A stretch of DNA of 64,000 nucleotides, from positions 26,846-90,845 of the forward strand of contig JACPGP010000014.1 of assembly GCA_016182425.1 (NCBI GenBank). Reading direction: 5' to 3'. The translations under genes were made by a program, and so were the position numbers. Positions 1-64,000 of the stretch are shown here, piece by piece (positions within the stretch are counted from its first letter, which is position 1; each line of letters begins with the position of its first letter). The notes beneath the pieces are model-generated. The model saw nothing but the letters and a program-made list of their open reading frames with translations. It ran no database searches and had not been told where the DNA came from. The DNA is from Candidatus Levyibacteriota bacterium (GTDB taxonomy: Bacteria > Patescibacteriota > Microgenomatia > Levybacterales > UBA12049).

Positions 1-731
1 AAAAACGGGGATATTTGGTGATTGTTGTTGATGGAAAAAGTGGTAAGACATTTCAAAAAGAAATAAAAAATATAGAAAATATTATCTTTGTAAGTAGACA
101 AAATCCCAAACGTTCTCCGGCCAAGCGCCAAGCCATCAAAATTGCAGCAAAGCAAGATGGAGTAAAAGTTATTGTACTAACAGAACCAGAAAAGGTTTCT
201 TTAGTAACTGACTGCATTCCTGTTTTGGTGAAGCCAATTTTAGAAGAAAAGGCGGATATTGTTGTGCCAAAACGTAATAATGAGCTTTTTGCTTCAACGC
301 ATCCATCGTATATGTATGAGTCGGAAGTAGAAGGAAACAAGATTTACAATGAAATTTTAAGAATACACGGATTACGTTCTTCGCATGAAGATGATCTTGA
401 TATGTTTTTCGGCCCAAAGGTATTTAGAAATGATAAGAAGATTATCTCACTTTTTATAAAAAAGTATTCTCTTTCTTCACTTCAGTCATCATTCACTAAA
501 GAGTTTTTTGATGTTGAAGATTATTCAAATGTCCTTTATTTTTCTATTGTTTTGGGCCTAAAAAAGCATTTTCGAATTGAAAGTATCACTGTTCCATTTG
601 TATATCCAAAGATTCAGAAAGAAAATGAAGAAAAAGAAAAACTTGCACTCTTTCTCGAAAAAAGGAAAAGTCAGAGACTATCAATTCTAGTTGAGCTTTT
701 ACATTTTGTAAATTACCTACAAAAAGCGTAA
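1..731 (+). CDS. partial CDS (5' end outside window), possibly GT-A-like; function uncertain
   Basis: The frame is open from nt 3 to the stop at 731. The N-terminal VVDGKSGKT stretch loosely resembles a GT2 start. It lies at the head of the glycan locus. Confidence 0.35.
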   Translation, partial: KRGYLVIVVDGKSGKTFQKEIKNIENIIFVSRQNPKRSPAKRQAIKIAAKQDGVKVIVLTEPEKVSLVTDCIPVLVKPILEEKADIVVPKRNNELFASTHPSYMYESEVEGNKIYNEILRIHGLRSSHEDDLDMFFGPKVFRNDKKIISLFIKKYSLSSLQSSFTKEFFDVEDYSNVLYFSIVLGLKKHFRIESITVPFVYPKIQKENEEKEKLALFLEKRKSQRLSILVELLHFVNYLQKA

Positions 732-740
732 ATTCAGAAT

Positions 741-1274
741 ATGAGAATAGGAATAGATATATCGCAAATTGCATATGAGGGGACAGGAGTTGGAGAATAC
801 TTAAGACAGCTAGTTGAAGAACTTTTGAACCTTGATAGAGATAATGAATACGTTCTCTTTTTCTCGAGTCTTAGGAGAAAAATTCAAAATTCAAAATTCA
901 AAATTCAAAATGATAATCCAAAAGTAAAAATTACAACATTTTTGTTTCCACCTGTCTTGCTTGATCTTCTTTGGAATAGGCTGCATATTTTTCCAATTGA
1001 GTGGCTTATTGGCAATGTTGATGTGTTTATTTCCTCCGACTGGACTCAACCACCAACAAAGGCCAAAAGAGCAACTATTTTGTATGATTTGATTGTCTAT
1101 ATGTATCCAGAGGGGACTGATAAAAAAATAGTATCGGTTCAGAAAAGACGATTGAGTTGGGTAAAAAAAGAATGCGATATTGTCTTTTGTATATCTGAAA
1201 GCACAAAAAAAGACGCTAAAAAGATTTTAGGAATTGATCAAAAAAAACTACATGTAATTTATCCTGGAGTTTAA
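741..1274 (+). CDS. GT4 glycosyltransferase, N-terminal Rossmann domain only (truncated, possible pseudogene)
   Basis: MRIGIDIS...GVGEY start aligns with the full-length paralog at 10531. The ORF stops right after the YPGV interdomain motif. A complete GT4 starts 3 nt later. Confidence 0.55.
   Translation: MRIGIDISQIAYEGTGVGEYLRQLVEELLNLDRDNEYVLFFSSLRRKIQNSKFKIQNDNPKVKITTFLFPPVLLDLLWNRLHIFPIEWLIGNVDVFISSDWTQPPTKAKRATILYDLIVYMYPEGTDKKIVSVQKRRLSWVKKECDIVFCISESTKKDAKKILGIDQKKLHVIYPGV
879..911 (+). repeat. tandem heptamer AAAATTC x ~4.7, in-frame
   Basis: Direct reading gives aaaattc at 879, 886, 893 and 900, plus aaaat. It encodes KIQNSKFKIQN. Confidence 0.95.
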
Positions 1275-1276
1275 GT

Positions 1277-2389
1277 ATGCTTATTGGTATCGATGGAAAT
1301 GAGGCAAATGTGGAGAAAAGAGTGGGGATTTCGGAATACAACTTCGAACTTCTTAAGAAGTTCGAAGAATTTCATCTGCCAAATCGGCGGATCAAATTTC
1401 AAATTTACCTCAAAAATTCTCCACTGCCTCATATGCCGAAAGAGCGCGATGGGTGGAAATATCGAGTTGTTCGTCCAAAAAAACTTTGGTCGCAAATAGG
1501 ATTGCCGCTTGATTTATATCTTCATAAACCAAGACCAGATGTTTTTTTTAGTCCTACACACTATGCTCCGCGCTTTTCGCCAGTTCCAACGATAATGTCT
1601 ATTATGGACCTTTCATACTTACATTATCCTGAGATGTTCAAAAAGTCAGATCTTTTCCAGCTTCGAAATTGGACATCATACTCAATCAAAAAGGTTGCCA
1701 AGATTTTAACTATTAGCCGTGCTTCTAAAGATGATATAATCAAGGCGTATAAGGTTTTGGAAGATAAGATTGTCGTGACCTATCCGGGAATAAAGCTCAA
1801 AACAACAATGCAAAATTCAAAACTGCTTAAAGAAAAATACAAAATTGATGGAAATTATATTTTATTTGTAGGAACACTGCAGCCAAGAAAGAATATAGTT
1901 AGGTTAATTAAAGCTTTCTCTAAACTTAAAGACAGAAATGCTGTTAATTTAGTTATTGTAGGGAAAAAGGGCTGGATGTACGAAGATATTTTGCGTTCCC
2001 CGAGGCAGTTTAACGTTGAAGATCGTGTGAAATTTCTGGAGTTTGTTTCGGATGAAGATTTATCATTTTTTTATAAAAATGCTCTATTTTTTGTCCTTCC
2101 GAGTTTATACGAAGGGTTTGGACTACCAGTTTTAGAAGCAATGAATTATGGGTGTCCTGTGATAACAAGTAATATCTCAAGCCTGCCGGAAGCAGGCGGA
2201 GATGCGGCGCTTTATGTTGATCCAAAAAATGTCGATGATATAGCCGAAAAAATAGAGTTGTTACTTAACGATGAAAAACTGCGAAAGCAAATGATTGATA
2301 AAGGATATAAACAAGTAAAAAAATTCTCATGGGAGAAAACTGCCAAAGAAACTTTAAAAGTGCTTGAGGAGGTAACAAATGCTAAATAA
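1277..2389 (+). CDS. GT4 (GT-B) glycosyltransferase
   Basis: C-terminal EX7E region LPSLYEGFGLPVLEAMNYGCPVITS. Paralog of the gene at 10531. Confidence 0.8.
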   Translation: MLIGIDGNEANVEKRVGISEYNFELLKKFEEFHLPNRRIKFQIYLKNSPLPHMPKERDGWKYRVVRPKKLWSQIGLPLDLYLHKPRPDVFFSPTHYAPRFSPVPTIMSIMDLSYLHYPEMFKKSDLFQLRNWTSYSIKKVAKILTISRASKDDIIKAYKVLEDKIVVTYPGIKLKTTMQNSKLLKEKYKIDGNYILFVGTLQPRKNIVRLIKAFSKLKDRNAVNLVIVGKKGWMYEDILRSPRQFNVEDRVKFLEFVSDEDLSFFYKNALFFVLPSLYEGFGLPVLEAMNYGCPVITSNISSLPEAGGDAALYVDPKNVDDIAEKIELLLNDEKLRKQMIDKGYKQVKKFSWEKTAKETLKVLEEVTNAK

Positions 2390-2933
2390 AATTATAAGGA
2401 GAACTAATGCTGTTTTTTTAGAATTTGAGGTTTTAATTCTTCATTGTGTTGGATATATCCCATCTCATCACATTAGACGTTTTTTTTATCGTCTGGCAGG
2501 AGTAAAAATTGGTAAAGGTTCTACAGTTCACACTGGCGCACGATTCTATAACCCAAAGAACATAAGTATCGGAAACGATTCTATTATTGGAGAGGGGGCA
2601 GTTTTAGATGGGAGAGCAAGACTTGCTATTGGCGATCATGTGGATATTGCAACTGATGTAATGATCTATAACTGCGAGCATGATGTAAATAGTTCCGATT
2701 TTGCTCCAGTTTGTGGCCATGTTATTATTGAGGACTATGTATTTATTGGTCCGCGAGTAATTATTTTACCTGGGGTAGTAATTGGTAAAGGAGCTGTTGT
2801 TGCAGCAGGTGCAGTGGTCACAAAAAATGTTGACGCATTCACAATTGTTGGGGGTGTGCCTGCAAAAGTTATCGGAGAAAGAAAAGTAAAAGATTTACAT
2901 TACAAACTTGGACGAGCTGCCTGGTTTCGATAG
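2379..2933 (+). CDS. left-handed beta-helix (hexapeptide) O-acetyltransferase, WcaF-like
   Basis: Hexapeptide repeats: IGKGSTV, IGNDSIIGEGAVL, IGPRVIILPGVVIGKGAVVAAGAVV. Confidence 0.75.
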   Translation: MLNKIIRRTNAVFLEFEVLILHCVGYIPSHHIRRFFYRLAGVKIGKGSTVHTGARFYNPKNISIGNDSIIGEGAVLDGRARLAIGDHVDIATDVMIYNCEHDVNSSDFAPVCGHVIIEDYVFIGPRVIILPGVVIGKGAVVAAGAVVTKNVDAFTIVGGVPAKVIGERKVKDLHYKLGRAAWFR

Positions 2934-2940
2934 GTGAGAT

Positions 2941-3822
2941 ATGGTTGTATTATCAGTCATTATTCTAAATTATAATACTAAAGATTTAACAAAACAATGT
3001 CTAACATCGCTAGAAAATCATTATCGGGAAGAATTAAGAAAAGGAGTATTTGAAATTATTGTTGTTGATAATGCATCGACCGATACTTCGGCATCGGTAA
3101 TCTCAAATCTCAAATCTCAAATCTCAAATCTTACATTGATCAAAAATAAAGAAAATGTTGGATTTTCAAAAGGAAATAATATAGGAGCAAAAAATGCAAA
3201 AGGGAGATATTTATTGTTTTTAAATTCCGATACCGAAGTAGGAGATAATGGCTTACTTAGTGCGGTTTCATATGTAGAAGAACATAAAGATATTGGTGTT
3301 TTGGGCGCCAAATTACGTAACGCGGATGGTTTTGATCAGGCTTCTACCGGAAAATTTTATACCATAGGGAACGTTTTTTTAATGCTTTTTTTGGGTGAGC
3401 GATTCGGTTTATTACGCACCAGTCCAAAAACAATATCTGAAGTAGACTGGGTGAGTGGGGCGGCGCTATTGATAAGAAAAAAATTGTTTGATCAGCTTGG
3501 TGGGTTTGATGATCATTTTTTTATGTATATGGAAGATATGGAGCTTTGCTATCGCGTCAAAAAAATTAGCTATCAGGTTGTTTTTTATCCATACACAGTT
3601 ATTTATCATAAGGAGCTAGGCAGCTCGAATAGGGGTTTTGCAATTGCACATATTTATAAAGGACTTCTTTACTTTTACAAGAAACATATGAATTATATTC
3701 AGTATGTAATAGTTAAGATGTTGCTTATTACAAAAGCCTATGTCGCTATTGCTATTGGCATCTTTACTAATAATACATATTTAAGATCAACGTATAGACA
3801 AGCTCTGGCTTTTTCGCTATGA
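2941..3822 (+). CDS. GT2 glycosyltransferase
   Basis: SVIILNYNT...VVDNASTD...GFSKGNNIG...FLNSD...MEDMELCYR. Confidence 0.8.
   Translation: MVVLSVIILNYNTKDLTKQCLTSLENHYREELRKGVFEIIVVDNASTDTSASVISNLKSQISNLTLIKNKENVGFSKGNNIGAKNAKGRYLLFLNSDTEVGDNGLLSAVSYVEEHKDIGVLGAKLRNADGFDQASTGKFYTIGNVFLMLFLGERFGLLRTSPKTISEVDWVSGAALLIRKKLFDQLGGFDDHFFMYMEDMELCYRVKKISYQVVFYPYTVIYHKELGSSNRGFAIAHIYKGLLYFYKKHMNYIQYVIVKMLLITKAYVAIAIGIFTNNTYLRSTYRQALAFSL
3099..3131 (+). repeat. tandem heptamer AATCTCA x ~4.7, in-frame
   Basis: Direct reading gives aatctca at 3099, 3106, 3113 and 3120, plus aatct. It encodes ISNLKSQISNL. Confidence 0.95.
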
Positions 3823-6800
3823 AAATATTCCGTTTTGTTACCGATAATATCTTGTTTATTCTGACGCTTTTTCTGCTAACGTTTATTCCGTTATATCCTA
3901 AATTGCCCCTCTTAGATGTCAGAAACACATGGGTTTATATTCGAGCAGAAGATTTCGTCGTTGTTTTTGTTCTTTTAGTTTGGTTGCTGCTTCTTATTAG
4001 AAAAAAAATAACATTAAGAACCCCTTTGACATTTCCTATTATTCTTTTTTGGATTATCGGGGCAATTGCCACTATTCATGGTGTACTTTTAATATTTCCA
4101 GTCATAGCAGGGTCTGGTGTCCATACAAATGTAGCATTCTTAAGTTTTTTGCGCAGAATTGAGTATGTAAGTTTATTCTTTGTTGCTTATTCCGGGATAA
4201 AAGATAAACGATCGATTCCTTATGTTGTCGCGGTGATGACGGGGACTCTTATTTTGATTATCGCATATGGCTTTGGGCAAAAATTTTATGGATTCCCCGC
4301 CTATTTGACAATGAATGAAGAATTCGCGAAGGGAATACCCATACGGCTTTCTGAGTTGTCGCGGGTTCCCTCCACTTTTGCCGGCCATTACGATCTGGCC
4401 GCGTATTTGGTTTTGGTGATTCCTATCTTAACAAGCATGATATTCGGATTTAAAAACTGGTTTGTAAAGTTACCTCTTTTGGTAACAATTTCTTTTGGGT
4501 TTGTTCTTCTTTTTATGACGGTATCTCGAGTGTCGTTTTTTGTTCTTTTAATTTCTATGATTTTGGTATTTCTTTTTCAAAAAAAGAGATTGATTATTCT
4601 TTTTCTTTTTATGATAGCCTTCGTATTTTTAAGTTTTTCTTCAAGTCTTCTGCAGCGTTTTGGAGATACGGTTAAAGAGGTTGATGTATTGGTTGACGCA
4701 CAGACAGGAGAGGCAATTGGACATGTAAAAGATATTGAGGCTTCCTATTTTAAGGATAAAATCATTAAAAGAAAATTCGCTCAGACCAAAGACGAAATTA
4801 TCAGGCCGATAGAAGATGAAAAACAGGCTACTTCTTCTGCAAAGGTTCTTTTTACGCAGCTTCCACCGAAAGTGGCGCTTGTTGTCGAATCGAATGCTCC
4901 CACCGGAGAAAATCTGCCACAAGGTACCAGCTATATAAATCTGCCGCTTTCGCCTGTCACCAAAAAATTGGGACAGTTTTTTTACCAAAAATCAAAAGAT
5001 GACAAAACAGCGGAATCTTCTGAAATATTTAGTATTCACGGAGATTTTTTGGTAAAAAAGGCAGTAGCCTATGATCTTTCGTTTACCACCAGATTTCAGG
5101 GGGAATGGCCGCAGGCAATAGATGCGTTTAAGAGAAACATTTTATTTGGAAGCGGATACTCATCGGTTGGACTTGCTGTTGATAACAACTATCTGCGTAT
5201 TTTGGGAGAAGTAGGATTGTTGGGTTTTTCTTCTTTTTTGGCGATATTTTTATTTGCTGGAATTTACATAAAGAAAGTATTACCCGAGGTTGATTCTTTG
5301 GTGGTTAAAAGTTTTATTTTGGGCATGGCTGCAGGTGTCGTTGGTTTAGCCCTAAACGCAGTATTTATTGATGTTTTTGAGGCGTCGAAAATTGCTTTTT
5401 TCCTCTGGCTTTTGCTGGGAGTTACTATTGGAGTACTACATTTGTACCAAAAGAGCGATTTAGATTTTTATAGAGAGTGTAAAAAAGTGACAACCTCTTC
5501 CTCTGCAATTGCTATCTACTTATTTATTATTACAGTTGTAGTATTTTTACCTATTTCTAATTATTTTTTTGTTGGTGATGATTTTACTTGGTTTCGATGG
5601 ATTGCCGATTGCAATATCGGAAATTCCAATGTGCAAGAATGTCCATCAATAACGACCAGAATTATTAGCTATTTCACAGACGCGAATGGGTTTTTTTATC
5701 GGCCGGGAACAAAAGTGTATTTTTTACTGATGTACTCGGGTTTTTGGCTTAATCAAACGTTATATCATATGGTTTCTGTTTTTCTCCATTTTATTGTAGC
5801 AATGCTTCTTTTTTTGATTGCCAAGAAGGTTTTGAGAGATTCTTTTATATCTGCTCTTTCGGCTTTTTTATTTCTTATTTTAAGCGGATATTTCGAAGCG
5901 GTTTTTTGGATTTCTTCAACTGGTTTTCTCTTTAATGCGGTGTTTGCGCTTCTTAGTTTGCTTTTCTTTATTTTGTGGAAAGAAAAAAATAAAATTGTTT
6001 ATTTTATTTTTTGTTTATTCTCTATCATTTTCAGTCTTTTGTTTCATGAGCTGGGAGTAATCACTCCTCTTTTTATCATCCTTTATGAATATGTAACCGA
6101 AGAAAAGTTTATATTCAGGATAGCTTTTAGAGGTGTTTACTACCTAATATTATTTTTCCCTATCCTTCCATATCTGGCTTTACGCTTTTTTGCCCAGAGT
6201 CATTGGTTTAGCGGTGATTACAGTTATAATTTATTAAAGCTTCCTTACAATATTGTTGGTAATGCCATTGGGTATATTATGCTTGCTTTTTTTGGCCCCG
6301 CCTCTTTTCCCATTTATCAGTCGTTGCGGAGTTTTTCTAGAGAGCATATAGTATTTAGCGGAGTTGTTTCCTTGATAATGCTTTATCTAGCCGTTAAGGC
6401 ATATAGAATAATCATTTGGAAAATGACTAAAGATGAGCAAAAAATTGTTATTTTCGGTTCTTTGTTTTTCTTGATAGCGCTTCTGCCATTTTTAGGCTTG
6501 GGAAATATCACTTCTCGATATAGTTATTTATCGTCTATAGGATTTGTGATTCTTTTTTCATTTTTTCTTAAAAAATTATATTTTTATTTACGAAGCAACG
6601 GTCAATACATTGCGCTTTTGAGTGTTATAATGATAGGAAGCATATTTTTTCTTATCCATGTCATTCAGCTGCAAAAAATTCATGAAGATTGGCATGGAGC
6701 AGGTGAGAAAGCGAAGAGATTTTTTATATCAATGGACAGAGTATACATTAATGAGTGGACAAAGGAACATTTACAGTTTTATTTTGTTAATGTGCCAATT

Positions 6801-7001
6801 CGGTACGCAGATGCGTGGGTATTTCCGGTTGGTTTAAACGATGCCTTATGGTTTGTCTTTAGGAATCAATACATTCGTGTCTATCAAATCGATTCGGTTA
6901 ACCAGGCGATTACTGCCATAGAAGATCCCAAAACCCAAAAAGTGTTTGAATTTGACGATAGCGGAAAAGTTGTGGAAAGAAGGATTGCGACATTTCAATG
7001 A
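3819..7001 (+). CDS. polytopic membrane protein: O-antigen ligase/polymerase-like (Wzy_C) N-half fused to GT-C (PMT_2-like) C-half
   Basis: The N-half has TVSRVSFF and GSGYSSVGLAVDNNYLRILGEVGLLGF (Wzy_C-like). The C-half has FFYRPGTKVYF...LYHMVSVFLHFIVAML, typical of PMT_2/GT-C. There are many TM segments. Confidence 0.6.
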   Translation: MKIFRFVTDNILFILTLFLLTFIPLYPKLPLLDVRNTWVYIRAEDFVVVFVLLVWLLLLIRKKITLRTPLTFPIILFWIIGAIATIHGVLLIFPVIAGSGVHTNVAFLSFLRRIEYVSLFFVAYSGIKDKRSIPYVVAVMTGTLILIIAYGFGQKFYGFPAYLTMNEEFAKGIPIRLSELSRVPSTFAGHYDLAAYLVLVIPILTSMIFGFKNWFVKLPLLVTISFGFVLLFMTVSRVSFFVLLISMILVFLFQKKRLIILFLFMIAFVFLSFSSSLLQRFGDTVKEVDVLVDAQTGEAIGHVKDIEASYFKDKIIKRKFAQTKDEIIRPIEDEKQATSSAKVLFTQLPPKVALVVESNAPTGENLPQGTSYINLPLSPVTKKLGQFFYQKSKDDKTAESSEIFSIHGDFLVKKAVAYDLSFTTRFQGEWPQAIDAFKRNILFGSGYSSVGLAVDNNYLRILGEVGLLGFSSFLAIFLFAGIYIKKVLPEVDSLVVKSFILGMAAGVVGLALNAVFIDVFEASKIAFFLWLLLGVTIGVLHLYQKSDLDFYRECKKVTTSSSAIAIYLFIITVVVFLPISNYFFVGDDFTWFRWIADCNIGNSNVQECPSITTRIISYFTDANGFFYRPGTKVYFLLMYSGFWLNQTLYHMVSVFLHFIVAMLLFLIAKKVLRDSFISALSAFLFLILSGYFEAVFWISSTGFLFNAVFALLSLLFFILWKEKNKIVYFIFCLFSIIFSLLFHELGVITPLFIILYEYVTEEKFIFRIAFRGVYYLILFFPILPYLALRFFAQSHWFSGDYSYNLLKLPYNIVGNAIGYIMLAFFGPASFPIYQSLRSFSREHIVFSGVVSLIMLYLAVKAYRIIIWKMTKDEQKIVIFGSLFFLIALLPFLGLGNITSRYSYLSSIGFVILFSFFLKKLYFYLRSNGQYIALLSVIMIGSIFFLIHVIQLQKIHEDWHGAGEKAKRFFISMDRVYINEWTKEHLQFYFVNVPIRYADAWVFPVGLNDALWFVFRNQYIRVYQIDSVNQAITAIEDPKTQKVFEFDDSGKVVERRIATFQ

Positions 7002-8473
7002 AAAAGAGAGAGTTTTTTTTGTTAACGCTGGTTATTTTGGGCGCGTTTGCTGTTAGATTATATCGGTTTAACGGCCCGGTTGCAGATTGGCATTCATGGA
7101 GACAATCCGATACTGCTGCGGTTTCTCGGAATTTTTTAAAATTTGGTTTTGATGTGTTGCATCCCAGATTTGATGACTTATCAAATGGCGTTTCTCTTTT
7201 AGATAATCCACAAGGGTACAGATTTGTCGAGTTTCCATTCTATAATGTTTTGCAGGCGGGGTTATTTCGTCTTTTTGATCGTTTTACAATCGAGCAGTGG
7301 GGACGGCTGGTCACAAACATTTCGGCAGTTATTGGCATTATTTTTCTTTATTTGCTGGTTAGACTGCATGTTTCCTGGCAAGCAGCGATATTTGCGGCGC
7401 TTTTCTATGCAGTTGTTCCTTATAATGTTTACTATGGAAGAGTGATCTTACCGGATCAGTTGATGACAAGCATGATGCTTGGCTCCATATATTTTTTTGA
7501 CGTCTGGATAGAAAAAAAATATAAATTACTCCTTACACTTTCGGCTGTTTTTTTTGCCACAGCTCTTTTAATAAAACCATACGTTTTATTTTTTGGACTG
7601 TCTATTTTTTACCTGATATACAGGAAATATGGACTAGATTTTGTAAAGAAAAAAGAACTGTGGTTTTTTCTTATATTATCTTTTCTCCCCTTTTTTTTAT
7701 GGAGATGGTGGATGCAGCATTACCCGGAGGGCATACCCCGTAACGATTGGTTATATAACGGAAACGAGATTCGATTTAAGATTGCATTTTTCTGGTGGAT
7801 TTTTGCCGAAAGAATTGCCAAAATTATGCTTGGATACTGGGGTTTGCCAATTGTTATTTTGGGAATCTTGGGTAAAGTAAAAGAGAAAGAAGGATTCTTT
7901 TTTTTAACATTTATCATCTCGTCCCTGGCATATTTGACAGTGTTTGCTACTGGAAATGTGCAACATGAGTATTATCAAATACTTATTGTTCCCACGCTGG
8001 CAATATTTTTTGGAAAAGGTGTTGACGTTTTTTTATCTCTGTCTCAAAAAGAATTTAGCCGTACTATTGGAATAGCTGCGCTGGGCGGGTGTTTTGGTTT
8101 TATGCTTATTTTTAGTTGGCGGGAGATTAGAGCATATTATAATATCAATCACCCGGAAATTATTGAAGCTGGCCGTGCCATAGATAAGCTTACTCCAAAA
8201 GACGCAAAGATTATCGCTATTTATAATGGTGATACAACGTTTCTCTACCATACCAATCGTCAAGGTTGGCCAGTATGGGAAAGACCGCTCTATGAATTTA
8301 TAAAGGCCGGGGCAGGCTACATTACGTTTGTGAATCCTACAAAAGATGAATTAGGTTTTGGAAAACATTACACTACTCTTGCCAGAACTGAAAAGTATGT
8401 TATATTTGATTTAACAAGGCCTCTCTATTTTCCGCCACTGCACGAAGTTGAAGCGTCACAATCGGCAAAATAA
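6998..8473 (+). CDS. GT-C family membrane glycosyltransferase (ArnT/PMT-like)
   Basis: About 10+ TM helices, with the first-loop motif WHSWRQSDTAAVSRNF. Confidence 0.6.
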   Translation: MKKREFFLLTLVILGAFAVRLYRFNGPVADWHSWRQSDTAAVSRNFLKFGFDVLHPRFDDLSNGVSLLDNPQGYRFVEFPFYNVLQAGLFRLFDRFTIEQWGRLVTNISAVIGIIFLYLLVRLHVSWQAAIFAALFYAVVPYNVYYGRVILPDQLMTSMMLGSIYFFDVWIEKKYKLLLTLSAVFFATALLIKPYVLFFGLSIFYLIYRKYGLDFVKKKELWFFLILSFLPFFLWRWWMQHYPEGIPRNDWLYNGNEIRFKIAFFWWIFAERIAKIMLGYWGLPIVILGILGKVKEKEGFFFLTFIISSLAYLTVFATGNVQHEYYQILIVPTLAIFFGKGVDVFLSLSQKEFSRTIGIAALGGCFGFMLIFSWREIRAYYNINHPEIIEAGRAIDKLTPKDAKIIAIYNGDTTFLYHTNRQGWPVWERPLYEFIKAGAGYITFVNPTKDELGFGKHYTTLARTEKYVIFDLTRPLYFPPLHEVEASQSAK

Positions 8474-8476
8474 TGT

Positions 8477-9664
8477 ATGAAAATACTTATTGTTTCCTCT
8501 TTTCTTCCATATCCTCTTTTTTCTGGTGGACATGTCAGGCTTTTTAATCTTATTAAGGAGTTAGCGACAAAACATGAATTGACTATTGTTTGTGAAAAGA
8601 GATCACACCAAACAGATGCAGATATTATGGCAGTTAAGAGGTACTGCCAAACGCTCATTACCGTTGAGAGAAAGAAGCAGTGGTCGTTTCCCAATGTTTT
8701 TAGGACTGGTTTTTCTCCATTTCCATTTCTTCTGGTTGGACACACGAATGATGAAATGAGGCGAGCTATTATTAGACTTATTAATGAAAAATCATTTGAT
8801 CTTATTCATGTGGAAACGTTTTATGTCATGCAGAATATTCCAGACACCCCTCTCCCTGTTGTCTTAGTAGAACACAACATTGAGTATCTAGTATATAAAC
8901 GATATACAAAGATGGCTCCTTTTTTGTTTAGGCCCTTATTATATTTTGATGTTGCGAAACTTAAATATTGGGAAGAGATTTATTGGAGCAAGGCGACAAA
9001 ATTAGTAGCAGTATCGGAGGAAGAAAAAAAATTAATGAATAGAGAAGATGTGGAAGTCGTGTCAAATGGTGTAGATATACAAAAATTCAGAATTCAGAAT
9101 TCAGAATTCAGAATTAATAAAAAGGAGAAAAGAATATTATTCATTGGGGATTTTAAATGGTTACAGAATCGGGATGCTGTAGGGTGGATACTAAACGAAA
9201 TTTGGCCGGAAATAAAATCAAAAATAGAAGCGAAACTGTGGATTGTGGGGAAGGATATTCCTGATTCAATTAAAAAATTGTCGAGTGACCAAAATGTTAT
9301 TTTTGATGAAAATGCGCCAAAAGAGACTGCTGAAATTTTTGCCAAGGCAGATGTGCTTCTGGCCCCGATTAGAGTTGGGGGCGGAACGAGTTATAAAATA
9401 TTAGAAGCAATGGCAAGCGGTGTTCCTGTTATTACAACACCATTGGGTAGAGAGGGGATTGATGCAAAGGACAGGCAAGAAATTTTGCTGGCAGAGGATA
9501 CAGATGAATTTGTTAAAAATATTGTCGATATTTTTGATAATGAAAAACTCTATAAAAAAATCGCGCATAATTCCAGAAAACTAATTGAGGAAAAATATGA
9601 TTGGAAAATAATTGTAAAAAAACTTGAAGATGTTTATCGAGATGCAATTACTACGTATGATTAA
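8477..9664 (+). CDS. GT4 glycosyltransferase
   Basis: FLPYPLFSGGHVR N-terminus, NGVD linker, and GGGTSYKILEAMASGVPVITT in the C-domain. Confidence 0.8.
   Translation: MKILIVSSFLPYPLFSGGHVRLFNLIKELATKHELTIVCEKRSHQTDADIMAVKRYCQTLITVERKKQWSFPNVFRTGFSPFPFLLVGHTNDEMRRAIIRLINEKSFDLIHVETFYVMQNIPDTPLPVVLVEHNIEYLVYKRYTKMAPFLFRPLLYFDVAKLKYWEEIYWSKATKLVAVSEEEKKLMNREDVEVVSNGVDIQKFRIQNSEFRINKKEKRILFIGDFKWLQNRDAVGWILNEIWPEIKSKIEAKLWIVGKDIPDSIKKLSSDQNVIFDENAPKETAEIFAKADVLLAPIRVGGGTSYKILEAMASGVPVITTPLGREGIDAKDRQEILLAEDTDEFVKNIVDIFDNEKLYKKIAHNSRKLIEEKYDWKIIVKKLEDVYRDAITTYD
9084..9115 (+). repeat. tandem heptamer AATTCAG x ~4.6, in-frame
   Basis: Direct reading gives aattcag at 9084, 9091, 9098 and 9105, plus aatt. 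It encodes FRIQNSEFRI. Confidence 0.95.
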
Positions 9665-10547
9665 ATTATCTATTATTATTGTTTCATATAATACAAAAGA
9701 TATTTTACAAGCATGCCTCGAGTCTGTTTATAGAAATCTTCCTAAAGATGCAACTGAAGTTATTGTTGTTGATAATGCATCAACTGATGGCTCAGTAGAA
9801 ATGGTGGAAAAAGAATTCCCAAAAGTTATTGCAATAGAAAATAAGGAAAATGTTGGATTTTCAAAAGCAAATAATATTGGCCTTAAAAAGGCGGAAGGAA
9901 AATATATATTATTTCTTAATTCGGATACAGTCGTGTGTAAAAATACGCTTGATGAGATGATTGTATTTATGGATTCGTATCCACATGCGGGGGCTGCAAC
10001 GTGTCGAGTCGAACTAGCAAATGGCAGGCTAGACGATGCTTCACATAGAGGGTTTCCAACTCCTTGGAATGCATTTTGTCATTTCTCTGGGTTATCGAGA
10101 ATTTTTCCTAAGTCTCGGATTTTCGCTGGATATTCTATGGGATGGGAAGATTTATCAAAAATCCACGAAATTGATGCATGCGCAGGTGCGTTTATAATTG
10201 TAAGAAGAATAGCTGGAGAAGAAGTTAATTGGTGGGACGAGGATTTTTTTTGGTATGGAGACGATTTAGATTTTTGTTATAGATTGAAAGAGAAAGGGTG
10301 GAAGATATATTTCGTTCCGACTATTTCAATTATGCATTACAAAGGGGTTTCTTCGGGTATCAAAGAGATCTCTGAACATCTTACAACAGCAGATAAAGAT
10401 ACAAAGAGACGTGCGACAGAAGCTCGCTTTGAAGCAATGAAGATTTTTTACAAAAAACATTACCAAAAAAAATATCCCAAATTTTTTACGTGGTTAGTGT
10501 TGAAAGGGGTTGATTTGTTATACTACAAACATGCGAATCGGGATTGA
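9657..10547 (+). CDS. GT2 glycosyltransferase
   Basis: LSIIIVSYNT...VVDNASTDGS...GFSKANNIG...FLNSD...GDDLDFCYR. The ATG at 9657 (ATGATTAA overlap with the upstream stop) is preferred over the ORF-track start at 9624. Confidence 0.8.
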   Translation: MIKLSIIIVSYNTKDILQACLESVYRNLPKDATEVIVVDNASTDGSVEMVEKEFPKVIAIENKENVGFSKANNIGLKKAEGKYILFLNSDTVVCKNTLDEMIVFMDSYPHAGAATCRVELANGRLDDASHRGFPTPWNAFCHFSGLSRIFPKSRIFAGYSMGWEDLSKIHEIDACAGAFIIVRRIAGEEVNWWDEDFFWYGDDLDFCYRLKEKGWKIYFVPTISIMHYKGVSSGIKEISEHLTTADKDTKRRATEARFEAMKIFYKKHYQKKYPKFFTWLVLKGVDLLYYKHANRD

Positions 10548-11622
10548 TGCCAGGTTGTGGAATGAGAGTGGAGTTGGGCGATACATCAGAAACCTCGTTG
10601 CCCAGTTACAAATTTTGGATAAGAAGAATGAGTATATTCTGTTTGTTTTAGGAAAAGACTATGTCGGCATTAAAGGAAACAATTGGAGATTAGTAAAAGC
10701 TAATATTCGTTGGCATACAATTGAAGAGCAGTTAAAGTTTCCATCAATTCTCTACAAGGAAAAACTAGATTTGGTGCACTTTCCTTATTTTTCAGTTCCT
10801 ATTTTTTACAACAAGCCTTTTGTCGTAACAATTCACGATCTGATATTGCATCATTTTCCAACAGGGCAGGCTTCGACACTCCCCATGCCTTTTTATTGGG
10901 CAAAACATTTAGGATATAAATTTGTTATATCACAAGCTGCTAAGCGCGCAAAAAAGATTATCGCAGTATCGAATGCAGCAAAAGATGAAATCGTTGATCA
11001 TTTACATGTTGATCTTAATAAGGTAGTTGTGACATATGAGGGAGTAGATCTTCCAAGCTCAAAGTTACAACTTAAAACTCGAAGCTATTTTCTTTATGTG
11101 GGGAATGCATATCCGCATAAGAATCTGGAGAGATTGATTGAAGCGTTTGCAGGAATCAGGAATCAGGAATCAGGAATCAAGCTAATACTCGTTGGGAAAG
11201 AGGATTATTTTTATAAGAGACTAAAAGAAAAAGTACAAAAGATGGGACTTGAGAAAAAAATAATTTTTCGTGGAGAGGCGACAGACGAAGAACTCGCAGG
11301 TTTATACAAAAATGCATTAGCACTTGTTATTCCGTCTCTTATGGAAGGATTTGGATTGCCTATTTTGGAGGCGATGGCAAATAAATGTTTGGTTTTAGCA
11401 TCTGATACTCCAGCTCATCACGAAATTGCAGACGACGCAGCAATCTATTTTAATCCGAATAATACAGAAGATATAGCAGAGAAAATGAAAGCTAGTTACA
11501 ATGATACGCATCATTATAGTGAAAATATTGAGAAGGGTTTTGAGAGAAGTAAAATATTTTCGTGGGAAAAAATGGCAAAAGAGACATTAAAGATTTATGA
11601 AAGTAGCATTGGTCTACGATAG
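10531..11622 (+). CDS. GT4 glycosyltransferase
   Basis: MRIGIDARLW...GVGRY N-terminus and IPSLMEGFGLPILEAMANKCLVLAS. The start at ATG 10531 is preferred. Confidence 0.8.
   Translation: MRIGIDARLWNESGVGRYIRNLVAQLQILDKKNEYILFVLGKDYVGIKGNNWRLVKANIRWHTIEEQLKFPSILYKEKLDLVHFPYFSVPIFYNKPFVVTIHDLILHHFPTGQASTLPMPFYWAKHLGYKFVISQAAKRAKKIIAVSNAAKDEIVDHLHVDLNKVVVTYEGVDLPSSKLQLKTRSYFLYVGNAYPHKNLERLIEAFAGIRNQESGIKLILVGKEDYFYKRLKEKVQKMGLEKKIIFRGEATDEELAGLYKNALALVIPSLMEGFGLPILEAMANKCLVLASDTPAHHEIADDAAIYFNPNNTEDIAEKMKASYNDTHHYSENIEKGFERSKIFSWEKMAKETLKIYESSIGLR
11151..11179 (+). repeat. tandem heptamer AGGAATC x 4, in-frame
   Basis: Direct reading gives aggaatc at 11151, 11158, 11165 and 11172. It encodes GIRNQESGI. 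Confidence 0.95.
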
Positions 11623-12688
11623 AGTGAATAAATGGGGAGGGGCAGAGAGAGTATTACTTTCGCTGCATGAGATTTTTCCGCAAGCTCCGCTGTATACTTC
11701 AGTATACAACCCGATGAAGACACCATGGGCAAATGTATTTGTTTTAAAGACATCATTTCTTCAAAAATTTCCTTACGCGTCGTCTGTTCATGAATTATTG
11801 CCAGTGTTTATGCCGCTGGCCTTTGAGAGCTTTTCGTTTGATCAGTATGATCTTGTTATTTCGGTAACATCAGAAGCAGCAAAAGGGATTATTACAAAAC
11901 CAGGCACGCTTCATATTTGCTATTGTCTTACTCCTACTCGTTACTTATGGAGCGGGTATGAAGAATATTTTAAAAATCCAGTTAATCGATTTTTTACACA
12001 GCCAGCAGTGTCGTATCTTCGTAAATGGGATTATATTGCAGCACAACGTCCAGATGCGTATATTGCTATTTCGAAAGAGGTACAAAAAAGAATTAAAAAA
12101 TATTATGGAAGAGAATCAGAAGTAGTGTATCCTCCAGTTGATCTGCCCAGTGTCAAGTATCAAGTGTCAAGTATCAAGGGAAAGGAGGCTGGTTTTTTTC
12201 TTGTTGTTTCTCGGCTTGTGCCTTATAAGCGAATTGATATCGCCATTAAGGCATGTAATAGATTGCAGTTGCCGCTTAAAATTATAGGTACTGGATCGGA
12301 AGAAGGGAGACTCAAAAGCATTGCTGGTCAAACAATCGAGTTCTTGGGTAACTTGACTGATAGTGAGCTGGTAGGGTATTATAAAGCTTGTCGTGCGCTC
12401 ATTTTTCCCGGCCTGGAGGATTTTGGGGTTGTCGTCGCAGAAGCCCAGAAGTTTGGTAGACCAGTAATTGCGTTTTATGGGGGAGGAGCGCGTGAAATTG
12501 TTAAGGAGCAAAAGACAGGATTATTCTTTTATCCTCAGACAACAGAAGCACTCGTAAGTACACTTATTATGTTTGAGAAAAAAAGGTTTTCTTCTGCGAT
12601 TTGTGCCGATAATGCGGAAAGATTTTCGTTAGCGTTATTTAAGAAGACGTTTATGTCATTGATAGAAAAATTAAAGGATCACGTTTAA
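11597..12688 (+). CDS. GT4 glycosyltransferase
   Basis: KWGGAERVLLSL N-terminus, YPPVD linker, and FPGLEDFGVVVAEAQKFGRPVIA. Confidence 0.75.
   Translation: MKVALVYDRVNKWGGAERVLLSLHEIFPQAPLYTSVYNPMKTPWANVFVLKTSFLQKFPYASSVHELLPVFMPLAFESFSFDQYDLVISVTSEAAKGIITKPGTLHICYCLTPTRYLWSGYEEYFKNPVNRFFTQPAVSYLRKWDYIAAQRPDAYIAISKEVQKRIKKYYGRESEVVYPPVDLPSVKYQVSSIKGKEAGFFLVVSRLVPYKRIDIAIKACNRLQLPLKIIGTGSEEGRLKSIAGQTIEFLGNLTDSELVGYYKACRALIFPGLEDFGVVVAEAQKFGRPVIAFYGGGAREIVKEQKTGLFFYPQTTEALVSTLIMFEKKRFSSAICADNAERFSLALFKKTFMSLIEKLKDHV
12149..12179 (+). repeat. tandem heptamers AGTGTCA/AGTATCA alternating (14 bp x ~2.2), in-frame
   Basis: Direct reading gives agtgtca agtatca agtgtca agtatca agg. It encodes SVKYQVSSIK. 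Confidence 0.95.
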
Positions 12689-12700
12689 TAAACTATTTTT

Positions 12701-13792
12701 ATGAAAATTGTTATTTTTGCAGGAGGTGTAGGAACACGACTTTGGCCGCTATCAAGGAAAAACACTCCGAAGCAATTTGAGAAAATTATTGATAATAAGT
12801 CGACATTACAGAAAACAGTTGAGAGACTGTTGCCCGATTTTAAGCTTTCTGATATTTACATTGCTACAGGCAGGCGGTATGAGGCAACAGTCAAGGAGCA
12901 ATTCCCCAATCTTGCGGAGGAAAATTTTATTTTCGAACCCCATATGCGTGACGTTGGTCCTGCAATAGCGCTGGTGACATCGCTTTTGGAAAAACGTTTT
13001 CCGAATGAACCAATGGCGATTCTTTGGAGCGATCACCTGGTAAAAAATATTGCCAGATTTAAAAATGTTTTGCATTTAGCGGAGGCGATGGTTAAAAAAA
13101 ATGAGGCAAAATTTGTTTTTATTGGACAAAAGCCTCGCTTTGCAAATCAAAATATTGGGTGGATAGAGGTTTTAAAAAATGCTTATCAACCAACAGCAGG
13201 TAACGACATTTACGTGACAAAATTTAGAAAATTAGTATATAGACCGAGCCTTTCTGATGCGCAAGATTTTCTTAAAAAAAATAATTTTGTTTGGAATTTA
13301 GGCTACTTTGTTACCACGCCAAATTTTTTGTCCTCTCTTTTTAGCAAATTTACCCCCGCAATGTATAAAAAACTTACTCCTATTGCTGCCTTGTGGGGAA
13401 CGAATAAATTTGAAGATGCTCTCGAAAAGACGTATTCAACAATTGAAAAAATAAGTTTTGATGACGCGGTTTTAGTAAAGTTGCAGGAAAAGGGAATTTT
13501 TGTTGTATCGTCGGACTTAGGTTGGAGCGATGTTGGAGCGTGGGAATCACTTAAAGAAGCCTTAGTGGAAAGAGCAAATGAAAATGTAGTAAAAGGAAAG
13601 GTGCTGCTTGAGGATAGTAAGGATAGTTTGGTGTTTAACGATACCAATCAACTTGTTGTTGGTATAGATTTAGATGAAATGCTAGTTATTAATACGAGCG
13701 ATGTTATTTTGGTTTGTCCAAAAACCTCGGTACCTAAAATAAAAAAGCTGGTAGAAAGCTTGTCTGGCACCCCTCACGAGCATTTGGCATAA
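12701..13792 (+). CDS. manC: mannose-1-phosphate guanylyltransferase-like NDP-sugar pyrophosphorylase
   Basis: FAGGVGTRLWPLSRKNTPKQF glycine-rich loop, and GWSDVGAWESL. Confidence 0.75.
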   Translation: MKIVIFAGGVGTRLWPLSRKNTPKQFEKIIDNKSTLQKTVERLLPDFKLSDIYIATGRRYEATVKEQFPNLAEENFIFEPHMRDVGPAIALVTSLLEKRFPNEPMAILWSDHLVKNIARFKNVLHLAEAMVKKNEAKFVFIGQKPRFANQNIGWIEVLKNAYQPTAGNDIYVTKFRKLVYRPSLSDAQDFLKKNNFVWNLGYFVTTPNFLSSLFSKFTPAMYKKLTPIAALWGTNKFEDALEKTYSTIEKISFDDAVLVKLQEKGIFVVSSDLGWSDVGAWESLKEALVERANENVVKGKVLLEDSKDSLVFNDTNQLVVGIDLDEMLVINTSDVILVCPKTSVPKIKKLVESLSGTPHEHLA

Positions 13793-13804
13793 GTTTAACT
13801 TTTT

Positions 13805-14461
13805 ATGAGAATAAAGAAAAGTAAATCCTATGAAATCGTTAAGAGAATTTTTGATTTGTTGTTTTCTTTAATTCTTCTTGTTTTCTTTCTGCCGATAATT
13901 GTTGTTGTGGCTATTTTTATAAAGCTGGATTCTTCAGGTCCAATTTTGGCGGATACTCCGGAACGTGTGGGGAGGAATGGAAAACTTTTTAAGATGTATA
14001 AATTTCGGTCTATGATTCAAAATGCACATGAGATATTGCGCCAGAATCCAAAGTTTCTAAAGCTCTTCGATGAATACAAGAAGGGAAGTTATAAATTGCG
14101 GGATGATCCACGCATAACTAGGGTGGGAAAATTTATTCGCAAGCACTCTTTGGATGAGGTACCACAGCTGATTAATGTATTAAGGGGCGAGATGAGCCTG
14201 GTTGGCCCGCGAGCGTATTATCCAGATGAATTGCGTGAGCAGCAAAAGAAATATCCCGAAACTAGAAAGGCAGTAAAAATTGTGTTGTCTGTAATGCCAG
14301 GAATAACCGGGCATTGGCAGGTATCAGGAAGAAGCGAAATAAACTTTGACAAACGTATCGAAATGGACGCGGATTATGTAAAGAAGAGGTCTGTTTTTTA
14401 CGATTTGATGATTATTCTCAAAACCCCGTGGGCGATGATCTATGGCAAAGGCGCCCTATAA
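13805..14461 (+). CDS. polyprenyl-phosphate phosphoglycosyl transferase (bacterial sugar transferase family, initiating enzyme)
   Basis: Single N-terminal [27 protein letters not shown]. Confidence 0.8.
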
Positions 14462-14464
14462 TTG

Positions 14465-14494
14465 TTGACATTGTTTATTTTATTGAAGTATGAT
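14465..14494 (+). promoter_or_regulatory. sigma70-like promoter
   Basis: TTGACA (14465-70), an 18-nt spacer, then TATGAT (14489-94). It lies ahead of the ATG at 14503. Confidence 0.45.
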
Positions 14495-14502
14495 ATAAAA
14501 AT

Positions 14503-16446
14503 ATGGATGATTTGCCTAAAATTACCTTGCGCCCGCAAGAAAATGTTAAGCCAGTAGTTTCAGCAACCAAAATTAGAAAAAAGATTTTTTTTATTTTTCT
14601 TGCTATTTTTATTCTTTTTGGGACACCAATGCTTATTATTGCTGTTCCGGCACAAAAAATCTACATTTCTTCACAAAAGACGTATCGGCAGGCACAAAAA
14701 ACCGTGGATGCAATAAAAAAGCAGAACATCGCACTGGCAGATGAAGAACTTGAAAAAACAAAAGAAACGCTAGCGGAAACTCAAAATAACCTTCAGACGA
14801 TTTCTTTTCTCCGTTTTGTTCCTTTTATTAGTTGGTATTATAACGACATTGATCATTTGCTAAAAGCTGGATTTCATAGTCTAAGTGCCTCCTCAGTTGT
14901 TATTGAGGCAATTAAACCCTATGCGGATGTATTGGGTTTAAAAGGTCAAGGCAGTTTTGTGATGGGTTCTTCCGAGCAACGATTGCAGACAACTATTCTT
15001 ACCATGGGAAAGATTACGCCTAGGATTGATGACGTTGCCAACGATCTTGATCTTGCTAGAAAAGAAATTGACGCCGTTAATCCAAATCATTACCCTCCTA
15101 TTTTTGGATTAGCAAAAGTAAGAGCACAACTGATAAAAGTAAGAGAAATAGCAGATAGCGGCATTGCATTTGTCGACGAAGCCAAACCTCTAATTAAAGT
15201 GCTCCCTTCGCTTTTGGGAGAGTCGCAAGAGAAAAAATACTTGGTTTTATTCCAAAATGCTAATGAATTGCGGCCCACCGGAGGATTTATTACTGCCTAT
15301 GCTATTTTTAAGATAGACAAGGGGAAAATAGAGGTTGAACGATCAGACGATATTTACAATTTAGACAATACAATTAGAAGCAAACCAAAAGCCCCAGAGC
15401 CAATTCTTAAATACCTGGCCAATGTTTCAACGCTTCATTTGCGAGATACCAATCTTTCTCCAGATTTTATCGAGTCAATGAAGACGTTTAATAGTTTATA
15501 CAGAGAAGCGGGGAGCAAGGTGGATGTTGATGGAATTATTGCGATTGATTCCAATGTTTTAGTTTCGACAATTAAGACTCTCGATGATGAGGTTTTTGCT
15601 GGAGGAATTAAATTTACCTCAAAGATAGATAAGCGATGTGATTGTCCCCAAGTTATTTATGAACTGGAAAGACTAATTAGCACGCCAAAGAGTTTGGATT
15701 TACGGATAACTTCGTTGGCTTCTGTCCAAGCCCAGAGAAAAGACATCCTTGGTACGCTTATGTACGCAATTATGCAGAAAGCTCTTAAATCATCACCGAA
15801 GCTCTATTGGGGGCCGTTGGTGCAAGATATGATAACACAGGCAAATGAAAAGCATATTTTGTTTTACCTCTATGATAAAAACGCCCAAAGAGGCATAGAA
15901 GCGCTCAACGTTGCCGGAAGAATAAAGGAATTTGATGGTGATTACTTCCATCTTAATCAAGCAAATTTAGGAGGCGCAAAATCTAACTTGTTTGTGAGAG
16001 AGTCTGTTACGCAAGACGTAAAGGTAGAAAGTGATGGGAAAATTATAAAAACAGTTACAATTATCTACAAAAATCCCTATCCTCCGTCGGATTGTAATTT
16101 GGAACGGGGAAATTTGTGTCTCAACGGCATTCTTCGTAATTGGTTCCGGGTGTATGTTCCCAAAGGAAGCAAGTTGGTAAACATGCAAGGTTCGGAGGTA
16201 AAAGTTTCTACCTATGAGGAATTAGGTAAAACAGTTTTTGAAGGATTCTTAACTGTTCGTCCGCAGGGATCGGTTACGTTAACTTTTTCGTATACATTGC
16301 CGTTTAAGCTTGAATCGGGTTCGCCTCTGCCTCTTCTTATTCAAAAACAGCCGGGAACCACAACAAATGAGTACATAATTAAACTTAACGGTAAAGAAGT
16401 GGAAAAATTTCCTCTGCTGACAGATAAAGAGGTAACGCTTAGGTAG
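14503..16446 (+). CDS. membrane-anchored extracytoplasmic protein, DUF4012-like
   Basis: N-terminal TM. FQNANELRPTGGFITAYA matches my recollection of the DUF4012 core motif. The family is common next to glycan loci. Confidence 0.5.
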   Translation: MDDLPKITLRPQENVKPVVSATKIRKKIFFIFLAIFILFGTPMLIIAVPAQKIYISSQKTYRQAQKTVDAIKKQNIALADEELEKTKETLAETQNNLQTISFLRFVPFISWYYNDIDHLLKAGFHSLSASSVVIEAIKPYADVLGLKGQGSFVMGSSEQRLQTTILTMGKITPRIDDVANDLDLARKEIDAVNPNHYPPIFGLAKVRAQLIKVREIADSGIAFVDEAKPLIKVLPSLLGESQEKKYLVLFQNANELRPTGGFITAYAIFKIDKGKIEVERSDDIYNLDNTIRSKPKAPEPILKYLANVSTLHLRDTNLSPDFIESMKTFNSLYREAGSKVDVDGIIAIDSNVLVSTIKTLDDEVFAGGIKFTSKIDKRCDCPQVIYELERLISTPKSLDLRITSLASVQAQRKDILGTLMYAIMQKALKSSPKLYWGPLVQDMITQANEKHILFYLYDKNAQRGIEALNVAGRIKEFDGDYFHLNQANLGGAKSNLFVRESVTQDVKVESDGKIIKTVTIIYKNPYPPSDCNLERGNLCLNGILRNWFRVYVPKGSKLVNMQGSEVKVSTYEELGKTVFEGFLTVRPQGSVTLTFSYTLPFKLESGSPLPLLIQKQPGTTTNEYIIKLNGKEVEKFPLLTDKEVTLR

Positions 16447-16452
16447 TAAACA

Positions 16453-16995
16453 ATGAGGAATTTTAAGGTAGAAGGGATTATAATTAAGCGCCGTAATATC
16501 AATGAGGCAGATAGGTTATTGACTGTTTTTTCGAAAGGATATGGAAAGATACAAGCAAAAGCAGTCGGTGTTAGACGAGTGACTAGCCGCAGGTCTTCTC
16601 ATGTAGAGCTTCTTAATTACGCAAAGATGACCCTTTACAAAGGGAAAAGCCTGCCGCTTGTAGTTGAGGCAGAGGCAATATGCGATTATGCTTTCTTAAA
16701 AAAGAATCTTAGGATGGTTGGTATTGCCTACCATATTTGTGAGCTTATTGATAGCTTATGTGCGGAAAATCAGGAGAACACCAGTGTATTTTTATTGCTT
16801 TTACAAACTCTTGATGATCTTTCAAAAGGTAAAGATGCAAAGCAAACTGTTCATGTGTTTGAAAAAATGTTACTTTCACATCTTGGATTTTTTTCAAACT
16901 TTCCTCTTGTTAAAGCTATCGATACTCACGTAGTAATCGAGGAGATCCTTGAGCGCAAACTTAAAACAACATCACTTTTGCCACATTTCCTCTAG
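16453..16995 (+). CDS. recO: DNA repair protein RecO (short form)
   Basis: OB-fold N-terminus: EGIIIKRRNINEADRLLTVFSKGYGKIQAKAVGVRR..SRR. Confidence 0.65.
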   Translation: MRNFKVEGIIIKRRNINEADRLLTVFSKGYGKIQAKAVGVRRVTSRRSSHVELLNYAKMTLYKGKSLPLVVEAEAICDYAFLKKNLRMVGIAYHICELIDSLCAENQENTSVFLLLLQTLDDLSKGKDAKQTVHVFEKMLLSHLGFFSNFPLVKAIDTHVVIEEILERKLKTTSLLPHFL

Positions 16996-17022
16996 ACAAT
17001 TTTTTTGCTATCATGTGTTCAT

Positions 17023-18327
17023 ATGGATAATTTAATGGATAAGTTAGTAGCCCTTTGTAAGAGGCGCGGTTTTATTTTTCCAGGGAGCGAGCTTTATGGC
17101 GGATTGAATGGGACATGGGATTTGGGACCATTAGGTGTTTTGCTGGCTCAAAATATAAAACATGAATGGTGGAAAAGTGTAGTTTTGAAACGAGAAGATG
17201 TTGTCGGGCTTGACTCATCAATTCTACACCATCCAAAAGTCTGGGAAGCCTCGGGCCACGTTGCCTCTTTTACAGATCCTCTGATTGAGTGCAAAGTGTG
17301 TCACGAGCGGTTTCGGGCAGATCACAAAGATCAAATTGCAAAGCACGAAAAAGCCCATCCCAATCCTGCCTGGACAGATATAAAGTCATTTAACCTAATG
17401 TTTAAGACTTTCCTTGGGCCAATTGATGATGAAAAAAATAAAACCTATCTTAGGCCGGAAACAGCTCAAGGTATTTTTATAAACTTTAAAAACGTTGTTG
17501 AGACATCAAGAGTAAAAATCCCTTTTGGTATAGCACAAATTGGCAAAGGGTTTCGAAACGAGATCACAACAGGCAATTTTTTGTTTAGGGTTAGGGAATT
17601 TGAAATGATGGAGCTTGAGTTTTTCGTAAAGCCGGGAACAGATAAAAAATGGCATGATCTATGGAAGCAAGAACGTTACAATTGGTGGTTGCGTTTGGGG
17701 ATAAGAAAAGAAAATATTAAACTTGTCGATCTTCCCAGAGAGGATATTGCACACTATTCAAAAGGCACCACAGAAGTGTGGTATAACTGGCCATTTATGA
17801 GTTTTGGTGAACTTGAGGGAATTGCAAATAGAGGAGATTATGATTTATCGCAACAGGCAAAATACTCTGGTCGTGATCTTTCCTATTTTGATCAGAAAGA
17901 CAATGAAAGATACATTCCATACGTGATTGAGCCATCTGTTGGAATAGGACGGGCTATGTTGGCATTTTTAATTGACGCTTACTATGAAGAAGAAAAAAGA
18001 GTTGTTTTAAGACTTCATCCAAAACTGTCTCCTATAAAAATTGCAGTATTTCCGCTTCTTGGTAATAAAAACGAATTAATCACAAAAGCGAAAGATTTAT
18101 ACAAAACACTAAAAACTTCCTTTGAGGGGGAAGTTGCGTTTGATGATAGAGGAAATATTGGTAAAAGATATCTATATCAGGATGAAATTGGCACTCCTTG
18201 GTGTGTAACAGTGGATTTTGATACACTCAAAGACAACACAGTAACGGTTAGAGATCGAAATAGTACCAAGCAGGAAAGAGTTGCAATAGGAGACATGTTG
18301 ACATTCTTCACGCGATTGCTACAATAA
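17023..18327 (+). CDS. glyQS: glycine--tRNA ligase (dimeric GlyQS type)
   Basis: [62 protein letters not shown] 17023 is preferred to TTG 17005. Confidence 0.9.
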
Positions 18328-18342
18328 AAAAGATAACATTTT

Positions 18343-18822
18343 ATGCAGCAGAAAAAAATAATTATTGCCGCAGCACTAGTTTTACTTCTCATTCTTTTTG
18401 GTTTAGGATATTTTCTCTATTCTCCTAGGACTTCACAGTCTCCGCAAGAAACGCCACAAGATGAAGAACAACAGCAAGAAGAGGTGGTTATTCCAACAAT
18501 AAGCCCTGATAATCTTGGATTAACATTTGTCGCAAGAAACGACAAAAAGGCAGTAAAATTTGCCATAACAGAAATAAAAGATATTCAAGCAGTTGATTAC
18601 GAAGTGTCTTATTTGGCAGAAGGAAATATTCCTCGGGGCGCGATAGGACATATTGAAGTAAAACCAACGGACCAGAAAATCGGGACAAATTACATCGATC
18701 TTGGTACGTGTTCGTCTGGAAAATGCAAGTATGACCAAGGCGTTACCTTAGTAAAACTCATTTTGAAAATAACAAAAATAAATGGAAAGATCTATTCCGC
18801 AGAAAAAACCCTAGAACTTTAA
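18343..18822 (+). CDS. hypothetical membrane-anchored protein
   Basis: N-terminal TM, a Q/E/P-rich linker, then a beta-rich domain. No motif recognised. Confidence 0.5.
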   Translation: MQQKKIIIAAALVLLLILFGLGYFLYSPRTSQSPQETPQDEEQQQEEVVIPTISPDNLGLTFVARNDKKAVKFAITEIKDIQAVDYEVSYLAEGNIPRGAIGHIEVKPTDQKIGTNYIDLGTCSSGKCKYDQGVTLVKLILKITKINGKIYSAEKTLEL

Positions 18823-18843
18823 CCCATTTTAAATCTACCCATT

Positions 18844-18872
18844 GTGTTTTTGTGGCCACAAAACACTATTTT
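18844..18872 (+). terminator. inverted repeat followed by a T-rich tract (possible terminator)
   Basis: gtgtttttgtgg/ccacaaaacac, then tatttt. Confidence 0.35.
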
Positions 18873-18924
18873 GGGTATTTTACCTCTTGACAAACAAATA
18901 GAAATTATTCCAAAATGGTATAAA

Positions 18925-18949
18925 GTGGGAAAAAGTGGGATAAAGGCAG
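18925..18949 (+). promoter_or_regulatory. putative MraZ operator (GTGGG direct repeats, 10-bp period)
   Basis: GTGGG at 18925 and 18935, plus degenerate GGCAG at 18945. The site is immediately upstream of mraZ. Confidence 0.5.
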
Positions 18950-18953
18950 GAAT

Positions 18954-19391
18954 ATGTTACTTGGACAGTTTGAGGGAAAAATTGATGAAAAAGGACGAAC
19001 TGCTTTCCCTAAAAAATTACGGGAGGTCCTGGGCGACAAACTCATTATTACATTTGGATATGAAAATTCGCTTACTGTCGTATCCGAAGTTGGGTGGAGA
19101 GGGTTGCTTGAGGGAACAGAAGGGAAACCGTTTATCCAAAAAGAAGCAAGGGAAACGCAAAGATTTTTACTTGGAGGAGCAAGTTTTGTGGAGCTCGATA
19201 GCAAAGGCAGGTTTATATTACCTTTCTACTTACGACAATTTGCAAAAATTGCGCAGGAGATTATATTCATAGGATTGTCGCGATACATTGAGATTTGGGA
19301 TAAGGAGCACTGGGTAAAATACAGAGAGAACCTTGAAAAAAACATAGATACAATTGCGAAACGATTGATTGAGGGCGAACAAAAAACGTAA
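18954..19391 (+). CDS. mraZ: transcriptional regulator MraZ
   Basis: Duplicated SpoVT/AbrB-like halves: GKIDEKGRTAFPKKLRE and VELDSKGRFILPFYLRQFA. Confidence 0.9.
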   Translation: MLLGQFEGKIDEKGRTAFPKKLREVLGDKLIITFGYENSLTVVSEVGWRGLLEGTEGKPFIQKEARETQRFLLGGASFVELDSKGRFILPFYLRQFAKIAQEIIFIGLSRYIEIWDKEHWVKYRENLEKNIDTIAKRLIEGEQKT

Positions 19392-19397
19392 ATCCTA

Positions 19398-20270
19398 ATG
19401 GATACGTATCACAAATCGGTTCTTTTACAAGAAGTTTTATCGTTTCTTAAAGTTGAGGGTGGAAAAAAATACATTGACGCAACATTGGGTGGAGGAGGAC
19501 ATACAAAAAAGATTTTAGAGCTGGGTGGAGAGGTGTTGAGTATAGATGTTGATCAAGATGCTATAGATTACGTTAGATCAAAGATCAAAGATTTAGGACG
19601 ATTAACACTGGTACGGGGGAATTTTAAGGATATTGGGGAGATTGCACGTTTACATGGGTTTGAGAAAGTAGCGGGAATTCTATTTGATTTAGGAGTATCA
19701 AGTCATCAATTAGATACAGCTTCCCGCGGTTTTAGCTTTCAGAAAGAAGGCCCACTCGATATGCGAATGGACAAAAACCTTTCTCTGAAAGCGGCTGATC
19801 TTATTAATGTTTTAACGAAAGGAGAGCTCTATGAGCTTTATCGTAGATTGGGTGAGGAGCGTCATGCTCGCGCCATTGCTTCGGCTGTTGTTAGCGCCCG
19901 TCAAATAAAGCCGATTGCAACAACAACAGAACTGGCAAAAATAGTGCAGCTTGGCGCGCCTAAAAAATTTTCGAATATAAACCAGGCAACAAAAGTTTTT
20001 CAAGCATTGCGTATAGCAGTGAATGATGAATTAAACAGTCTTGAGGTTACTTTGCCAAAATCTCTGGATTTGCTTGAAAAAGAGGGAAGATTGGTAGTTA
20101 TTTCTTTTCATTCCCTGGAAGATCGAATTGTAAAAAATGCATTTCGTTTCTTTTCGAATGCGAAAAAAGGAAAAATAATTACCAAAAAACCGATAACACC
20201 AAACTGGGAAGAGATTAAAAAAAACAAAAGGAGCAGGAGCGCCAGGATGCGCGTATTTGAAAAATTATAA
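19398..20270 (+). CDS. rsmH: 16S rRNA (cytosine1402-N4)-methyltransferase RsmH
   Basis: HKSVLLQEVL, DATLGGGGHT, DLGVSSHQLD, ISFHSLEDRIVK. Confidence 0.9.
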   Translation: MDTYHKSVLLQEVLSFLKVEGGKKYIDATLGGGGHTKKILELGGEVLSIDVDQDAIDYVRSKIKDLGRLTLVRGNFKDIGEIARLHGFEKVAGILFDLGVSSHQLDTASRGFSFQKEGPLDMRMDKNLSLKAADLINVLTKGELYELYRRLGEERHARAIASAVVSARQIKPIATTTELAKIVQLGAPKKFSNINQATKVFQALRIAVNDELNSLEVTLPKSLDLLEKEGRLVVISFHSLEDRIVKNAFRFFSNAKKGKIITKKPITPNWEEIKKNKRSRSARMRVFEKL

Positions 20271-20281
20271 TTAAGGAAGAT

Positions 20282-20566
20282 ATGAAAAAACAACATATTA
20301 TAGTAACAATTGTTTTTTTACTGATTATTTCTCTTTCTATTTTGCAAGTGGTTGTTTCCAACAGTCTTTCTATCACCGGTATCACACTTTCTCGTTTAGA
20401 AACGGAGTTAACAAACTACCAGAGAGAAAACGCGCTTCTTAGAGAAAAGATGCTACTGAATACTTCTCTTACGCAGATAGCCTCAAAAGCCGCCACGCTT
20501 GGATTCGAAGAGGGAAAGTCACAAATTGTGGTTGGTTCGCTATTGCCTATTGCGCTTCGGCCATGA
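20282..20566 (+). CDS. ftsL: FtsL-like cell division protein
   Basis: 94 aa with a single TM then a coiled coil. The position between rsmH and ftsI supports the call. Confidence 0.5.
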   Translation: MKKQHIIVTIVFLLIISLSILQVVVSNSLSITGITLSRLETELTNYQRENALLREKMLLNTSLTQIASKAATLGFEEGKSQIVVGSLLPIALRP

Positions 20567-22242
20567 CAGCCAGACTGCGTTTTACTTTCTTTTTTATAGT
20601 TTTTAGCTTCCTAGTTATTATCGGAAGGCTTTTTTACTGGCAGATTGTGAAGGCGGAGGAACTATCGCTTCTTGGACAATCGCAGTATGACGCCTTTGTA
20701 AAGATAACACCCAAAAGAGGAGAAATAAAAACCTCGGATGGATTTCCTATTGTGGCAAACAAGGTCTCGTTTTTGGTTTTTGCGACTCCCAAAGAGGTAA
20801 AAGAAAAGAATAAAACAATTGATTTTATTTCCTCACTTTTAACCATTGATAGTGCAACAATCAGCGCTCAACTTTCCCTTCCTCGATTTTGGGTTCCGCT
20901 AAAAACAGGTGTTGATAATGCCACGAAAGAAATGATAGAGAAAACAAGAATTGCGGGTATTGGTTTTGAACCACAGTTTACACGTCTTTATCCCGAAAGC
21001 TCAATGGCAGCCCATCTTATCGGATTTGTTGGAAAAGATGAGAATGGGGAAGATAAAGGATATTTTGGTTTAGAGGGATTCTATAATAGACAATTAAGAG
21101 GAAAATCGGGTATGGCGGTGCAGGCACGAGATGCGCTGGGTCGGCCAATTTTGTCTAGAATGAGTGGCAAGACAGGAGCGATTGATGGAAGGTCTTTTAT
21201 AGTAAATATTGATAGGGCAATACAGTTTATTGCAGAAAAGAGGTTAAAAAAAGGAATAGAAAGATATCAGGCAAGTGGGGGTATGGTTGGTATTCTTGAT
21301 CCGAAAACCGGTAATGTGCTAGCTATGGCTTCTTACCCTTCATTTGATCCAAAGACATACTGGGAATTTTCAGAAGATGTATACAAAAATCCTTTTATTT
21401 CAAATCTCTACGAACCAGGATCAACATTTAAAGCGTTGGTAATGGCCTCTGCTTTGGATGGTAAAGTTGTGAAACCAGAAACAAAATGCCCAGTCTGCGG
21501 CGGGCCGGTAAATTTAGGAGGATATGAAATAAGAACCTGGAACAATAAATATTATCAGAATTCAACCATGACTGATGTGATCATGCACTCAGATAACATA
21601 GGCATGGTCTACGCTGGGAGTATGCTTGGTATTGATCGTTTGCTTTCATATCTTAACAAGTTTGGTATAGGGCAGCTAACAGGAATTGATTTGCAGGGCG
21701 AGGTGGCACCCAACTTGCGTTCGGCTGATAAGTGGTATCCACTAGATATTGCAACACTCTCTTTTGGTCAAGGAATATCGGTAACGCCTATTGAGTTACT
21801 TTCTGGTTTTTCGGCAATTGCCAATGAGGGCAGGCGCATGGAGCCACATGTTGTTGCAAAAATTCAAACACCAGAGGGAGAGACGATAGTAATACCGCCA
21901 AAAGTTTTGGAGCAGCCGATTTCTCCTACAACGGCCAAAGTGATGACTGAAATGTTGATTAATGCTGTGTCAAATGGAGAGGCAAAATGGGCAAGGCCAA
22001 AGGGATATCGCATTGCAGGTAAAACTGGCACGTCACAAATACCTATTGCAGGACATTACGATCCAGATAAAACCATTGCATCCTTTATCGGGTTTGCACC
22101 AGCAGATGACCCCAAATTCTCGATGTTGGTGATTGTAGATCGTCCCACAACCTCAATCTACGGTTCCGAAACCGCCGCACCCATCTTTTTTGACATCGCC
22201 CGTGACCTTTTAACCTACTACAACATCCCCCCAACAGAATAA
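20563..22242 (+). CDS. ftsI: penicillin-binding protein (FtsI/PBP2-type transpeptidase)
   Basis: SxxK (GSTFKAL), SxN (HSDNIG), KTG (AGKTGTSQ). Confidence 0.9.
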   Translation: MTARLRFTFFFIVFSFLVIIGRLFYWQIVKAEELSLLGQSQYDAFVKITPKRGEIKTSDGFPIVANKVSFLVFATPKEVKEKNKTIDFISSLLTIDSATISAQLSLPRFWVPLKTGVDNATKEMIEKTRIAGIGFEPQFTRLYPESSMAAHLIGFVGKDENGEDKGYFGLEGFYNRQLRGKSGMAVQARDALGRPILSRMSGKTGAIDGRSFIVNIDRAIQFIAEKRLKKGIERYQASGGMVGILDPKTGNVLAMASYPSFDPKTYWEFSEDVYKNPFISNLYEPGSTFKALVMASALDGKVVKPETKCPVCGGPVNLGGYEIRTWNNKYYQNSTMTDVIMHSDNIGMVYAGSMLGIDRLLSYLNKFGIGQLTGIDLQGEVAPNLRSADKWYPLDIATLSFGQGISVTPIELLSGFSAIANEGRRMEPHVVAKIQTPEGETIVIPPKVLEQPISPTTAKVMTEMLINAVSNGEAKWARPKGYRIAGKTGTSQIPIAGHYDPDKTIASFIGFAPADDPKFSMLVIVDRPTTSIYGSETAAPIFFDIARDLLTYYNIPPTE

Positions 22243-22272
22243 TTTCTTCTCAAAAACGGTATAATAGAGCCT

Positions 22273-23412
22273 ATGTGGCAAGATGTTAAGAATGTACATC
22301 ACTTTTTTAGTTCTGTTTTGGCAAATGTTTGGTATGGGTTTCCCTCAAAAAAACTGACTGTTATTGGTGTTACGGGGACAGATGGAAAGACGACAACAGT
22401 TAATCTTATCTATCACATCTTAAAAAATGTAGGATACGAGGTTTCAATGATTTCATCGGTGGGCGCAGTTATCAATGGTAAAAAATATGATATAGGGTTT
22501 CATGTGACCACGCCATCAGCTTGGCAGATACAAAAATTTTTAACAAAAGCAAAAGGGTGTTTAATACTTGAAGTTACTTCACACGCGCTTGATCAATACC
22601 GGGTGTGGGGTATAGATTTTGCAGTTGGGGTTTTGACTAATATAACTAATGAGCACTTGGATTATCACAAAAGCTACGATAACTACGTGAGGACAAAAGT
22701 TCGGCTGCTTAAGAAAGCAAAAATTGCCGTAGTAAATAGGGATGACGACTCCTATGGAGTGATTTCCAATAAATTTATAACGTACGGAATCAAAAATAAG
22801 GCTGATGTAACGCCTAAAGTTTTTCCATTCAAAACTAAGTTGATTGGAGATTTTAATAAATATAATATTTTGGCTGCGGTTACAGCTTGTCGCCAACTTG
22901 GGGTTTCCGATGATAAAATACGCTATGCTATCGAAACATTTACGTTACCTGTTGGTAGAGCAGAGGTGATGCATGAGGATAATTTTACGGTAATGATTGA
23001 TTTTGCTCATACACCAAATGCCCTGGAGCAGATACTGCGATCCTTAAGACCTGAAATTAAGGGGAGAATTATTCATGTCTTTGGAAGTGCTGGAGAAAGA
23101 GACAGACAAAAACGACCCAAAATGGGTGAAGTGTCGGCAAAGTACGCCGATGTTATTGTTTTGACAGCTGAAGATCCAAGATCAGAATCAATGGAAAAAA
23201 TTATGGAGGATATAGAGCTGGGAATTCAGAATAAAACCGTGATAAAGATTACAGACAGACAGGAGGCGATAACGGCTGCAATTAAGATGGCAAAGAAGGG
23301 AGATTTTGTTTTATTAACAGGAAAAAGCCATGAGCAGTCAATGAATTATGGAAAAGGCGAGGAGCCATGGAATGAATTTGATGCAGTAAAACAAGCATTA
23401 AAAGAATTATGA
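22273..23412 (+). CDS. murE: Mur ligase, MurE-like, with a very short N-terminal domain
   Basis: GVTGTDGKTTT, TSHALDQYRV, TNITNEHLDYHKSYDNY, DFAHTPNALEQIL. Only about 30 aa precede the P-loop. Confidence 0.7.
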   Translation: MWQDVKNVHHFFSSVLANVWYGFPSKKLTVIGVTGTDGKTTTVNLIYHILKNVGYEVSMISSVGAVINGKKYDIGFHVTTPSAWQIQKFLTKAKGCLILEVTSHALDQYRVWGIDFAVGVLTNITNEHLDYHKSYDNYVRTKVRLLKKAKIAVVNRDDDSYGVISNKFITYGIKNKADVTPKVFPFKTKLIGDFNKYNILAAVTACRQLGVSDDKIRYAIETFTLPVGRAEVMHEDNFTVMIDFAHTPNALEQILRSLRPEIKGRIIHVFGSAGERDRQKRPKMGEVSAKYADVIVLTAEDPRSESMEKIMEDIELGIQNKTVIKITDRQEAITAAIKMAKKGDFVLLTGKSHEQSMNYGKGEEPWNEFDAVKQALKEL

Positions 23413-24830
23413 GTAAGATTAAATCAATTCATTTTGTAGGCATAAAAGGGGTTGGGATGGCGCCTTTGGCGATTATTGCTAAAGAAGCAGGATTTCGTGT
23501 TTCCGGTTGTGACATCAAGGAGGAGTTTATTACAGATGAGCCACTACAAAAAGCCGGTATTATTCCAATTGTGGGTTTTAGTAAGAATCATATTAGGTCT
23601 TGTGATTTAATTATTACTACAGGAGCACATGGCGGGTTTGATAACCTTGAGGTTGTAAGCGCAAGAGAGCAGGGTATCCCTATATGGACCCAGGGAGAGG
23701 CTGTTGGGAAATTTATGGAGGGGGAGATTTTTAATAGGAAGCAGTTTGGTATTTCGATTACCGGATCACATGGTAAAACTACCACAACCGCCATGCTGGC
23801 GACTGTTTTGAAGCAGGCGGGAATGGATCCTTCGTATATTGTTGGAACCGGCATTGTTCCATCTTTGGGAAGCAACGGACATTATGGTCGTGGAAAATAT
23901 TTTGTTGCCGAGGCAGATGAGTATGCGACTGAACCCAGTTATGATAAAACCGTTAAATTTCTGTGGCAGCGTCCGGAAATTGCGATTTTTACCAATATTG
24001 AGCTTGATCATACCGATTTGTATCCATCGGTTGATGTTATCCGAGAGGCATTTTTGCAATTTGCCAATCAGCTTCCTTTAAAGGGTGTGCTTATAGCGTA
24101 TGGTTCTGATCCACAGGTGCATAAACTATTGAGAGAGTTCAGAGGTCATTCGATTACCTATGGGTTTACACAAGACAATGATTTTGCCATTACAAGGGTT
24201 AGTAATTCCGATGCGCAAACATTCTTTTGGTTGTCAAACAAAGGTAATTCGCTTGGAGAATTTACGCTTTCCATCCCTGGAGAACATAATACTCTTAATG
24301 CAACTGCGGCAATTATAGCCAGTCTTGAGTGCGGAATTTCGATTGATTTAATAAAGCGAGGACTTATCAAGTTTGTGGGAAGCAAGAGGAGATTTGAATA
24401 CGTTGGCACGCTGCCTTCAGGAGCATTACTATATGATGATTATGCACATCACCCTACAGAGATAAAAAAGACTTTGTCGGCATTTCGAAAGCGATTCCCA
24501 AAATATAAATTAGTTTGTTTTTTTCAACCGCATACTTATTCTCGAACAAAGTCATTGTTCGATCAATTTGTTAGTTCATTTAATGCTGCGGATACTGTTA
24601 TTATAAGCAATATTTATTCATCTCTTCGTGAAAGACCAGATCCAACCATATCATCGAAGCTTCTGGTTGATGGAATACGTAAGTTTCATAAAGAGGCGCT
24701 CTTTTTGCCAGAGCTTTATGATGTGGTAGAATATATCAAACGACAACAGTATGGAAAGGATACTGTTGTTATTACTATGGGAGCCGGCGATATCTACAAA
24801 ATAGGTCAAAAGTTAAAAGTCAAAAGTTAA
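23409..24830 (+). CDS. murC: UDP-N-acetylmuramate--L-alanine ligase
   Basis: IHFVGIKGVGMAPLA, ITGSHGKTTTTAM, DDYAHHPTEI. Confidence 0.9.
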   Translation: MSKIKSIHFVGIKGVGMAPLAIIAKEAGFRVSGCDIKEEFITDEPLQKAGIIPIVGFSKNHIRSCDLIITTGAHGGFDNLEVVSAREQGIPIWTQGEAVGKFMEGEIFNRKQFGISITGSHGKTTTTAMLATVLKQAGMDPSYIVGTGIVPSLGSNGHYGRGKYFVAEADEYATEPSYDKTVKFLWQRPEIAIFTNIELDHTDLYPSVDVIREAFLQFANQLPLKGVLIAYGSDPQVHKLLREFRGHSITYGFTQDNDFAITRVSNSDAQTFFWLSNKGNSLGEFTLSIPGEHNTLNATAAIIASLECGISIDLIKRGLIKFVGSKRRFEYVGTLPSGALLYDDYAHHPTEIKKTLSAFRKRFPKYKLVCFFQPHTYSRTKSLFDQFVSSFNAADTVIISNIYSSLRERPDPTISSKLLVDGIRKFHKEALFLPELYDVVEYIKRQQYGKDTVVITMGAGDIYKIGQKLKVKS

Positions 24831-24836
24831 AAGTTA
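24806..24836 (+). repeat. tandem heptamers TCAAAAG/TTAAAAG alternating (14 bp x ~2.2), spanning the murC stop and abutting the murB start
   Basis: Direct reading gives tcaaaag ttaaaag tcaaaag ttaaaag tta. The murC TAA is at 24828-30 and the murB ATG at 24836. Confidence 0.95.
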
Positions 24837-25813
24837 TGGACACGAAAAGAAAAGAACTAGAGAAACTATTTGGATCAAGATTACGGCAAAATGAGCCGAT
24901 GAGTGCTCATACCACTTTTAAGATTGGTGGGCCTGCGCAGTATTATCTTGATGTCGATAAAACAGAGGATATTGTAAAGGCAGTAAAAGCGGCAAAGAGG
25001 CTTGGAATACCCCTTTTTATCTTTGGTGGAGGATCGAATATTATTATTTCGGATAATGGCATGAAAGGGCTTGTTATTAAAAATAATTGTCGAAAATTCG
25101 ATGTCTTCCAAATGAGCGGCAGAATAAAAAACCAAAAAATTGACCTCGCAAAAGCGCTGGTATTTGCCGAGGGAGGAGTGATTATGAATCAACTTGTTCG
25201 TTTTACCATAGAACAGAGTTTAGGTGGCCTGGAGTATCAATTAGGATTGCCAGGGACAGTGGGAGGAGGAGTATGCATGAACTCCAATTTTCCTAGAATT
25301 GGAGTCTATGTCGGAGATTGTTTGTACAGCGCAAAACTTGTGACGAAAGATGGCGAAGTGAAAGAGGTTGATAATAGTTACTTTCATTTTGCCTATGATA
25401 AGAGCATTTTGCAAGAGAGCAAAGAGATTGTTTTGTCAGTTGTTTTTCGGCTTTCACCAGAAGACAAAAAAATATTATGGGAGCGGGGAATGGAGGCTCT
25501 TGATTATCGTAATAGTACACAACCAAAAGGAGCTTCAGCTGGATGTACCTTTAGAAATATTTCAATTGTTGATGCGATGCGAGTTCCTACTCCTGATCGA
25601 ATTACCTCTGCGGGTTATCTTATTGATAAAACAGGCTTAAAAGGAAAAAGAATAGGAGATGCAATGATTTCTGATATGCATGCGAATTTTATTCTTAATA
25701 TGGGGCATGCTAAGGCAGAAGACGTGTTAGCTCTTGTGAATCTCATAAAAGATGAGGTGAAAAGAAAATTTGACGTACCGCTGCATTTGGAAGTAAAAAC
25801 CATTGGGTTTTGA
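24836..25813 (+). CDS. murB: UDP-N-acetylenolpyruvoylglucosamine reductase
   Basis: HTTFKIGGPAQYY, FIFGGGSNII, GLEYQLGLPGTVGGG. Confidence 0.9.
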   Translation: MDTKRKELEKLFGSRLRQNEPMSAHTTFKIGGPAQYYLDVDKTEDIVKAVKAAKRLGIPLFIFGGGSNIIISDNGMKGLVIKNNCRKFDVFQMSGRIKNQKIDLAKALVFAEGGVIMNQLVRFTIEQSLGGLEYQLGLPGTVGGGVCMNSNFPRIGVYVGDCLYSAKLVTKDGEVKEVDNSYFHFAYDKSILQESKEIVLSVVFRLSPEDKKILWERGMEALDYRNSTQPKGASAGCTFRNISIVDAMRVPTPDRITSAGYLIDKTGLKGKRIGDAMISDMHANFILNMGHAKAEDVLALVNLIKDEVKRKFDVPLHLEVKTIGF

Positions 25814-25818
25814 GGTTT

Positions 25819-27144
25819 ATGGAAAAATTTATTGTGAATGGCGGAAAAAAACTAACTGGACAGATAAAAGTTTCAGGTGCAAAAAATGTTGTGCTAAAGG
25901 CTCTTGTAGCAGCATGTTTAACAGACGAGGAGGTTATTATTGAAAATGTTCCGCTTATTTCTGATTTATTCACAATGATTGGAATCATCAAAGAGCTTGG
26001 CGGAACAGCAAAAGTTCATGATCATACGGTTATGGTAAAAATGGAAACAATTACCAACAAAAAGATTGCTTTAGATAAAGCAGCAGAGGTTCGAACTTCC
26101 TCGCTCTTTTTAGCGCCACTTTTAGCCCGTACTGGTGAGGCGTTGGTGCCAAATCCTGGAGGCTGTCGCATTGGAGCGCGTCCAATTGATAGAACCATTG
26201 AGGGACTTAGAAAAATGAATGTGTCAATTACATATAACAGCAAAGATGGGTATTTTCATGCCAAGACCAAAGACTTGCTGGGAGTGGAGTATTTATTTGA
26301 AAAGAGTACCCATACCGGAACAGAAACAATGATTCTAGTCTCTGTTTTAGCAAAAGGGCAGACAATATTGCGTAACGCTGCACAAGAGCCCGAAATAGAC
26401 GAACTTATAGAATTTCTAAATCTGATGGGTGCTCAAATTCGAAAAACACAAGATCGAACAATTATTATTGATGGCGTTTCTAAATTGCATGGAGGAAAAT
26501 TGATAGTAGGGCCGGATAGAAACGAAGTTGTTACTTATGCTATTGCAGCAATCATTACTGAGGGAGATATTACAGTGCAAGGAACGAATGTAAAAGGGCT
26601 TGTTGATTTTTTGGATGCCTTAGAAGCATGCGGGGCAGGATATGAGAAAAAAGAAAACGGCATACGCTTTTTTTACAAGAGAGAGTTGCGAGCAACAAAC
26701 ATAACAACTTCGTATTATCCTGGATTTATGACTGATTGGCAAAGTCCCTGGGCGGTTTTAATGACAAAAGCACATGGAACATCAGTTATTCACGAAACTG
26801 TTTTTGAGAGCAGATTTGGATACGTAGAAGAGCTTAGAAAAATGGGCGCACACATTACTTTCTTTAATCCCAAGGTAAAAGATTCAGAAAAAGTATATAA
26901 CTTTAATCTCGATAAAGAAGCAGCAAGTAGTTTTCATGCTATTAAAGTTTATGGACCAACGCAGTTGCATAATGCAGTAGTACATATATCGGATTTACGA
27001 GCAGGAGCAACGCTTGTTTTGGCAGCTTTGGCGGCATTTGGAACAAGCGCTATTTTTGGGGTGGAGAAGCTCGATCGAGGATATGAGGCATTTGATAGAT
27101 GTCTTTCACATTTGGGGGCAGATATCAAGCGGATAAAAGAATAA
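25819..27144 (+). CDS. murA: UDP-N-acetylglucosamine 1-carboxyvinyltransferase
   Basis: FIVNGGKKLTGQIKVSGAKN, GGCRIGARPID, SDLRAGATLVLAALAA. The ATG at 25819 is preferred. Confidence 0.9.
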   Translation: MEKFIVNGGKKLTGQIKVSGAKNVVLKALVAACLTDEEVIIENVPLISDLFTMIGIIKELGGTAKVHDHTVMVKMETITNKKIALDKAAEVRTSSLFLAPLLARTGEALVPNPGGCRIGARPIDRTIEGLRKMNVSITYNSKDGYFHAKTKDLLGVEYLFEKSTHTGTETMILVSVLAKGQTILRNAAQEPEIDELIEFLNLMGAQIRKTQDRTIIIDGVSKLHGGKLIVGPDRNEVVTYAIAAIITEGDITVQGTNVKGLVDFLDALEACGAGYEKKENGIRFFYKRELRATNITTSYYPGFMTDWQSPWAVLMTKAHGTSVIHETVFESRFGYVEELRKMGAHITFFNPKVKDSEKVYNFNLDKEAASSFHAIKVYGPTQLHNAVVHISDLRAGATLVLAALAAFGTSAIFGVEKLDRGYEAFDRCLSHLGADIKRIKE

Positions 27145-27147
27145 TAT

Positions 27148-28413
27148 ATGCAGGCAGTTATTTTAGCAGCTGGTCAGTCAAGCAGGCTGTACCCATTTTC
27201 CGAAAATAAGCATAAATCGTTTGTATCTCTTTTTGGAAAACCACTTCTTGTGCATACAGTTGAGGCCATAAAGAAGGCAGGGATTTTTGATATTGTGATT
27301 ATTGTTAACGAAAGATCAAATGCACAAAGTATTTTAGGGTTTGGTGAAAAGTTTGGGGTTAGTATTTCATATGTCGTACAGAGGCAGGCAAATGGTATGG
27401 GTGATGCCCTGCTTATGGCAAAAAGCATATTGCAAGATGAATTTACTGTGATACATGGGTACCATGTTGATGCCGAACCGCTCATACAGAAAATTCTTGA
27501 AAAAAAACATACAGGGGTAAAGTCGGTATTGGTGGTAAAAAAAAGCGCTGATTACCGCAAGCATGGTGTTGTTTCGGTTTCAGGGAATCGAGTTACTTCA
27601 GTTGCAGAAAAACCAGAGACGGGTAAAAAAGAAGAGCTATGTATTATTGGGGTGTACTTACTGTCGAAAGATTTTATTTTTGTACTAGAAAAGACACCAA
27701 AGGAGCATTACCAGTTTGAAACTGCTCTATCTAGATTTGCCAAAAATGGCAAACTTTCGTATGTTGCAGTATCTACTCCAACCATAACACTGAAATACCC
27801 ATGGGAACTGCTGGAGGTAAAAGATTACTTGCTGCAAAAGATACAGAAAATAAAGAAAAAAATAGGAAATAACGTCGTAATCGCAAAAAGCGCAGAGCTT
27901 ATTGGTGATGTTTGGATTGGTAATAATGTTGTAATTTTGGAAGGGGCTAGAGTAAAAGGTCCCTGTTACATTGGAGATAATGTAACTATTGGTACAAATG
28001 CGATTCTTCGAAACGGCTGCGTTATTGAAAGTGATTGTGTAATAGGAGCTCACATGGAGGTGAAGAATAGTATTCTTATGAAGAATACAACGACACATTC
28101 TGGGTTTATTGGCGACTCTGTGATTGGAGAAAACTGTAAGATTGCCGCAAAAATTACCACCGCAAATGTAAGACTGGATCGTCAGCCCATCAAAGTAACG
28201 GTAAAAGGCGAAAAGGTGGACACAAATAAAAGGTCCCTTGGAGTACTTATGGGAAGCAATGTTACCGTTGGGATAAATTGTTCGATTATGCCAGGGATTA
28301 TTATTGGTAATAATGTTGTTATTGGACCATCAACAACTGTTAAAAGTAACATTCAAAGCAATGTTACTTATTATACAAAGTTTCATGAGGTTATTGAGGA
28401 AAAAAGCGTATGA
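27148..28413 (+). CDS. sugar-1-phosphate nucleotidyltransferase + LbH acyltransferase (GlmU-like bifunctional)
   Basis: AVILAAGQSSRLYPFS N-terminus. Hexapeptide repeats occupy the C-half. The context is between murA and glmS. Confidence 0.6.
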   Translation: MQAVILAAGQSSRLYPFSENKHKSFVSLFGKPLLVHTVEAIKKAGIFDIVIIVNERSNAQSILGFGEKFGVSISYVVQRQANGMGDALLMAKSILQDEFTVIHGYHVDAEPLIQKILEKKHTGVKSVLVVKKSADYRKHGVVSVSGNRVTSVAEKPETGKKEELCIIGVYLLSKDFIFVLEKTPKEHYQFETALSRFAKNGKLSYVAVSTPTITLKYPWELLEVKDYLLQKIQKIKKKIGNNVVIAKSAELIGDVWIGNNVVILEGARVKGPCYIGDNVTIGTNAILRNGCVIESDCVIGAHMEVKNSILMKNTTTHSGFIGDSVIGENCKIAAKITTANVRLDRQPIKVTVKGEKVDTNKRSLGVLMGSNVTVGINCSIMPGIIIGNNVVIGPSTTVKSNIQSNVTYYTKFHEVIEEKSV

Positions 28414-28883
28414 AACAAAAAGTTATTCTTTTTGACATTGATTACACACTTTTCGATACGGAAAAGTTTAAGGGCACGAATTTGCAGACGTTTTCACTGT
28501 ATGAAGAAGCAGTTGATGTCTTGGCAAAGCTAAAAGAAAATGCGTATCTTGGGATTTTTTCTGAAGGAAATCATAATCTGCAAAAAACAAAATTACTTAA
28601 AACAAAGATTCATAATAGTTTTGCGAAAAGATACATACATATTGTAGCAAATAAAGAAGAGAAAGTAGAAGAGATCTTGAAAAAATATAAAAAATATTTG
28701 GTATTTCTTGTTGACGACAAACTTACTGTTTTATACCAGGCAAAGCAGTTGTTTCCTTCTCTTGTTACAATTTGGGTAAAACGAGGGAGATATGCGTTGA
28801 AGCAGTCTCCTATTGAAGGCTTTACACCAGATGCTATAATAGGAAGCCTTCGGGAACTCCCCCCGATTGTTTTGAGTAAATAA
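28410..28883 (+). CDS. HAD-superfamily hydrolase
   Basis: The ILFDIDYTLFD motif I is the main signal; 157 aa is short for a HAD fold. Confidence 0.55.
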   Translation: MKQKVILFDIDYTLFDTEKFKGTNLQTFSLYEEAVDVLAKLKENAYLGIFSEGNHNLQKTKLLKTKIHNSFAKRYIHIVANKEEKVEEILKKYKKYLVFLVDDKLTVLYQAKQLFPSLVTIWVKRGRYALKQSPIEGFTPDAIIGSLRELPPIVLSK

Positions 28884-28884
28884 T

Positions 28885-30648
28885 ATGTGCGGAATATTTG
28901 GATACGTTGGAAACAGTAATAATGCAGCAGGCATTGTTTTGGCAGGATTGCGGCTTCTAGAATATCGTGGGTACGATTCCTGGGGCATTTCGGTAAAGCG
29001 TGGAAAAAAGCTAGATGTTGATAAACACACTGGGAAGATTGAACAAGCGATTACACAACTTCCCAAAAGTACATTGGGAATTGGTCATACCCGTTGGGCA
29101 ACGCATGGAGGAGTTACTACTGTCAATGCGCATCCACACCTTGATTGCACAAAGGAAGTTGCAGTGGTTCATAACGGAATTGTGGAAAACTTTTTGGAAT
29201 TAAAAGAGGAGCTTCAAAGGATTGGTCACCATTTTGTTTCAGAAACCGATACAGAAGTTATTGCTCATCTGATTGAGGAATACTTAAAAAAAGAGGGGTT
29301 TGCTTCTTCAGTTCGTGATGCATTCAACAGGCTAAAAGGACTTAGCGCTATCGTTGTGGCCTATGCTCCATCCGCTGAAATTATTGCTGCAAAGAGTGGT
29401 TCGCCCTTGGTTGTGGGAGTGGGAGACAATGAGTTTTTTGTAGCATCAGATGCGGTGGGTATTGTAAAGCATACCAGGCGCGTTATTTTTATGGAAGATA
29501 ACGATATGGTAATCTTAGGGAAAAAACTAAAGCTTATTCGTTTGCCAGAGGGAAAAGTGGTAAAACCGCTGTTTCATACGATTGATTGGGAGTTTAAGAA
29601 TGTACAAAAAGGGAAATATAAACATTTCTTACTTAAGGAGATTTACGAACAGCCCCAAGTGGTTGAGAATATTGCCATAAATTATGGAGCAGATACGAAG
29701 CGGCTTTCCAAACTTATAGAGGAGGCGTTTGGTACGTTTATGCTGGGGTGCGGTACCGCGTCGTATGCGGCCATAGCAGGAACGTATCTTTTTTCCCGCG
29801 TTGCAAAAAAACATGTTAATTTTTCTATTGGCTCGGAATTTGCTTATCTTGAGGATTATTTAACCCCAAAGAGTTTGCTGATTGCAATTTCTCAAAGTGG
29901 GGAGACTATTGATGTTGTTGCTCCGGTTGAGAAAGCACGAAAAAGAGGATCACAAATAGCAGCTATAGTCAATGTTATTGGCTCCACACTTTATAGACAA
30001 GCACAGCATAAAATTTTACTTGGGGCTGGGGTAGAAAAAGCAGTAGTATCAACAAAAAGTTTTATTGCAATGGTGGCTATTTTAATTTTAACAGCCTACA
30101 CGAGCGCAAAAAGGCAAGAAGAGGCAAAGGAGCTTTTGATGCAGGCTGCAGGTAACATACGAGTGATATTACAAAACGCATATGTAAAAAGAATAAAAGA
30201 GCTGGCAAAAAAGCTTGTTAAGAGTTCACACATATTTGTTATTGGGAGAGGACTTGCTTATGCAACAGCGCTGGAAACAGCACTAAAATTAAAGGAAACA
30301 AGCTACGTTCATGCCGAGGGATTTGCGGGGGGAGAGCTTAAACACGGGGTAATTGCACTAATTGACAATGAGACTCCTTGTATTGTGATTGCTCCAAATG
30401 ATGAAACATATGATGATATTATTTCAAACGCTCAAGAAATTAAGGCAAGAGGCGGTTTTATTATTGGGGTGGGGCCTAAGAATAACAATGTTTTTGATAT
30501 TTTTTTGGAAACATCTGATGCAGGAGATGCGACAATGTTATCCCAAATAGTATTAGCCCAGCTTCTTGCTTATTACCTGGCGCTGTATAGAGGTATTAAA
30601 GACCCAGATAAGCCAAGGAATTTGGCCAAGAGCGTGACGGTAAAATGA
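28885..30648 (+). CDS. glmS: glutamine--fructose-6-phosphate aminotransferase
   Basis: MCGIFGY Ntn start, two SIS domains, C-terminal PRNLAKSVTVK. Confidence 0.95.
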   Translation: MCGIFGYVGNSNNAAGIVLAGLRLLEYRGYDSWGISVKRGKKLDVDKHTGKIEQAITQLPKSTLGIGHTRWATHGGVTTVNAHPHLDCTKEVAVVHNGIVENFLELKEELQRIGHHFVSETDTEVIAHLIEEYLKKEGFASSVRDAFNRLKGLSAIVVAYAPSAEIIAAKSGSPLVVGVGDNEFFVASDAVGIVKHTRRVIFMEDNDMVILGKKLKLIRLPEGKVVKPLFHTIDWEFKNVQKGKYKHFLLKEIYEQPQVVENIAINYGADTKRLSKLIEEAFGTFMLGCGTASYAAIAGTYLFSRVAKKHVNFSIGSEFAYLEDYLTPKSLLIAISQSGETIDVVAPVEKARKRGSQIAAIVNVIGSTLYRQAQHKILLGAGVEKAVVSTKSFIAMVAILILTAYTSAKRQEEAKELLMQAAGNIRVILQNAYVKRIKELAKKLVKSSHIFVIGRGLAYATALETALKLKETSYVHAEGFAGGELKHGVIALIDNETPCIVIAPNDETYDDIISNAQEIKARGGFIIGVGPKNNNVFDIFLETSDAGDATMLSQIVLAQLLAYYLALYRGIKDPDKPRNLAKSVTVK

Positions 30649-31349
30649 AAAAAAACCCAGTTATTATTCTTCATGGTTGGGGTCTTCATGGCGGCGCTTA
30701 TCATCAACTTATAAAATTACTTACTGGTAAGGGTCATAGAGTATATGCTCCAGATTTGCCAGGTTTTGGATCAGAACCCCTGGTTAATAAAATCATGACG
30801 CTTGATGACTATGTAAATTTTCTCCATTTCTTCATAAAGAAACATAAAATTACATCTCCTGTGATAATTGGTCATTCATTTGGGGGAAGAGTAGCAATAA
30901 AATATTGCTGGCAGATCCCGCAGGAAGTATCAAAACTTATTATTACTGGTGTTCCAGTAATACGTCGCGATACTATTAAAATGAAATTAGCGTATATTAT
31001 GGCAGTAGTTGGTGGGTTGGTATTAAAAACTTTTCCTTTAAAAGTGCAGCAGGCGATGCGCAAACTTTTATATAGATTAATAGGCGAATGGGATTATTAC
31101 AGAGCAGGTCCCCTAAAGCAGGTGTTTAAAAATATTATTAGCGAGCAGTTGATCGAGTATGTAAAAAATCTTCAGGTACCAGTTATTCTGGTTTGGGGGA
31201 GAGAGGATCGTATTACCCCTTGTTCTGATGTCGAGAAAATCAAAAGACTTATTCCCGGTGCGCGATCTGTCATTATTCCAAATACAGGCCATAAACTTCC
31301 TTATTTGAATCCAGGTAAGTTTTTTGAAGCAATACAAATTGAGTTATGA
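30645..31349 (+). CDS. alpha/beta hydrolase
   Basis: Nucleophile elbow GHSFGG; PNTGHKLP histidine region. Confidence 0.7.
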   Translation: MKKNPVIILHGWGLHGGAYHQLIKLLTGKGHRVYAPDLPGFGSEPLVNKIMTLDDYVNFLHFFIKKHKITSPVIIGHSFGGRVAIKYCWQIPQEVSKLIITGVPVIRRDTIKMKLAYIMAVVGGLVLKTFPLKVQQAMRKLLYRLIGEWDYYRAGPLKQVFKNIISEQLIEYVKNLQVPVILVWGREDRITPCSDVEKIKRLIPGARSVIIPNTGHKLPYLNPGKFFEAIQIEL

Positions 31350-32935
31350 ATATAATTCTTTTTTTTGCCGACATATTTTTTCTCTTATGGCTTTTTCGTA
31401 ACGCGCTGTTTTGGATCGCTCTTTGGCAAACAAAAGAATATCGTCTTGACAGAATATCTGCTCACATAAAAGAAACAGAACAGGGTAGGAGCCTTTTTTT
31501 ATCCCCTTTGCTTTTTATTAAACTTCTGGGAATCCTTGCCTTTGGAATTGTGATTTATAATAATGTCCTTTTGCTGCCGTATCAGATTTTTGTCGGAGGC
31601 ATATTTTTTCTTCAAACGATATTCCTGGTACAGGAAATACAGAAACGAATTGTTAAAAGGCCATCATTTACAATAAAATCATCAGTTATTTTTGTTCTGA
31701 CGATTGTTGTTATTTATTTTTTCTTTTATTTTCCGTTAGTTGAAAAATCTGTTTGGTTGCTTCTTGTTGATAGACTGATTCCATTTTTTATTGCTTTTTT
31801 TGTTTTCCTTTTTTCTTTTCCCACCGAAATGTATAGAGATTTTCAAATAGGAAGAGCCCTGCAGAAAATTAGACTTAATAGGAAAATGTTGGTTATTGGG
31901 ATTACTGGGAGTTATGGGAAAAGTTCCACAAAGGAGTTTGTCTCGCAAATCTTAAAAAAGAAATTTAGGCTTCTTAAAACAAAAGGAACAAATAACACAC
32001 CAATTGGTATAGCCCGTACTATTAATTTAGGCTTACAGCAAAATACAGAAATTTTTGTAGTGGAAATGGGGGCATATAAGGAAGGGGAAATTGCAGATAT
32101 TTGTCGGATTGTTAGACCGCAAATTGGCGTACTAACAGCTGTAAATAAACAGCATGTTTCACTATTTGGTAGTTTGGAAAAAACGCTTGCGGCAAAGTAC
32201 GAACTTATCGAAAGCTTGCCAAAAAACGGTCTTGCTATTTTTAATGGTAATAATCAGAACGCTTACTCTTTGTATCAAAAAACAAATAAAAAAAAGATTC
32301 TTTACCTGTGCGGCACTCAAAAGCAAAAAGCCGATATTATTGCTTCCCATATTTGCATGGAAAAAACGCATGTAACATTTGAAGTGTATCTTCAAAGAAA
32401 AAAGATTCGGTTCAAAGCTCCCGTTATTGGTGGGTATAATGTGGAAAATATTCTTCCTGGGATATATCTTGCTTTTCATTTAGGGATGAAGGTTGACCAG
32501 ATAAAAGAGGCGGTTTCTTCCCTTGCGTTACCTCCTCATACCATGACACGATACGAAGTTGGCGGCATAAGCTTTATTGATGATACATTTAATGCAAATC
32601 CTCAAGCCGTACTTTCGGCATTAGAGTATATGAAAATTTATCCTCGTAAAAAAATACTGGTGTTGCAACCTCTTATAGAATTAGGGGAATATGGAGATAA
32701 TGAACATCGTCTTATTGGAAAAGCAATAGGAGATGTATGTGATTATTTACTTTTGACAAATAAAAATTATCATAATGCCATACTTAATGGGATAAAAAGA
32801 GGAAGAAAAAAGTGTGTTGTGTATATAGGCAGTGTTCAGGAAATTGTTTGGTTTTTAAACAAAAATACCAAGAGGGGAGATGTGGTTGTTTTTGAAGGAA
32901 AAGAGGCAGGAGGGGCATTAGGGAAAATACTCTAG
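31346..32935 (+). CDS. murF: MurF-like UDP-MurNAc-peptide ligase with an N-terminal polytopic membrane domain
   Basis: About 170 aa of TM helices, then GITGSYGKSSTKEF, VVEMGAYKEGEI, DDTFNANP. Confidence 0.75.
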   Translation: MNIILFFADIFFLLWLFRNALFWIALWQTKEYRLDRISAHIKETEQGRSLFLSPLLFIKLLGILAFGIVIYNNVLLLPYQIFVGGIFFLQTIFLVQEIQKRIVKRPSFTIKSSVIFVLTIVVIYFFFYFPLVEKSVWLLLVDRLIPFFIAFFVFLFSFPTEMYRDFQIGRALQKIRLNRKMLVIGITGSYGKSSTKEFVSQILKKKFRLLKTKGTNNTPIGIARTINLGLQQNTEIFVVEMGAYKEGEIADICRIVRPQIGVLTAVNKQHVSLFGSLEKTLAAKYELIESLPKNGLAIFNGNNQNAYSLYQKTNKKKILYLCGTQKQKADIIASHICMEKTHVTFEVYLQRKKIRFKAPVIGGYNVENILPGIYLAFHLGMKVDQIKEAVSSLALPPHTMTRYEVGGISFIDDTFNANPQAVLSALEYMKIYPRKKILVLQPLIELGEYGDNEHRLIGKAIGDVCDYLLLTNKNYHNAILNGIKRGRKKCVVYIGSVQEIVWFLNKNTKRGDVVVFEGKEAGGALGKIL

Positions 32936-32936
32936 T

Positions 32937-34160
32937 ATGAAGAGACCAATTGCGATCTCGTTAGCACCAAATCTTGAAGGAATCGATGTGCTTCTGGCAC
33001 TGAAACTGCTTTTTTCTCCCTTTTCGTGGTTTAACGGAGGCCATGTAAAAGCGTTTGAGCAGTGGTTTCGTGAGTATTTTGAGGTTTTTTATGCGGTTTC
33101 ATTTGCAAGCGCAAGAGGTGCATTAATTGGTGTTCTAAAAAGTGCTGGAATACAACAAGGAGATGAAGTTATCTTACAAGCATTCACCTGTGTTGCCGTA
33201 CCAAACGCAGCTATTGCAGTAGGAGGAAAACCAGTGTACGTTGATATTGATAGCGCGTTTACACTAGATGTAGAAGATTTTGAGAGAAAGATAACAAAAA
33301 AAACAAAAGCAATCATTGTCCAGCACACTTTTGGTATTGCGGCCGATATGAAAAAAATTCGTTTCATTGCCAAAAAACATAATTTGTTTGTTATTGAGGA
33401 TTGCGCGCATGTTATAGGTGGTATGTACGAGGGTAAAAAACTTGGGACACTTGGAGACGCTGCAATTTTTAGCTTTGGAAGGGACAAGGCATTTTCTTCT
33501 GTTTTTGGCGGCATGGCAATTACAAACAAGGAAGAACTTGGAAAAAAAATTCGCCAGTTTCAAAAAACCCAAGATTACCCAAGTATTTTCTGGATTTTTC
33601 AGCAACTCTTTCATCCTGTAGCTTTTTTTCTTATTCTTCCGTTGTACAATTTTTTTTCAATAGGCAAAATATTGCTTCTTGTCTTGCAAAAAGTTAGATT
33701 ATTATCTTTTCCTGTGCTTCCTTTAGAAAAGCAGGGGAAAACAGATGAGCAGTGTCTAAAAAAAATGCCTAATCCTCTTGCCAAGCTCGCTTTTTTTCAA
33801 TTAAAAAAAATTGAAGTATTTAACAAAAAACGAAAAGAACTTGCAAAAATATATGCAGAAATTTTGGGAGGGAGGTATATAGATGGCACTGTATATCTTA
33901 GATACCCATTTCTTGTGGAAAAAAGAGATTCTCTTTTTGAAGCCTTAAAAAAGAAAGGGGTATATATTGGCAAATGGTACTCAGAGGTTGTCGATCCAAA
34001 AGGTACTAATTTTGCGAATATTTTTTATCAAAAGGGCAGTTGTTTAAACGCGGAAAGATTAGCAAAAAAAGTTATTAATTTACCGACATATCCAACAATG
34101 ACACGTGATGATGCTAAAAAAACAGCATTATTAATTAAACAATATGTTGCAAATACGTGA
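32937..34160 (+). CDS. DegT/DnrJ/EryC1-family PLP aminotransferase
   Basis: GDEVILQAFTCVAVPNA, VIEDCAHVIGG, and FSFGRDKAFSS (PLP lysine region). There is an internal hydrophobic insert. Confidence 0.65.
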   Translation: MKRPIAISLAPNLEGIDVLLALKLLFSPFSWFNGGHVKAFEQWFREYFEVFYAVSFASARGALIGVLKSAGIQQGDEVILQAFTCVAVPNAAIAVGGKPVYVDIDSAFTLDVEDFERKITKKTKAIIVQHTFGIAADMKKIRFIAKKHNLFVIEDCAHVIGGMYEGKKLGTLGDAAIFSFGRDKAFSSVFGGMAITNKEELGKKIRQFQKTQDYPSIFWIFQQLFHPVAFFLILPLYNFFSIGKILLLVLQKVRLLSFPVLPLEKQGKTDEQCLKKMPNPLAKLAFFQLKKIEVFNKKRKELAKIYAEILGGRYIDGTVYLRYPFLVEKRDSLFEALKKKGVYIGKWYSEVVDPKGTNFANIFYQKGSCLNAERLAKKVINLPTYPTMTRDDAKKTALLIKQYVANT

Positions 34161-35163
34161 AGTTAAAGATAAGAAACATTGGGATACATTTTTAGAAAAA
34201 AAAGATATTGTTTTTTACCCTTTTTTCCAATCCTGGAAATGGGGGGAAGTACAAAAACGATTAGGGCGTACTGTTTGGCGTCTAGGGGTTTATAATGGAA
34301 AGCAGATTGTTGCAATTTGCCAAATCGTAGATATTAAAGCTAGAAGAGGGCATTATCTTCATCTTCGTCATGGGCCTGTGCTTTTGCCTTTCGACAAGAA
34401 TGTTTTTGAAGAAATTATTTCGTGCGCGTCGGATTTGGCAAAAAAAGAGGGTGTTTTTTTCATTCGAATGAGCCCTGTTGTGCCAAAAGAGCATATAGAC
34501 TACGCAATGTTAAGAGAAAGAGGTTTTAGAGATGCTCCCATACACAACATGGATGCCGAAGTTTGTTGGGTGCTTGATATAACAAAATCAGAAGACGAAC
34601 TACTAAAACAAATGCGAAAAACTCATAGATACCTTATACGAAAAGCGCAATCTATGGAGATAAAAGTTGTTCGAACAAATAAATCTTCCTATATTAATGA
34701 TTTTCTCAGCCTTTACAGTGCATTATCACATAGAAAACATTTTGTTCCTCATAGGGGAGTTAAGGAAGAATTTGAGGAGTTTTCCAAAGACGATGAGGAA
34801 CTTCTTTTCTTAGCATATTATAATGGTAAAGTTATAAGTGGCGCGCTTATTGCTTATGTAGGACAGATGGCAATTTATCGGCATGGAGCTTCGGATGCGA
34901 GGTATCGGGATATTCCCGCTTCCTATCTATTGCAATGGGAGGCAATCAGAGAAGCAAAAAAGCGAGAAAAAACCCTCTATAATTTTTGGGGTATTGCTCC
35001 AATTGATAATCCAAATCACCCCTGGCAAGGGTTAACGCTTTTTAAGACTGGTTTTGGAGGTAAAAAGTTAGAGCTTCTTCACGCCCAAGACTTGCCGCTT
35101 TCTCCTCTGTACTGGAAAACCTACGCAATCGAACGCCTCACCACCTGGCTCAAGGGCTACTAA
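34144..35163 (+). CDS. FemAB-family peptidoglycan branch peptidyltransferase (FemX/MurM-like)
   Basis: FFQSWKWGEVQ, RHGASDARYRDIPASYLLQWEAI, FKTGFGG. Confidence 0.7.
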   Translation: MLQIREVKDKKHWDTFLEKKDIVFYPFFQSWKWGEVQKRLGRTVWRLGVYNGKQIVAICQIVDIKARRGHYLHLRHGPVLLPFDKNVFEEIISCASDLAKKEGVFFIRMSPVVPKEHIDYAMLRERGFRDAPIHNMDAEVCWVLDITKSEDELLKQMRKTHRYLIRKAQSMEIKVVRTNKSSYINDFLSLYSALSHRKHFVPHRGVKEEFEEFSKDDEELLFLAYYNGKVISGALIAYVGQMAIYRHGASDARYRDIPASYLLQWEAIREAKKREKTLYNFWGIAPIDNPNHPWQGLTLFKTGFGGKKLELLHAQDLPLSPLYWKTYAIERLTTWLKGY

Positions 35164-35182
35164 ATTATAAATTATGTTTGGT

Positions 35183-35212
35183 TTGCTTAAGTAGGGGTTT
35201 TAGCAGTATAAT
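35183..35212 (+). promoter_or_regulatory. sigma70-like promoter giving a near-leaderless mraY mRNA
   Basis: TTGCTT (35183-88), an 18-nt spacer, then TATAAT (35207-12). The ATG is at 35221, only 8 nt after the -10 element. Confidence 0.5.
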
Positions 35213-35220
35213 ACAATTCT

Positions 35221-36237
35221 ATGGCGCAGGTGTTGGGACTGATGATCCTTTCTTTTTTTATAACAGGGATTCTTTTAGTCCCCTTTATTGATTTTCTGTA
35301 CAAGGTAAAGGTGCAGCGACAGAAACAAAAGACTAAAGACATTTTTGAGAAGCGAACACCACTTTTTGATAAGCACCATGCATGGAAAGTGGGAACGCCG
35401 TTTGGCGGAGGGGTGCTTGTTATTGTCATTGTGTCGGTCTTAACGCTTTGGGCGTATGGCATATTTGGTATTCCTGTAAAGCCTTGGGAGCTTTTTGTTC
35501 TTCTTTTTTCATTTGTTGGTTTTGGCCTGCTTGGTTTGTATGACGATCTAAAAAAGCTTGTGAACGGGAAAAAGACTACGTTTTTTGGACTGCGGTTTAG
35601 GCATAAGTTTCTTATTCAGTGGATTCTTGCTTTTATTATTGCAGCAATTATGTACTATAAGTTGGGATACACATTTATTTTTATTCATGGGTTTGGCTTG
35701 GCAACATTAGGAATTTTATATATCTTTTTTGCGGCATTTGTAATTGTTTCTTTTACAAATGCATTTAATATTGCTGATGGTCTGGATGGTTTGGCAAGCG
35801 GTCTGCTTTTGATTTGTCTAGGGGCGTTTTTAGCAATTGCATCTTCCCAGCTTGATGATGCATTGGGTGTTTTTATTGCCATACTTATGGGAAGCGTTAT
35901 GGCATTTTTGTACTTTAATATTTACAGAGCGAGGCTTTGGCTTGGAGATGTAGGGTCTATGTCACTTGGCGCTGCGCTTGCTGTAATTGGACTTCTGACA
36001 GGAAAAACACTAGCTCTTGCTGTGATTGGAGGGGTATTTGTTTTGGAGGTAGGATCATCATTGCTACAAATTTTGAGTAAAAAATTTTTTCGAAAAAAGA
36101 TTTTTCTCGCAACACCGCTTCATCTTTATTTGCAGGAGCGAGGGTGGGAAGAGCCAAAGATTGTGATGCGAGCGTGGCTTTTGGGGTTTCTTTTTGCAAT
36201 TATTGGTTTATACCTTGCATTCATCAAAGTCGGCTGA
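35221..36237 (+). CDS. mraY: phospho-N-acetylmuramoyl-pentapeptide transferase
   Basis: NAFNIADGLDGLA, GDVGSMSLG, and about 10 TM. Confidence 0.9.
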   Translation: MAQVLGLMILSFFITGILLVPFIDFLYKVKVQRQKQKTKDIFEKRTPLFDKHHAWKVGTPFGGGVLVIVIVSVLTLWAYGIFGIPVKPWELFVLLFSFVGFGLLGLYDDLKKLVNGKKTTFFGLRFRHKFLIQWILAFIIAAIMYYKLGYTFIFIHGFGLATLGILYIFFAAFVIVSFTNAFNIADGLDGLASGLLLICLGAFLAIASSQLDDALGVFIAILMGSVMAFLYFNIYRARLWLGDVGSMSLGAALAVIGLLTGKTLALAVIGGVFVLEVGSSLLQILSKKFFRKKIFLATPLHLYLQERGWEEPKIVMRAWLLGFLFAIIGLYLAFIKVG

Positions 36238-36241
36238 TTTC

Positions 36242-37309
36242 ATGAGAAAGATTGATACTGTTCTGCTCGCGACTGTAGTTCTTCTTACTTTTTTTGGCCT
36301 ACTTATGATTTACGATGCCTCGTCTTTTATCGCATTTAGAGATTTTTCGGATAAATATCATTACATTAAAGATCAATTTCGTTGGGCCACTTTAGGGTTT
36401 TTAGGATTATTATTTTTTTCTTTTTTCGATTATCATAAATTATACAATTTATCTTTGCCGATTCTTGTTGCGGCTCTTGTTTTGCTTATTTTGGTGTTTG
36501 TGCCCGGAATTGGAGTTTTCGTTTTGGGAGCAAGGCGGTGGATTAATACCGGATTTTTTGTGGTGCAGCCAGCCGAGTTTGTGAAGCTGGCGCTTGCCAT
36601 ATATCTTTCGGCTTGGTTTTCGAAAAAAGAGAAAGGAAGACTACTGGCTTTTCTACTGCTGTTGGGAGTAGTTGTTGCTCTTATTATGCTAGAGCCGGAC
36701 ATGGGCACAGCTGCCATTGTGCTTTTTGAGGCGTTGGTGGCGTACTTTTTATCGGGAGGGAATATTTTGTCTTTTATATTTTTACTGCCGGTTGTTGGAG
36801 CTCTGGGATTTCTTTTGATTAAAGTTGAGCCGTACCGGCTGGAGCGTTTGATGGCATTCTTGCGGCCAATTGATGCATTTTCATCTTCTTATCATGTAAA
36901 GCAGATTTTAATAGCATTTGGTATGGGAGGAATAACAGGAGTGGGACTTGGCAATTCTTTGCAAAAATTTGCATATCTTCCCGAGAATACGACTGATTCA
37001 ATTTTCGCGATTATTGCTGAGGAATTGGGATTTATCGGAGCTTCGGTTTTGATTATCGCATATATTACGCTTTGCTGGCGTGGATTTCTCATCGCGGCAA
37101 AAGCAAGAGATATGTTTGGAAAATTGCTAGCCGGGACAATTACTTCGTTTCTTGCGATTCAAATGATTATTAATCTAAGCTCTCAGACAGTGCTGATTCC
37201 TTTAACTGGGGTGCCCCTGCCGTTTATCTCGTACGGAGGATCGTCGCTGGTGGTTGATTTGTGTGCAGTAGGGATAGTTTTGAATATTGCCAAGCAAGGC
37301 AATGCTTAA
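36242..37309 (+). CDS. ftsW: SEDS-family lipid II flippase/polymerase FtsW
   Basis: QPAEFVKLALAIYLS, PDMGTA, GVPLPFISYGGSS. The ATG at 36242 is preferred. Confidence 0.85.
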   Translation: MRKIDTVLLATVVLLTFFGLLMIYDASSFIAFRDFSDKYHYIKDQFRWATLGFLGLLFFSFFDYHKLYNLSLPILVAALVLLILVFVPGIGVFVLGARRWINTGFFVVQPAEFVKLALAIYLSAWFSKKEKGRLLAFLLLLGVVVALIMLEPDMGTAAIVLFEALVAYFLSGGNILSFIFLLPVVGALGFLLIKVEPYRLERLMAFLRPIDAFSSSYHVKQILIAFGMGGITGVGLGNSLQKFAYLPENTTDSIFAIIAEELGFIGASVLIIAYITLCWRGFLIAAKARDMFGKLLAGTITSFLAIQMIINLSSQTVLIPLTGVPLPFISYGGSSLVVDLCAVGIVLNIAKQGNA

Positions 37310-37314
37310 CAAAT

Positions 37315-38445
37315 ATGAATATGCGACTTATTATTGCTGTCGGCGGGGGCGGGCATTTTGCTCCTGCTCTTGCGATACTTCCATTTCTGCCAAAAGGGGC
37401 GGAGGTTCTTATTATCGGGAGAAAGTATTCTTTTGAGGGAGATAAAGCGTTGTCTCTGGAGTACCAAACAGCCAAGCGCCTAGGTATTTTGTTTGCTCCG
37501 CTTACTACAGGAAGACTGCAGAGAGTGTTTACACGCCATACCATTCCTTCGCTTTTGCGGTTTCCTCATGGCGTTTTGCAGGCATATAAAATCTTGCGTG
37601 TGTTTAAACCTAAGGTGGTTTTATCTTTTGGCGGATATATCTCGTTGCCGGTTGTTCTGGCAGCGTATTTTCTGCGGATTCCGGTTGTTCTTCACGAACA
37701 GACACTAGAGGCTGGCATGGCCAATAGAATTGGCTCGTTTTTTGCCAAGAAAGTGTGTGTTTCGTGGGAAACATCAATTAGATTTTTTCCTCATTCAAAA
37801 ACAGTATTGACGGGAAACCCGGTAAGAAAATTTTCTCCGGCTCAGCCGGACAATTCTCAATTCCCAATTTCCAATGAAAAATTACCACTTGTCTATATTA
37901 CAGGGGGGAGTGCGGGATCACACGCGATTAACGTATTGGTTGAGGGATGTATAAATAAGCTTCTTGAAAAGTTTATTGTATTGCATCAAACAGGCGACTT
38001 TAGGCAATACGAAGACTACGAGAGGCTTTGGCGTATTCGAAATAATCTGCCAAAGCCAATAAAAGACCGATACTTGCCGGTAAAATTTGTAGAGCCATTA
38101 CAGGTGGGGGCGGTGCTGGGTAAAGCAGATTTAGTAGTTGCCCGTTCAGGGATAAACACGGTTACAGAGCTTATTTTTTTTGGAAAACCGACTATTTTTA
38201 TTCCTCTCCCCTTTTCCCAAAATGATGAGCAGAAGAAAAACGCCAACTTTATGCGCGACCTCGGCCTGGCAGAAGTTTTGCCGCAGCATACTTTGACGCC
38301 AGATAAATTGCGCGCGCTTATCTTTTCGTTGTATGCAAATTTAGATGAGTATGTAAAACATGCCAAAAAAGCCCGAAGTATGGTAAAAGAAAACGCGCCG
38401 GAGAAGATTGTGGAAGTACTTATAAGTGTTTCGGCCGCAAAATAG
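37315..38445 (+). CDS. murG: UDP-GlcNAc:lipid I GlcNAc transferase
   Basis: AVGGGGHFAPALA, ITGGSAGSH, ARSGINTVTELIFFGKPTIFIP. The ATG at 37315 is preferred. Confidence 0.9.
   Translation: MNMRLIIAVGGGGHFAPALAILPFLPKGAEVLIIGRKYSFEGDKALSLEYQTAKRLGILFAPLTTGRLQRVFTRHTIPSLLRFPHGVLQAYKILRVFKPKVVLSFGGYISLPVVLAAYFLRIPVVLHEQTLEAGMANRIGSFFAKKVCVSWETSIRFFPHSKTVLTGNPVRKFSPAQPDNSQFPISNEKLPLVYITGGSAGSHAINVLVEGCINKLLEKFIVLHQTGDFRQYEDYERLWRIRNNLPKPIKDRYLPVKFVEPLQVGAVLGKADLVVARSGINTVTELIFFGKPTIFIPLPFSQNDEQKKNANFMRDLGLAEVLPQHTLTPDKLRALIFSLYANLDEYVKHAKKARSMVKENAPEKIVEVLISVSAAK
37836..37876 (+). repeat. 15-bp palindrome plus degenerate heptamers CAATTCT/CAATTCC/CAATTTC/CAATG in the murG interdomain linker
   Basis: tccggc-tca-gccgga (37836-50), then the heptamer tract at 37851-76. 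Together they encode SPAQPDNSQFPISNE. Confidence 0.8.
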
Positions 38446-38448
38446 AGT

Positions 38449-38880
38449 ATGGGTAAGCATGATAAAAAAAGAAGGAAGAAATCTTTCCGAAAGGCTTTTT
38501 TGTTTTCGGCAGGAACCGCTATTTTTGTTTTTGTTATTCTCAGCTTATCTTATACTGTTTGGATTTTTCCTAAAAGACCACTTTTTATTAGTCCTCTCTC
38601 TTTAGATATTAGTAAAGACCAAGAATCGGCAACTTCCGTAAATATGCTGGAAGATCTGTTGCGAGAAAAGAATATTCGGTTTTCTCTGGTAACGCCGTTT
38701 GATGATACGTCATATCTAGTAATATTTGGCCAAGGAGAAGAAGTGTTGTTTTCTTCGCAGAAATCTTTGTCTTCGCAAGTTTCCTCTTTACAACTTATCA
38801 TGTCGCGTCTTACAATAGAGGGGAAACGTTTCACGAGGATTGATTTTCGTTTTGATACGCCAGTTATAATAACTAAATAG
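38449..38880 (+). CDS. ftsQ: short FtsQ/DivIB-like division protein
   Basis: Basic N-terminus, one TM and a small C-domain ending RIDFRFDTPVII. The position before ftsA supports the call. Confidence 0.5.
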   Translation: MGKHDKKRRKKSFRKAFLFSAGTAIFVFVILSLSYTVWIFPKRPLFISPLSLDISKDQESATSVNMLEDLLREKNIRFSLVTPFDDTSYLVIFGQGEEVLFSSQKSLSSQVSSLQLIMSRLTIEGKRFTRIDFRFDTPVIITK

Positions 38881-38894
38881 CAAGAAAGATTGTT

Positions 38895-40229
38895 ATGGCA
38901 GAAGGAAAAATTGTTGTCGGTGTAGATATAGGGAGTTCTAAAATTGTCACCCTTATTGCGAAAGTAGTTGATGAAACTATTAATATTCTTGGGGTTTCCG
39001 AGGTTACAGCGGCAGGCATACGAAAAGGTCAAATAGTTGATATCGAAGACGCGGTTTCGGCTGTCAATAGTTCGTTGGAGGGGGCCGAGCGCATGGCTGG
39101 TTACTCCGTGTCCCGCGTAGTGGCCGCAATTGGAGGAAATCATATTGAGAGTCAAAATTCCAAAGGGGTGGTGGCTGTGGCTACTCCTGAGGGGGAAATC
39201 ATGCCCTCTGATTTGAAGCGGGTGATTGATGCTGCCGCTGCTGTGTCTCTTTCTTCAAGTAGAGAAATTATCCATGTGCTTCCTAGAAATTACACAGTGG
39301 ACGGGCAAGAGGGAATTAAAGATCCAATCGGCATGACAGGTATTCGTTTGGAGGTAGATACACACATTATTACGGCCAGCGCCACATCTATTCGCAATTT
39401 GGAAAAAGCGTTGGATGAAGTGGGCGTTGATGTAGAAGGGATAGTAGCAAGCGGCTATGCCAGCAGTCTTTCGGTATTATCGGATACGGAGAAAGAGTTG
39501 GGTGTAGTGTTGGTTGATATTGGAGCAGGCACAACAGACATTTCTATTTATGTTGAAGGATCGGTGGCTTATTCATCTGTTTTGCCAATAGGAGCAAGAC
39601 ACATCACAAACGATTTAGCAATTGGTCTTCGTATTTCGCTGGAGTCGGCTGAGAAAATAAAGCTTTTCTTATCTTCGGTTCAGAAGGAAAAGAAACGAGT
39701 TGAGTATGACGAAGAGGAAGGTCCAAAAGAAAAAGAAGAAAAAACCATCGAGGGGAGGAAAGCAGATTTTGTGGCTAAAGGGGATGAAATAGATTTATCA
39801 GGACTGGCGCTGCCTGAAGAAATTCGAAAGGTTTCCAAAAAGACCCTCATAGAGGGTATTATTCGTCCACGCTTAAACGAAATTTTTACGTTTGTGGGGA
39901 TCGAGATTAAAAAAAGCGGTTTTGCCGGGCAGACACCGGCCGGGCTAGTGGTAACAGGAGGAGGAGCAAAAACCATTGGCGTAATAGACGCAGCCAAACG
40001 AATGTTGGCAATGCCTGTTCGCGTTGGCTTACCAAAAGAACTTAAGGGAATAACAGACGAAATAGAAGATCCGGAGTTTGCCACAGTTATAGGCCTGCTT
40101 CTTTTTGGCGCAAAGCTTGAAGTTTCTCCGTCTCTCCCATTTGGGATTTCTTTTCCTCAGCTATCGGGATTTAAATTGGGGAAGATAGCTAAAAAAGCGA
40201 TTGGGTTTATAAAATCGTTCATGCCATGA
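38895..40229 (+). CDS. ftsA: cell division protein FtsA
   Basis: VGVDIGSSKIV, VLVDIGAGTTD, VVTGGGAK. Confidence 0.9.
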   Translation: MAEGKIVVGVDIGSSKIVTLIAKVVDETINILGVSEVTAAGIRKGQIVDIEDAVSAVNSSLEGAERMAGYSVSRVVAAIGGNHIESQNSKGVVAVATPEGEIMPSDLKRVIDAAAAVSLSSSREIIHVLPRNYTVDGQEGIKDPIGMTGIRLEVDTHIITASATSIRNLEKALDEVGVDVEGIVASGYASSLSVLSDTEKELGVVLVDIGAGTTDISIYVEGSVAYSSVLPIGARHITNDLAIGLRISLESAEKIKLFLSSVQKEKKRVEYDEEEGPKEKEEKTIEGRKADFVAKGDEIDLSGLALPEEIRKVSKKTLIEGIIRPRLNEIFTFVGIEIKKSGFAGQTPAGLVVTGGGAKTIGVIDAAKRMLAMPVRVGLPKELKGITDEIEDPEFATVIGLLLFGAKLEVSPSLPFGISFPQLSGFKLGKIAKKAIGFIKSFMP

Positions 40230-40281
40230 TGCCTCTTGCAAAAAAGATTTGCTTTTGTTAGGATGATGAAGAATTTTACAT

Positions 40282-41373
40282 ATGTTAATTAAGCCACAAA
40301 CAGCAAATTTTGCCAAAATAAGGGTGATGGGTATAGGCGGCGGAGGCAATAACGCACTTAACTCCATGATTTCCCAAAGTCAAATTCAAGGCGTTGATTT
40401 TATTGCCGTAAATACCGATGCTCAGGCCCTTCTGATGTGCCAATCGGCCACAAAATTGCAAATCGGCGAGAATTTTACCAAAGGGCTGGGGTCCGGTGGT
40501 GATCCGGAAGTTGGCAGGCAAGCGGCCGAGGAGTCGACGCAGAAAATTAAAGATATTCTTGAGGGAACAGACATGGTTTTTTTAGCAGCCGGTATGGGCG
40601 GAGGTACTGGGACTGGTGCAACGCCAATTATTGCCAAAGTTGCTAAAGAAGTAGGAGCATTGACAATCGCCGTTGTGACAAAGCCATTTTCTTTTGAAGG
40701 AACAAGACGGATGGTAACTGCCGAGGATGGGGTAGAGAATTTACGTGATAAAGTAGACACGCTTATTGTTATTCCAAACCAGCGGATTTTGGATGTGGTG
40801 GATCGAAAACTATCGCTTCTTGAGGCGTTCAAAGTGGCAGATTCAGTGCTTACCCAAGGTGTGCACGGAATTTCGGATCTTATTACCATGCCCGGTCTTA
40901 TTAATGTTGATTTTGCCGATGTTAGAACCATTATGACTAACGCAGGATCAGCTCTTATGGGTATAGGTACGGGTGTGGGAGAAAACAGGGCCCAAACTGC
41001 AGCCAGAACAGCCATTGCCTCGCCGCTTTTGGAAATTTCTATGGATGGTGCACGGGGAGTATTATTTAATATCATTGGCGGGCCTGATTTAACTATGAGC
41101 GAGGTTGATGAAGCGGCAAAAATTATTGCCGCAGCTGCCGATCCAGACGCCAATATTATCTTTGGCGCCACTATTGATGAGGCCATGCGCGACCAGTTAA
41201 AAATTACTGTTGTGGCAACAGGCTTTGACCAAACAAAGCAGCGGCTTAAAGAATTTGTTGTTCCAGAAAAAAAAGCAGAAGAGCAAAAATCTCAAGTTTT
41301 ATCTTCTGAGAAGCCAGAAGAAGAGGAAGAAGACGTCTTTGAAATCCCCGCATTCTTGAGGCAAAGAAATTAG
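40282..41373 (+). CDS. ftsZ: cell division protein FtsZ
   Basis: [19 protein letters not shown], and a C-terminal [10 protein letters not shown] tail. Confidence 0.95.
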
Positions 41374-43131
41374 TTACTTTATATCTGGATATTTAATAAT
41401 AAATGTTTCGCAGAAGTTTTTTGGTGATAGTTTTTCCACGGCAAGGTCATTAAACGTAAGATTTGCTACATAAGGCTTTAAATTAAATTTTGAACAGATA
41501 CTATCTTGATAAATGTTATACACTGCACCCGAGTCTGAGAGCTGAACAATAGAAAGCGTGTTTTTGACATTTATAAATTGAGTGCATTTTTTCCCGGCAT
41601 CAAAAATATAAATGCTGTTTTTTTCAATTGTTTCTAACTCATCACACGTAATAAATGTTACATTTTTTAATCGATAATTGCGGCGTAAAAATGCATTCTT
41701 AACTTCCTCCGATGTTTGTCTGCTGTATATATTAGAGTAAATAATGTAATTCTTAAATTGATTCTTCGGGTTTCCTAATAATACGGAAGTCTTTTTATTT
41801 TCTGAATTGGCAAGTTGTATATATCGAGACATAAGGCGTGAACTGAATGCTTGTGCTTCTGACGCGAAAACTGGCTGAATGAAAAAATAGGTATAGAGGA
41901 AATTTCCGATTAATAAAACGTAGATTCCACCGATCAAAAGAGAACTTATCATTAAGTATGCTTTACTTTTCTTTATAGTCAGGATTGACCAAATTCCTAC
42001 TCCGATATAGATGTAGAGAAATGGAATATACAAAGACGATCTCATTACATAGGTGATTCCTTCATTGCTTACGATAGTTGGAAGCGGGGATATTAGTATA
42101 ATAGATGTTAAGAGAATCCAAAGTTTTCTATTTCTTGCTAATAAGTAACAAAATCCAAGAATCAAAAATATGAAATCTATATAATAGAAATGTCCGTGAT
42201 TATAGATGTGAAACCGAAGTAATCTTTCTGAATCGACAAAAAGGTTATTTGCTGAGAACGCGCCGATATATTTTCCAATAATGTATTTTGTCGCCACAAA
42301 GGCTTTATTTGAAAAAATTACATAAAAGGGATTTTTTATGGCCATACGTCGTTCAAAGTTGACCTGATTGCTTACATCTGATGCGGAGTAAAAGGTAGCT
42401 TCGTTAAGTCTATTTATGGTGTTACGCTGATACGCATTGAAGAGAAAAAGCGATGTTATACCCAAACACAACAAAAAGAGGGTTAAATATTGTTTTAGGT
42501 ATTTTCTATGATCTACCTGAATCCAGGCGAAGAGAGAAATAATTGCAACGTACGGAATGAGCGTTACTTTATATGCCATGTATGTGTAAAAACCAAGCGC
42601 AAGCGGAATAAATGTCAGTAATTTCTTCCAGCCAGATGTGTTAACGAGCACATAAAACGCTAAGAGGTAAAAAAATACGGCAAGAGACGTTTCGAAAGCC
42701 GACCTTCCGAAGAATATAGCCCATGGATTAAAACAAGCGATAAGCCCTACGATAAGCGCAATTTTTTCATGCAATAGTTTTTTTACAAGTAAATACAATA
42801 CCACGACAAACAATGAATTTGCGATCGCGTAAAAAATATGAGCAGCAAAAAGAGATGACGGCAAAGGTCCGATAATGGGTGACAGATAGATATAAGGGAG
42901 TTCTGCCTGGGCAGGTTCGTCAGGAAGGGGAGTCAGTGAGAATGGGTTCCATTGTCCGGTTACATCATGTCCTGTATAAAAAAATGCTTTTGCATTTAAA
43001 ACGAAGACCATATTATCATTCACTATGCCTATCGGGATTTTATCAAGCGCAATTGTTCGGAGGGTAAAAGCAATAAGAAATAACAAAAGTGGAATTGCGT
43101 AAGGTTTTGTAAATATTGATCGTACAATCAC
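41374..43131 (-). CDS. GT-C family membrane glycosyltransferase (ArnT/PMT-like)
   Basis: Polytopic membrane protein with a GT-C-like first loop (VNDN...). It is divergent from a polyprenyl-P GT2. Confidence 0.55.
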   Translation of the reverse strand: MIVRSIFTKPYAIPLLLFLIAFTLRTIALDKIPIGIVNDNMVFVLNAKAFFYTGHDVTGQWNPFSLTPLPDEPAQAELPYIYLSPIIGPLPSSLFAAHIFYAIANSLFVVVLYLLVKKLLHEKIALIVGLIACFNPWAIFFGRSAFETSLAVFFYLLAFYVLVNTSGWKKLLTFIPLALGFYTYMAYKVTLIPYVAIISLFAWIQVDHRKYLKQYLTLFLLCLGITSLFLFNAYQRNTINRLNEATFYSASDVSNQVNFERRMAIKNPFYVIFSNKAFVATKYIIGKYIGAFSANNLFVDSERLLRFHIYNHGHFYYIDFIFLILGFCYLLARNRKLWILLTSIILISPLPTIVSNEGITYVMRSSLYIPFLYIYIGVGIWSILTIKKSKAYLMISSLLIGGIYVLLIGNFLYTYFFIQPVFASEAQAFSSRLMSRYIQLANSENKKTSVLLGNPKNQFKNYIIYSNIYSRQTSEEVKNAFLRRNYRLKNVTFITCDELETIEKNSIYIFDAGKKCTQFINVKNTLSIVQLSDSGAVYNIYQDSICSKFNLKPYVANLTFNDLAVEKLSPKNFCETFIIKYPDIK

Positions 43132-43186
43132 CGGACTATTGTCTCAAATCAAAAATTAGCTGTCAACGTAAGTTTGCTGTTATAAT

Positions 43187-43945
43187 ATGCTTGTGAAAAA
43201 GAGAATAATTGCAGTAATGCCTGCATATAACGCGGCTAAGACTCTTGAGAAAACCTGCAAAGATATTCCAAAAGGATTGGTTGATGAGGTAATTCTTGTG
43301 GATGATAAAAGCTCAGATAATACAGTTGAGATAGCTAACAAACTAGGATTAACTGTTATTGCGCATGGGAAAAATAGAGGGTATGGAGGTAATCAGAAAA
43401 CTTGTTATGAAGAGGCGCTAAGAAAAGGCGCTAATATTGTTATCATGGTTCATCCGGACTATCAGTATGATAGCTCGCTTTGTGGAGAATTGATCCGACC
43501 GATAGAACAGGGAAGATTTGATGTGATGTTTGGAGGCAGGATAAGGACAAGAAAAGAAGCATTAGCAGGCGGTATGCCATACCAAAAATATATTCTCAAC
43601 AGGATTTTTGCTTTAATAGAAAACTTTGTTTTGGGCGTTAACTTTACTGAGCATTTTAGCGGATTTAGAGCGTACTCCCGAAAGGTATTAGAAACGCTTC
43701 CACTGCAAAGTTTTAGTGACGATTTTGTTTTTGATCAGCAATTAATGATTACTGCTATTGCATACGGCTTTAGAATTAGCGAGTATCCTGTCCCAGTTAG
43801 ATATTTCTCCGAAGGCTCATCAATTAAAACTATCGCTGGAGCGAAATTTTTGCTCAGTACGCTTTGGGTTTTATTCTTGTATATCTTGTTTAAACTAAAA
43901 TTGTATGAGAGCAGTATATTTTATTTCAAGAAGTTAGTCTTGTAA
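43187..43945 (+). CDS. GT2 polyprenyl-phosphate glycosyltransferase (DPM1/GtrB-like) with a C-terminal TM
   Basis: AVMPAYNAAKTL, VDDKSSDNT, GKNRGYGGNQK, HPDYQYD. The true start may be the GTG at 43193, because TATAAT at 43181-86 abuts the ATG. Confidence 0.75.
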   Translation: MLVKKRIIAVMPAYNAAKTLEKTCKDIPKGLVDEVILVDDKSSDNTVEIANKLGLTVIAHGKNRGYGGNQKTCYEEALRKGANIVIMVHPDYQYDSSLCGELIRPIEQGRFDVMFGGRIRTRKEALAGGMPYQKYILNRIFALIENFVLGVNFTEHFSGFRAYSRKVLETLPLQSFSDDFVFDQQLMITAIAYGFRISEYPVPVRYFSEGSSIKTIAGAKFLLSTLWVLFLYILFKLKLYESSIFYFKKLVL

Positions 43946-43957
43946 GCTCTTCGATGC

Positions 43958-43986
43958 TTGAAGTAAACTGCTTTTTTCGCTACAAT
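43958..43986 (+). promoter_or_regulatory. sigma70-like promoter giving a leaderless ileS mRNA
   Basis: TTGAAG, a 17-nt spacer, then TACAAT. The ATG at 43994 is 7 nt after the -10 element. Confidence 0.5.
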
Positions 43987-43993
43987 CAAGTTT

Positions 43994-46819
43994 ATGTTTA
44001 AGCCAGTATCTCCCAAAGTTGATTTCCCAAAGCTTGAGGAAGAAATTACAAAGTATTGGAAAGAGAAAAAAATTTTTGAAAAGTCTATTTCTTCCCGTCC
44101 AAAAGATAAAACATGGACCTTTTTGGATGGGCCTCCCTTTGTGACGGGTGTCCCTCATTACGGATCTTTGCTCTCAAGTATCCCCAAAGATGTCTTTGGC
44201 AGGTATTGGACCATGAAGGGATATCGAGTGCGTCGAGTCTGGGGATGGGATGGTCATGGTTTGCCGATTGAAAATAAAGTAGAAACAGCACTAAACATAA
44301 AATCCAAAAAAGAGATTGAGGAAAAGGTGGGAGTAAAAAGATTCATTGAGGAGTGTAAAAAATACGTCAATACTGTTTCTTTGGAATGGGAGTGGTATGT
44401 AGATCGAATTGGCCGATGGGTTGATTTTAAAAACGCTTACAAAACGTGGGATAGAGATTACATGGAGTCTGTGATGTGGGTGTTTAAGCAAATGTACGAA
44501 AAGGGCTATATCTACAAAGGCCTTCGAGTATCGCTTTATTGTCCTCACTGCGCAACGCCAATTTCTAACTTTGAAGTAGCCATGGATGCTGAAAACTATA
44601 AAGAAGTGACAGATGCTGCTACTACCTATAAGTATCCTCTTAGGGATGAAAAAAATACCTTTATCCTTGCTTGGTCCACAACGCCGTGGAATAAAATCGT
44701 TACCCCCGCACTTGCGATTAATCCTAAATTAACTTATGTAAAAGTCAAACAAGGAAATGAGAAATATATTTTGGCTAAATCAACTTTAAAAATTCTAACA
44801 GGGAAATATGACGTGTTTGAGGAATTTAAGGGAGAAGCACTTGTTGGAAAAAAGTTTGTTCCTCATTACGACTACTACAAAATCGAAAAGGGAGAAAAGG
44901 CCTTCAAAATTATTGGTTCGGATTTTGTAACAGCCGAAGAAGGCACAGGCGTAGTAACGATTGCCGCATATGGGGAAGAAGATTTAAAAGTAATGCAGGA
45001 GCAAAATATTCATATTGAAATGCATCTTGATGAGGAAGGAACCATAAAATCAAATGTGCCTGTCTTTGGTGGTATGTATTATCTAAAGGCAAATAAAGCT
45101 GTTAACAAAGATCTGGCACTGCGCGGCTTAATTTATAAAGATGAAGAACTTCCCCATAATGTACCACTTTGTTGGCGATGCCACACCAGGCTCTATTATG
45201 CACCAATCAATGCATGGTATGTAAATGTCCAAACACTAAAAGCTTTAATGAAAAAAACCAATGAAAACGTGCAATGGTTTCCCTCCCACTTTAAGTATGG
45301 AAGATTCTTAAAGAGCATGGAGAATGCGCCTGATTGGAATATTTCACGAAATCGCTATTGGGGTTCTCCTGTGCCTGTGTGGGAATGCGAAAGCTGTGGG
45401 GAGCGATTTGTACCTGGATCGATTGAGGAGCTTGAGAAGACAAGTGGGAAAAAAATTGCAGATCTTCATAAACCAGAGATTGACGAGGTGATTGTTAAGT
45501 GTAAAAGGTGTGGCAAGGATGCCAGGCGTACTACCGAAGTTTTAGATAGCTGGATCGAGGCAGGATCGGCATCTTTTGCCGAGCGCCATTTTCCGTTTAA
45601 TAAGCAAGAAAAGCTTGGGGAGTTCTTTCCTCCTGATTTTATTGCCGAATATACCGGGCAGATTCGGGCCTGGTTTTATGTATTGCATGTCATTGGAGCG
45701 GCGTTATATAAAAGTGAGGCATTCAAGAATGTAGTTGTTGAGGGGGTAATCTTGGGAACTGATGGACGGAAAATGAGCAAGAACTATGGCAATTATCCGG
45801 ACCCAAAAGAAATGCTGCGAAAATACGGCGGCGATGCTCTAAGACTTTACTTAATGGGAAGCCCAGTGATGCATGGAGAAGATATTTTAATTTCTGAAGA
45901 GAAATATAAAGAACAAGTGAGAGGAATACTTCTTATTTTGTGGAATGTTTATAATTTTTTTGTAGGTAATGCAAATGTAGATCAGTATCAACCCCGATTA
46001 AATAGGGGTCAAGTATCAGAAAATGTTTTAGATCGGTGGGTTATAGCACTTTTACAAAAATTGATAAAAGAGATAACAGAGGCTTTAGAGAAGTACGATA
46101 CTGTTTTAGCTATAGAAAAAGCAGAAAAATTTGTCGGTGATCTTTCAACGTGGTACATCCGGCGAAGCAGAGAAAGAGTTGGTCCGACAGCTGATGAGGG
46201 GAAAGACAAACAGGCATTTTACCACACATGTCATAGTGTCTTAACAACACTTTGTAAGCTACTTGCGCCAATAACACCGTTTGTGACAGAAGAGATTTAT
46301 AGGAATCTCGCAGGAGAGGAGTCAGTGCATTTGGCGCAGTGGCCACAGTTTACAGATCCCTCCAGTTCGGCGGGCAGGCACAGTTCACAGATACTAAATG
46401 AAATGGATAATGGTATTACGCTTGCTTCAAAGATACATGCTTTGCGAAAAGAAACAAATGTCAAAGTACGAATTCCTTTACGAAAACTTAACTACAGAGG
46501 CCCACAAGAACCGAGAAAAGACATCCTAAAGATTGTTCTTAGTGAAGTGAATGTTTATGAACTTATCTATGTGGGTAAAGCCGATGAATATGAGGTCGAG
46601 GGTGATACAACTTTGAAAAATCAAGATATCGAAGCAGGAAGAGCGCGGGATATTATTCGAGCCATTCAGGAAGAGCGTAAAATTCTTGGTACAAATTTAG
46701 ATGAAAGAGTAAATGTTGTTTTGCCCTCTTGGCCAAGCTCGTTTGAGGCAGAGATAAAAAAGAAGGCGCTAGTAGGATTTATTTCTAAAGGAGAAACGTT
46801 TAAGGTTTTGCGGTCATGA
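43994..46819 (+). CDS. ileS: isoleucine--tRNA ligase
   Basis: GPPFVTGVPHYGS (HIGH region), KMSKN, CP1 editing insert, and Cys clusters CWRCHT / CESCG / CKRCG. Confidence 0.9.
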   Translation: MFKPVSPKVDFPKLEEEITKYWKEKKIFEKSISSRPKDKTWTFLDGPPFVTGVPHYGSLLSSIPKDVFGRYWTMKGYRVRRVWGWDGHGLPIENKVETALNIKSKKEIEEKVGVKRFIEECKKYVNTVSLEWEWYVDRIGRWVDFKNAYKTWDRDYMESVMWVFKQMYEKGYIYKGLRVSLYCPHCATPISNFEVAMDAENYKEVTDAATTYKYPLRDEKNTFILAWSTTPWNKIVTPALAINPKLTYVKVKQGNEKYILAKSTLKILTGKYDVFEEFKGEALVGKKFVPHYDYYKIEKGEKAFKIIGSDFVTAEEGTGVVTIAAYGEEDLKVMQEQNIHIEMHLDEEGTIKSNVPVFGGMYYLKANKAVNKDLALRGLIYKDEELPHNVPLCWRCHTRLYYAPINAWYVNVQTLKALMKKTNENVQWFPSHFKYGRFLKSMENAPDWNISRNRYWGSPVPVWECESCGERFVPGSIEELEKTSGKKIADLHKPEIDEVIVKCKRCGKDARRTTEVLDSWIEAGSASFAERHFPFNKQEKLGEFFPPDFIAEYTGQIRAWFYVLHVIGAALYKSEAFKNVVVEGVILGTDGRKMSKNYGNYPDPKEMLRKYGGDALRLYLMGSPVMHGEDILISEEKYKEQVRGILLILWNVYNFFVGNANVDQYQPRLNRGQVSENVLDRWVIALLQKLIKEITEALEKYDTVLAIEKAEKFVGDLSTWYIRRSRERVGPTADEGKDKQAFYHTCHSVLTTLCKLLAPITPFVTEEIYRNLAGEESVHLAQWPQFTDPSSSAGRHSSQILNEMDNGITLASKIHALRKETNVKVRIPLRKLNYRGPQEPRKDILKIVLSEVNVYELIYVGKADEYEVEGDTTLKNQDIEAGRARDIIRAIQEERKILGTNLDERVNVVLPSWPSSFEAEIKKKALVGFISKGETFKVLRS
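46344..46392 (+). repeat. heptamer tract CACAGTT TACAGAT | CACAGTT CACAGAT split in its centre by a 21-bp GC-rich insert (46358-46378)
   Basis: Direct reading. The insert ccctccagttcggcgggcagg encodes PSSSAGR in-frame. Confidence 0.9.
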
Positions 46820-47898
46820 GCAAAGGGTGGTTTTTTACGGTTGACTGGATGCTTCTTATTCCGGCGCTTATTCTGGTAATATTTGGTCTTGCCACGCTGC
46901 TGTCCATTAGCGCTTCGTACTTTTTTGGCCAGCTTTTATATATTGTGTTTTCTCTCTTTGTGTTTTTTGTTTTTTCCCATGCGCATTACCTGGTTATTAA
47001 GCTTTATGCTGTCCCAATTTATTTGGTAGCATTAATCGCACTTGTGTTGGTTTTAGTGTTGGGTTTTGAAAGCAGGGGAGCCGTCCGTTGGTTCGACATT
47101 GCGGGGTTTCGCATACAATTCTCCGAAGTTTTTAAGCCGTTTTTGATTATCTCTCTTTCATCTTTTTTGGCAAGCGGAAAAAATACTTCGTTTAGTCTTT
47201 TTTCTTTTACTCTTTTTCTTTTGTTTCCAATTGTGTTGCTTGTATTTTTACAGCCCGATTTAGGAAGTTCTCTTATCTATTTTTTTGTGGTGGTTGCGAC
47301 CATGTTGGTTTTTGGGTTTCCTCTGCGATGGTTTGTTGGTTTTTTCTTTTTTCTTTCCCCCTTTTTACCAATTGCCTGGCAATTTTTGCACGACTATCAG
47401 AGACAGCGAATTTTTGCGTTTTTAAGTCCTGGCAGTGATCCCCTTGGGTTGTCATATAATGCAATTCAGGCACTTATCGCAGTTGGTTCTGGATTACTAT
47501 TTGGCAAGGGATTGGGGCAGGGTACGCAGTCGGTACTTCGTTTTTTGCCAGAACGCCATACGGATTTTATTTTTGCGACAATCAACGAGAGCTTTGGTTT
47601 TGTGGGGGGTATGATAGTACTTGCATCGTTTACATTTTTGCTTTACAGAATTTTTATCCTTTCTCGGCTTATGGACGATACATTTCGAAAATTGTTTTGC
47701 GTTGGCTCGTTTTTTTTATTCCTGATCCAGTTTTTTGTTAATGTCGGTATGAATATTGGATTGACACCTGTAGTTGGTGTGACCCTGCCTTTTGTTTCGT
47801 ACGGGGGTAGTTCGATTCTGTCAAGTTTTATTCTTCTTGGACTTTTATCAAGCTTTAGTTTTCACATCAAACAGCAAGAAGTTCTGGAAATTCGCTAG
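46816..47898 (+). CDS. rodA: SEDS-family protein RodA
   Basis: LQPDLGSS, RHTDFIFA, GVTLPFVSYGGSS. Confidence 0.85.
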   Translation: MSKGWFFTVDWMLLIPALILVIFGLATLLSISASYFFGQLLYIVFSLFVFFVFSHAHYLVIKLYAVPIYLVALIALVLVLVLGFESRGAVRWFDIAGFRIQFSEVFKPFLIISLSSFLASGKNTSFSLFSFTLFLLFPIVLLVFLQPDLGSSLIYFFVVVATMLVFGFPLRWFVGFFFFLSPFLPIAWQFLHDYQRQRIFAFLSPGSDPLGLSYNAIQALIAVGSGLLFGKGLGQGTQSVLRFLPERHTDFIFATINESFGFVGGMIVLASFTFLLYRIFILSRLMDDTFRKLFCVGSFFLFLIQFFVNVGMNIGLTPVVGVTLPFVSYGGSSILSSFILLGLLSSFSFHIKQQEVLEIR

Positions 47899-47904
47899 TA
47901 GGTT

Positions 47905-47913
47905 TGTTATAAT
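47905..47913 (+). promoter_or_regulatory. extended -10 element (TGtTATAAT) ahead of rplU
   Basis: tgttataat lies 12 nt before the ATG at 47926. No SD is visible. Confidence 0.4.
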
Positions 47914-47925
47914 ATCTTTTTATCT

Positions 47926-48258
47926 ATGAAATACGCGGTTATTGAATCCGGGGGAAAGCAGTATAAGGTAAACGAGGGAGACATTTTGGAGGTCGATAGA
48001 CTTACAGATGGCGAAAAAAGCGATGTCATTTTTGATCGGGTGCTTCTGACAAGATTAGATGACCAAGTTAATGTTGGTACTCCATTACTTAAAAATGTAA
48101 AAGTAAAAGGTAAGGTTTTGGCTCTTGCAAAAAGAGAAAAGATAAACGTTTCTAAATTTAAGGCAAAAGCCCGCTACCGCCGTACAACGGGATTTAGAGC
48201 TTCAATCACAAAGGTTCAGATAACAGAAATTGTCGAATCCGGTGTCTCAAAAAATTGA
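47926..48258 (+). CDS. rplU: 50S ribosomal protein L21
   Basis: MKYAVIESGGKQYKVNEGD. Confidence 0.9.
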   Translation: MKYAVIESGGKQYKVNEGDILEVDRLTDGEKSDVIFDRVLLTRLDDQVNVGTPLLKNVKVKGKVLALAKREKINVSKFKAKARYRRTTGFRASITKVQITEIVESGVSKN

Positions 48259-48273
48259 TCCATTTTGATCCTC

Positions 48274-48302
48274 TTGACTTGCGTGAAAATTATCAGTAAA
48301 AT
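48274..48302 (+). promoter_or_regulatory. sigma70-like promoter ahead of rpmA
   Basis: TTGACT, a 17-nt spacer, then TAAAAT. Confidence 0.5.
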
Positions 48303-48323
48303 ACACTAAACTTTTCACGAGAT

Positions 48324-48575
48324 ATGGCGCATACCAAAGCACAAGGTTCAGTAAAAGGAAACAGGGATTCAATAGCCAAGCGGTTGGGCGTTAAGCTTTT
48401 TGGTGGACAAAAAGCAAAGAGTGGCAATATTCTTATTCGTCAGAAGGGATCAAAGTTTTTTGCAGGCAATGGTGTTTCTATGGGAAAGGACTTTACACTT
48501 TTTGCCACAATACCAGGAATTGTCCATTTTAAGACAATGCAAGGGAAAAAATTTGTCGAGATACAAAGCACGTAA
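48324..48575 (+). CDS. rpmA: 50S ribosomal protein L27
   Basis: [24 protein letters not shown]. Confidence 0.9.
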
Positions 48576-48584
48576 TTTTAACAT

Positions 48585-49406
48585 ATGGAAAATAACGAGA
48601 GAATATTTGAGCTGGAAATAATGGTTCTTCAGCCCAATCCCCTGCAGCCTCGAGGCTTAATCTCTCCGGAGTCGCTGACAGAACTGGTAGATTCGATTAG
48701 AGAACAAGGTATTTTGGAACCATTGGTAGTGGCAAAAACCCCGGCTGGATACCAAATTATCGCGGGTGAACGACGGCTTCGCGCGGCCAAAATTGCGGGG
48801 CTTACAAAAGTGCCGGTTGTGGTGGTAGAGACAACGCCCCAGGGAATGCTGGAGATGTCTATTGTAGAGAATGTACAGCGGGAAGACCTAAATCCGATAG
48901 AACGCGCGCTGGCGTACAGGAGGCTAATTGATGAGTTTGGTCTTGGGACAAACGAGGTTGCAAAACGAGTTGGCAAGAGCGCGCCCACGGTTTCTAATAC
49001 CATTCGCCTTTTGTCCTTGCCTGATGCAATAAAAGACGCGTTGATCGCAGGGGTAATTACCGAAGGTCATGTGAGACCGCTTATTTCCCTTGGTGATTCA
49101 ATGCTGATGCTTGATTTGTTCAAAAGGATCCTAAAAGAAAATAGTACTGTTAGGCAGACAGAGGAAATTGCCAGACAGATAAAAGGCGAGGTGCAAAAGA
49201 AAGAAGCTAGAACCGAAAAAGATAAACTATGGGTGCCGGAGCTGGACGAAATGGCAAATGAAATTAAAGAGAAACTTGACTTTGACTCGGTAACCGTTTT
49301 TCAGTCGCGAAGTCAGGCTAGAGTTGTGATGGTTGTTCGAGGAGACATTGATATGACAACACCAAAATTAAAAAAACTTAAAGATCTGTTATTGCTATCT
49401 TCTTAA
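48585..49406 (+). CDS. parB: ParB/Spo0J chromosome partitioning protein
   Basis: IIAGERRLRAAKIAGL arginine patch; HTH TNEVAKRVGKSAPTVSNTIRLL. Confidence 0.85.
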   Translation: MENNERIFELEIMVLQPNPLQPRGLISPESLTELVDSIREQGILEPLVVAKTPAGYQIIAGERRLRAAKIAGLTKVPVVVVETTPQGMLEMSIVENVQREDLNPIERALAYRRLIDEFGLGTNEVAKRVGKSAPTVSNTIRLLSLPDAIKDALIAGVITEGHVRPLISLGDSMLMLDLFKRILKENSTVRQTEEIARQIKGEVQKKEARTEKDKLWVPELDEMANEIKEKLDFDSVTVFQSRSQARVVMVVRGDIDMTTPKLKKLKDLLLLSS

Positions 49407-49984
49407 TCAAAAGGATTTTTAATCAATCTCATATTTTCAAGCGGCAAGTAGACGAAAAAAGATTTACCGATAATTTCACTGTCTTTTACAAATCCCCATT
49501 CTCTTGAATCAGAACTGGCTGTTCTGTTGTCTCCCATCACCAGGTAGGATCCTGGTGGAACAGTTACCGGTTCTCCTTCTTTGAGAAATCCGCCGCCGTA
49601 TGTTTTGACCTCTGTTTTTAGGTACTTGCTCTCATCAATTTTTTTCCCTTCTACAAAGACAGTTTCCTCTTTAATAAATACGGTATCGCCGGGCAGCCCG
49701 ATTATTCTTTTGATAAAATCTTTTTTAAATTCACTGTTTTCTTGATTGGGTGCTTGAAAGACGACAACATCCCCTTTTTTGAGCTTCTCAAAACGGAGGG
49801 AAATAACACTGGTTAAAACATATTCTTTGTCTTCGAAGTTTGGGAGCATTGATCCTCCCGAAACCTGGTAAGGCCTAACAAGGAAGATATAGGTGATTAG
49901 AAAAAGTGATGCCGCCAAAATGAGTGTTTGCGCGGCATCAACGATGTAGGAGAAGATTTTTTGAAGAATAACCATATAATACAA
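49403..49984 (-). CDS. lepB: signal peptidase I
   Basis: SGGSMLPNF (catalytic Ser box), KRIIGLPGD, GDNRTASSDSR. Confidence 0.9.
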   Translation of the reverse strand: MYYMVILQKIFSYIVDAAQTLILAASLFLITYIFLVRPYQVSGGSMLPNFEDKEYVLTSVISLRFEKLKKGDVVVFQAPNQENSEFKKDFIKRIIGLPGDTVFIKEETVFVEGKKIDESKYLKTEVKTYGGGFLKEGEPVTVPPGSYLVMGDNRTASSDSREWGFVKDSEIIGKSFFVYLPLENMRLIKNPFD

Positions 49985-50010
49985 TCTATTTTTGCAGATA
50001 TGAGTTTACT

Positions 50011-50039
50011 TTGTCAATCAGAAAAAAATATGCTAAGAT
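50011..50039 (+). promoter_or_regulatory. sigma70-like promoter of the tRNA locus
   Basis: TTGTCA (50011-16), a 17-nt spacer, then TAAGAT (50034-39). It lies 14 nt before the outer tRNA 5' end. Confidence 0.55.
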
Positions 50040-50076
50040 GCAGAAAAGAGTTTGGGCGCATAGCTCAGTTGGTAGA

Positions 50077-50179
50077 CCCGCCTGCACTGGCCGATTGGCT
50101 CAGTTGGTTAGAGCGCTTCATTCACATTGAAGAGGTCGGAGGTTCGAATCCTCCATCGGCCACAGTTACGGCGGGCAGG
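50077..50179 (+). other. 103-nt insertion in the outer tRNA: GC clamp CCCGCC...GGCGGG flanking the inner tRNA
   Basis: CCCGCC (50077-82) is complementary to GGCGGG (50170-75), and ACT (50086-88) to AGT (50164-66). The 3' flank is shared with ileS 46341-46378. Confidence 0.8.
50089..50162 (+). tRNA. tRNA-Val(CAC), intact, nested in the insertion
   Basis: GGCCGAT/ATCGGCC acceptor, GCTC-AGTTGGTTA-GAGC D-arm, CTTCA-TTCACAT-TGAAG anticodon arm, AGGTC variable loop, GGAGG-TTCGAAT-CCTCC T-arm, A73. No CCA is encoded. Confidence 0.9.
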
Positions 50180-50235
50180 GCGTTGCATTCACATTGCAAA
50201 GGTCCCAAGTTCAAATCTTGGTGCGCCCACAAATT

Positions 50236-50868
50236 TTATTGCTTGTGAACCACTAAAAGCATACCTTTTTTTAGAAAAATTTCTGCCTTGTTTTCTATGA
50301 GCATATTGCTGATGCCGCGGGTGGTACCAAAGGAAAGCGTTGCGTTTGATAATTTATACGCAAGATTTTTGGTTGTGAGGCCATGAGAGTTAATAATTGG
50401 AATAATTGATACTGTGTCACCTTTTTTGCCAGTTAGTTCAATTTTCTTATGTACAATATACATATTTTGATTGCCTTCGATAATTCGTATATTGGTTTTG
50501 GAAAATTGCTTTTGAGAGAGCATAAGGATTGTTGCGAGCATGTGGTCAATGCGCGTTCCAAGCATACCAGTAATAACAATATCGCTGCAGCCATGTTTTA
50601 CTGCGTATAAAAGTGCTAGTTCTGCATCGGTATTATCTTTTTTTGTTGGAAAGGAGATAAACTTTACATGTTTTTTCTCAAGTGTTTTTTTTAGTTGGGC
50701 AGAAATGGAATCCATATCACCAAGAATAACGTGCGGAGTAATGCCCAAATTAATTGCGTGTTTTACACCGCCATCACAGCCGATGACAAGGGTTTGATCA
50801 TCAATAACATTTTTGATACGTGATACGTCTGTTCGATCGCCATTAAGAAAAATAATTGCTTTTTTCAT
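50236..50868 (-). CDS. thiN: thiamine pyrophosphokinase
   Basis: IIFLNGD, VIGCDGG, ILGDMDSI. The ATG at 50868 (ATGA overlap with the upstream stop) is preferred. Confidence 0.75.
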   Translation of the reverse strand: MKKAIIFLNGDRTDVSRIKNVIDDQTLVIGCDGGVKHAINLGITPHVILGDMDSISAQLKKTLEKKHVKFISFPTKKDNTDAELALLYAVKHGCSDIVITGMLGTRIDHMLATILMLSQKQFSKTNIRIIEGNQNMYIVHKKIELTGKKGDTVSIIPIINSHGLTTKNLAYKLSNATLSFGTTRGISNMLIENKAEIFLKKGMLLVVHKQ

Positions 50869-51566
50869 GATTCGATCCATGTTTTGACTAGTGCTGCAAT
50901 GTTTTTCCATCGTTTACCAAGTAAAGCGCCGACATGGCTTACCCCGCTAAACTGAAAATAATCAGCGTTATAATGCAATGCAATTTTTCTGCTTACCTCG
51001 GGTTTAATATCAACGTCATTTGCTCCAGCAATTACCAAAACTTTTGTTTGAATTTTTTTCCTGTCTATTGGCAAGCCGCTTCGCAGCTCTTTTATAACTT
51101 TTCCCGATTCATCTCGCCACTTCTTATGCGCAAGGAGTATTGTTTTTTTATCTGCCTCTGGCATACAGGCGATCGTATCTTGGAGGGTGGACTCGGTGCT
51201 CCATCTTATGACATCTGGCACATACTTGTATTTTTTAGTGGGCCAAGGGGGAACGCTGTTTACCAGTACAATTCCAGCTACAGGCGCAATTTCCCCAATT
51301 TTTTGCGCCAGAAATCCACCCATGCTTGCCCCAATAATATATGGTTTTTGAGATAGTTTGTCGACTAAATTTTGTAATTGTTCGACGTAATCAAAAATAC
51401 CAACATCGGCTAATTGTTTGTTGTTAACTGTCAATGTTGGATTGTAAACAGAGTATCCAAAAAAAACAAAATATTTTTTCCAGTATGCCCATTCCCATCC
51501 GCCGCCACCGGCTCCGTGTATAAAAATAATTGGCGGTTTTTTAAGAGTATTTATTTTCTGTGCCAT
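50865..51566 (-). CDS. alpha/beta hydrolase in the thiamine operon
   Basis: IFIHGAGGGGWEW and the nucleophile elbow GASMGG. Confidence 0.65.
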   Translation of the reverse strand: MAQKINTLKKPPIIFIHGAGGGGWEWAYWKKYFVFFGYSVYNPTLTVNNKQLADVGIFDYVEQLQNLVDKLSQKPYIIGASMGGFLAQKIGEIAPVAGIVLVNSVPPWPTKKYKYVPDVIRWSTESTLQDTIACMPEADKKTILLAHKKWRDESGKVIKELRSGLPIDRKKIQTKVLVIAGANDVDIKPEVSRKIALHYNADYFQFSGVSHVGALLGKRWKNIAALVKTWIES

Positions 51567-52306
51567 GGTAAAAGCAGTTTTTCGACAATACTGACAATGG
51601 CAAAAAGCAGAAGGCTTAAAAAAGTTGTCACAAAAATGGTGGCAAAAACCAGAGAAATGGCATAGGCATTGGCAGCAGTCTGAATAAAAACACCCAAACC
51701 CTTTTCAGCGCCAACATATTCTCCAACCATTGCTCCGGTAATACTGTACGTTACGGCAATTTTAAGACCTGAAAAAAATGCAGGAAGTGCGGAGGGAAAT
51801 TTAAGCAATCGCATGGTATCTATGTAAGACGCTCTCATACTCCTAAAAAGCTTCAGAAGCTCTGGATCAATGCGGGAAAATCCATCAGACATGGCAATGG
51901 CGATTGGGAAATAGCAAAAAAGCGTTACTACAACCACTTTTGACCAAATGTCAAATCCAAGCCAGATAAGAAGCAGTGGCGCTAGGGCGATAATGGGGAT
52001 GGTTTGTGAGGTTACCAAAAGTGGGTACAGTGTACGTCGGATAAAAATGGATGTATCGAGTAACACTGCGGTGCCAATGCCAATAACAATTGCCACAACA
52101 ATGCCAATAATAGTTTCTAGTATTGTTTGCTGTATGTGAGGAAGAAAAATTTGCCAGTTTCGTAAAAACGCCTGCAGGATATTAGAAGGGGAAGGAAGAA
52201 TTTGATTACTGACATGTGTCGCAGAAACAAATAATTCCCATAGTAAAAGTAGGGCGATAAAAAGGACAAAGGCAGGACCAATGGTACTAATAGTTTTTAG
52301 ATTCAT
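51551..52306 (-). CDS. ABC transporter permease (NitT/TauT family, ThiX-like)
   Basis: Six TM, and an EAA-like loop (MRASYIDTMRLLKFPSALP). Confidence 0.75.
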   Translation of the reverse strand: MNLKTISTIGPAFVLFIALLLLWELFVSATHVSNQILPSPSNILQAFLRNWQIFLPHIQQTILETIIGIVVAIVIGIGTAVLLDTSIFIRRTLYPLLVTSQTIPIIALAPLLLIWLGFDIWSKVVVVTLFCYFPIAIAMSDGFSRIDPELLKLFRSMRASYIDTMRLLKFPSALPAFFSGLKIAVTYSITGAMVGEYVGAEKGLGVFIQTAANAYAISLVFATIFVTTFLSLLLFAIVSIVEKLLLPWHRK

Positions 52307-52307
52307 A

Positions 52308-53036
52308 TCATTGTATGCTCAGTAGTAAGCGTTCTAAAGATTCTTCAATGGCAATTACTTTTTTATCTTTTAGAAACTCGCGTTTTCGCGGTCTGGATAG
52401 ATCAATATTTACTTCTTTTATAATAGTCGCAGGGCTACTACTTAACACATAGATTCTGTCAGAAAGAAGAATTGCTTCCCAAATATCATGCGTGACAAAT
52501 AACACACTCGATTTATATGTTTGCCATAAGTTAAGAAGCCACATTTGCATGGAAAGGCGAGTTAGCGCATCAAGCGCCCCAAATGGTTCATCCATAAGGA
52601 GAAATTGATTATTAAACAGGACAGTTCGTAAAAGTGCCACCCGTTGCGCCATGCCACCCGATAGTGTATGGGGGTAATAGTTGGCATACTCAGACAGCTT
52701 GAATTTTTTAAGCATATCATATGCAAGTTGGCGTGCCTTTTTTTCTGAAACTTGTCGCAAAGTGAGCCCTAGCATGACGTTTTCCAGCGTTGTTTTCCAG
52801 GGCAAGAGTAAGGGTTTTTGCAGCATGTAGCCTGGGATTTTATCAATGTGTACTGTTCCTGCAGTTTCTTTTTCTAAACCCGCAATAATATTAAGTATTG
52901 TTGTTTTTCCGCAACCACTTGGTCCGATAATGCTGACAAATTCTCCTTGATTAATATATAGGGACAGAGAAGAAAAAACTGCCTTTTTGTCAAACGTTTT
53001 TGACAGGTTTTGGATAACAAGTTTTGGGTGGCCCAT
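52308..53036 (-). CDS. ABC transporter ATP-binding protein (ThiZ-like)
   Basis: Walker A GPSGCGKTT, signature LSGGMAQR, Walker B LLMDEP. Confidence 0.9.
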   Translation of the reverse strand: MGHPKLVIQNLSKTFDKKAVFSSLSLYINQGEFVSIIGPSGCGKTTILNIIAGLEKETAGTVHIDKIPGYMLQKPLLLPWKTTLENVMLGLTLRQVSEKKARQLAYDMLKKFKLSEYANYYPHTLSGGMAQRVALLRTVLFNNQFLLMDEPFGALDALTRLSMQMWLLNLWQTYKSSVLFVTHDIWEAILLSDRIYVLSSSPATIIKEVNIDLSRPRKREFLKDKKVIAIEESLERLLLSIQ

Positions 53037-53047
53037 GAGGTATTACA

Positions 53048-54085
53048 TTATTGAATAAATTGGTTTGTATACAAACTTTTGTAATCAAGCGTTGTCACTG
53101 CCGAACCTGATGCATCTTTAATTTGACCGGTAGACAGAATGAATTTTGGAAAATCGGTCCATGCTTTTTCGTCTTGCACACCCCAGGGTTTGCCAGGGTC
53201 GCTGTAACGAGGACTTAAGTATTTTTGACTGTCAATGACAAACGCGGGGTCGTCAAATGTGCCCTTTTGCACGCTGTCAATAAGAATTTTGGCCGATTCT
53301 TCGGGGTTTTTTATAGCAAAGTTATATCCTTTGGCAGTCGCTTTGATGAACCTTCTTAAAACTTCAGACTTTTCTTTTATCTGTGTAGGCCCAGAGATAA
53401 AGACCGGTGTGTAGTAGTCGGGAATGCCGTATTGCACAAGAGAGAGTGAGACAAGTTTTACTCCCTGCCGCTTTGCTTGCACACCGGTCCAGCCGTCAAA
53501 AATCCAGGCGAAATCAATTTTTTTGGTTTCCAGCGCTTTAATACCGTCTATATCCAAAAGTACTGTTTTAAAATCCCCTTTTCCGCCGTTTTTCTTAATC
53601 ATCTCCGAAATGACCGCGTTTTCAAACGGAGCGCCAAATCCGCCATATATTTTTCCATCTAAATCTTTGGGAGTTTTTATACCATAATTTTCAAGTGCCA
53701 CAAGAGAAGATGTATTGTGAGCAATAATTGCCGCAATCGAAACAACTTTATTTCCTGCTGCAACTGAAGATACAACGCCTTCTGTGTAGGAAATACCAAT
53801 ATCTGCTTTTTTTGTGGACACCAGTACTTCTGGAGAGACATTTCCGGAATATGGCAAAATTTTTACTTCAATTCCTTCGTTTTTGTAGTACCCTTTTTTT
53901 TGCGCCACATAGATACCTGTATGATTGGTGTTTGGCGTATAGTCTGGGGCAAGTGTTACCGTTGTTAGCTTTGGTGCTTCTGCTTCTGGTTTTGCAGGTT
54001 TTTTATTTTGTAACAAAAATAATCCTACCAAGCCAAGAAGAACAATAAGTGTTGCAAAAATGTATTTTATAGGTAGTTTTTTCAT
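53048..54085 (-). CDS. ABC substrate-binding protein, NMT1/THI5-like (ThiY-like pyrimidine/thiamine binder)
   Basis: N-terminal anchor, SsuA/NMT1-like fold pattern, directly downstream of the TPP riboswitch. Confidence 0.65.
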   Translation of the reverse strand: MKKLPIKYIFATLIVLLGLVGLFLLQNKKPAKPEAEAPKLTTVTLAPDYTPNTNHTGIYVAQKKGYYKNEGIEVKILPYSGNVSPEVLVSTKKADIGISYTEGVVSSVAAGNKVVSIAAIIAHNTSSLVALENYGIKTPKDLDGKIYGGFGAPFENAVISEMIKKNGGKGDFKTVLLDIDGIKALETKKIDFAWIFDGWTGVQAKRQGVKLVSLSLVQYGIPDYYTPVFISGPTQIKEKSEVLRRFIKATAKGYNFAIKNPEESAKILIDSVQKGTFDDPAFVIDSQKYLSPRYSDPGKPWGVQDEKAWTDFPKFILSTGQIKDASGSAVTTLDYKSLYTNQFIQ

Positions 54086-54184
54086 TTCCTACGCCGGTAT
54101 TACCCGAACAGGTTCAATGGGTCGTCGCCTTTTAGCGAACCTCTCAGCCTTCCCGATTAAGTCGGGATTCAAGCTCCCCACAAG
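54086..54184 (-). promoter_or_regulatory. TPP (THI-box) riboswitch
   Basis: The minus-strand RNA reads ...GGGGAGC...CUGAGAGG...ACCCAUUGAACCUGUUCGGGUAAUACCGGCGUAGGAA, then AUG. The CUGAGA, ACCC..GAACCUG and UAAUACC.GCGUAGGAA blocks are all present. Confidence 0.9.
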
Positions 54185-54224
54185 GAGTTTATCATAAACT
54201 GATAGAAACGCAAGGACCTATAGT

Positions 54225-54253
54225 TTGATTTTCTTTTCAAAAAATGATATACT
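54225..54253 (+). promoter_or_regulatory. sigma70-like promoter of the orphan three-gene cassette
   Basis: TTGATT, a 17-nt spacer, then TATACT. The ATG at 54264 is 10 nt after the -10 element. Confidence 0.45.
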
Positions 54254-54263
54254 TTTTCCTATT

Positions 54264-54698
54264 ATGCAAAATCCCGAACGAGAACGTTATTATGCAGAAA
54301 TAGATCAGAGAATGGGTAATATGGTGAGAAATGTTGCTTCTCGATATAAGCTTCCTGATGCTGTTTTAGTTTTAACTCGATTTCAAGAAGAGGTATGGAT
54401 TCAGGGTATGCGCGTTGCGTATCTGGATGAGAGGACAATAATGACACAGTCACTTGGATTTCGTCTTAATGCAGGAGAGCATTTGGAAATGTTGTCATTT
54501 GTAGACATGTTTTCTAATTTTTCGTTAGTCTGTGATCAGGAGTTTGTCCATGCACTAAGAGGGGATGTCATTACCTTTTTGGATGATTTGGGAAGTGGGC
54601 ATTATAGATTAAAGAGATTACAAAAAGAGGCGTTGGATGTATATGTTCCAAGTGCGCGTTCAGCTTCTTGGTCTGATGTAGAGTTACCGGGGCCTTAA
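54264..54698 (+). CDS. hypothetical soluble protein (orphan 1)
   Basis: Long ORF with no motif recognised. The ATG at 54264 is preferred to the TTG at 54225, which overlaps the -35 element. Confidence 0.55.
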   Translation: MQNPERERYYAEIDQRMGNMVRNVASRYKLPDAVLVLTRFQEEVWIQGMRVAYLDERTIMTQSLGFRLNAGEHLEMLSFVDMFSNFSLVCDQEFVHALRGDVITFLDDLGSGHYRLKRLQKEALDVYVPSARSASWSDVELPGP

Positions 54699-54702
54699 TT
54701 TT

Positions 54703-55437
54703 ATGGGAGAACATGAAGATCACTTAAGACAACCTGGAATACTTACCTTTCGAGATGTATTTCTAGATAGGGCAGGTGCGCAACCTATACCTAGAGGTTA
54801 TACTACACAAATTCAATTAGCTGGTTTACTGATTGGGTTTCACATACCCGAAAATCTGTGGGAGGGCATCGCTTCATACGAGGATCAACTAACATGGGAT
54901 GCTCGGGGGATAATTTACCTGTTACAACCTACTGCATCGCCTGTTCAAAGAACGTTTGGAGAGCTGTTTCTTCGTAAAGGTAAAGAGGTATATAATAAAT
55001 TGGCAGATCAAGCCGAAAAAGCAAGGTACGAACGTGTTACGAGCCGAATTCGTTTTGTTATTAATGGAGATTGGGAATGTTATGATGTGCAAGCTTGGTG
55101 GATGTTTGCACCATATCTTTTTGAGGCATTACGAACACATACGAAATTACAGGGAAAAGCCATTTTTGATGAGGATGATGCGATTGCTAGAATAATTTTA
55201 TGGGCAGAGGATGGTGAGTATAGAAGAGAAGAGAGGGGTGCTAGACGAGTCCATCTGAAAGGAGTAGAGTTTTTTAATGCATTTATGGATAATCCCTCCA
55301 ATCCTATGGATATGTACAGATTAAGCACAAACCCAATAGGTAACACACACGTTTTTACCCGTCAACAGGCAACACATGTTGCCCAAGAGTATTTACTAAA
55401 AGATAAGCGGTTTGATCCAGAAAGGGCGTTTACATAA
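54703..55437 (+). CDS. hypothetical soluble protein, Trp/Arg-rich (orphan 2)
   Basis: Long ORF starting 4 nt after orphan 1. No motif recognised. Confidence 0.55.
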   Translation: MGEHEDHLRQPGILTFRDVFLDRAGAQPIPRGYTTQIQLAGLLIGFHIPENLWEGIASYEDQLTWDARGIIYLLQPTASPVQRTFGELFLRKGKEVYNKLADQAEKARYERVTSRIRFVINGDWECYDVQAWWMFAPYLFEALRTHTKLQGKAIFDEDDAIARIILWAEDGEYRREERGARRVHLKGVEFFNAFMDNPSNPMDMYRLSTNPIGNTHVFTRQQATHVAQEYLLKDKRFDPERAFT

Positions 55438-55449
55438 TCCAAAGTTTTT

Positions 55450-56091
55450 ATGGCAAATTACGAAGTTGAGGGTGTGGCTCGAAAACTTCGATACGAGGCC
55501 ACCATGCATTTGCGGGGAAATGAAAATATTCGAAGGGCGCTTCGTTTTTTTTCGGTGCGAGAAGAAGGATTTGCCATGCGGGTTGGTGAATTTGAGAATG
55601 TCTGCCAGCGTCTTGGTTCTTTGATTGAGGGGGAGGATATCATCGATCCGATGATTTATAAAAATGTGTCAAAATTAAAAAGTATGGTTGGCAGCAGAGA
55701 AGCACCTAAGACGCTTATTGAAAGTATTGAAAAATGTGAAGGTTTACGCGAAGCAGGTGAATACGGAGAAACAGATAGAATAGCAAATGCACTTTCGCTA
55801 ACAAATCAAAAAATATCTTCCGGAGAGTGGCCTTTTGTCCAACAAATCACAGATGATCCTAACAAGCTTGCTTCAGCAGTGCTTATTGAGGGTTTTGGAA
55901 TATACACAGAAAAACTGATGAATGAACCAGAACAGAGCGGTATGGAAAGGACAGTAGTTTTGGCCTTGGAGGAAGTTTTGCTTGAAAACTACCCCAACTC
56001 TGCTCTTTTGCAAGATGTTGTAGGATTTATGAAAGAAGAAAAGGCCGATTTTGGCGAAGGCACTCAAGCTAGACTCGAAAGTTGGTCTTAA
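55450..56091 (+). CDS. hypothetical acidic soluble protein (orphan 3)
   Basis: Long ORF starting 12 nt after orphan 2. No motif recognised. Confidence 0.55.
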   Translation: MANYEVEGVARKLRYEATMHLRGNENIRRALRFFSVREEGFAMRVGEFENVCQRLGSLIEGEDIIDPMIYKNVSKLKSMVGSREAPKTLIESIEKCEGLREAGEYGETDRIANALSLTNQKISSGEWPFVQQITDDPNKLASAVLIEGFGIYTEKLMNEPEQSGMERTVVLALEEVLLENYPNSALLQDVVGFMKEEKADFGEGTQARLESWS

Positions 56092-56100
56092 TATATCTAA

Positions 56101-56116
56101 CACTGCAAAAGCAGTG
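56101..56116. terminator. short hairpin between convergent genes
   Basis: cactgc-aaaa-gcagtg. No U-tract follows. Confidence 0.3.
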
Positions 56117-56150
56117 ATAGCACCAACGAAGATGGTTAATAACAAATCTT

Positions 56151-59100
56151 TCATTGTAAACCTTTTTTTTCTATTTGTATTTCTGCTGTGTTAATTTCTT
56201 GAGTTTTGATAATTGGTTCTTTTTGGTAAGTCGGTTCAACAGTTTTACTTCCCAGAACATCTTTTATAAATCCTGTTGCCTGCCCTTCTTCGGAAAAACC
56301 AATTGGAGTGGCTGCGATTTCGTTTGAGTAATCTCCTGGCGTGCAGCCGTTGCCGGCGCGAACCTTAAAATAGTACGTTTGCCCGCCAGACAAATTCTCC
56401 ACCACAAAGCTTGTCGTGCCTTTGCCACCAATATTGGGATTTCCATACTGTAATTTTCCTGCTTTCGTGCTGTAAGCAATAAGGTAGTATGAAACCGGAT
56501 TTTCTGCTTCTTTCCAACTTAACGCTACAGTATTGATTCCGGCAAAAGCAAAAAGCAGAATTGGCGCGCTTTTTGGTTTTTCATCATTGCAGCTTGTTGA
56601 TTCAGAGGAGGAAGAACTGCTGCTGGACGAACTGCTCGATGATGAGGATGAAGAGCTCGAACTTGAAGGCGTTAGTGTCGGTGTTGGCGTTGGGGTGGGG
56701 TCGGCTGGCAAGGTAATGCTTTGTTCGTCTGTTACCTGTTCGGGTGAGCCTCGGGAAATAAGGCGGTAGTAATATGTTTTTCCAGGCAGTAAATCGGTGA
56801 TTGTTACAGAATGATTTTTTGTTTTCGTTGGTTTTTCGTCTGTTGTATCATTATAACCATATTTACTTCCAGAGCCTTTGACTTTTTTTGACTGCGTGCC
56901 AAAGACAACGCGGCTATACGATGGCCGGTTGGTTGTCCAGGTTACTGTAAAGGAAGTGGTATAACTTTGCGCAACAGTAATTGATGTATCGTCAATTTTT
57001 GGCGCAATTTCATAATCTTCTGTTATTACCTCGCTTTTATTTCCGGCCTCATCTTGGGCGATTGCTTTAAGTGTTACACTGCTGCCGTCAATTGTGATTG
57101 GCTTGGTGTAGGTAAGTTTAGCACTCGATGTTGCAGGGTTCGACCCATCAAGGGTGTAAAAAATTGTCGGTGTACCTGGCTCATCAAGGCTCACGAGTGT
57201 TACTTTTTGTGGAGTTAGATATTTATCGCCTGGAATATCGGCAATTGGTTTGGTGGGAGGAGCTCCGTCTGTTGGCATTGCTATTTGTTGGTGATTATAG
57301 GTATCGGATGTAATATCTTTTATACTGTTATTTTTGAGCGTCACAGGTGGTGTTGTTCCTGTATCGTTGGTGCTTTTTTCAGCAAGAGTTATTTGTACAA
57401 TTCCTGGGTCTTTCTCTTTGGCTTTTGTTATTATATATCCCTCAACAGTAAAATCCGTGCCGGTTGAGTTCACTGTCGAACCGTTTACATCTCTGGCAAA
57501 TGTTACTTCGATCGTATCAATTTTGCCGTTATTATTTGTATCAAGTGTCTTAGTGCTTTTAATTTGGGGAGGAGTGGTATCGATGGGAGCAGGAGGTGTG
57601 GATAAGGGATTTTGTTTATACTCAAAAGAAAAGGTAGCTGACTCGTCGCTTCGTGTATAGCCGGAAAGCGGTGCAATAGCAACAGCTCCATCTTGTTTGT
57701 ACCGATAAAGTTTTAAGGAGAAGTCTTTTGCTGTTGCGCTTGTTGTGGCAACAGAGAGTTTATAAGTATCATCTGCCGGTTTTGGAATCATTAAGATTTT
57801 TGTATCACCTGATGTTTTGCCGCTGACCGGATCTTTGATGCCTTGTTCGATGTAGTAGCTTGTGTCCGGGATGTTTTGCCCGGAGTTGTTGGTAATAGAT
57901 ACGTCTACATCTGGGTCGGCAGTAATTAGAAGATAGGAAAGATTAGTGTTTGATGGAATGAGTCTTCTAAGAGAAAGAAATTTATTGTCATAGGAGTCAA
58001 GCGCTACTCTGTCGTCGTAATACGGATCGTTAATATAGAATGTTGTATTTGCTATTCCTCTTGCGACAATAAAATGACCAGGCACCTCTAAAATATCTGG
58101 TTGTGAAGCATCAAGATCGGTTGTTAATTGTGCGCTGTCACTTCCTGCTCTTTTGTACTCTAGGGCATCGAATGTGGTAATGTTATTTATTGTTTTGGCT
58201 AGTTTTGAAAGTCTGCTTATTGCCAGCCAGTTTACCAAACCTTTTCCGATGTAGCCGTCATCTTGATTGTTGAGCCAAATATTGAGTGTTCCAGGATCAA
58301 GCGTTGTGTCATCGGGAAGTTTTTTGATGCCGTGGTATTGCAAAACCATGGCTGCCGATGTGATAGCACATCCCCATCTATTAATGGTCGCTGGCTCCGG
58401 CGCAGACCAAGTGCTGGCAGTATCATATTCCTGCGATTGCCAAGGTTCATCTGTTTGCATAATCAACGGCACATCAAGCGAAGAATCAATATTGGTAACA
58501 ACAATATTGTCAAACCAGACTTCAGAATCTGGGTCAGCTCCAACGCTAGCCTGAAGCCCAATTGAGCCCCCATTAAAGTATGGGGCGAAATCCTGCAGCT
58601 CCCAAATTAGAACATCGTTAATAAATAATTTAATTATGTTGTTATAAAAATCAATTTTAAAATGATAATTTTGATTATCTTGGAAAGGATAAGATTTATT
58701 TTCTACTCTGTAGTAACTTCCTACAACTTTCTGAAAATATATAGTTGATCCGTAAGTCATAAAGTCATACCAATTTGAGGAATCTAAATACTTAAATAAG
58801 ATATTTCTATTGGCTAAAGCGGTATTCTTATATTCCATGTCAAAACTATAAGAATATCCAGTAAACCCAGAAAGATTAAAATTATTTGGTATTATCTCAG
58901 TTGTACAGCTAGGGCCATTTATTTTAATTCCTGCTTTTCCATTTTCTACATTCCAGGACGTAGGAATATTTCCGTATAAACAAGGTTGAGAGGTATTTGT
59001 ATATTGCGAATTTCTTTTCACGGTCCAATTATTTAAATTTCCTGCCTCGAAGTTTTCCTGATATGTCTTATGAGAAGCGGATATTTTAGTAGGTAGAATT

Positions 59101-59165
59101 AGGCTAATTAAACCTAGTAAAAGAATATATAGAAAAAGAAACCTGATGGCAATCAGTTTCTTCAC
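56151..59165 (-). CDS. secreted multidomain surface protein: LamG/ConA-like + C39-like cysteine peptidase + Ig/FN3 repeats + PT/poly-Ser linker + C-terminal FN3
   Basis: Signal peptide. SIGLQASVG..VWFDNIVV (LamG/DUF1080-like). INRWGCAITSAAMVLQYHG...PGHFIV (C39_2-like Cys/His). FYTLDGSNP (chitobiase-C-like). GKTYYYRL and GQTYYFKVRA (FN3). A run of 23 Ser. Confidence 0.7.
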   Translation of the reverse strand: MKKLIAIRFLFLYILLLGLISLILPTKISASHKTYQENFEAGNLNNWTVKRNSQYTNTSQPCLYGNIPTSWNVENGKAGIKINGPSCTTEIIPNNFNLSGFTGYSYSFDMEYKNTALANRNILFKYLDSSNWYDFMTYGSTIYFQKVVGSYYRVENKSYPFQDNQNYHFKIDFYNNIIKLFINDVLIWELQDFAPYFNGGSIGLQASVGADPDSEVWFDNIVVTNIDSSLDVPLIMQTDEPWQSQEYDTASTWSAPEPATINRWGCAITSAAMVLQYHGIKKLPDDTTLDPGTLNIWLNNQDDGYIGKGLVNWLAISRLSKLAKTINNITTFDALEYKRAGSDSAQLTTDLDASQPDILEVPGHFIVARGIANTTFYINDPYYDDRVALDSYDNKFLSLRRLIPSNTNLSYLLITADPDVDVSITNNSGQNIPDTSYYIEQGIKDPVSGKTSGDTKILMIPKPADDTYKLSVATTSATAKDFSLKLYRYKQDGAVAIAPLSGYTRSDESATFSFEYKQNPLSTPPAPIDTTPPQIKSTKTLDTNNNGKIDTIEVTFARDVNGSTVNSTGTDFTVEGYIITKAKEKDPGIVQITLAEKSTNDTGTTPPVTLKNNSIKDITSDTYNHQQIAMPTDGAPPTKPIADIPGDKYLTPQKVTLVSLDEPGTPTIFYTLDGSNPATSSAKLTYTKPITIDGSSVTLKAIAQDEAGNKSEVITEDYEIAPKIDDTSITVAQSYTTSFTVTWTTNRPSYSRVVFGTQSKKVKGSGSKYGYNDTTDEKPTKTKNHSVTITDLLPGKTYYYRLISRGSPEQVTDEQSITLPADPTPTPTPTLTPSSSSSSSSSSSSSSSSSSSSSESTSCNDEKPKSAPILLFAFAGINTVALSWKEAENPVSYYLIAYSTKAGKLQYGNPNIGGKGTTSFVVENLSGGQTYYFKVRAGNGCTPGDYSNEIAATPIGFSEEGQATGFIKDVLGSKTVEPTYQKEPIIKTQEINTAEIQIEKKGLQ

Positions 59166-59228
59166 TTAAATAGCATGATTGATAATTATTAGTTTGTCAA
59201 TATCATTTGATAATGCTAGAATGAGTTT

Positions 59229-59969
59229 GTGAGTGCACAAAATAGAAGGAAAACCCACGAGGTATTTCATAAAAGGGCTCTTTTACAAAAAAGAATAATA
59301 AAGGAAACTAATTTCACTTATAGAATTATTCTTTCTGTATTAAACAAATATTTTATAGAAAAAAAGAAAATTTTAGATATTGGTTGTGGCGTTGGAACAA
59401 TATGTCTATATTTAGCAAATAGAAATAATAATGTTTTTGGAATAGATATTTCTCAAAATGCTATTACCTCCTGTAAGCAAAGTGCTAAATCTTTACATAT
59501 TAAAAATGCTTCTTTTGAAAGAATGGATTTTCCGAATAGTATACCCGATGAAAAATTTGATTATATTTTGTGTAGCGAAGTAATTGAGCATCTCGAAAAT
59601 GATGAATTAGCTTTAAGAAAAATATACTCACTTTTAAAACCAAAAGGAGTTGCTATTATTTCAACTCCTTCAAAAAATGCCCCACTTTATAGACTAGGTT
59701 TAGCAAGAAATTTTGATCAAAGAGTTGGCCATTTAAGACGTTATGATCTGGAAGATTTGGTAGGAATGTGTAGGAAAACAGGATTCCATATATTAGAAAC
59801 AAGAAAAACAGAAGGAGTATTAAGGAATTTCTTATTTCTAAATCCGATTGCTGGGAAGTTTGTCCGATTTATTAAATTCTTTATTTCTGATATAGTGACT
59901 TTTCTTGATGAAATTTCACTGAGGTTATTTGGTGAGTCACAGGTATTTGTTGTAGTTGGAAAACCATGA
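59229..59969 (+). CDS. class I SAM-dependent methyltransferase
   Basis: Motif I ILDIGCGVGT; post-I FGIDIS; LKPKGVAIIS. Confidence 0.75.
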   Translation: MSAQNRRKTHEVFHKRALLQKRIIKETNFTYRIILSVLNKYFIEKKKILDIGCGVGTICLYLANRNNNVFGIDISQNAITSCKQSAKSLHIKNASFERMDFPNSIPDEKFDYILCSEVIEHLENDELALRKIYSLLKPKGVAIISTPSKNAPLYRLGLARNFDQRVGHLRRYDLEDLVGMCRKTGFHILETRKTEGVLRNFLFLNPIAGKFVRFIKFFISDIVTFLDEISLRLFGESQVFVVVGKP

Positions 59970-60964
59970 CTATTCTTTTCTTCTCCCGGCTTTTTTGGCC
60001 GCATGGGGGTGGGGTGGAGAGGCATGTTTTGGAGGTGGGGAAGAGGTTAGCTAAAAAAGGGCACAAGGTAACGGTTGTAACAGAGAGCGCTGGAAATTCG
60101 GGAAATATTTTTGGCATACACATTGTGCGACATGATTTTGGAGGGGGGGACTGGTTTAAAAAATTTCGGATTTGGAAGTGGTTGTGGCAGCATAGAGAGC
60201 TTATAAAAAATGCTGATATTGTGCATGCCCATGACGTGTTTTTCTGGTATCTACCGTTTCGGTTTTTGTATCTTAGCAAACCTGTCTATACCACATTTCA
60301 CGGCTACGAAACTAGGTTTCCCCCTGCAAAAAAAGCCATTTTCTGGCGTAAATTAAGTGAGAAGTTATCGTGGGGCAATATTTGTGTAGGAGACTATATA
60401 CAAAAATGGTATGGTACGATGCCGACCTACGTAACGTATGGAGGCGTAGACGTTCACCTCGGAGGAGTCCATCCGGCCACCTCCGAGGTGCTAAAGATCA
60501 TGTTAATTGGGAGGTTTGAGAAAGATATTGGAGTTTTTCAATATTTAGAAACATTGGATTTTCTAAAAAAACAAAAAATTGATTTCAGATTTGAAGCGTA
60601 TGGGGAAGGCTTGCTGCAAAGACAAATAGAAAAGTATGGAAAAGTATATAGGTATCCGAAAAATATTGAAGAAAAAATTGCAGGTGCGGATGTGGTGTTT
60701 GCGTCGTCGTATCTTTCTATACTGTCAGCTATGGCTGCTAGAAAGCCAGTTATAGCTGTATACACCAACCCGCTTAAAAAGGATTATCTTACTATGATTC
60801 CATTTAGTAAATTTATTTCTATTGTTGACTCGGCAGATAAAATTGCAGATGAAGTCGAAAATTTAGGAAAAACACAGACGAGGGTCGAGCAGGCGTACGC
60901 GTGGGCAAAAGAGCAGACCTGGGAAAAGGTGATGGAAATGTATCTAAAACTTTGGAGGATATGA
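59966..60964 (+). CDS. GT-B fold glycosyltransferase (GT4-like)
   Basis: WPHGGGVERHV N-terminus and GGVD linker. The C-domain is weakly conserved. Confidence 0.55.
   Translation: MTILFFSRLFWPHGGGVERHVLEVGKRLAKKGHKVTVVTESAGNSGNIFGIHIVRHDFGGGDWFKKFRIWKWLWQHRELIKNADIVHAHDVFFWYLPFRFLYLSKPVYTTFHGYETRFPPAKKAIFWRKLSEKLSWGNICVGDYIQKWYGTMPTYVTYGGVDVHLGGVHPATSEVLKIMLIGRFEKDIGVFQYLETLDFLKKQKIDFRFEAYGEGLLQRQIEKYGKVYRYPKNIEEKIAGADVVFASSYLSILSAMAARKPVIAVYTNPLKKDYLTMIPFSKFISIVDSADKIADEVENLGKTQTRVEQAYAWAKEQTWEKVMEMYLKLWRI
60448..60490 (+). repeat. GC-rich palindromic element, copy A (in-frame in GT4-like gene)
   Basis: The 11-bp stem cacctcggagg (60455-65) pairs with cctccgaggtg (60480-90). Its first 22 nt are identical to copy B. 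Confidence 0.9.
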
Positions 60965-61896
60965 AGATTTCGTTTATTACAACTGTTTTTAATGAGGAAG
61001 CGACAGTTGAGGCGCTGTTGGAATCTATCATACGGCAGTCGAGGATGCCGGATGAGGTAATTATTGTAGATGGAGGAAGTACAGACGCTACGGCATCTAT
61101 AATTTCAAATTTCACAAAGACGTTCACCTCGGAGGAGTCGAAGTCGCTGCTTCGCCACCATCCGAGGTGGAAAACTATTACGAAAAAAGGAAACAGGGCG
61201 GTGGGGAGGAATGAGGCGATAAGGCAGGCGAGTGGGGATGTTATTGTATCTTCGGATGCGGGGTGTGTGTTGGATAAGGATTGGGTGAAAAATATTACCG
61301 AGCCGTTTAAAAATAAAGATGTCGATGTTGTTGCAGGATACTACAAAGGCATGCCAAGAACAATATTTCAAAAGTGTCTTGTACCGTATGTTTTGGTTAT
61401 GCCGGATAAAGTTGATCCACAAAATTTTCTTCCGGCAAGCCGTTCTATGGCATTTACAAAAAAGATATGGGAAAAAGCAGGAGGTTTTCCAGAAAAATAT
61501 TCCTCAAATGAAGACTTTGTATTTGCAAAGAGACTTAAAGAAATTAGCGCAAAAATTGTCTTTGCCAAAGATGCAATTCTCTATTGGATGCCTCGAAAAA
61601 ACCTCAAAGAGGCATTCGCTATGTTTTTTCGTTTTGCCTATGGTGATGCGCAAGCAGGAATCTTGCGGCCAAAAGTTTTTTTAATCTTTCTTCGTTATTT
61701 TCTTGGTGTTCTATTATTGTTAAGTTATATTAATGCTTTCTACGTAGTAGTTATTTTGTATACGGTCTGGTCAATATGGAAAAATTATCGCTATGCCAAA
61801 AAGTGGCAAGCAATTTTTATTTTGCCTATACTACAGATAGTGTCTGATATGGCGGTTTTATTAGGGACAATATGGGGTATACAAAACAAGCGATAA
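60961..61896 (+). CDS. GT2 glycosyltransferase with C-terminal TM segments
   Basis: ISFITTVFNEE, VDGGSTD, GNRAVGRNEAI, SSDAG. The ATG at 60961 (ATGA overlap) is preferred. Confidence 0.75.
   Translation: MKISFITTVFNEEATVEALLESIIRQSRMPDEVIIVDGGSTDATASIISNFTKTFTSEESKSLLRHHPRWKTITKKGNRAVGRNEAIRQASGDVIVSSDAGCVLDKDWVKNITEPFKNKDVDVVAGYYKGMPRTIFQKCLVPYVLVMPDKVDPQNFLPASRSMAFTKKIWEKAGGFPEKYSSNEDFVFAKRLKEISAKIVFAKDAILYWMPRKNLKEAFAMFFRFAYGDAQAGILRPKVFLIFLRYFLGVLLLLSYINAFYVVVILYTVWSIWKNYRYAKKWQAIFILPILQIVSDMAVLLGTIWGIQNKR
61101..61114 (+). repeat. tandem heptamer AATTTCA x2, immediately 5' of palindromic copy B
   Basis: aatttca aatttca. The site is homologous to the x4.7 AATCTCA tract in the paralogous GT2 at 3099. 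Confidence 0.8.
61118..61169 (+). repeat. GC-rich palindromic element, copy B (in-frame in GT2 gene)
   Basis: cacctcgga (61125-33) pairs with tccgaggtg (61161-69). An inner hairpin is cgaag-tcgctg-cttcg. The first 22 nt are identical to copy A. Confidence 0.9.
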
Positions 61897-63092
61897 AAGG
61901 AATTTCGTGGATTGGACTTCTTCGTGCCGCAACACGAATTGTGTCATTTGGAAAAATAGCGGTGCTTGCCCGTATTTTAACTCCTGCCCAATTTGGTGCT
62001 TATGGCATAGCTGCTTTAGTATTATCGTTTCTTGAAATTCTTACAGAAACAGGTGTTAATGTTGTTTTAATTCAGGAAAAAGAAACAATAGATAGGTATA
62101 TTCCAGCAGCCTTTGCGGCATCGATTATTAGAGGAATTCTAATTTCTGCTTTTATTCTTTTGGTTTCACCATTTGTAGCAGCGTTTTTTCAAACACCAGA
62201 ATCTTTGCCTCTTTTGCAGCTTATTAGTGTTGTGCCGCTCTTGCGGGGGTTTATTAACCCATCTGTAGTGAAGTTTCAGAAAGAATTGCAATTTCAAAAA
62301 GAATTTTGGTATAAATTTTCTGTTTTTACCCTTGATGCAGTGATGGCAATGATTTTTGCATATCTTACCAAAAACCCAGCGAGTATTGTTTTTGGTCTTA
62401 TTGCCGGTGTTATGTTTGAAGTAGTCTTGTCGTTTGTAATTGTTAAGCCGCTCCCCCACTTTCGTTTTGAAACAGCGTATCTTACAAAAATATTGCACAG
62501 AGGGAAATGGGTGACGTTGTCTGGCATATTTCATTATCTTTTTCAAAACGGAGATAATATTGTGGTGGGAAAACTGCTTGGGTCAAGCTCGCTTGGGTTG
62601 TATCAACTTGGGTATTCGCTGGCGATATTGCCAGTAAGCGAAGTTGCCGATGTTGTCTCGCGTGTAACATTTCCAGTGTATGTAAAAATAGCAGAAGAAA
62701 AAGAAAGGCTAAGAATGGCATTTATAAAAACAATTCTTGTTATTACTTTTTGCACGCTTCCTTTGGGAATTATTCTTTTTATTTTTCCGGAAGATGTAGT
62801 GCGATTTGTTTTTGGAGAACAATGGTTAGGGGTAGCACCAGCGCTTCGAGTTTTGGCGATTTTTGGGGTTGTTAGGGCAATTTCTGGTTTTTCGGCAACG
62901 CTTTTTTTAAGTATAGGAAAACAGGAATATGTTACTATTGCAACCTTTGTCAGCATTTTAGTATTGGCAATAACAATTATTCCGCTTGTTATGCAATTTG
63001 GTCTTTTAGGAGCGGCATTTTCGGCGCTTTTTGGAAGCATTGCAGCCTCTTTTTTATATTGCTATTTTGTGCAAAAAGTATTTAGACAATGA
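61872..63092 (+). CDS. MOP-superfamily polysaccharide flippase (Wzx-like)
   Basis: About 12 or more TM segments. The N-terminus AIKGISWIGLLRAATRIVSFG is typical of polysaccharide biosynthesis proteins. Confidence 0.7.
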   Translation: MGYTKQAIKGISWIGLLRAATRIVSFGKIAVLARILTPAQFGAYGIAALVLSFLEILTETGVNVVLIQEKETIDRYIPAAFAASIIRGILISAFILLVSPFVAAFFQTPESLPLLQLISVVPLLRGFINPSVVKFQKELQFQKEFWYKFSVFTLDAVMAMIFAYLTKNPASIVFGLIAGVMFEVVLSFVIVKPLPHFRFETAYLTKILHRGKWVTLSGIFHYLFQNGDNIVVGKLLGSSSLGLYQLGYSLAILPVSEVADVVSRVTFPVYVKIAEEKERLRMAFIKTILVITFCTLPLGIILFIFPEDVVRFVFGEQWLGVAPALRVLAIFGVVRAISGFSATLFLSIGKQEYVTIATFVSILVLAITIIPLVMQFGLLGAAFSALFGSIAASFLYCYFVQKVFRQ

Positions 63093-64000
63093 AGATTGCA
63101 TTTTTCCACGAATTGCCATTTGGCGGCGCACGAAGGGTGGTTAATGAATTTGGAAAACGATTAGCAAAACATTACACCGTTGATCTTTTTTATGTTGACA
63201 AGGAAGAGGATGTTGATGTTTCGTTTTTCCAGCAGATATTTTTCTTTCCATTTACTTCTTCCGAATGGTCTGGTAAAGCATGGAGGAAACGACTATACAA
63301 GGATACTGTCGAACTTTTTAGACTTGCGAAGCTTCATAAAAAGATTGCAGTACAAATTGATAAGGGTGGATATGATTTTGTTTTTGTGCACCCATCACAG
63401 TTTACCCAAGCACCATTTCTTTTGCGCTTTGTTAAAACGCCAAAGATATACTTTTGCCAAGAACCTCTTCGGATTGTCTATGATAATTTTTTGCGAACTC
63501 TTCCCAAAACCTCTCTGCCCAAAAGAATCTACGAGCGGGGCATTCGAAAATTAAGGCAAGAGATAGATAAGAAGAATATAATATATGCCAATATGATATT
63601 GGCAAATTCACGGTTTGCAAATGAATGGATAAAAAGGGCATATGGAAGAAGCTCAAAAGTTTGTTATTTAGGTGTTGATGTTGATTTGTTTAAACCGCTT
63701 GAGGAAGAAAAAGTTTATGACATACTTTTTTTGGGACAAAAGCTGCCAATTGAAGGATACGATCTTTTAGAACAAGCGCTTTCTTTTTTTAGAAGGAAAC
63801 CGAAGGTAAAAATAATAGAGCGTGGTGCAAATGGGATAGGAATAGATGATCAGCAACTTGTAGAAGAATATAATAAAACAAAACTTGTCGTATGTTTAAG
63901 CAGAAACGAACCATTTGGATTAACGGCAATTGAAGCTATGAGTTGCGGGGTTCCTGTTGTTGCAATAAGAGAAGGTGGTTTTAAGGAATCGGTTGTTGAT
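63089..64000 (+). CDS. GT4 glycosyltransferase, 3' end outside the window
   Basis: My own translation from the ATG at 63089 (ATGA overlap) is open to nt 64000: MKIAFFHELPFGGARRVV...LGVDVDLF...SRNEPFGLTAIEAMSCGVPVVA. It is not in the ORF track because no stop is reached. Confidence 0.75.
   Translation, partial: MKIAFFHELPFGGARRVVNEFGKRLAKHYTVDLFYVDKEEDVDVSFFQQIFFFPFTSSEWSGKAWRKRLYKDTVELFRLAKLHKKIAVQIDKGGYDFVFVHPSQFTQAPFLLRFVKTPKIYFCQEPLRIVYDNFLRTLPKTSLPKRIYERGIRKLRQEIDKKNIIYANMILANSRFANEWIKRAYGRSSKVCYLGVDVDLFKPLEEEKVYDILFLGQKLPIEGYDLLEQALSFFRRKPKVKIIERGANGIGIDDQQLVEEYNKTKLVVCLSRNEPFGLTAIEAMSCGVPVVAIREGGFKESVVD

Follow-up and report, generated by a model that had tools for sequence, protein, structure and literature searches.

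The window, by which we mean the whole 64,000-nucleotide stretch of DNA analysed, contains about ten tracts of ~30 bases in which a seven-nucleotide unit is repeated in frame within glycosyltransferase (GT), cell-wall and tRNA synthetase genes. An earlier note, made from the letters alone, had listed eight such tracts. All eight were found, with minor coordinate corrections (e.g. 11150, 12178, 24805), and all tracts lie on the sense strand of plus-strand ORFs, as it had held. Absent from its list were an interrupted tract in ileS (45983–46019), a remnant at 61101–61114 and short arrays at 1392 and 19575.

Perfect arrays are present at four positions. At 879–911, (AAAATTC)x4.7 is translated as KIQNSKFKIQN within an ORF (741–1274, 177 aa) whose domain content is GT4 N-terminal only. 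At 3099–3131, (AATCTCA)x4.7 occupies the GT2 slot of gene 2941–3822, immediately 3' of the DNASTDTSA codons. In the GT4 gene 8477–9664, (AATTCAG)x4.6 at 9084–9115 is translated as KFRIQNSEFRI and forms the interdomain linker C-terminal of NGVD. In another GT4 gene (10531–11622), (CAGGAAT)x4.3 at 11150–11179 falls in the loop between LIEAF and LILVG, where the C-terminal domain begins. A third GT4 gene (11597–12688) carries a period-14 array of the form [AB][AB], (AGTGTCA AGTATCA)x2.1, in the interdomain linker following PPVD (12149–12178). A second GT2 slot (61101–61170; gene 60901–61896), C-terminal of DGGSTDATAS, holds an (AATTTCA)x2 remnant at 61101–61114, followed by a GC-rich hairpin insert of ~50 nt (CACCTCGGAGG...CCATCCGAGGTG) with a predicted fold of –28 kcal/mol.

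Among the cell-wall genes, a period-14 array, (GTCAAAA GTTAAAA)x2.2 at 24805–24836, covers the final codons and TAA stop of murC and extends to the murB start, and a degenerate CAATTCT CAATTCC CAATTTC CAATG tract at 37851–37876 encodes the MurG interdomain linker between GNPVR and KLPLVYITGGS. Two IleS loops are occupied. At site 2 (45983–46019), remnants of an AGTATCA array, C AGTATCA A and TCA AGTATCA G, stand on either side of the 17-nt insert CCCCGATTAAATAGGGG; at site 3 (46344–46392), CACAGTT TACAGAT is separated from CACAGTT CACAGAT by the GC-rich 21-nt insert CCCTCCAGTTCGGCGGGCAGG (46358–46378). Two short plus-strand arrays, (AGATCAA)x2.6 in an rsmH-like methyltransferase gene (19575–19592; possibly a small or young array) and (TCAAATT)x2.1 in the GT gene 1277–2389 (1392–1406), are weak taken alone; the window has 18 perfect two-copy heptamers, alongside 36 such hexamers and 1 octamer.

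Period specificity and recurrent slots

The excess of sevens is specific. When periods 5–21 were scanned for perfect arrays of at least three units, only period 7 was returned, with four arrays in the window, each of at least four units. Under a 15-of-18 tract criterion, the window contains seven period-7 tracts, one of period 10 and none of periods 4–6, 8, 9, 11 or 12, and the excess holds against codon-shuffled controls (mean 0.03, maximum 1, in 200 shuffled windows). In 80 related Levybacteria loci there are 78 period-7 tracts versus 1–6 for each of periods 4–6 and 8–11, and in 470 kb of unrelated metagenome contigs carrying a (CAGAATT)4 array there are 205 versus 1–21 for other periods. 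The 71 coding tracts contain 40 different units. The earlier note was right that what is conserved is a periodic nucleotide pattern rather than one peptide. Intergenic tracts (10 in 105 kb) are about twice as dense as coding ones. The strands differ sharply, with 71 tracts in plus-strand ORFs (981 kb) and 1 in minus-strand ORFs (310 kb), an asymmetry for which the explanation favoured below does not account.

The tracts are not scattered; they are confined to a few recurrent slots, namely the loop that follows D(G/N)xSTD in GT2 enzymes, the interdomain linker of GT-B enzymes and MurG, four loops of IleS, and the rplU–rpmA spacer. IleS holds 36 of 85 tracts under the strict criterion and 40 under a looser one (81 orthologues), nearly all of the 40 falling in its four variable-length loops. 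Of the 25 non-IleS host ORFs in relatives, 22 are GT2, GT-B or MurG glycosyltransferases, with tracts at fixed positions. GT-like ORFs make up ~11% of coding DNA, and tracts are ~27-fold denser in GT genes than in other non-IleS coding DNA. The envelope-gene bias pointed out earlier is therefore real, and it reflects a few inherited slots. Across lineages, occupied slots are also found in the essential genes ileS, murG, leuS and argS. MurC carries a tract too. Other units occupy the equivalent MurG site in three relatives (L013, L082 and L049) and IleS site 3 in seven, and GT2 orthologues of 60901–61896 have VISNFQFPISN-type tracts in the second GT2 slot.

The suggestion that these positions are structurally permissive stands. 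Tract positions coincide with domain boundaries. In the AlphaFold (AF2) model of GT4 8477–9664 (mean pLDDT 94), tract residues 203–213 belong to the linker between the two domains. Mean pLDDT is 81–83 in the pair of 10-residue blocks that contain them, among the lowest values of the model. Rickettsia palindromic elements, reportedly described by Ogata et al. (2000), are selfish DNA that has entered protein-coding genes in frame. They resemble the present tracts in that repeats of a non-coding type are tolerated in frame at surface-exposed sites of housekeeping proteins, and differ in being dispersed palindromic repeats of 100–150 nt rather than tandem heptamers.

Unit turnover in slots of constant length

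Within a slot, length is held while the unit changes. The GT4 linker containing 9084–9115 is 19 aa long in 79 of 116 orthologues (55–74% identity), and in none of the 116 is it shorter by 7 aa. Its peptides are many and different, yet mostly heptad-periodic (3–4 of 4 heptad matches in 41 orthologues), with F/Y and I/V positions conserved. At the DNA level, the window has GAATTCA, one relative (L234) has a perfect AAGTTCA array in identical phase, and another (L233) has a decayed one, a pattern that reads as concerted evolution in place rather than recent insertion. At the site of 3099–3131, the syntenic L233 has a period-14 AATCTCA/AATTTCA version, and [AB][AB] arrays of this kind point to copying steps of 14 nt.

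Similar turnover is seen in tRNA synthetases. L037 and L045, whose IleS proteins are 81% identical and whose flanking DNA aligns closely, have different units at two IleS sites. At site 4, the phase T???AAT is kept in 10 species and the peptides retain an alternating hydrophobic pattern. The closest relative (L013) has at site 2 an unbroken AGTATCA/AGTGTTA/AGTATAA array with the same total length as 45983–46019. Outside the CPR, in Verrucomicrobia ArgRS, a single loop holds CAGAATT, AATCCGC, ACATTCA or TCGTCAC arrays between flanks of 86–91% nucleotide identity, and the unit divergence (2–4 of 7 positions) is close to the neutral-drift expectation at that identity. Orthologous arrays are often just 1–2 unit positions apart with phase kept (GAATTCA/AAGTTCA; CAGAATT/CAGAATC/CAGAATG), and in perfect arrays synonymous-site identity between copies is 100%.

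Small GC-rich inserts are located inside these arrays. The earlier note had linked tracts and inserts, and the association is borne out; its idea that tracts are by-products of inserts appears to run in the wrong direction. The GT2 tract at 3099 and the GT2 gene of L017 have TCGGT(AATCTCA)n in common, although the rest of the gene aligns poorly and the two may be paralogues. In L017, the tract is interrupted by a 30-nt GC-rich core and runs on in unbroken phase on its far side, and no target duplication was found around this core. This one comparison of filled and empty type suggests that the insert entered a pre-existing tract.

Translation shapes the units as well. After rotation, TCA is present in every listed unit save the GTTAAAA variant, as had been reported. 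A 7-nt unit passes through all three reading phases, which leaves no room in it for a stop triplet, and AT-rich units then need a C at the junction of T and A runs. We conclude that the "TCA core", earlier read as a recognised motif, is mostly stop-codon avoidance across three reading phases: TCA is present in none of the 10 intergenic tracts, and 8 of these have a consensus unit with a stop triplet (TAA/TGA). Of the 61 coding tracts whose consensus unit lacks stop triplets, TCA occurs in 38. The expectation under a stop-free null matched for composition is 23 (sd 3.6), which leaves an excess beyond the stop-codon filter.

Origin and role of the tracts

With moderate confidence, we explain the tracts as heptanucleotide microsatellites in long-lived permissive slots, with copies homogenised in place and units filtered by translation. 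In Candidatus Levybacteria (CPR lineage), heptanucleotide arrays would persist chiefly within genes, in slots passed to orthologues and paralogues at roughly constant length. The 4–5 copies per slot would repeatedly be made identical by slipped-strand misalignment of 7 or 14 nt, resolved by copying or correction with length unchanged, while the consensus unit drifts at an approximately neutral rate; together, homogenised copies and a drifting unit would explain why relatives show perfect arrays of different units with site and phase shared. Units with any stop triplet would be purged, which would give AT-rich units their TCA(A/G) core, and tolerance would extend to only about 10–11 residues. 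The small GC-rich inserts (17–50 nt) would land preferentially in such arrays. The analysis shows that the tracts exist, are specific to period 7, recur in the same slots, change unit at constant length, are filtered for stop codons and have inserts within them; we infer the homogenising mechanism, the neutrality, and the reasons for 7 nt and for ~32 nt. Counting against this explanation, we infer rather than observe that copies in essential genes are homogenised at constant length, the 116 GT4 orthologues include no linker shorter by 7 aa, and simple slippage does not explain the sharp length mode of 32–33 nt, which holds across contigs of 33–69% GC and in which many arrays begin and finish with AATT.

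It is possible, but unlikely, that the ~32-nt arrays are very small elements that move or are "written" by enzymes. Dedicated machinery, perhaps related to the mover of the GC-rich cores, would insert or rewrite them, and new arrays would repeatedly overwrite old slots, which would not drift. This would suit the recurrence of (CAGAATT)n in >120 metagenome contigs with the above length mode (42/83), including an exact [G](AATTCAG)4AATT in 32/83 that is identical to window 9084–9115. The 33-nt form of 3099–3131 likewise recurs in viral contigs of 65–67% GC, and AT-rich perfect arrays in contigs of 60–69% GC resemble insertions, which also tells against homogenisation in place, as does the hint of between-locus copying in L082, where AATTTTC occurs at four unrelated loci (permutation p = 0.0015). 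The TCGGT(AATCTCA)n shared by the two otherwise poorly aligned GT2 genes fits as well, as do close relatives that differ by a net gain of +15 or +38 nt, and there is a precedent, in that small dispersed repeats (SDRs) were reportedly found embedded in Nostoc heptamer repeats (Elhai et al. 2008). However, no transposase, target duplication or donor was found. In viral contigs, (ACAGTAT)4, a control unit of matched composition, is about as frequent (3 loci) as (CAGAATT)4 (4 loci), so no particular unit is special. Orthologous arrays differing by 1–2 positions in the same phase are what in-place concerted evolution predicts, and the ArgRS unit divergence is about that of neutral drift.

Rather improbable is the earlier suggestion that the tracts are contingency loci, in which slippage switches glycosyltransferases on and off; at one unit per step, this would diversify the glycans on the surface of a CPR bacterium that lives as an episymbiont. 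A one-unit change does bring an in-frame stop 0–36 codons past the tract, truncating every host gene, in agreement with the earlier claim for three of the tracts, and the clustering of tracts in glycosyltransferases might be due to selection for switching, not to the tolerance that our preferred explanation assumes. In addition, the murG of one MAG (L049) is frameshifted exactly within its tract. There are precedents in neuO, with AAGACTC (PMC13001214), and the hmw1A promoter (PMC8262952), where the number of 7-nt units determines whether a surface-related gene is in frame or how strong its promoter is; those arrays are longer and have documented copy-number variation, whereas none is seen here and the hosts include essential genes. 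No unit-number difference was found in tract-spanning contigs from 15 sequencing runs of one species, a weak test because the population is ~99.98–100% identical; independent contigs agree for 12149–12178 (7), 24805–24836 (6) and 46344–46392 (3). This constancy weighs against switching, and it also counts against the slippage of our preferred explanation. Furthermore, the densest host is the essential IleS, with MurG, MurC, LeuRS and ArgRS hosts too, arrays are no longer than 4–5 units, and just 1 of about 72 coding tracts is out of frame in consensus MAGs. Logan contigs frequently end at perfect tracts, but such breaks are expected in any case because 31-mers in 32- to 33-nt perfect arrays are pure repeat, common to many organisms.

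We regard as very improbable the earlier alternative that a multimeric factor binds the arrays, in DNA or RNA, by reading TCA/UCA at 7-nt spacing. Heptad operator arrays exist, e.g. for the omega protein of pSM19035, and the TCA excess left by the stop filter is in its favour, as is the post-transcriptional binding proposed for TAACTGA repeats (PMC4679880). Nevertheless, the units are many (40 in the 71 coding tracts) and vary between orthologues at a shared site, TCA is missing from the intergenic tracts, the tracts lie at protein loops within ORFs rather than at promoters or 5' ends, and no Rfam families overlap them. Selection for a heptad peptide such as xF[KR][IV]Q[NS]SxF[KR][IV], with the nucleotide periodicity secondary, is scarcely credible despite the conserved F/Y and I/V positions of the GT4 linker and the hydrophobic pattern at IleS site 4, as it would not yield perfect nucleotide repeats or the denser intergenic tracts, peptides are wholly different between sites and between close relatives, and the AF2 model puts the tract in a lower-confidence linker.

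Comparison with known heptanucleotide repeats

Bacteria are known to have an excess of heptanucleotide repeats, and the present tracts, which we favour as homogenised microsatellites, represent it in an unusual form, within coding regions. As cited in later work, heptanucleotides outnumber every other class of long SSR in prokaryotes, and polymerase slippage over a ~7-nt contact was proposed to explain this (Mrazek, Guo and Shah 2007, via PMC4679880, PMC4692102). The over-representation of 7-nt units and their diversity are shared. According to the same citing accounts, units that are not multiples of 3 are mainly extragenic and in large genomes, whereas here ~85% are in frame in genes of a small CPR genome, at recurrent slots that include essential genes and conserve their length. 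The GGGAATC/GGGGAYT repeats of Xanthomonas and Nostoc also prefer about four units, are genome-wide, and vary in length and sequence at the same locus between close species (Rehm et al. 2015, PMC4692102). Their four-unit preference is attributed to G4 formation, which cannot explain it here because AT-rich arrays of the window too prefer 4–5 units.

TAACTGA direct repeats (2–6 copies) occur in Beggiatoaceae, cyanobacteria and Bacteroidetes, and horizontal spread by a mechanism not known is suspected (MacGregor 2015, PMC4679880). They comprise a single unit, mostly right upstream of start codons, and only the reverse TCAGTTA is found within ORFs, including a MurG, because the forward unit gives three-frame stops. 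Along with the prokaryotic heptanucleotide SSRs, the nearest known parallel is the cyanobacterial STRR with nested SDRs. These are reportedly heptamer arrays of varied unit with repeated inserts of ~20–30 nt (Mazel 1990; Elhai et al. 2008), in another phylum, while arrays of the window lineage are mostly coding. Geobacter metallireducens has elements, in and between genes, that consist of four tandem copies of GGACCGG or five of MTYCTGA (Aklujkar et al. 2009, PMC2700814). Each of these families has one conserved unit and is read as regulator sites, unlike the many units here; the reverse complement of MTYCTGA, TCAGRAK, includes the window unit TCAGAAT.

Heptanucleotide arrays in the window and its relatives

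Tandem Repeats Finder and direct reading located all eight heptanucleotide tracts of the earlier note where it had placed them. Four are perfect arrays of 4.3–4.7 units (879–911, 3099–3131, 9084–9115 and 11150–11179), two are perfect period-14 arrays in which two heptamers alternate (12149–12178 and 24805–24836), one is degenerate (37851–37876), and one is interrupted by a GC-rich insert of 21 nt (46344–46392). Additional to these are an interrupted ileS array (45983–46019), a two-unit remnant with a GC-rich hairpin in a second GT2 glycosyltransferase gene (61101–61170), and short arrays at 1392 and 19575. At least seven different heptamer units occur in the window. Among periods 5–21, only period 7 yields perfect arrays of three or more units; under a 15-of-18 match criterion the window holds seven tracts of period 7, one of period 10, and none of periods 4–6, 8, 9, 11 or 12. 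The excess over shuffled controls is borne out, as 200 codon shuffles of the window gave a mean of 0.03 period-7 tracts against the seven observed, which rules out chance or codon usage as their source. The first tract (879–911) is carried by a 177-aa ORF (741–1274) that contains the N-terminal domain only of a GT4 glycosyltransferase; a full-length GT-B gene (1277–2389) begins 3 nt after it, and the ORF may be a remnant of a duplicated or truncated glycosyltransferase.

The same period-7 excess is lineage-wide, with 78 tracts against 1–6 for periods 4–6 and 8–11 across 1.33 Mb from relatives (80 loci centred on IleS); the closest species representative shares 76% IleS identity with the window organism. 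By a strict criterion 36 of 85 tracts lie inside IleS, and by a looser one 40, all but a few of them in four variable-length loops and with units that vary from species to species. The 25 other host ORFs in relatives include 10 GT2, 9 GT-B, 3 MurG and 2 L21 C-termini. The tract directly follows DGGSTDxT in all 10 GT2 proteins, lies in the interdomain linker or at YGGV[tract]avFIGRLdeqtG in GT-B, and at GNPVR[tract]lPl.yvTGGS in MurG. Glycosyltransferase-like ORFs make up about 11% of the coding DNA and carry tracts at a density about 27-fold that of other non-IleS genes. The window tracts occupy exactly these slots, and Pfam boundaries put them at domain junctions. In an AlphaFold model of the GT4 encoded at 8477 (mean pLDDT 94), residues 203–213 fall in the interdomain linker, and the two 10-residue blocks covering the tract have mean pLDDT values of 81–83, among the lowest in the model.

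Most tracts (72 of 85) are internal to ORFs, while per kb intergenic DNA holds about twice as many as coding DNA. The spacer between rplU and rpmA is a tract hot spot (L075:12780–12840, also L025 and L033, all loci of relatives), where the units contain TAA, as expected outside ORFs; the L075 spacer is about 38 nt longer than that of the 92%-identical L074. Across relatives L013–L092 and the window, ORFs on the IleS strand (981 kb) hold 71 tracts and those on the opposite strand (310 kb) hold one, and none of the 18 opposite-strand GT2-like ORFs in this set carries a tract. GC skew is positive along the whole window.

Turnover of units at constant length

The slots are old, and the copies inside them change in concert. 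Of orthologues of the GT4 at 8477 we compared 120 (identity 55–74%) and could delimit the linker in 116. Between NGVD and ILFIGDF the linker has 19 residues in 79 of the 116; its peptide shows heptad periodicity with 4/4 matches in 16 and 3/4 in 25, yet the heptads are diverse (KFKVQSS, KFKIQNS, RFKIKDL, KYQISNI, KFQISNF, EFRIQNS). None of the 116 has an empty site or a linker one heptad shorter, and for lack of such 7-aa-shorter linkers we rejected cycles of 21-nt loss and gain as the homogeniser. At the DNA level, the window linker is (GAATTCA)n, that of L234 a perfect (AAGTTCA)n in the same phase, and that of L233 decayed and AGATTTA-like. The phase T???AAT is likewise conserved at IleS site 4 across ten species, with three middle bases that vary and are uniform inside each array, and alleles with and without a tract are of equal length there. 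At two sites in IleS, L037 and L045 (81% IleS identity) carry different units between flanks that align closely as DNA. In separate cases, alleles with a tract differ in net length from those without one by 0, +3, +9, +15 and +38 nt, which indicates that arrays partly overwrite older sequence and are not simply added, and the common occurrence of [AB][AB] period-14 arrays points to copying in 14-nt steps.

Arrays of this kind also occur outside the CPR. Scanning metagenome contigs for (CAGAATT)4 returned at least 120 stretches on contigs of 33–69% GC, from which 80 loci were kept. Among the matches listed, array length peaks sharply at 32–33 nt (42 of 83 arrays), 32 of the 83 have the exact form [G](AATTCAG)4AATT found in the window, hosts include GT2 after DDGSTD, LeuRS and ArgRS, and 470 kb of kept loci hold 205 period-7 tracts against 1–21 for other periods. 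One of these hosts is a Verrucomicrobia ArgRS, and homologues that are 87–93% identical overall carry at least eight different heptad peptides in one loop after YAYARIKSIFRK. Their DNA slot holds (CAGAATT)5, (AATCCGC)4.6, (ACATTCA)n or (TCGTCAC)n downstream of a 486-nt flank that is 86–91% identical, and some neighbours differ at just one unit position in the same phase, such as CAGAATT, CAGAATC and CAGAATG. Under rapid homogenisation, neutral drift of the consensus predicts roughly the unit divergence observed at this flank identity, 2–4 of 7 positions. Many arrays of other bacteria form convergent pairs, in which an array and its reverse complement lie 10–60 nt apart (metagenome loci L130, L133, L158, L178, L182, L191 and L192), in agreement with the description from Xanthomonas; the Levybacteria window has none.

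The TCA(A/G) core that the earlier note saw in nearly every unit is real as an enrichment but probably not an intrinsic motif. The consensus unit is stop-free in 61 of 71 coding tracts, and 38 of these 61 contain TCA, where 23 (sd 3.6) are expected under a stop-free null matched for composition. Within an ORF, translation takes a heptamer array through all three phases, so its unit can hold no stop triplet in any rotation, and in AT-rich units the T before an A-run is therefore bridged by C. Naive stop-avoidance and base-composition nulls give TCA shares of just 17–28% and the composition-matched null 38%, against 62% observed, so that some enrichment is left over, which accompanies the A-run and T-run structure of the units. 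TCA is absent from all 10 intergenic tracts, and TAA or TGA occurs in the consensus unit of 8 of them; with the composition-matched null, this largely rejects TCA as an intrinsic motif. As the reverse complement of TCA is TGA, such an array can code on one strand only, a constraint likewise argued for TAACTGA repeats (PMC4679880).

Origin and maintenance of the arrays

The best-supported reading is that the tracts are a coding-region variant of the prokaryotic heptanucleotide simple-sequence repeat (SSR) class. Arrays would be born rarely, survive in a few tolerant loops and be passed down to orthologues and paralogues; their periodicity would be kept up by slipped misalignment by 7 or 14 nt with copying, not an indel, as the outcome, and translation would act as a filter. 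This reading accounts for the period specificity, the recurrence of slots, the constant length, the conserved phase, the approximately neutral rate of unit turnover, the TCA core and the coding on a single strand. It leaves unaccounted for the preference for a 7-nt unit and about 4.6 units (also present in non-coding DNA and high-GC genomes), the 71:1 asymmetry between plus- and minus-strand ORFs, and the sharing of units by unrelated loci of one genome.

Heptanucleotide repeats are the most abundant long SSR class, and contact with the polymerase has been offered as the explanation (Mrazek 2007, as relayed in PMC4679880 and PMC4692102). Among the G-rich heptamers of Xanthomonas and Nostoc, four units are preferred (PMC4692102). 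In Geobacter metallireducens, elements of 4 or 5 tandem heptanucleotides lie in and between genes, and the reverse complement of the consensus MTYCTGA includes TCAGAAT (PMC2700814). Beggiatoaceae, cyanobacteria and Bacteroidetes carry TAACTGA repeats (PMC4679880). Our arrays resemble this class in their head-to-tail 7-nt copies beyond chance (seven against a shuffle mean of 0.03), in a period-7-specific, lineage-wide excess (78 against 1–6, and 205 against 1–21 among the matches listed), and in a preference for about four units (4.3–4.7 in the window; a metagenome mode of 32–33 nt among the matches listed). They differ in that the known class is mainly non-coding, whereas 72 of 85 tracts here lie inside ORFs. 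The accounts of Xanthomonas and Nostoc, of Geobacter and of TAACTGA repeats describe neither in-frame, concerted arrays of constant length at essential-gene slots nor arrays in the CPR.

A rival, which we hold to be possible but rather unlikely, is that the arrays are tiny mobile or written elements. With a similarly low probability, the notion can be broadened to a widespread, cross-phylum process, either a property of replication or repair or tiny mobile elements, that would renew or write arrays of about 32 nt at fixed gene positions and so make hypervariable in-frame loops in IleS, LeuRS, ArgRS, MurG and glycosyltransferases. Were this true, one nucleotide change spread through an array would alter three residues per heptad, and the slot beside the GT2 nucleotide-sugar motif would thus be a diversification module for CPR surface-glycan enzymes. 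Viral contigs hold 4 loci with (CAGAATT)4, 3 with the composition-matched control (ACAGTAT)4, 25 with (CAAAATT)4 and 9 with (CAAATCT)4. With the control about as common as (CAGAATT)4, no unit stands out as special, which weakens the case for (AATTCAG)4.6 as a special cross-phylum element.

Somewhat less probable still is the suggestion that the tracts are contingency loci that switch glycosyltransferases on and off. Its premise stood, in that an in silico change of one unit brings a stop within 0–36 codons, but repeat-number heterogeneity did not appear. The window species is present at 99.9–100% identity in Logan assemblies of 15 sequencing runs, and tract-spanning contigs from these runs, which are assembled and represent a population of 99.98–100% identity, show no difference in unit number. 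Because independent Logan assemblies of several runs contain the same tracts as the NCBI MAG, an assembly artefact is ruled out. Nor do 90% protein clusters give evidence of polymorphism, as they contain the window species only and differ in start-codon calls. Logan contigs (k = 31; L007–L012, L101–L103, L109 and L233) do repeatedly end in or beside perfect 30- to 33-nt arrays (window 888, 3085/3144, 9087/9109–9111 and 11150), and the NCBI MAG alone contains the GT2 protein of the 3099 tract in full. Such ends are expected in a k = 31 graph when similar arrays exist in many other organisms, and are therefore not evidence of polymorphism; shared repeat k-mers are probably their cause, hidden length heterogeneity being a less likely one. 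The hosts, moreover, are not confined to dispensable or surface genes and include IleS, MurG, MurC, LeuRS and ArgRS, which agrees with the earlier argument that tracts in essential genes speak against pure phase variation.

One murG gene of a relative (L049:1480–1620, JAJDCG010000001.1) is out of frame inside an (AAATTTC)n tract; its N-terminal part stops just past the tract and its C-terminal part resumes in frame -1. Where the frame shifts, the zero-frame codons are A_AAT_TTC, formally an X_XXY_YYZ slippery heptamer; an assembly error, a slip mutant and programmed frameshifting are each conceivable as the cause.

A binding array for a factor reading TCA at 7-nt spacing, also proposed earlier, is highly improbable, given at least seven units in the window and 40 across the 71 coding tracts that the window and relatives have together, rather than one per genome, and positions inside ORFs at protein loops rather than in promoters or 5' leaders; selection for the encoded peptide is, if anything, less credible again.

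To our knowledge, heptanucleotide repeats are the commonest long simple repeats of prokaryotes and almost unstudied, and the accepted view that we know of is that repeat units that are not a multiple of three are kept out of genes, on/off switches excepted. Here, in a CPR lineage as well as in Verrucomicrobia, non-triplet repeats persist in frame within essential and envelope genes, at positions that are conserved, and keep their length while all copies change together. They offer a natural system for studying how short tandem arrays are homogenised without frameshifts, for asking what favours 7 nt and about 4.6 units (quadruplex formation being no explanation here, because the arrays are AT-rich), and for asking whether the slots speed the evolution of glycosyltransferase loops. 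In practical terms, k = 31 assemblies break at the arrays, and MAG annotation acquires heptad peptides that look spurious and, occasionally, frameshifts.

GC-rich inserts within arrays

Two GC-rich inserts lie mid-array in the window ileS, at 46358–46378 and, with the sequence CCCCGATTAAATAGGGG, at 45992–46008, and a third of about 50 nt lies at 61115–61170 in the GT2 gene 60901–61896. In relatives, two core families have more than one member, both mid-array: CCC..TCGCCAAG..CGGGGCGGG, common to L014 and L017, and TCCATTCGRC..GCTCAGRAC, common to L078 and L090. TCGGT(AATCTCA)n is common to the GT2 array of L017 and the window's GT2 array at 3099, in genes that may be paralogous to each other; in L017, a 30-nt core splits an otherwise phase-continuous array, with no target duplication. 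IleS site 2 holds a heptamer array in L087 and a GC-rich segment in the 90%-identical L050. These two comparisons indicate that arrays are the targets of inserts and not their products, contrary to the idea that tracts are by-products of insertion. Cyanobacterial SDRs, repeats of about 21–27 nt within heptamer arrays (STRRs), offer a likeness of arrangement to the 17–50-nt GC-rich cores here; so far as is known, they are restricted to a coherent cyanobacterial subgroup, unlike the cores of Candidatus Levybacteria. SDRs of Nostoc nested in heptamer arrays were reportedly described by Elhai in 2008.

Folding z-scores of the tracts and small cores are unremarkable, save for the GAATTC-containing unit and the 61115 insert, and we therefore rejected a role in hairpins or structure; among the GC-rich cores, none but the 61115 insert has a significant hairpin. 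This insert (61115–61170) contains a strong inverted repeat, CACCTCGGAGG...CCATCCGAGGTG, with an RNA fold of -28 kcal/mol, and is read in frame as TKTFTSEESKSLLRHHPRWK.

An Rfam search of the window returned two tRNA hits only as known RNA families. At 50044–50229, a tRNA-Val(CAC)-like gene is seemingly interrupted after the D arm by about 104–110 nt, with GGGCGCATAGCTCAGTTGGTAGA as its 5' part and 50171–50229 as its 3' part (Rfam 29.5 bits). The interrupting segment consists, in order, of CCCGCCTGCACT, a complete tRNA-Val(CAC) (50089–50163) and CAGTTACGGCGGGCAGG; its ends, CCCGCC and GGCGGG, are able to pair, and the arrangement may represent one tRNA nested inside another or a tRNA-carrying GC-rich element. 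The ileS insert (46341–46378; GGCCACAGTT...CAGTTCGGCGGGCAGG) and the 3' end and flank of the tRNA-Val (50157–50181) have GGCCACAGTT and CGGCGGGCAGG in common, and the 11-mer that they share occurs in the window at those two places only. In relatives, TCCATTCGGCTAGCTCAGGAC of the second core family looks like the D arm of a tRNA. The small GC-rich inserts may derive from tRNA.

Follow-up and report, generated by a model that had tools for sequence, protein, structure and literature searches.

A GC-rich in-frame block in ileS of a Candidatus Levyibacteriota bacterium, probably a cargo-less derivative of a nearby tRNA-gene cassette

The isoleucine--tRNA ligase gene (ileS) of a Candidatus Levyibacteriota bacterium carries a 21-nt GC-rich block that is probably a degenerate, translated, cargo-less derivative of the cassette interrupting a tRNA-Val(CAC) gene ~3.8 kb downstream on the same strand (estimated probability about 0.6), with the 3' end of that cassette as the likely donor. 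Both loci lie in a single stretch of 64,000 nt (GCA_016182425.1 JACPGP010000014.1:26846-90845), which was analysed as a whole and is referred to here as the window. The features of the ileS locus are as follows.

43994..46819, plus strand: ileS, isoleucine--tRNA ligase, 941 aa, the host gene (open reading frame and translation; protein match)
46341..46350, plus strand: GGCCACAGTT, codons TGG CCA CAG TT(T) = W P Q F, a 10-mer common to the tRNA locus
46344..46357, plus strand: left copy of a 13/14 direct repeat, CACAGTTTACAGAT (CACAGTT-TACAGAT), holding the ancestral coding sequence F-T-D
46358..46378, plus strand: the 21-nt GC-rich block CCCTCCAGTTCGGCGGGCAGG, encoding PSSSAGR, the proposed cargo-less cassette derivative (0/119 orthologs)
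46358..46363, plus strand: CCCTCC, agreeing with the cassette 5' end CCCGCC at 5/6 bases (read from the sequence)
46363..46378, plus strand: copy of the cassette 3' end, CAGTT-CGGCGGGCAGG, with 16/17 bases of CAGTTACGGCGGGCAGG and one A missing
46379..46392, plus strand: right copy of the direct repeat, CACAGTTCACAGAT (CACAGTT-CACAGAT), codons H S S Q I, in a frame that differs from that of the left copy

The ileS product is a 100% match to P0001, which is named Candidatus Levybacteria IleS, and contains the Pfam domains tRNA-synt_1 and Anticodon_1; P0121, the only other member of its 90% protein cluster, differs solely in the start codon. The block is in frame, and PSSSAGR directly follows SVHLAQWPQFTD in the translation. 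The ileS DNA is identical across five independent Logan assemblies (L001-L004, L057) and the nested tRNA locus is reproduced whole in L058 (100% identity over 8359 nt); because independent assemblies agree, neither is an assembly artefact. No ileS allele without the block was found, every assembly examined carrying it. With a G+C content of 16/21, the block ranks first among the 935 in-frame 7-codon windows of ileS and falls in the top 0.15% of such windows across 40 long ORFs, and in codon adaptiveness it stands at the 5.6th percentile. GC-rich 21-mers as such number 67 in the window, so GC-richness alone is no evidence and only the in-frame rank within ileS is notable.

The tRNA locus is made up of the following features, which place one complete tRNA-Val(CAC) inside another.

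50054..50076, plus strand: resident (outer) tRNA-Val(CAC), 5' part, ending halfway along the 3' strand of the D stem (ARAGORN on the joined halves)
50077..50088, plus strand: cassette 5' end, CCCGCCTGCACT, kept elsewhere as CCGCGCCTGCACT or CCACGCCTACACT
50089..50162, plus strand: inner tRNA-Val(CAC), the cassette cargo (ARAGORN; Rfam tRNA, 73.1 bits)
50163..50179, plus strand: cassette 3' end, CAGTTACGGCGGGCAGG, identical in L034, L040-L046 and L048
50180..50229, plus strand: resident (outer) tRNA-Val(CAC), 3' part (Rfam partial tRNA match at 50171-50229)

The insert in the outer gene is thus 103 nt long and consists of a tRNA with ends of 12 and 17 nt. ARAGORN run on the intact window called the inner tRNA alone, and called the outer tRNA-Val(CAC) once 50077-50179 had been removed.

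Two exact strings common to ileS and the tRNA locus had been reported in an earlier reading of the DNA made from the sequence alone (the sequence-only reading), and both were recovered where it had placed them, as were the reading frame, the PSSSAGR peptide and a 4 x 7-bp tract around the block. GGCCACAGTT occurs at 46341-46350 and 50158-50167 and CGGCGGGCAGG at 46368-46378 and 50169-50179, and neither is found anywhere else in the window on either strand. At the tRNA locus GGCCACAGTT joins the 3' end of the inner tRNA to the start of the cassette 3' end. In ileS it is largely ordinary coding sequence for W-P and Q-F, W-P being (nearly) invariant and F frequent at this position in IleS orthologs, and an unrelated ftsA segment equals the ileS score, with gaps, when the query includes the tRNA 3' part; GGCCACAGTT is therefore weak evidence, or at most microhomology. 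The relationship of the block to the flanks of the tRNA-borne insertion, also part of the earlier claim, is carried by a longer string, CAGTTCGGCGGGCAGG at 46363-46378, which is the sole match to the 17-mer CAGTTACGGCGGGCAGG with at most one edit outside the tRNA locus in the window. The CCCTCC that opens the block is a weak match to the other cassette end (p ~0.005 at a fixed position, by our own estimate) and is all that is present of it, TGCACT being absent; it could also come from the T-stem of the inner tRNA (ATCCTCC), the two origins being indistinguishable. The two cassette ends abut in the block with one base in common and with no tRNA or stem-loop cargo between them.

That these ends belong to a real element family, as had been supposed, was established from loci outside the window. 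The family was defined from the window, L034, L040-L046 and L048. In its cassette a 5' end, CC(G)CGCCTGCACT, precedes a tRNA, which is followed by the 3' end CAGTTACGGCGGGCAGG, and the whole is nested in a resident tRNA gene whose anticodon the cargo tRNA matches; Val(TAC), Val(CAC) and Ala(CGC) are the tRNAs carried. CAGTTACGGCGGGCAGG lies immediately 3' of the nested tRNA in L034, which came from a genome scan, and in eight of nine metagenome loci, and across the Microgenomates metagenome loci both the 5' end (12-13 nt) and the 3' end (17 nt) are conserved. Because retrieval of the members relied on exact identity at the 3' end, the invariance of that end is built in, and more divergent members lie outside the sample. 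The CCGCGCCTGCACT and CCACGCCTACACT forms of the 5' end are conserved in L034, L041, L040 and L044, and the inner acceptor stem GGCCG.../...CGGCC is common to the inner tRNAs of L034, L041 and L044.

Members that carry no tRNA also occur: one of 40 nt in the T loop in L040 (CCCGCCTGCA-hairpin-AGCGATTGCGGGCAGG) and two in L043, of 43 nt (a relative of the L040 element) and 20 nt (a CCTGCC...GGCAGG hairpin in the T stem). These shortest other members (20-43 nt) keep a hairpin, and one tRNA-less element is in reverse orientation. Insertions are found in the D stem, anticodon loop, T loop and T stem of tRNA genes, and in L043, as we read it, same-anticodon tRNAs are nested up to three levels deep. 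No target duplication was seen at the tRNA insertions, and all-against-all BLASTP of neighbouring ORFs yielded no shared mobility gene beside the cassettes; the only synteny common to the window and L042/L044 is ileS-ftsW-rplU-rpmA-parB-lepB. L042 differs from its near-identical sister L044 solely by the loss of 36 nt from the 3' half of the outer tRNA, and from this loss the outer tRNA appears to be dispensable. In L045 a tRNA and cassette 3' end are followed by a duplicated 3' half, and a further 3' relic is present in L044. No description of a nested-tRNA family was found in the searchable literature on nested tRNAs and on CPR/Microgenomates tRNA introns, which yielded only the work on group I introns; the interruptions of bacterial tRNA genes recorded there are confined to group I and II introns.

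The plainest alternative is chance, by which a fast-evolving, repeat-prone, length-variable linker of IleS came in one lineage to resemble a cassette end. The sequence-only reading had judged chance recurrence very unlikely, and on a window-wide basis this does not hold. The window contains 5140 direct exact matches of at least 10 nt and 15 collinear 10+10 pairs with a gap of at most 30 nt, and 7.5% of dinucleotide shuffles gave an equally or more improbable pair (composition-aware scoring, direct strand only; p ~0.075), so the two common 10-11-mers alone, taken without an external motif, are unremarkable. The abundance of GC-rich 21-mers, the tie with ftsA, the local repeats present in the L005 linker too and the exact 17-/20-mer motif matches in coding DNA of large databases (L047, L049-L051, most of L006-L039) likewise favour coincidence. 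The judgement does hold against CAGTTACGGCGGGCAGG, a 17-mer defined independently of the window from its conservation in other genomes: matches with at most one edit expected in 64 kb number 1.4e-4 on both strands under a first-order Markov model and 2.0-2.5e-4 from local composition, and ileS has one. Among 3178 real-sequence windows compared with the joined cassette ends, ileS scored best (28, with the runner-up at 21). The match moreover coincides with a segment that is lineage-specific and compositionally aberrant and whose left edge is the point at which homology is lost, and it occurs in the genome that has a cassette 3.8 kb away, whereas three cassette-free relatives are without it. Coincidence is accordingly considered unlikely.

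Lineage specificity was evident at both the protein and the DNA level. PSSSAGR was found in none of 119 IleS orthologs, and at the DNA level the syntenic relatives L005, L042, L066 and L067 lack the block as well. Immediately to the left of the block stands ACA GAT (T-D), where codon-level homology with L005, the nearest relative, stops. In L005, L066 and L067 the syntenic tRNA-Val is uninterrupted and ileS has no block, while L042/L044 have the motif at the tRNA only; the L066 tRNA is nearly identical to the outer tRNA of the window and so represents a true empty site.

The supposition that exactly seven codons had been added was not borne out, as the alignment gives a net gain in linker length of 5 residues relative to the family norm and 3 relative to the nearest relative. 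From so small a gain it follows that the block probably replaced part of the ancestral linker: had 21 nt simply been inserted, the linker would previously have had 11 residues, whereas 13 are typical and the nearest relative has 15. The block sits in a length-variable loop leading from the last helix of the anticodon-binding domain (SVHL..WP) to the next long helix. An AlphaFold model (mean pLDDT 83) shows coil at residues 781-791 and helix at 792-820, the pLDDT dipping to 79-85 at the block, and in the alignment with the solved IleRS 8c8v a 5-residue gap falls at this position.

The sequence around the block was also considered as a target-site duplication bounding a 35-nt insertion, which was rejected: removal of 35 nt breaks the frame, giving WPQFTDTK and then a stop, and would leave a linker of only 7 residues. 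Comparable short direct repeats are common in the window (13 observed, 1.1 expected in shuffles). The 5/6-bp GC hairpin to which the sequence-only reading had drawn attention has a folding energy of -6.2 kcal/mol (z = +0.2 versus shuffles), no better than chance, and was discarded as a structural signal in ileS.

A further proposal was that the excision takes place in RNA. By this account the GC-rich ends would form a new CPR class of intron-like sequences, and a predicted activity recognising the clamp would cut the cassette from the outer pre-tRNA and the 21 nt from the ileS mRNA, leaving a mature protein without PSSSAGR; if true, this would amount to protein-dependent splicing of both tRNA and mRNA in bacteria. 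Outer tRNAs do remain perfect cloverleaves after one or two insertions are taken out, that of L040 keeping the G3:U70 alanine identity pair; the insertion sites are those of archaeal non-canonical introns (D stem, anticodon loop, T loop, T stem), the inner tRNA is enclosed by a stable CCCGCC:GGCGGG stem (z = -2.4 to -2.7), and the ileS frame survives removal of 21 nt. Yet no bulge-helix-bulge was present at the junctions by inspection (window, L034, L040, L043) or in folds, the insert 3' end (GCAGG) is unpaired with the exon bases before the 5' junction, and Rfam searches at gathering thresholds returned tRNA matches only (window, L034, L040, L041, L043, L044, L045). The 5'-end variants CCCGCC, CGCGCC and CACGCC have no compensating changes at the opposite end, so that the clamp helix is not preserved, and in ileS the hairpin folds like shuffled sequence. 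The reversed tRNA-less element and the deletion of most of the outer 3' half in L042 are also at odds with excision from RNA, and without the seven residues the IleS linker would be shorter than in nearly all orthologs. Excision of RNA at either locus is thus very improbable, and that part of the earlier claim is not supported. The L042 loss and the reversed element, read from the assembled loci, suggest instead insertion at the DNA level, after which the tRNA gene may become dispensable.

It is scarcely credible that the string in ileS and tRNA-Val is a functional site, that is, a DNA- or RNA-binding or processing motif under selection at both places, for instance for coordinated regulation. 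The motif is perfectly conserved across distant genomes and the two genes lie in one conserved neighbourhood, but exact-match retrieval accounts in part for the conservation of the 3' end, the syntenic loci L005, L066 and L067 lack the motif at both places and L042/L044 have it at the tRNA only. The ileS copy is itself imperfect (one deletion), and its absence from other cassette-bearing genomes is the trend so far.

All family members other than the ileS copy sit in tRNA genes. Searches for either end with at most 3 mismatches gave no further copies in the whole window, and no copy was found in ~12 kb of the genome beyond the window ends (L052-L056) or in coding sequence within ~100 kb of related loci; the notion of a dispersed family that targets coding DNA is not supported by these searches. 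Two candidates in the window, CCCGCCTGCA on the minus strand at 7251-7260 and GCCTGC...GCAGGC at 2184-2201, were set aside as chance or, by our reading, conserved glycosyltransferase coding sequence. Three 17-mer matches in viral contigs were coding-sequence coincidences, and the match in L047 was a chance one in GC-rich coding sequence. The genome-scan matches L006-L039 (of which only L034 was read) came mostly from taxonomically unrelated genomes, and a tRNA scan of four of these genomes besides L034 found none.

The derivation of the block from the cassette may be pictured as follows. A piece of the 3' end (16/17 bases), probably with the first six bases of the 5' end (5/6), would have entered ileS by a DNA-level event in the lineage of the window, either as a miniature copy inserted by the family's own putative machinery or by copying of the nearby cassette during repair or replication, possibly aided by the pre-existing GGCCACAGTT microhomology. 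The piece would have come to lie in the length-variable loop, taking the place of some of the ancestral linker; as the net change kept the frame, PSSSAGR would simply be translated and tolerated. The direction of copying, from cassette to ileS, is likewise what we infer. A simple template switch from GGCCACAGTT into the cassette was rejected, as the intervening TACAGATCCCTC is not reproduced and the variants that fit need too many free choices. Several points count against derivation from the cassette: the ileS copy is the only one in a protein-coding gene, the 5'-end match is weak, a replacement more complex than an insertion must be assumed, the window-wide coincidence is not significant without the external motif, the sample of members was drawn by exact match, and the search around the loci revealed no mobility enzyme. 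A version less far-reaching than excision from RNA, and judged more likely than it, in which the block is a mobilised miniature of an undescribed tRNA-gene-replacing DNA element that also colonises essential protein-coding genes in frame, is offered tentatively, at somewhat less than even odds. Of the interpretation first put forward, the relation to the cassette family and the lineage specificity stand, and the targeting of coding DNA, the exact seven codons and the RNA excision are not supported.

Taken alone, the block is a small, probably neutral loop extension, and its value is as a marker. If derived as proposed, it indicates that cassette ends exist and spread without tRNA cargo and outside tRNA genes, which would make the ends the active part of the element. 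The nested tRNA of the window is no one-off: it belongs to a family found across Microgenomates metagenomes, with cargo-less forms and decaying outer genes. Should the family be confirmed, it would give reduced genomes a new route by which single-copy tRNA genes are replaced and would parallel, in bacteria, the disrupted tRNA genes known from Archaea. The family also points to one reason why tRNA genes of CPR genomes may be missed or mis-annotated.

Several known systems invite comparison. Rickettsia palindromic elements (RPEs) are reportedly ~100-150 bp long and present in tens of copies, many of them in ORFs. Like these and other MITE-like repeats, the ileS block is short, apparently selfish DNA with self-complementary ends, lying in frame in an essential gene; like RPEs, it is a lineage-specific insertion in a tolerant loop, is presumably translated, and has relatives of the same family in RNA genes. 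Unlike RPEs, the coding copy is only 21 nt long and is unique in 64 kb plus ~12 kb of flanks, its hairpin is insignificant, and the rest of its family is confined to tRNA genes, often with a tRNA as cargo.

Integrative elements are said to target tRNA genes and to carry a replacement for the displaced part. The cassette resembles them in its anticodon-loop and T-loop sites, in the restoration of tRNA function by the element's sequence and in the displaced 3' halves downstream (L045, L044), and differs in having no integrase or element body, an insert of ~100 nt, and a complete tRNA in place of a 3' segment.

In Archaea, tRNA genes are known with introns at non-canonical positions, with mobile introns and in split form. 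Here, too, the inserts are short, GC-clamped and located in the D arm, anticodon loop and T arm, sometimes several per gene, and the conservation of insert sequences from one tRNA gene to another implies mobility. The cassette differs in its bacterial (CPR) host, the absence of a bulge-helix-bulge, a cargo that is a complete tRNA of the same anticodon, and the decay of at least one outer tRNA. The disruption of tRNA genes has been ascribed, as a proposal, to a mobile element (PMC3293823).

Group I introns in tRNA genes of Patescibacteria hide those genes from standard annotation tools (PMC13011429). The cassette, at 103 nt and with no Rfam intron match, is distinct from such introns, but the phylum is the same, the inserts again lie in tRNA genes, and the outer gene was passed over by ARAGORN, which called the inner tRNA only.

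The window, from a Candidatus Levybacteria (CPR/Patescibacteria) genome, contains the following features at ileS and the tRNA-Val locus.

43994-46819: ileS (isoleucine--tRNA ligase), 100% identity to the same-named protein from Candidatus Levybacteria
46358-46378: GC-rich ileS block CCCTCCAGTTCGGCGGGCAGG, in frame, encoding PSSSAGR
50054-50229: resident (outer) tRNA-Val(CAC), with a 103-nt interruption in the 3' strand of the D stem
50077-50179: cassette insert, consisting of CCCGCCTGCACT, a complete tRNA-Val(CAC) and CAGTTACGGCGGGCAGG in that order
50089-50162: inner tRNA-Val(CAC), Rfam 73 bits

The strings GGCCACAGTT (46341 and 50158) and CGGCGGGCAGG (46368 and 50169) were shared by the two loci, with no further occurrence on either strand of the window, and the block was flanked by CACAGTT-TACAGAT and CACAGTT-CACAGAT. 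A sequence-only reading had described these strings, the reading frame, the peptide and the flanking tract, and each was present in its place. Five independent Logan assemblies, made from different runs, showed the same ileS DNA, and the tRNA locus was covered at 100% identity by contig L058 (SRR4343429, a different run series); because independent assemblies were identical, assembly artefact was excluded for both. In several samples, Logan contigs arriving from either side broke off within the inner tRNA's anticodon arm (L001, L002 and L057 near 50125-50127, L059-L061 starting at 50108-50111), which suggests a graph branch, i.e. another sequence in those samples sharing part of the inner tRNA; L058 continued uninterrupted through 50108-50127.

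With the 103 nt removed, the outer gene was called as tRNA-Val(CAC) by ARAGORN; with the insert present, only the inner tRNA was called. Three syntenic relatives (L005, L066 and L067) carried a single uninterrupted tRNA-Val(CAC) at this position, and L066 was taken as a true empty site because its tRNA is almost identical to the outer tRNA of the window.

Genomes were scanned with GGCCACAGTT-N(0-20)-CGGCGGGCAGG, which matched mostly unrelated genomes and one Microgenomates MAG (L034), and metagenomes with CCACAGTTACGGCGGGCAGG, which retrieved nine loci, eight of them tRNA-linked. The following loci and elements were found in addition to the window locus (50054-50229).

L034, 5840-6090, reverse strand: the same ends around a tRNA-Val(TAC), itself within another tRNA-Val(TAC)-like gene
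L041, about 1660-1870: Val(TAC) nested in Val(TAC)
L044, about 8560-8760, reverse strand, and L042: Val(CAC) nested in Val(CAC)
L040, about 2815-3045: Ala(CGC) nested in Ala(CGC)
L043: Val(CAC) in three nested levels, by our reading of a partly truncated sequence
L045, L046 and L048: tRNA-Ala(CGC) followed by the 3' end motif and a duplicate of that tRNA's 3' half
L040, tRNA-less element of 40 nt: CCCGCCTGCA-GAAGCTATCGCTTC-AGCGATTGCGGGCAGG, within an outer tRNA-Ala at its T loop
L043, 43-nt relative of the L040 element: reverse orientation, inner stem wholly different in sequence and still self-complementary
L043, 20-nt hairpin CCTGCC...GGCAGG (CCTGCCTGCCGGTAGGCAGG): within a T stem

By sequence comparison, this putative cassette family has CAGTTACGGCGGGCAGG as its conserved 3' end, an invariance built into a sample found via exact 3'-end matches, and CC(G)CGCCTGCACT as its 5' end. 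Resident and nested tRNAs shared their anticodon (Val-CAC, Val-TAC or Ala-CGC), insertion points fell in the D stem or in the anticodon loop at 35/36 or 37/38, and an acceptor stem GGCCG.../...CGGCC was common to the inner tRNA-Val genes. On these features the tRNA-in-tRNA of the window is assigned as one member of a Microgenomates/CPR metagenome family; no description of nested tRNA cassettes was found in the searchable literature.

Several members showed further rearrangement. By our reading, L043 (1920-2281, reverse strand) holds several small GC-rich hairpin inserts, the 43-nt and 20-nt elements among them, besides its three tRNA levels, in an array whose outer 5' parts are incomplete where the contig ends. 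In L045 (12211-12334; also L046 and L048) no 5' end motif is present: the 17-nt 3' end motif adjoins the tRNA, and after it come 35 nt identical to the tRNA's 3' half. The arrangement resembles an att-site duplication, or the outcome of recombination in a nested cassette whose inner and outer 5' halves were identical. A 24-nt anticodon arm is identical in the inner and outer tRNAs of L044 while the acceptor and T arms differ, which hints at gene conversion between nested copies. The outer tRNA D loop of L034 holds a further insert, AT-rich and about 65 nt long (6030-6085, reverse strand), that begins with the hairpin CCCCGATTAAATCGGGG.

The two strings shared within the window are, taken alone, a coincidence no greater than chance: the window holds 5140 direct exact matches of at least 10 nt and 15 collinear 10+10 pairs whose gaps do not exceed 30 nt, and under composition-aware scoring a pair at least as improbable occurred in 7.5% of dinucleotide shuffles. 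The significance changes once the motif is defined from outside the window. For the 17-mer CAGTTACGGCGGGCAGG with at most one edit, 1.4e-4 matches are expected on both strands of the window under a first-order Markov model (2.0-2.5e-4 with local composition), and ileS holds one, CAGTT-CGGCGGGCAGG. With the joined cassette ends as query, ileS scored 28, ahead of 21 for the highest of 3178 other real-sequence windows. The earlier claim, by rough reasoning, that chance recurrence of the strings was very unlikely was not supported for the strings alone; the low expectation applies to the externally defined 17-mer. When 3' inner-tRNA sequence was added to the query, an unrelated ftsA segment tied with ileS via gapped alignment, and GGCCACAGTT was therefore given little evidential weight; in ileS it reads TGG CCA CAG TT(T), the conserved W-P followed by Q-F, with F frequent there among orthologs. 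The segment (CCTCCAATTGCGGCCACTACGCGGGACACGGAGT, 39104-39140, reverse strand, inside an ORF syntenic with ftsA) aligns to the inner tRNA 3' end and the 3' end motif; it was treated as chance because it lies on the strand opposite to the ORF, and is useful as a caution about gapped matches. Chance resemblance of the ileS block is rated unlikely.

The block (16/21 G+C) ranked first for GC among 935 in-frame 7-codon windows of ileS and in the top 0.15% over 40 long ORFs, with codons at the 5.6th percentile of adaptiveness. It resembled the tRNA-bearing type found in the same genome, matching 16/17 bases of the 3' end; its CCCTCC matched the cassette 5' CCCGCC at 5/6 and could equally derive from the inner tRNA T stem (ATCCTCC). 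The proposed 'empty copy' is supported in part, by the tRNA-less family members and the 3' end; the 5/6-bp GC hairpin carried no structural signal (-6.2 kcal/mol, z = +0.2 against shuffles). That the two loci share a functional site is considered extremely improbable. With this genome examined over the 64-kb window and about 12 kb more, the ileS block probably (about 0.6) derives from the cassette 3.8 kb downstream, as a slightly degenerate form without the cargo.

In an alignment of 120 IleS sequences (119 orthologs at 68-77% identity), the block fell in a length-variable linker after SVHLxxWP, whose WP-to-EM length is typically 13 residues and in the window 18; P0002, at 76% identity the nearest relative in the databases searched, has 15. 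The solved IleRS 8c8v has a 5-residue gap aligned at the same place. In an AlphaFold model (mean pLDDT 83, local dip 79-85) the block is predicted at a loop and helix N-terminal end (coil, residues 781-791; helix, 792-820). At codon level the window and L005 have TGG CC- ... ACA GAT (W P. T D) in common, homology ending exactly where CCCTCC starts, and no trace of the motif was found in any syntenic relative whose ileS was read as DNA, cassette-bearing L042 included, consistent with a lineage-specific PSSSAGR, a possibility raised earlier. The addition of exactly seven codons was not borne out: a clean insertion implies an 11-residue linker, shorter than in almost all orthologs, and it appears more likely that part of the ancestral linker was replaced, for a net gain of 3-5 residues. 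A DNA-level event would have fixed a cassette derivative in a tolerant IleS loop, to be translated as part of IleS.

The 4 x 7-bp tract forms a 13/14 direct repeat at 35-nt spacing. It was rejected as a target-site duplication, as no duplication is seen at the tRNA insertions and removal of 35 nt gives WPQFTDTK then a stop codon; the window has many repeats of this kind (13 against 1.1 in shuffles), and the orthologous L005 linker has local repeats too. Of the chained repeats in the window, the strongest lies in adjacent glycosyltransferase-like ORFs (60448-60493 and 61118-61169): a perfect 11-bp inverted repeat CACCTCGGAGG...CCTCCGAGGTG has a second copy 670 nt downstream, the two being identical over 22 nt and similar at one end. 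A 585-aa ORF (41374-43131, reverse strand) with no Pfam match on record separates ftsZ from the gene that precedes ileS; a 605-aa ORF without Pfam match occupies this position in L005.

RNA-level excision, also suggested for the ileS mRNA, would fit the perfect cloverleaves that most outer tRNAs form after one or two insertions and the stable CCCGCC:GGCGGG stem that encloses the inner tRNA (z about -2.5). However, L042 and L044, with neighbouring genes 95-100% identical, are identical over 311 nt aligned around the tRNA save 36 nt missing in L042 (about 6280, against about 8585-8620, reverse strand, in L044), which removes most of the outer tRNA-Val 3' half; the outer tRNA would therefore be dispensable once the inner is present. 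Both also have an orphan tRNA 3' half (CAGGTTTCTGGTCCAAACCCAGGCGCGACCA) just downstream. One tRNA-less element (L043, 43 nt) is reversed, the 5' end variants CCCGCC, CGCGCC and CACGCC lack compensation on the other side, no bulge-helix-bulge geometry was seen at the junctions by inspection, Rfam reported tRNAs only, and no evidence was found for RNA-level removal from ileS. DNA-level insertion with outer gene loss is favoured, and an RNA-excised intron-like element is very unlikely. The ileS-ftsW-rplU-rpmA-parB-lepB-tRNA-Val neighbourhood is common to the window and L042/L044; because the cassettes differ in position (D stem against anticodon loop 37/38) and in inner tRNA, and closer relatives are uninterrupted, the comparison suggests that the same gene was invaded independently.

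The ileS copy has its closest analogue in in-frame selfish DNA such as Rickettsia palindromic elements, though it lacks defining features of that class. The cassette family, which likewise lacks defining features of each, comes closest to disrupted archaeal tRNA genes and to integrative elements targeting tRNA genes.

Follow-up and report, generated by a model that had tools for sequence, protein, structure and literature searches.

A hairpin-ended element carrying a complete tRNA-Val(CAC) gene within a second tRNA-Val(CAC) gene of a Levybacteria genome: a probable gene-replacing cassette

The locus described here lies in a 64,000-nucleotide stretch, called the window below, of the genome of a tiny groundwater-type bacterium, Candidatus Levyibacteriota (CPR/Patescibacteria; contig JACPGP010000014.1). 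It consists of one tRNA-Val(CAC) gene lodged in the D stem of another, with the following features:

50011 to 50039, plus strand: promoter-like site (TTGTCA, 17-nt spacer, TAAGAT), the sole plus-strand promoter-like site nearby
50054 to 50076 (23 nt), plus strand: 5' fragment (nt 1-23) of the outer, resident tRNA-Val(CAC), called when joined to 50180-50229; acceptor 5' strand, D-stem 5' strand, D loop and G22-A23
50077 to 50179, plus strand: hairpin-ended element (cassette) of 103 nt with the ends CCCGCCTGCA...GGCGGGCAGG and a complete tRNA-Val(CAC) as cargo
50077 to 50088, plus strand: 5' terminal motif of the element, CCCGCCTGCA (family consensus CCCGCCTGCC), and a 2-nt leader ahead of the inner tRNA
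50089 to 50162, plus strand: inner (cargo) tRNA-Val(CAC), 74 nt to the discriminator A73, CCA not encoded (ARAGORN, Rfam and fold)
50163 to 50179, plus strand: trailer CAGTTAC and 3' terminal motif GGCGGGCAGG (50170-50179)
50180 to 50229 (50 nt), plus strand: 3' fragment (nt 24-73) of the outer, resident tRNA-Val(CAC), from the joined-gene call; D-stem G24-C25, anticodon arm, variable loop, T arm, acceptor 3' strand and A73

Re-reading of the sequence bore out the coordinates that a preliminary description of the locus had given for the outer parts and the insert. The position of the junction is unique, as a shift of one base in either direction disrupts the D stem. In the native window ARAGORN makes a single call, the inner tRNA-Val(cac) at 50089-50163, and with an Rfam score of 73.1 bits this is indeed the second complete tRNA that had been claimed for the insert. 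A partial Rfam tRNA match at 50171-50229 (29.5 bits) takes in the final 9 nt of the element and continues through the 3' part of the outer gene. When 50077-50179 is deleted, as had been suggested, ARAGORN calls the 73/74-nt outer tRNA-Val(cac) with 4/4 stems Watson-Crick, in agreement with the cloverleaf described earlier. The minimum-free-energy fold of the joined outer tRNA is a cloverleaf (-28.3 kcal/mol, z = -3.7) that was equalled by 0 of 200 shuffles. For the 176-nt precursor the predicted fold (-73.7 kcal/mol, z = -4.4) pairs CCCGCC at 50077-82 with GGCGGG at 50170-75 and contains the outer acceptor, anticodon and T arms together with the inner acceptor, D and T arms, the inner anticodon arm being folded differently. 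The element taken as single-stranded DNA also has a predicted fold (z = -3.0). The pairing previously described as a GC clamp thus stands, and its nature can be refined, since the clamp is the motif conserved at the ends of a family of repeated elements. Only one plus-strand promoter-like site was detected, the one already described at 50011-50039, and in many Levybacteria loci a TTGTCAA box lies equally far upstream of the syntenic tRNA-Val gene. We infer that the inner tRNA-Val is a functional gene.

Several known classes of insert were tried and rejected. As had been stated, a group I or group II intron would not fit into the insert: 74 of its 103 nt are tRNA, a group I catalytic core needs at least about 200 nt, and Rfam at gathering threshold finds tRNA only, with no intron match, in the window. 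The group I rule of a terminal U in the 5' exon is broken by the A at 50076, and the terminal G of the insert is part of the family-wide GGCGGGCAGG motif. A bulge-helix-bulge intron, whose absence had also been claimed, does not fit either: two 3-nt bulges and a 4-bp helix cannot form, and the motif is absent from the minimum-free-energy fold. Positions -6 to -3 of the element are always GGCA, which would require UGCC in the 5' exon, and the window has GGUA there; as the exon partner sequence differs from site to site, this class was rejected. Split or permuted tRNA genes, with halves transcribed apart or in changed order, are not a match, the halves here being collinear, 103 nt apart and served by one promoter-like site. 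Integrase-mediated integration was rejected for an element of 103 bp without an ORF; the outer halves are not repeated, and the inner tRNA is complete and distinct from the outer one. An IS200/IS605-derived or RAYT-mobilised element was likewise set aside, because the fixed target tetra- or pentanucleotide is absent and both ends form a single hairpin.

The ends of the window element recur as the family ends 5'-CCCGCCTGCC...GGCGGGCAGG-3' (wider consensus CCCGCCTGCCAWNGCC...GGCWWTGGCGGGCAGG) at at least 65 distinct insertion sites, bracketed by exact end motifs, in low-GC loci. The family search demanded exact element ends and therefore favors young copies, and the metagenome scan covered tRNA-sized interiors; all counts are lower bounds. 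The ends are GC-rich, asymmetric (CCCGCCTGCC versus CCTGCCCGCC) and pair into one hairpin, and the interiors between these identical ends are diverse and 30-127 nt long. Position 10 of the 5' motif is C in 53 of the 65 sites listed and A in the window copy, the first 9 positions being fixed by the search pattern. The base right after ...CAGG (+1) is a pyrimidine in 57 of the 65 sites listed, the +2 base is A or C in 54 of them, and the upstream flank has no consensus. Insertions are scarless: once the element is removed exactly, the tRNAs are perfect and the reading frames open again, which indicates that no bases were duplicated. In tRNA hosts the element lies chiefly in the D arm (21-24) and the anticodon loop (34-38), with single cases in the anticodon stem (30/31) and the T loop (56/57). 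The scarless ends are set by the element alone, in a variable host context, and the terminal arms are conserved across cargo types. The family therefore consists of many copies with shared terminal inverted repeats, in the manner of MITEs, Rickettsia palindromic elements (RPEs) or REPINs, and lacks the target-site duplication of classical MITEs. Rfam run on 20 loci with non-tRNA cargo gave no family match for the cargos. Viral contigs yielded 53 pattern matches, of which 49 fall in high-GC contigs and are probably due to chance; none of the 53 has a tRNA cargo, and at most one (L205) resembles a family member. Published work on CPR tRNA introns, nested tRNA genes and tRNA-bearing MITEs turned up group I introns only and not the present element, and the nested family seems undescribed.

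An independent Levybacteria assembly, L071 (MFNO01000037), holds an element at 16082-16184 that is identical to that of the window at 101 of 103 positions and occupies the same D-stem site. The outer halves of the two loci match at 17/23 and 26/50 positions, their flanks are about 65% identical and their IleRS share 65% amino-acid identity. The near-identity of the element within very different host tRNA-Val genes indicates that the cassette moves between genomes. The comparison of orthologous loci suggested earlier returned both states of the site, filled in the window and in L071 and empty in L029 and other relatives. The outer gene of the window is nearest to the uninterrupted syntenic gene of L029 (65/73), and its inner tRNA is nearest to the GGCC-type tRNA-Val of L058, L076 and L003, a different tRNA-Val lineage. 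Comparison of the window with L071 or L029 gave no sign of the co-conversion of outer sequence beside the junction that intron-style homing would be expected to leave. Set against the IleRS tree, the tRNA-Val types of Levybacteria have a patchy distribution, and two or three shells of dead genes persist at some loci.

The nested architecture of the window recurs at at least 22 other loci, so that an element with a tRNA lies inside a tRNA gene at at least 23 insertion sites, and this nesting is not chance. The host tRNA could be called after element removal at 13 of these sites, and its anticodon is that of the cargo in 10 of the 13; at the remaining nested hosts the flanks align by eye to the cargo as the same tRNA type. 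After exact removal the matched anticodons are Val-CAC (the window), Pro-TGG, Gln-TTG, Gln-CTG, Trp-CCA, Arg-TCG, Arg-CCT, Thr-CGT, Gly-CCC and Leu-CAG, which makes at least nine tRNA types in environmental genomes besides that of the window, and cargo and host lie on one strand wherever the host could be called. Together with the L071 cassette, these matches support the earlier proposal of a recent tRNA-carrying insertion that brings its own isoacceptor replacement. Among the sites listed, no element with non-tRNA cargo lies inside a tRNA gene and no tRNA-carrying copy lies outside one, where cargo-less copies do occur. We looked for cargo-less hairpins in stand-alone tRNAs (1.79 Mb of loci) both by motif and as any flush GC-rich hairpin of 14-70 nt; the count was 0/64, both searches returning nothing but artefacts at tRNA 3' ends. 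Selection alone leaves the restriction of tRNA-carrying copies to tRNA genes unexplained, and some cargo-linked targeting must be assumed. The cargo appears to decide the final location of these copies, and tRNA genes could be targeted through homology of the cargo to the target.

The inner and outer genes fare differently. Outer genes are decayed or truncated at the syntenic locus of L007, L019 and L027, and also in L084 and L108, and L132 apparently has three concentric shells. Additional small hairpins are found in the outers of L097, L099, L123, L141, L157, L184 and L200, several of which are otherwise clean, and the outer of L071 combines a Val body with the anticodon CGT. In all, well over ten damaged outers stand against 0 damaged inner tRNAs among the at least 23 nested loci. 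To judge from their sequences, the outer genes are dispensable and often wrecked. The outer gene of the window is probably non-functional too, and would be undecayed because the insertion is young.

Cargo-less copies also lie in protein genes. The ileS gene of L056 contains an in-frame 33-nt copy, and the IleRS bears the element-encoded peptide within a 22-residue insertion. In L134 copies of 30 and 96 nt are in frame within a 1124-aa ORF, and in L071 a 20-nt palindrome is read through in a 304-aa ORF. In ordinary protein genes the copies are thus stop-free and in frame, in a small sample of three to four cases, and such in-frame translated copies are the hallmark of RPEs. Two other apparently in-frame cases, L115 and L178, were dropped, since one rests on a spurious ORF and the other on a match by chance. 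The gene of an IS91-type transposase (Pfam Y2_Tnp and Zn_Tnp_IS91) is a repeated target of the element, in L081/L113, in L179 and probably in L094. In L113 it is interrupted by two frame-breaking elements of 102 and 101 nt and becomes one intact 442-aa ORF only upon exact removal of both; in L179 a diverged 102-nt element lies at the same codon, with an open reading frame on either side. This pattern is intron-like, but recent insertions into a transposase gene look identical. A tblastn search of the window and all loci with the restored transposase found it only in L113, L081 and L179, with nothing in the window or in 80 Levybacteria loci. There is no transposase within about 6 kb of the window element and no HUH gene linked to the tRNA-carrying copies, and the 13 proteins scanned up to about 6 kb from the locus include neither a splicing endonuclease nor an RNA ligase. 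The IS91-type HUH Y2 transposase, whose gene is itself a repeated target, is a lead to the candidate enzyme.

These observations are best explained by a gene-replacing cassette: a DNA-level insertion probably destroyed the resident tRNA-Val(CAC) gene and supplied a replacement tRNA. A non-autonomous mobile DNA element of 103 bp would have split the resident gene between nt 23 and 24 by scarless transposition at the DNA level. The resident promoter (50011-50039) would give one transcript, from which the inner tRNA would be freed by RNase P and 3' processing (RNase P/Z). This tRNA would take over the job of the destroyed gene, the outer fragments being by-products bound to decay. CPR genomes usually have one gene per tRNA species, so an insertion into a tRNA gene would survive only if it brought the same isoacceptor in the orientation of the host promoter. 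The host would thereafter depend on the element.

Removal of the element at the RNA level, which would make the hairpin element a new kind of bacterial intron and let the locus yield two tRNA-Val(CAC), is unlikely on the sequence evidence. It could take two forms. A protein endonuclease might cut at the hairpin base, with the exons then joined by an RtcB-type ligase; or, as proposed in the preliminary description, RNase P and RNase Z might excise the inner tRNA, with the outer pieces staying paired or becoming ligated. A protein-dependent intron in the full sense, with an endonuclease that recognises the CCCGCCUGCC/GGCGGGCAGG helix and cuts flush before RtcB-type ligation, in tRNA precursors as well as mRNAs, is quite unlikely; if true, each transcript would give two tRNA-Val(CAC), the inner one as intron cargo. 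Exact, scarless excision does restore perfect tRNAs, as splicing would, and it restores the transposase ORF of L113, with the L179 element at the same codon. Outers with two or three hairpins resemble multi-intron archaeal tRNAs, and the Gly-CCC elements of L108 and L177 have kept their ends while their cargo diverged with compensatory changes. However, if splicing restored the host, a cargo with its exact anticodon would be needless, and nothing would force every tRNA-hosted element to carry one; handles for RNase P/Z account for a tRNA cargo but not for the anticodon match. Either copy could then decay, whereas the damage is confined to the outers. The absence of cargo-less hairpins from live stand-alone tRNAs also speaks against splicing, as do the in-frame, stop-free copies of ordinary protein genes, which are what translation predicts, and the impossible bulge-helix-bulge, with exon nucleotides opposite GGCA that vary by site. 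Of the two readings to which the preliminary description leaned, a split and religated outer tRNA thus fits poorly with dispensable outers, and a very recent insertion agrees with a mobile cassette and a young event.

Nesting could also arise in place from the resident gene, if a small hairpin element became the site of a duplication, a template switch or an unequal recombination. In L184 the inner and outer genes are identical (72/72), including a 9-nt leader and the trailer, and lie in a repeat array of four 5' units and two 3' units, of the kind that unequal recombination gives; inner and outer are also close in L109 (63/67), L166 (58/61) and L124 (64/70). In the window, by contrast, no more than 55 positions agree and every stem has compensated differences, the outer resembling L029 and the inner another lineage; one cassette (101/103) is moreover shared by two outer genes that are unrelated. 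A local process is an improbable origin and would cover only secondary expansion as in L184. It is highly improbable that the outer fragments and arms are useful, as a precursor scaffold or as tRNA-half-like regulatory or decoy RNAs kept by selection. The predicted precursor fold is stable and orderly and the arms are conserved whatever the cargo, but the outers decay, are truncated or take up insertions at many loci, the varying insertion position (D arm, anticodon stem or loop, T loop) leaves no common scaffold, and 64 of the 87 tRNAs in the same loci have no nested scaffold at all. Finally, similar tRNA genes could mislead a short-read assembler, and the L184 array may be partly an assembly effect, but the assembly chimera raised earlier, or a collapsed repeat, has next to no probability given the same element at the same site in the independent MAG L071 and at least 21 further nested loci from many projects with exact conserved ends and scarless junctions.

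If the gene-replacing cassette is the right explanation, it is a third strategy of selfish DNA. Introns and inteins are removed by their own splicing, and an integrase restores the 3' end of whichever tRNA gene it enters; here the element would substitute its own copy for the whole tRNA gene. With the resident gene destroyed, the host could not lose the element, which would amount to a tRNA-based addiction. The pattern implies that tRNA genes of CPR bacteria often turn over by horizontal transfer. In practice, standard tRNA finders report the inner gene only and gene callers will mis-handle protein genes that bear the hairpin, and the conserved 10-nt ends are a simple handle for a census. The scarless insertion would be of wider interest if its targeting proves to be cargo-guided.

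Work by Fujishima et al. (2009 and 2010), as summarized in PMC10714607, deals with archaeal tRNAs that are split or tri-split and with introns of archaeal tRNA genes, among them introns at non-canonical positions and the transposing ones of Thermoproteales. These introns and the present elements are alike in being short inserts in the D arm, anticodon loop or T loop, with several per gene, GC-rich junction helices and related sequences common to different tRNA genes. In contrast to the archaeal introns, the present elements have no bulge-helix-bulge, reside in a bacterial host and hold a replacement tRNA, and the decay of the interrupted genes indicates no splicing. Closer in phylogeny are the group I introns that occur in tRNA genes of Patescibacteria (PMC13011429), with which the present element shares the phylum, a tRNA gene as host and the fact that the gene is missed by standard tRNA finders. 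Those introns are self-splicing, reach a few hundred nt with their catalytic core and interrupt the anticodon loop (PMC13011429). The present insert, unlike them, has 103 nt, lies in the D stem, follows A rather than U and has no Rfam intron match.

With HUH elements (IS200/IS605, IS91 and Helitron-type) the family shares scarless insertion without target duplication, hairpin ends and a weak, short target preference. Rolling-circle elements typically capture neighboring genes. The family differs from HUH elements in its target, which has a pyrimidine at +1 but no conserved tetranucleotide, and in its ends, which form one hairpin rather than separate subterminal hairpins. RPEs, yeast mitochondrial GC clusters, REP/REPIN sequences and MITEs are GC-rich palindromic selfish DNA. 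Like these RPE-like systems, the present family is short, non-coding, repeated and GC-rich in an AT-rich genome, has hairpin-forming ends and no transposase of its own, and occurs between genes, translated in frame in protein genes and in RNA genes. Its ends are however asymmetric and no RAYT or other partner was identified; its insertion is scarless, whereas classical MITEs duplicate their target, and RPEs and REPs are, to our knowledge, also without target duplications. What sets it apart from the RPE-like systems is that many copies carry a complete tRNA gene, and these are confined, among the sites listed, to tRNA genes with the anticodon of the cargo. Phages, ICEs and genomic islands with integration sites in tRNA or tmRNA genes carry a copy of the 3' part that they displace. 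They likewise target a tRNA gene, bring a replacement sequence, by which they avoid killing the host, and leave a broken remnant beside a working gene. In place of the att-site swap of a 3' end, however, the present cassette, at about 100 bp and without an integrase or direct att repeats, supplies a whole tRNA gene, nested within the one that it interrupts.

The following features were defined at the nested tRNA locus of the window.
50011-50039, plus strand, the single promoter-like site found on that strand
50054-50076, plus strand, 5' part of the outer tRNA-Val, sequence GGGCGCATAGCTCAGTTGGTAGA
50077-50179, plus strand, 103-nt insert between the outer parts
50180-50229, plus strand, 3' part of the outer tRNA-Val, sequence GCGTTGCATTCACATTGCAAAGGTCCCAAGTTCAAATCTTGGTGCGCCCA

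The preliminary description of a tRNA-Val(CAC) gene within a tRNA-Val(CAC) gene behind one plus-strand promoter was confirmed in full by coordinates, ARAGORN, Rfam and folding. In the native 64 kb, ARAGORN called a single gene, the inner tRNA-Val(cac) at 50089-50163, which scored 73.1 bits against Rfam and has no encoded CCA; after in silico deletion of 50077-50179 it called a second tRNA-Val(cac) with four perfect stems. The outer 3' part gave a partial Rfam tRNA match (50171-50229, 29.5 bits) and the minimum-free-energy fold of the joined outer tRNA is a cloverleaf (z = -3.7). The fold of the 176-nt precursor (-73.7 kcal/mol, z = -4.4) reproduced most of the architecture first described, with the outer acceptor, anticodon and T arms, the CCCGCC/GGCGGG clamp and the inner acceptor, D and T arms all present, but the inner anticodon arm folds differently.

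The element ends are conserved, 5'-CCCGCCTGCC and GGCGGGCAGG-3', and make up an imperfect inverted repeat (CCYGCCYGCC). Two pairings are possible: a flush one of 10 bp that includes a single C·A mismatch and a single U·G pair, and a perfect CCCGCC/GGCGGG helix with CAGG left over as a 3' tail. The window and 80 related Levybacteria loci (L001-L080) hold five copies, three of them tRNA-Val cassettes and two without cargo.
L054, 12274-12316, cargo-less copy of 43 nt between the TATAAT box and the rplU start codon (5' untranslated region of a ribosomal protein operon)
L056, 12070-12102, minus strand, cargo-less copy of 33 nt in frame inside ileS

A scan of metagenomes with the pattern CCCGCCTGC-N70-100-GGCGGGCAGG returned at least 120 loci, about half of which are low-GC contigs with genuine-looking elements. 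All loci together represent at least 65 distinct insertion sites, with the extended end consensus CCCGCCTGCCAWNGCC ... GGCWWTGGCGGGCAGG and no target duplication; among the matches listed, a pyrimidine directly follows the element at 57 of 65 sites. Because exact ends were needed, the search is biased to young copies. Non-tRNA interiors matched no Rfam family, and the viral contigs searched for elements yielded nothing relevant. One contig of 48% GC (L134) carries in-frame copies at 1780-1875 (96 nt) and 4433-4462 (30 nt) of a single 1124-aa ORF; on this evidence the family may extend beyond CPR bacteria. A second class, mini-hairpins of 15-20 nt, was observed in the dead outer tRNAs of L141, L117, L184 and L099 (also L097 and L157) but in no live tRNA; its forms are TCCGCC-NNN-GGCGGA (sometimes with a CAGG tail), TCAGCC-NNN-GGCTGA and the perfect palindrome CCTGCCTGCCGGCAGGCAGG.

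At least 23 elements carry a complete tRNA, the types being Val-CAC, Val-GAC, Thr-CGT, Thr-TGT, Thr-GGT, Arg-CCT, Arg-TCG, Arg-CCG, Gly-CCC, Gln-TTG, Gln-CTG, Glu-CTC, Pro-TGG, Trp-CCA and Leu-CAG. Judging by flanks read by eye, all 23 listed elements lie within a gene, or the remnant of a gene, for the same type of tRNA. Exact removal of the element left an ARAGORN-callable outer tRNA at 13 of the at least 23 loci, and among the matches listed the anticodon of the restored outer gene equals that of the cargo in 10 of the 13; at the remaining nested loci the flanks align to the cargo, with further lesions. Wherever the outer gene is callable it lies on the cargo strand, as a cargo dependent on the host promoter would need. 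These comparisons show a rule, that the cargo is the same tRNA as the host. The insertion points fall in the D arm (21-24), the anticodon stem (30/31), the anticodon loop (34-38) and the T loop (56/57) of the outer tRNA. Within a tRNA type the asymmetric end motif always faces the same way with respect to the tRNA, but its orientation differs between types, a pattern that points to a few ancient capture events.

Out of the three readings first offered, an insertion that carries a tRNA and supplies an isoacceptor replacement is best supported, by the mobile cassette, the match of cargo to host and the decay of outer genes. None of the at least 23 cargos is damaged. Outer genes are truncated or decayed in L007, L019 and L027 (syntenic locus), L084 and L108, and contain additional small hairpins in L097, L099, L123, L141, L157, L184 and L200. 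The outer gene of L071 (16054-16081 and 16185-16234) has a Val body with perfect stems, agreeing with Val genes at 56-60 of 72 positions and with Thr genes at 48-50, but its anticodon loop, TTCGTAT, holds CGT, an anticodon expected of Thr. Such a loop marks either the onset of damage in a dead gene or an anticodon change. L132 apparently contains three concentric tRNA-Thr shells at about 1000-1450, which would mean serial replacement. These lesions show the outer genes to be dispensable.

Unlikely by comparison are removal of the elements by splicing at the RNA level, with restoration of the host gene, and the split, religated outer tRNA proposed at first. An intron-like picture does come from an IS91-type HUH Y2 transposase gene.
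L113, 7864-9395, reverse strand, transposase gene with elements at 8142-8243 (102 nt) and 8658-8758 (101 nt)

Both elements break the frame or hold stops, and exact removal of both, and only that, gives an uninterrupted 442-aa ORF that encodes Y2_Tnp and Zn_Tnp_IS91 domains. L081 is a near-identical copy of this locus, likewise cut by both elements; in L179 a diverged element of 102 nt interrupts the transposase at the same codon (CPSCH|QKR), and L094 has a 103-nt element near the transposase C-terminus. However, a transposase gene lies outside host selection, and recent insertions into one would give the same picture. RNA-level repair of a host tRNA would need no cargo, still less one of the same anticodon, and yet matching cargo is always present in the tRNA-hosted elements (at least 23 loci); RNase P/Z 'handles' would account for a tRNA cargo, not for a matching one. 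Live tRNAs are uninterrupted: among the matches listed, the 87 callable tRNAs in 1.79 Mb of low-GC loci comprise 23 cargos and 64 stand-alone genes, with no cargo-less hairpin in any of the 64 and no element with non-tRNA cargo inside a tRNA. Copies within ordinary protein genes are in frame and stop-free, and are predicted to be translated. The element in the IleRS of L056 encodes LPASARPWQAG inside a 22-residue insertion relative to the window enzyme, and a 20-nt palindrome in a 304-aa ORF of L071 is read through.

Known introns were rejected, as the preliminary description had anticipated: at 103 nt the insert falls well short of the size of a self-splicing group I or II intron, and no bulge-helix-bulge motif can form, the exon nucleotides opposite the intron GGCA varying from site to site. 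An integrase-borne island was rejected for the element family. The tRNA introns that the latest survey describes for Patescibacteria are group I only, with a few group II in other phyla (PMC13011429).

The genes neighbouring the nested locus are bacterial, in the order ileS, ftsW, rplU, rpmA, parB, lepB (minus strand) and the tRNA locus, followed by thiamine diphosphokinase and a transporter operon. IleRS relatives place the window in Candidatus Levybacteria / Levyibacteriota (CPR, Microgenomates; best match 76% identity). A divergent promoter-like site at 49988-50017 (minus strand; TTGACA, 18-nt spacer, AAAAAT) overlaps the -35 region of the tRNA promoter and would drive lepB, so that lepB and the tRNA may be controlled from one compact bidirectional region. 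Every 2-kb bin of 1-64000 has positive GC skew, and cumulative skew rises without a turn; such a strand composition disparity has been reported from another Microgenomates genome (PMC7143001).

A tRNA-Val gene, nearly always CAC, was called in 37 of the 80 related loci; the syntenic gene usually lies ~3.2 kb downstream of ileS, often preceded by a TTGTCAA promoter box, and its uninterrupted forms are the empty sites. L071, an independent Rifle MAG (MFNO01000037), has this insert too, placed identically within the D stem of its tRNA gene.
Identity between the window and L071
element: 101/103
outer 5' half: 17/23
outer 3' half: 26/50
flanking DNA: about 65%
IleRS protein: 65%

The window outer gene is nearest to the uninterrupted syntenic gene of L029 (65/73), whereas the inner gene is of another tRNA-Val lineage, that of L058, L076 and L003. 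In L040 a further 103-nt element, identical in its ends but with a different tRNA-Val(CAC) as cargo, splits the outer anticodon loop at 37/38. The independent L071 and L040 elements and the lineage mismatch exclude an assembly chimera and show an invasion of the resident gene from outside, and with it the horizontal spread of the Val cassette. The types of the syntenic tRNA-Val(CAC) genes of L001-L080 (acceptor stems GGAC.., GGAT.., GGGC.., GGCC.., GCAC..) are patchy relative to IleRS similarity, in keeping with repeated replacement of that gene across Levybacteria, and 5' fragments of older genes persist upstream of the current gene in L019 and L027.

The elements are shown to be scarless and hairpin-ended; we propose that they insert at the DNA level and that the resident promoter would then yield one RNA comprising outer 5' fragment, arm, inner tRNA, arm and outer 3' fragment. 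The inner tRNA would be freed by RNase P and 3' processing and, lacking an encoded CCA, must have it added; the outer pieces would be waste. In genomes whose tRNA genes are single-copy, selection would retain only same-anticodon, same-strand insertions. Among the matches listed no tRNA-carrying copy lies outside tRNA genes, where cargo-less copies do occur. Three of the five copies in the Levybacteria loci fall in a 75-bp tRNA gene within roughly 17 kb of locus, so random insertion cannot account for this distribution, and targeting linked to cargo seems to be required, possibly by a single-stranded intermediate that pairs with the homologous tRNA gene. The interrupted IS91-type gene may mark the enzyme that moves the elements, via local hopping, which is a lead and not a result. 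An array in L184 (about 2400-3000) contains the unit 'leader, tRNA-Arg 5' part, 5' arm' in four copies but the 3' unit in only two; the best explanation is unequal recombination of inner with outer copies, the alternative being repeat collapse in assembly.

The best-supported reading is that the cassette would be a palindromic, non-autonomous mobile element bearing a replacement for the gene it disrupts. Literature searches by motif strings and related terms found no description of the element, and the nested locus is one visible case of a phenomenon that is widespread and apparently undescribed. It would rank as a new category if splicing of the elements, or guidance of the targeting by the cargo, were demonstrated. 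Rickettsia palindromic elements are short, repeated and hairpin-forming, with copies translated in frame inside genes; the present family shares these features with them and with other GC-rich palindromic selfish DNA, and its ileS copy in L056, a peptide in frame within a protein, resembles one. Insertion without a scar recalls HUH-type elements (IS200/IS605, IS91, Helitrons), and the strategy is like that of integrative elements that rebuild the tRNA gene they enter. Unlike all of these, the cassette family carries a complete copy of its own target gene, nested inside that target, for many tRNA types.
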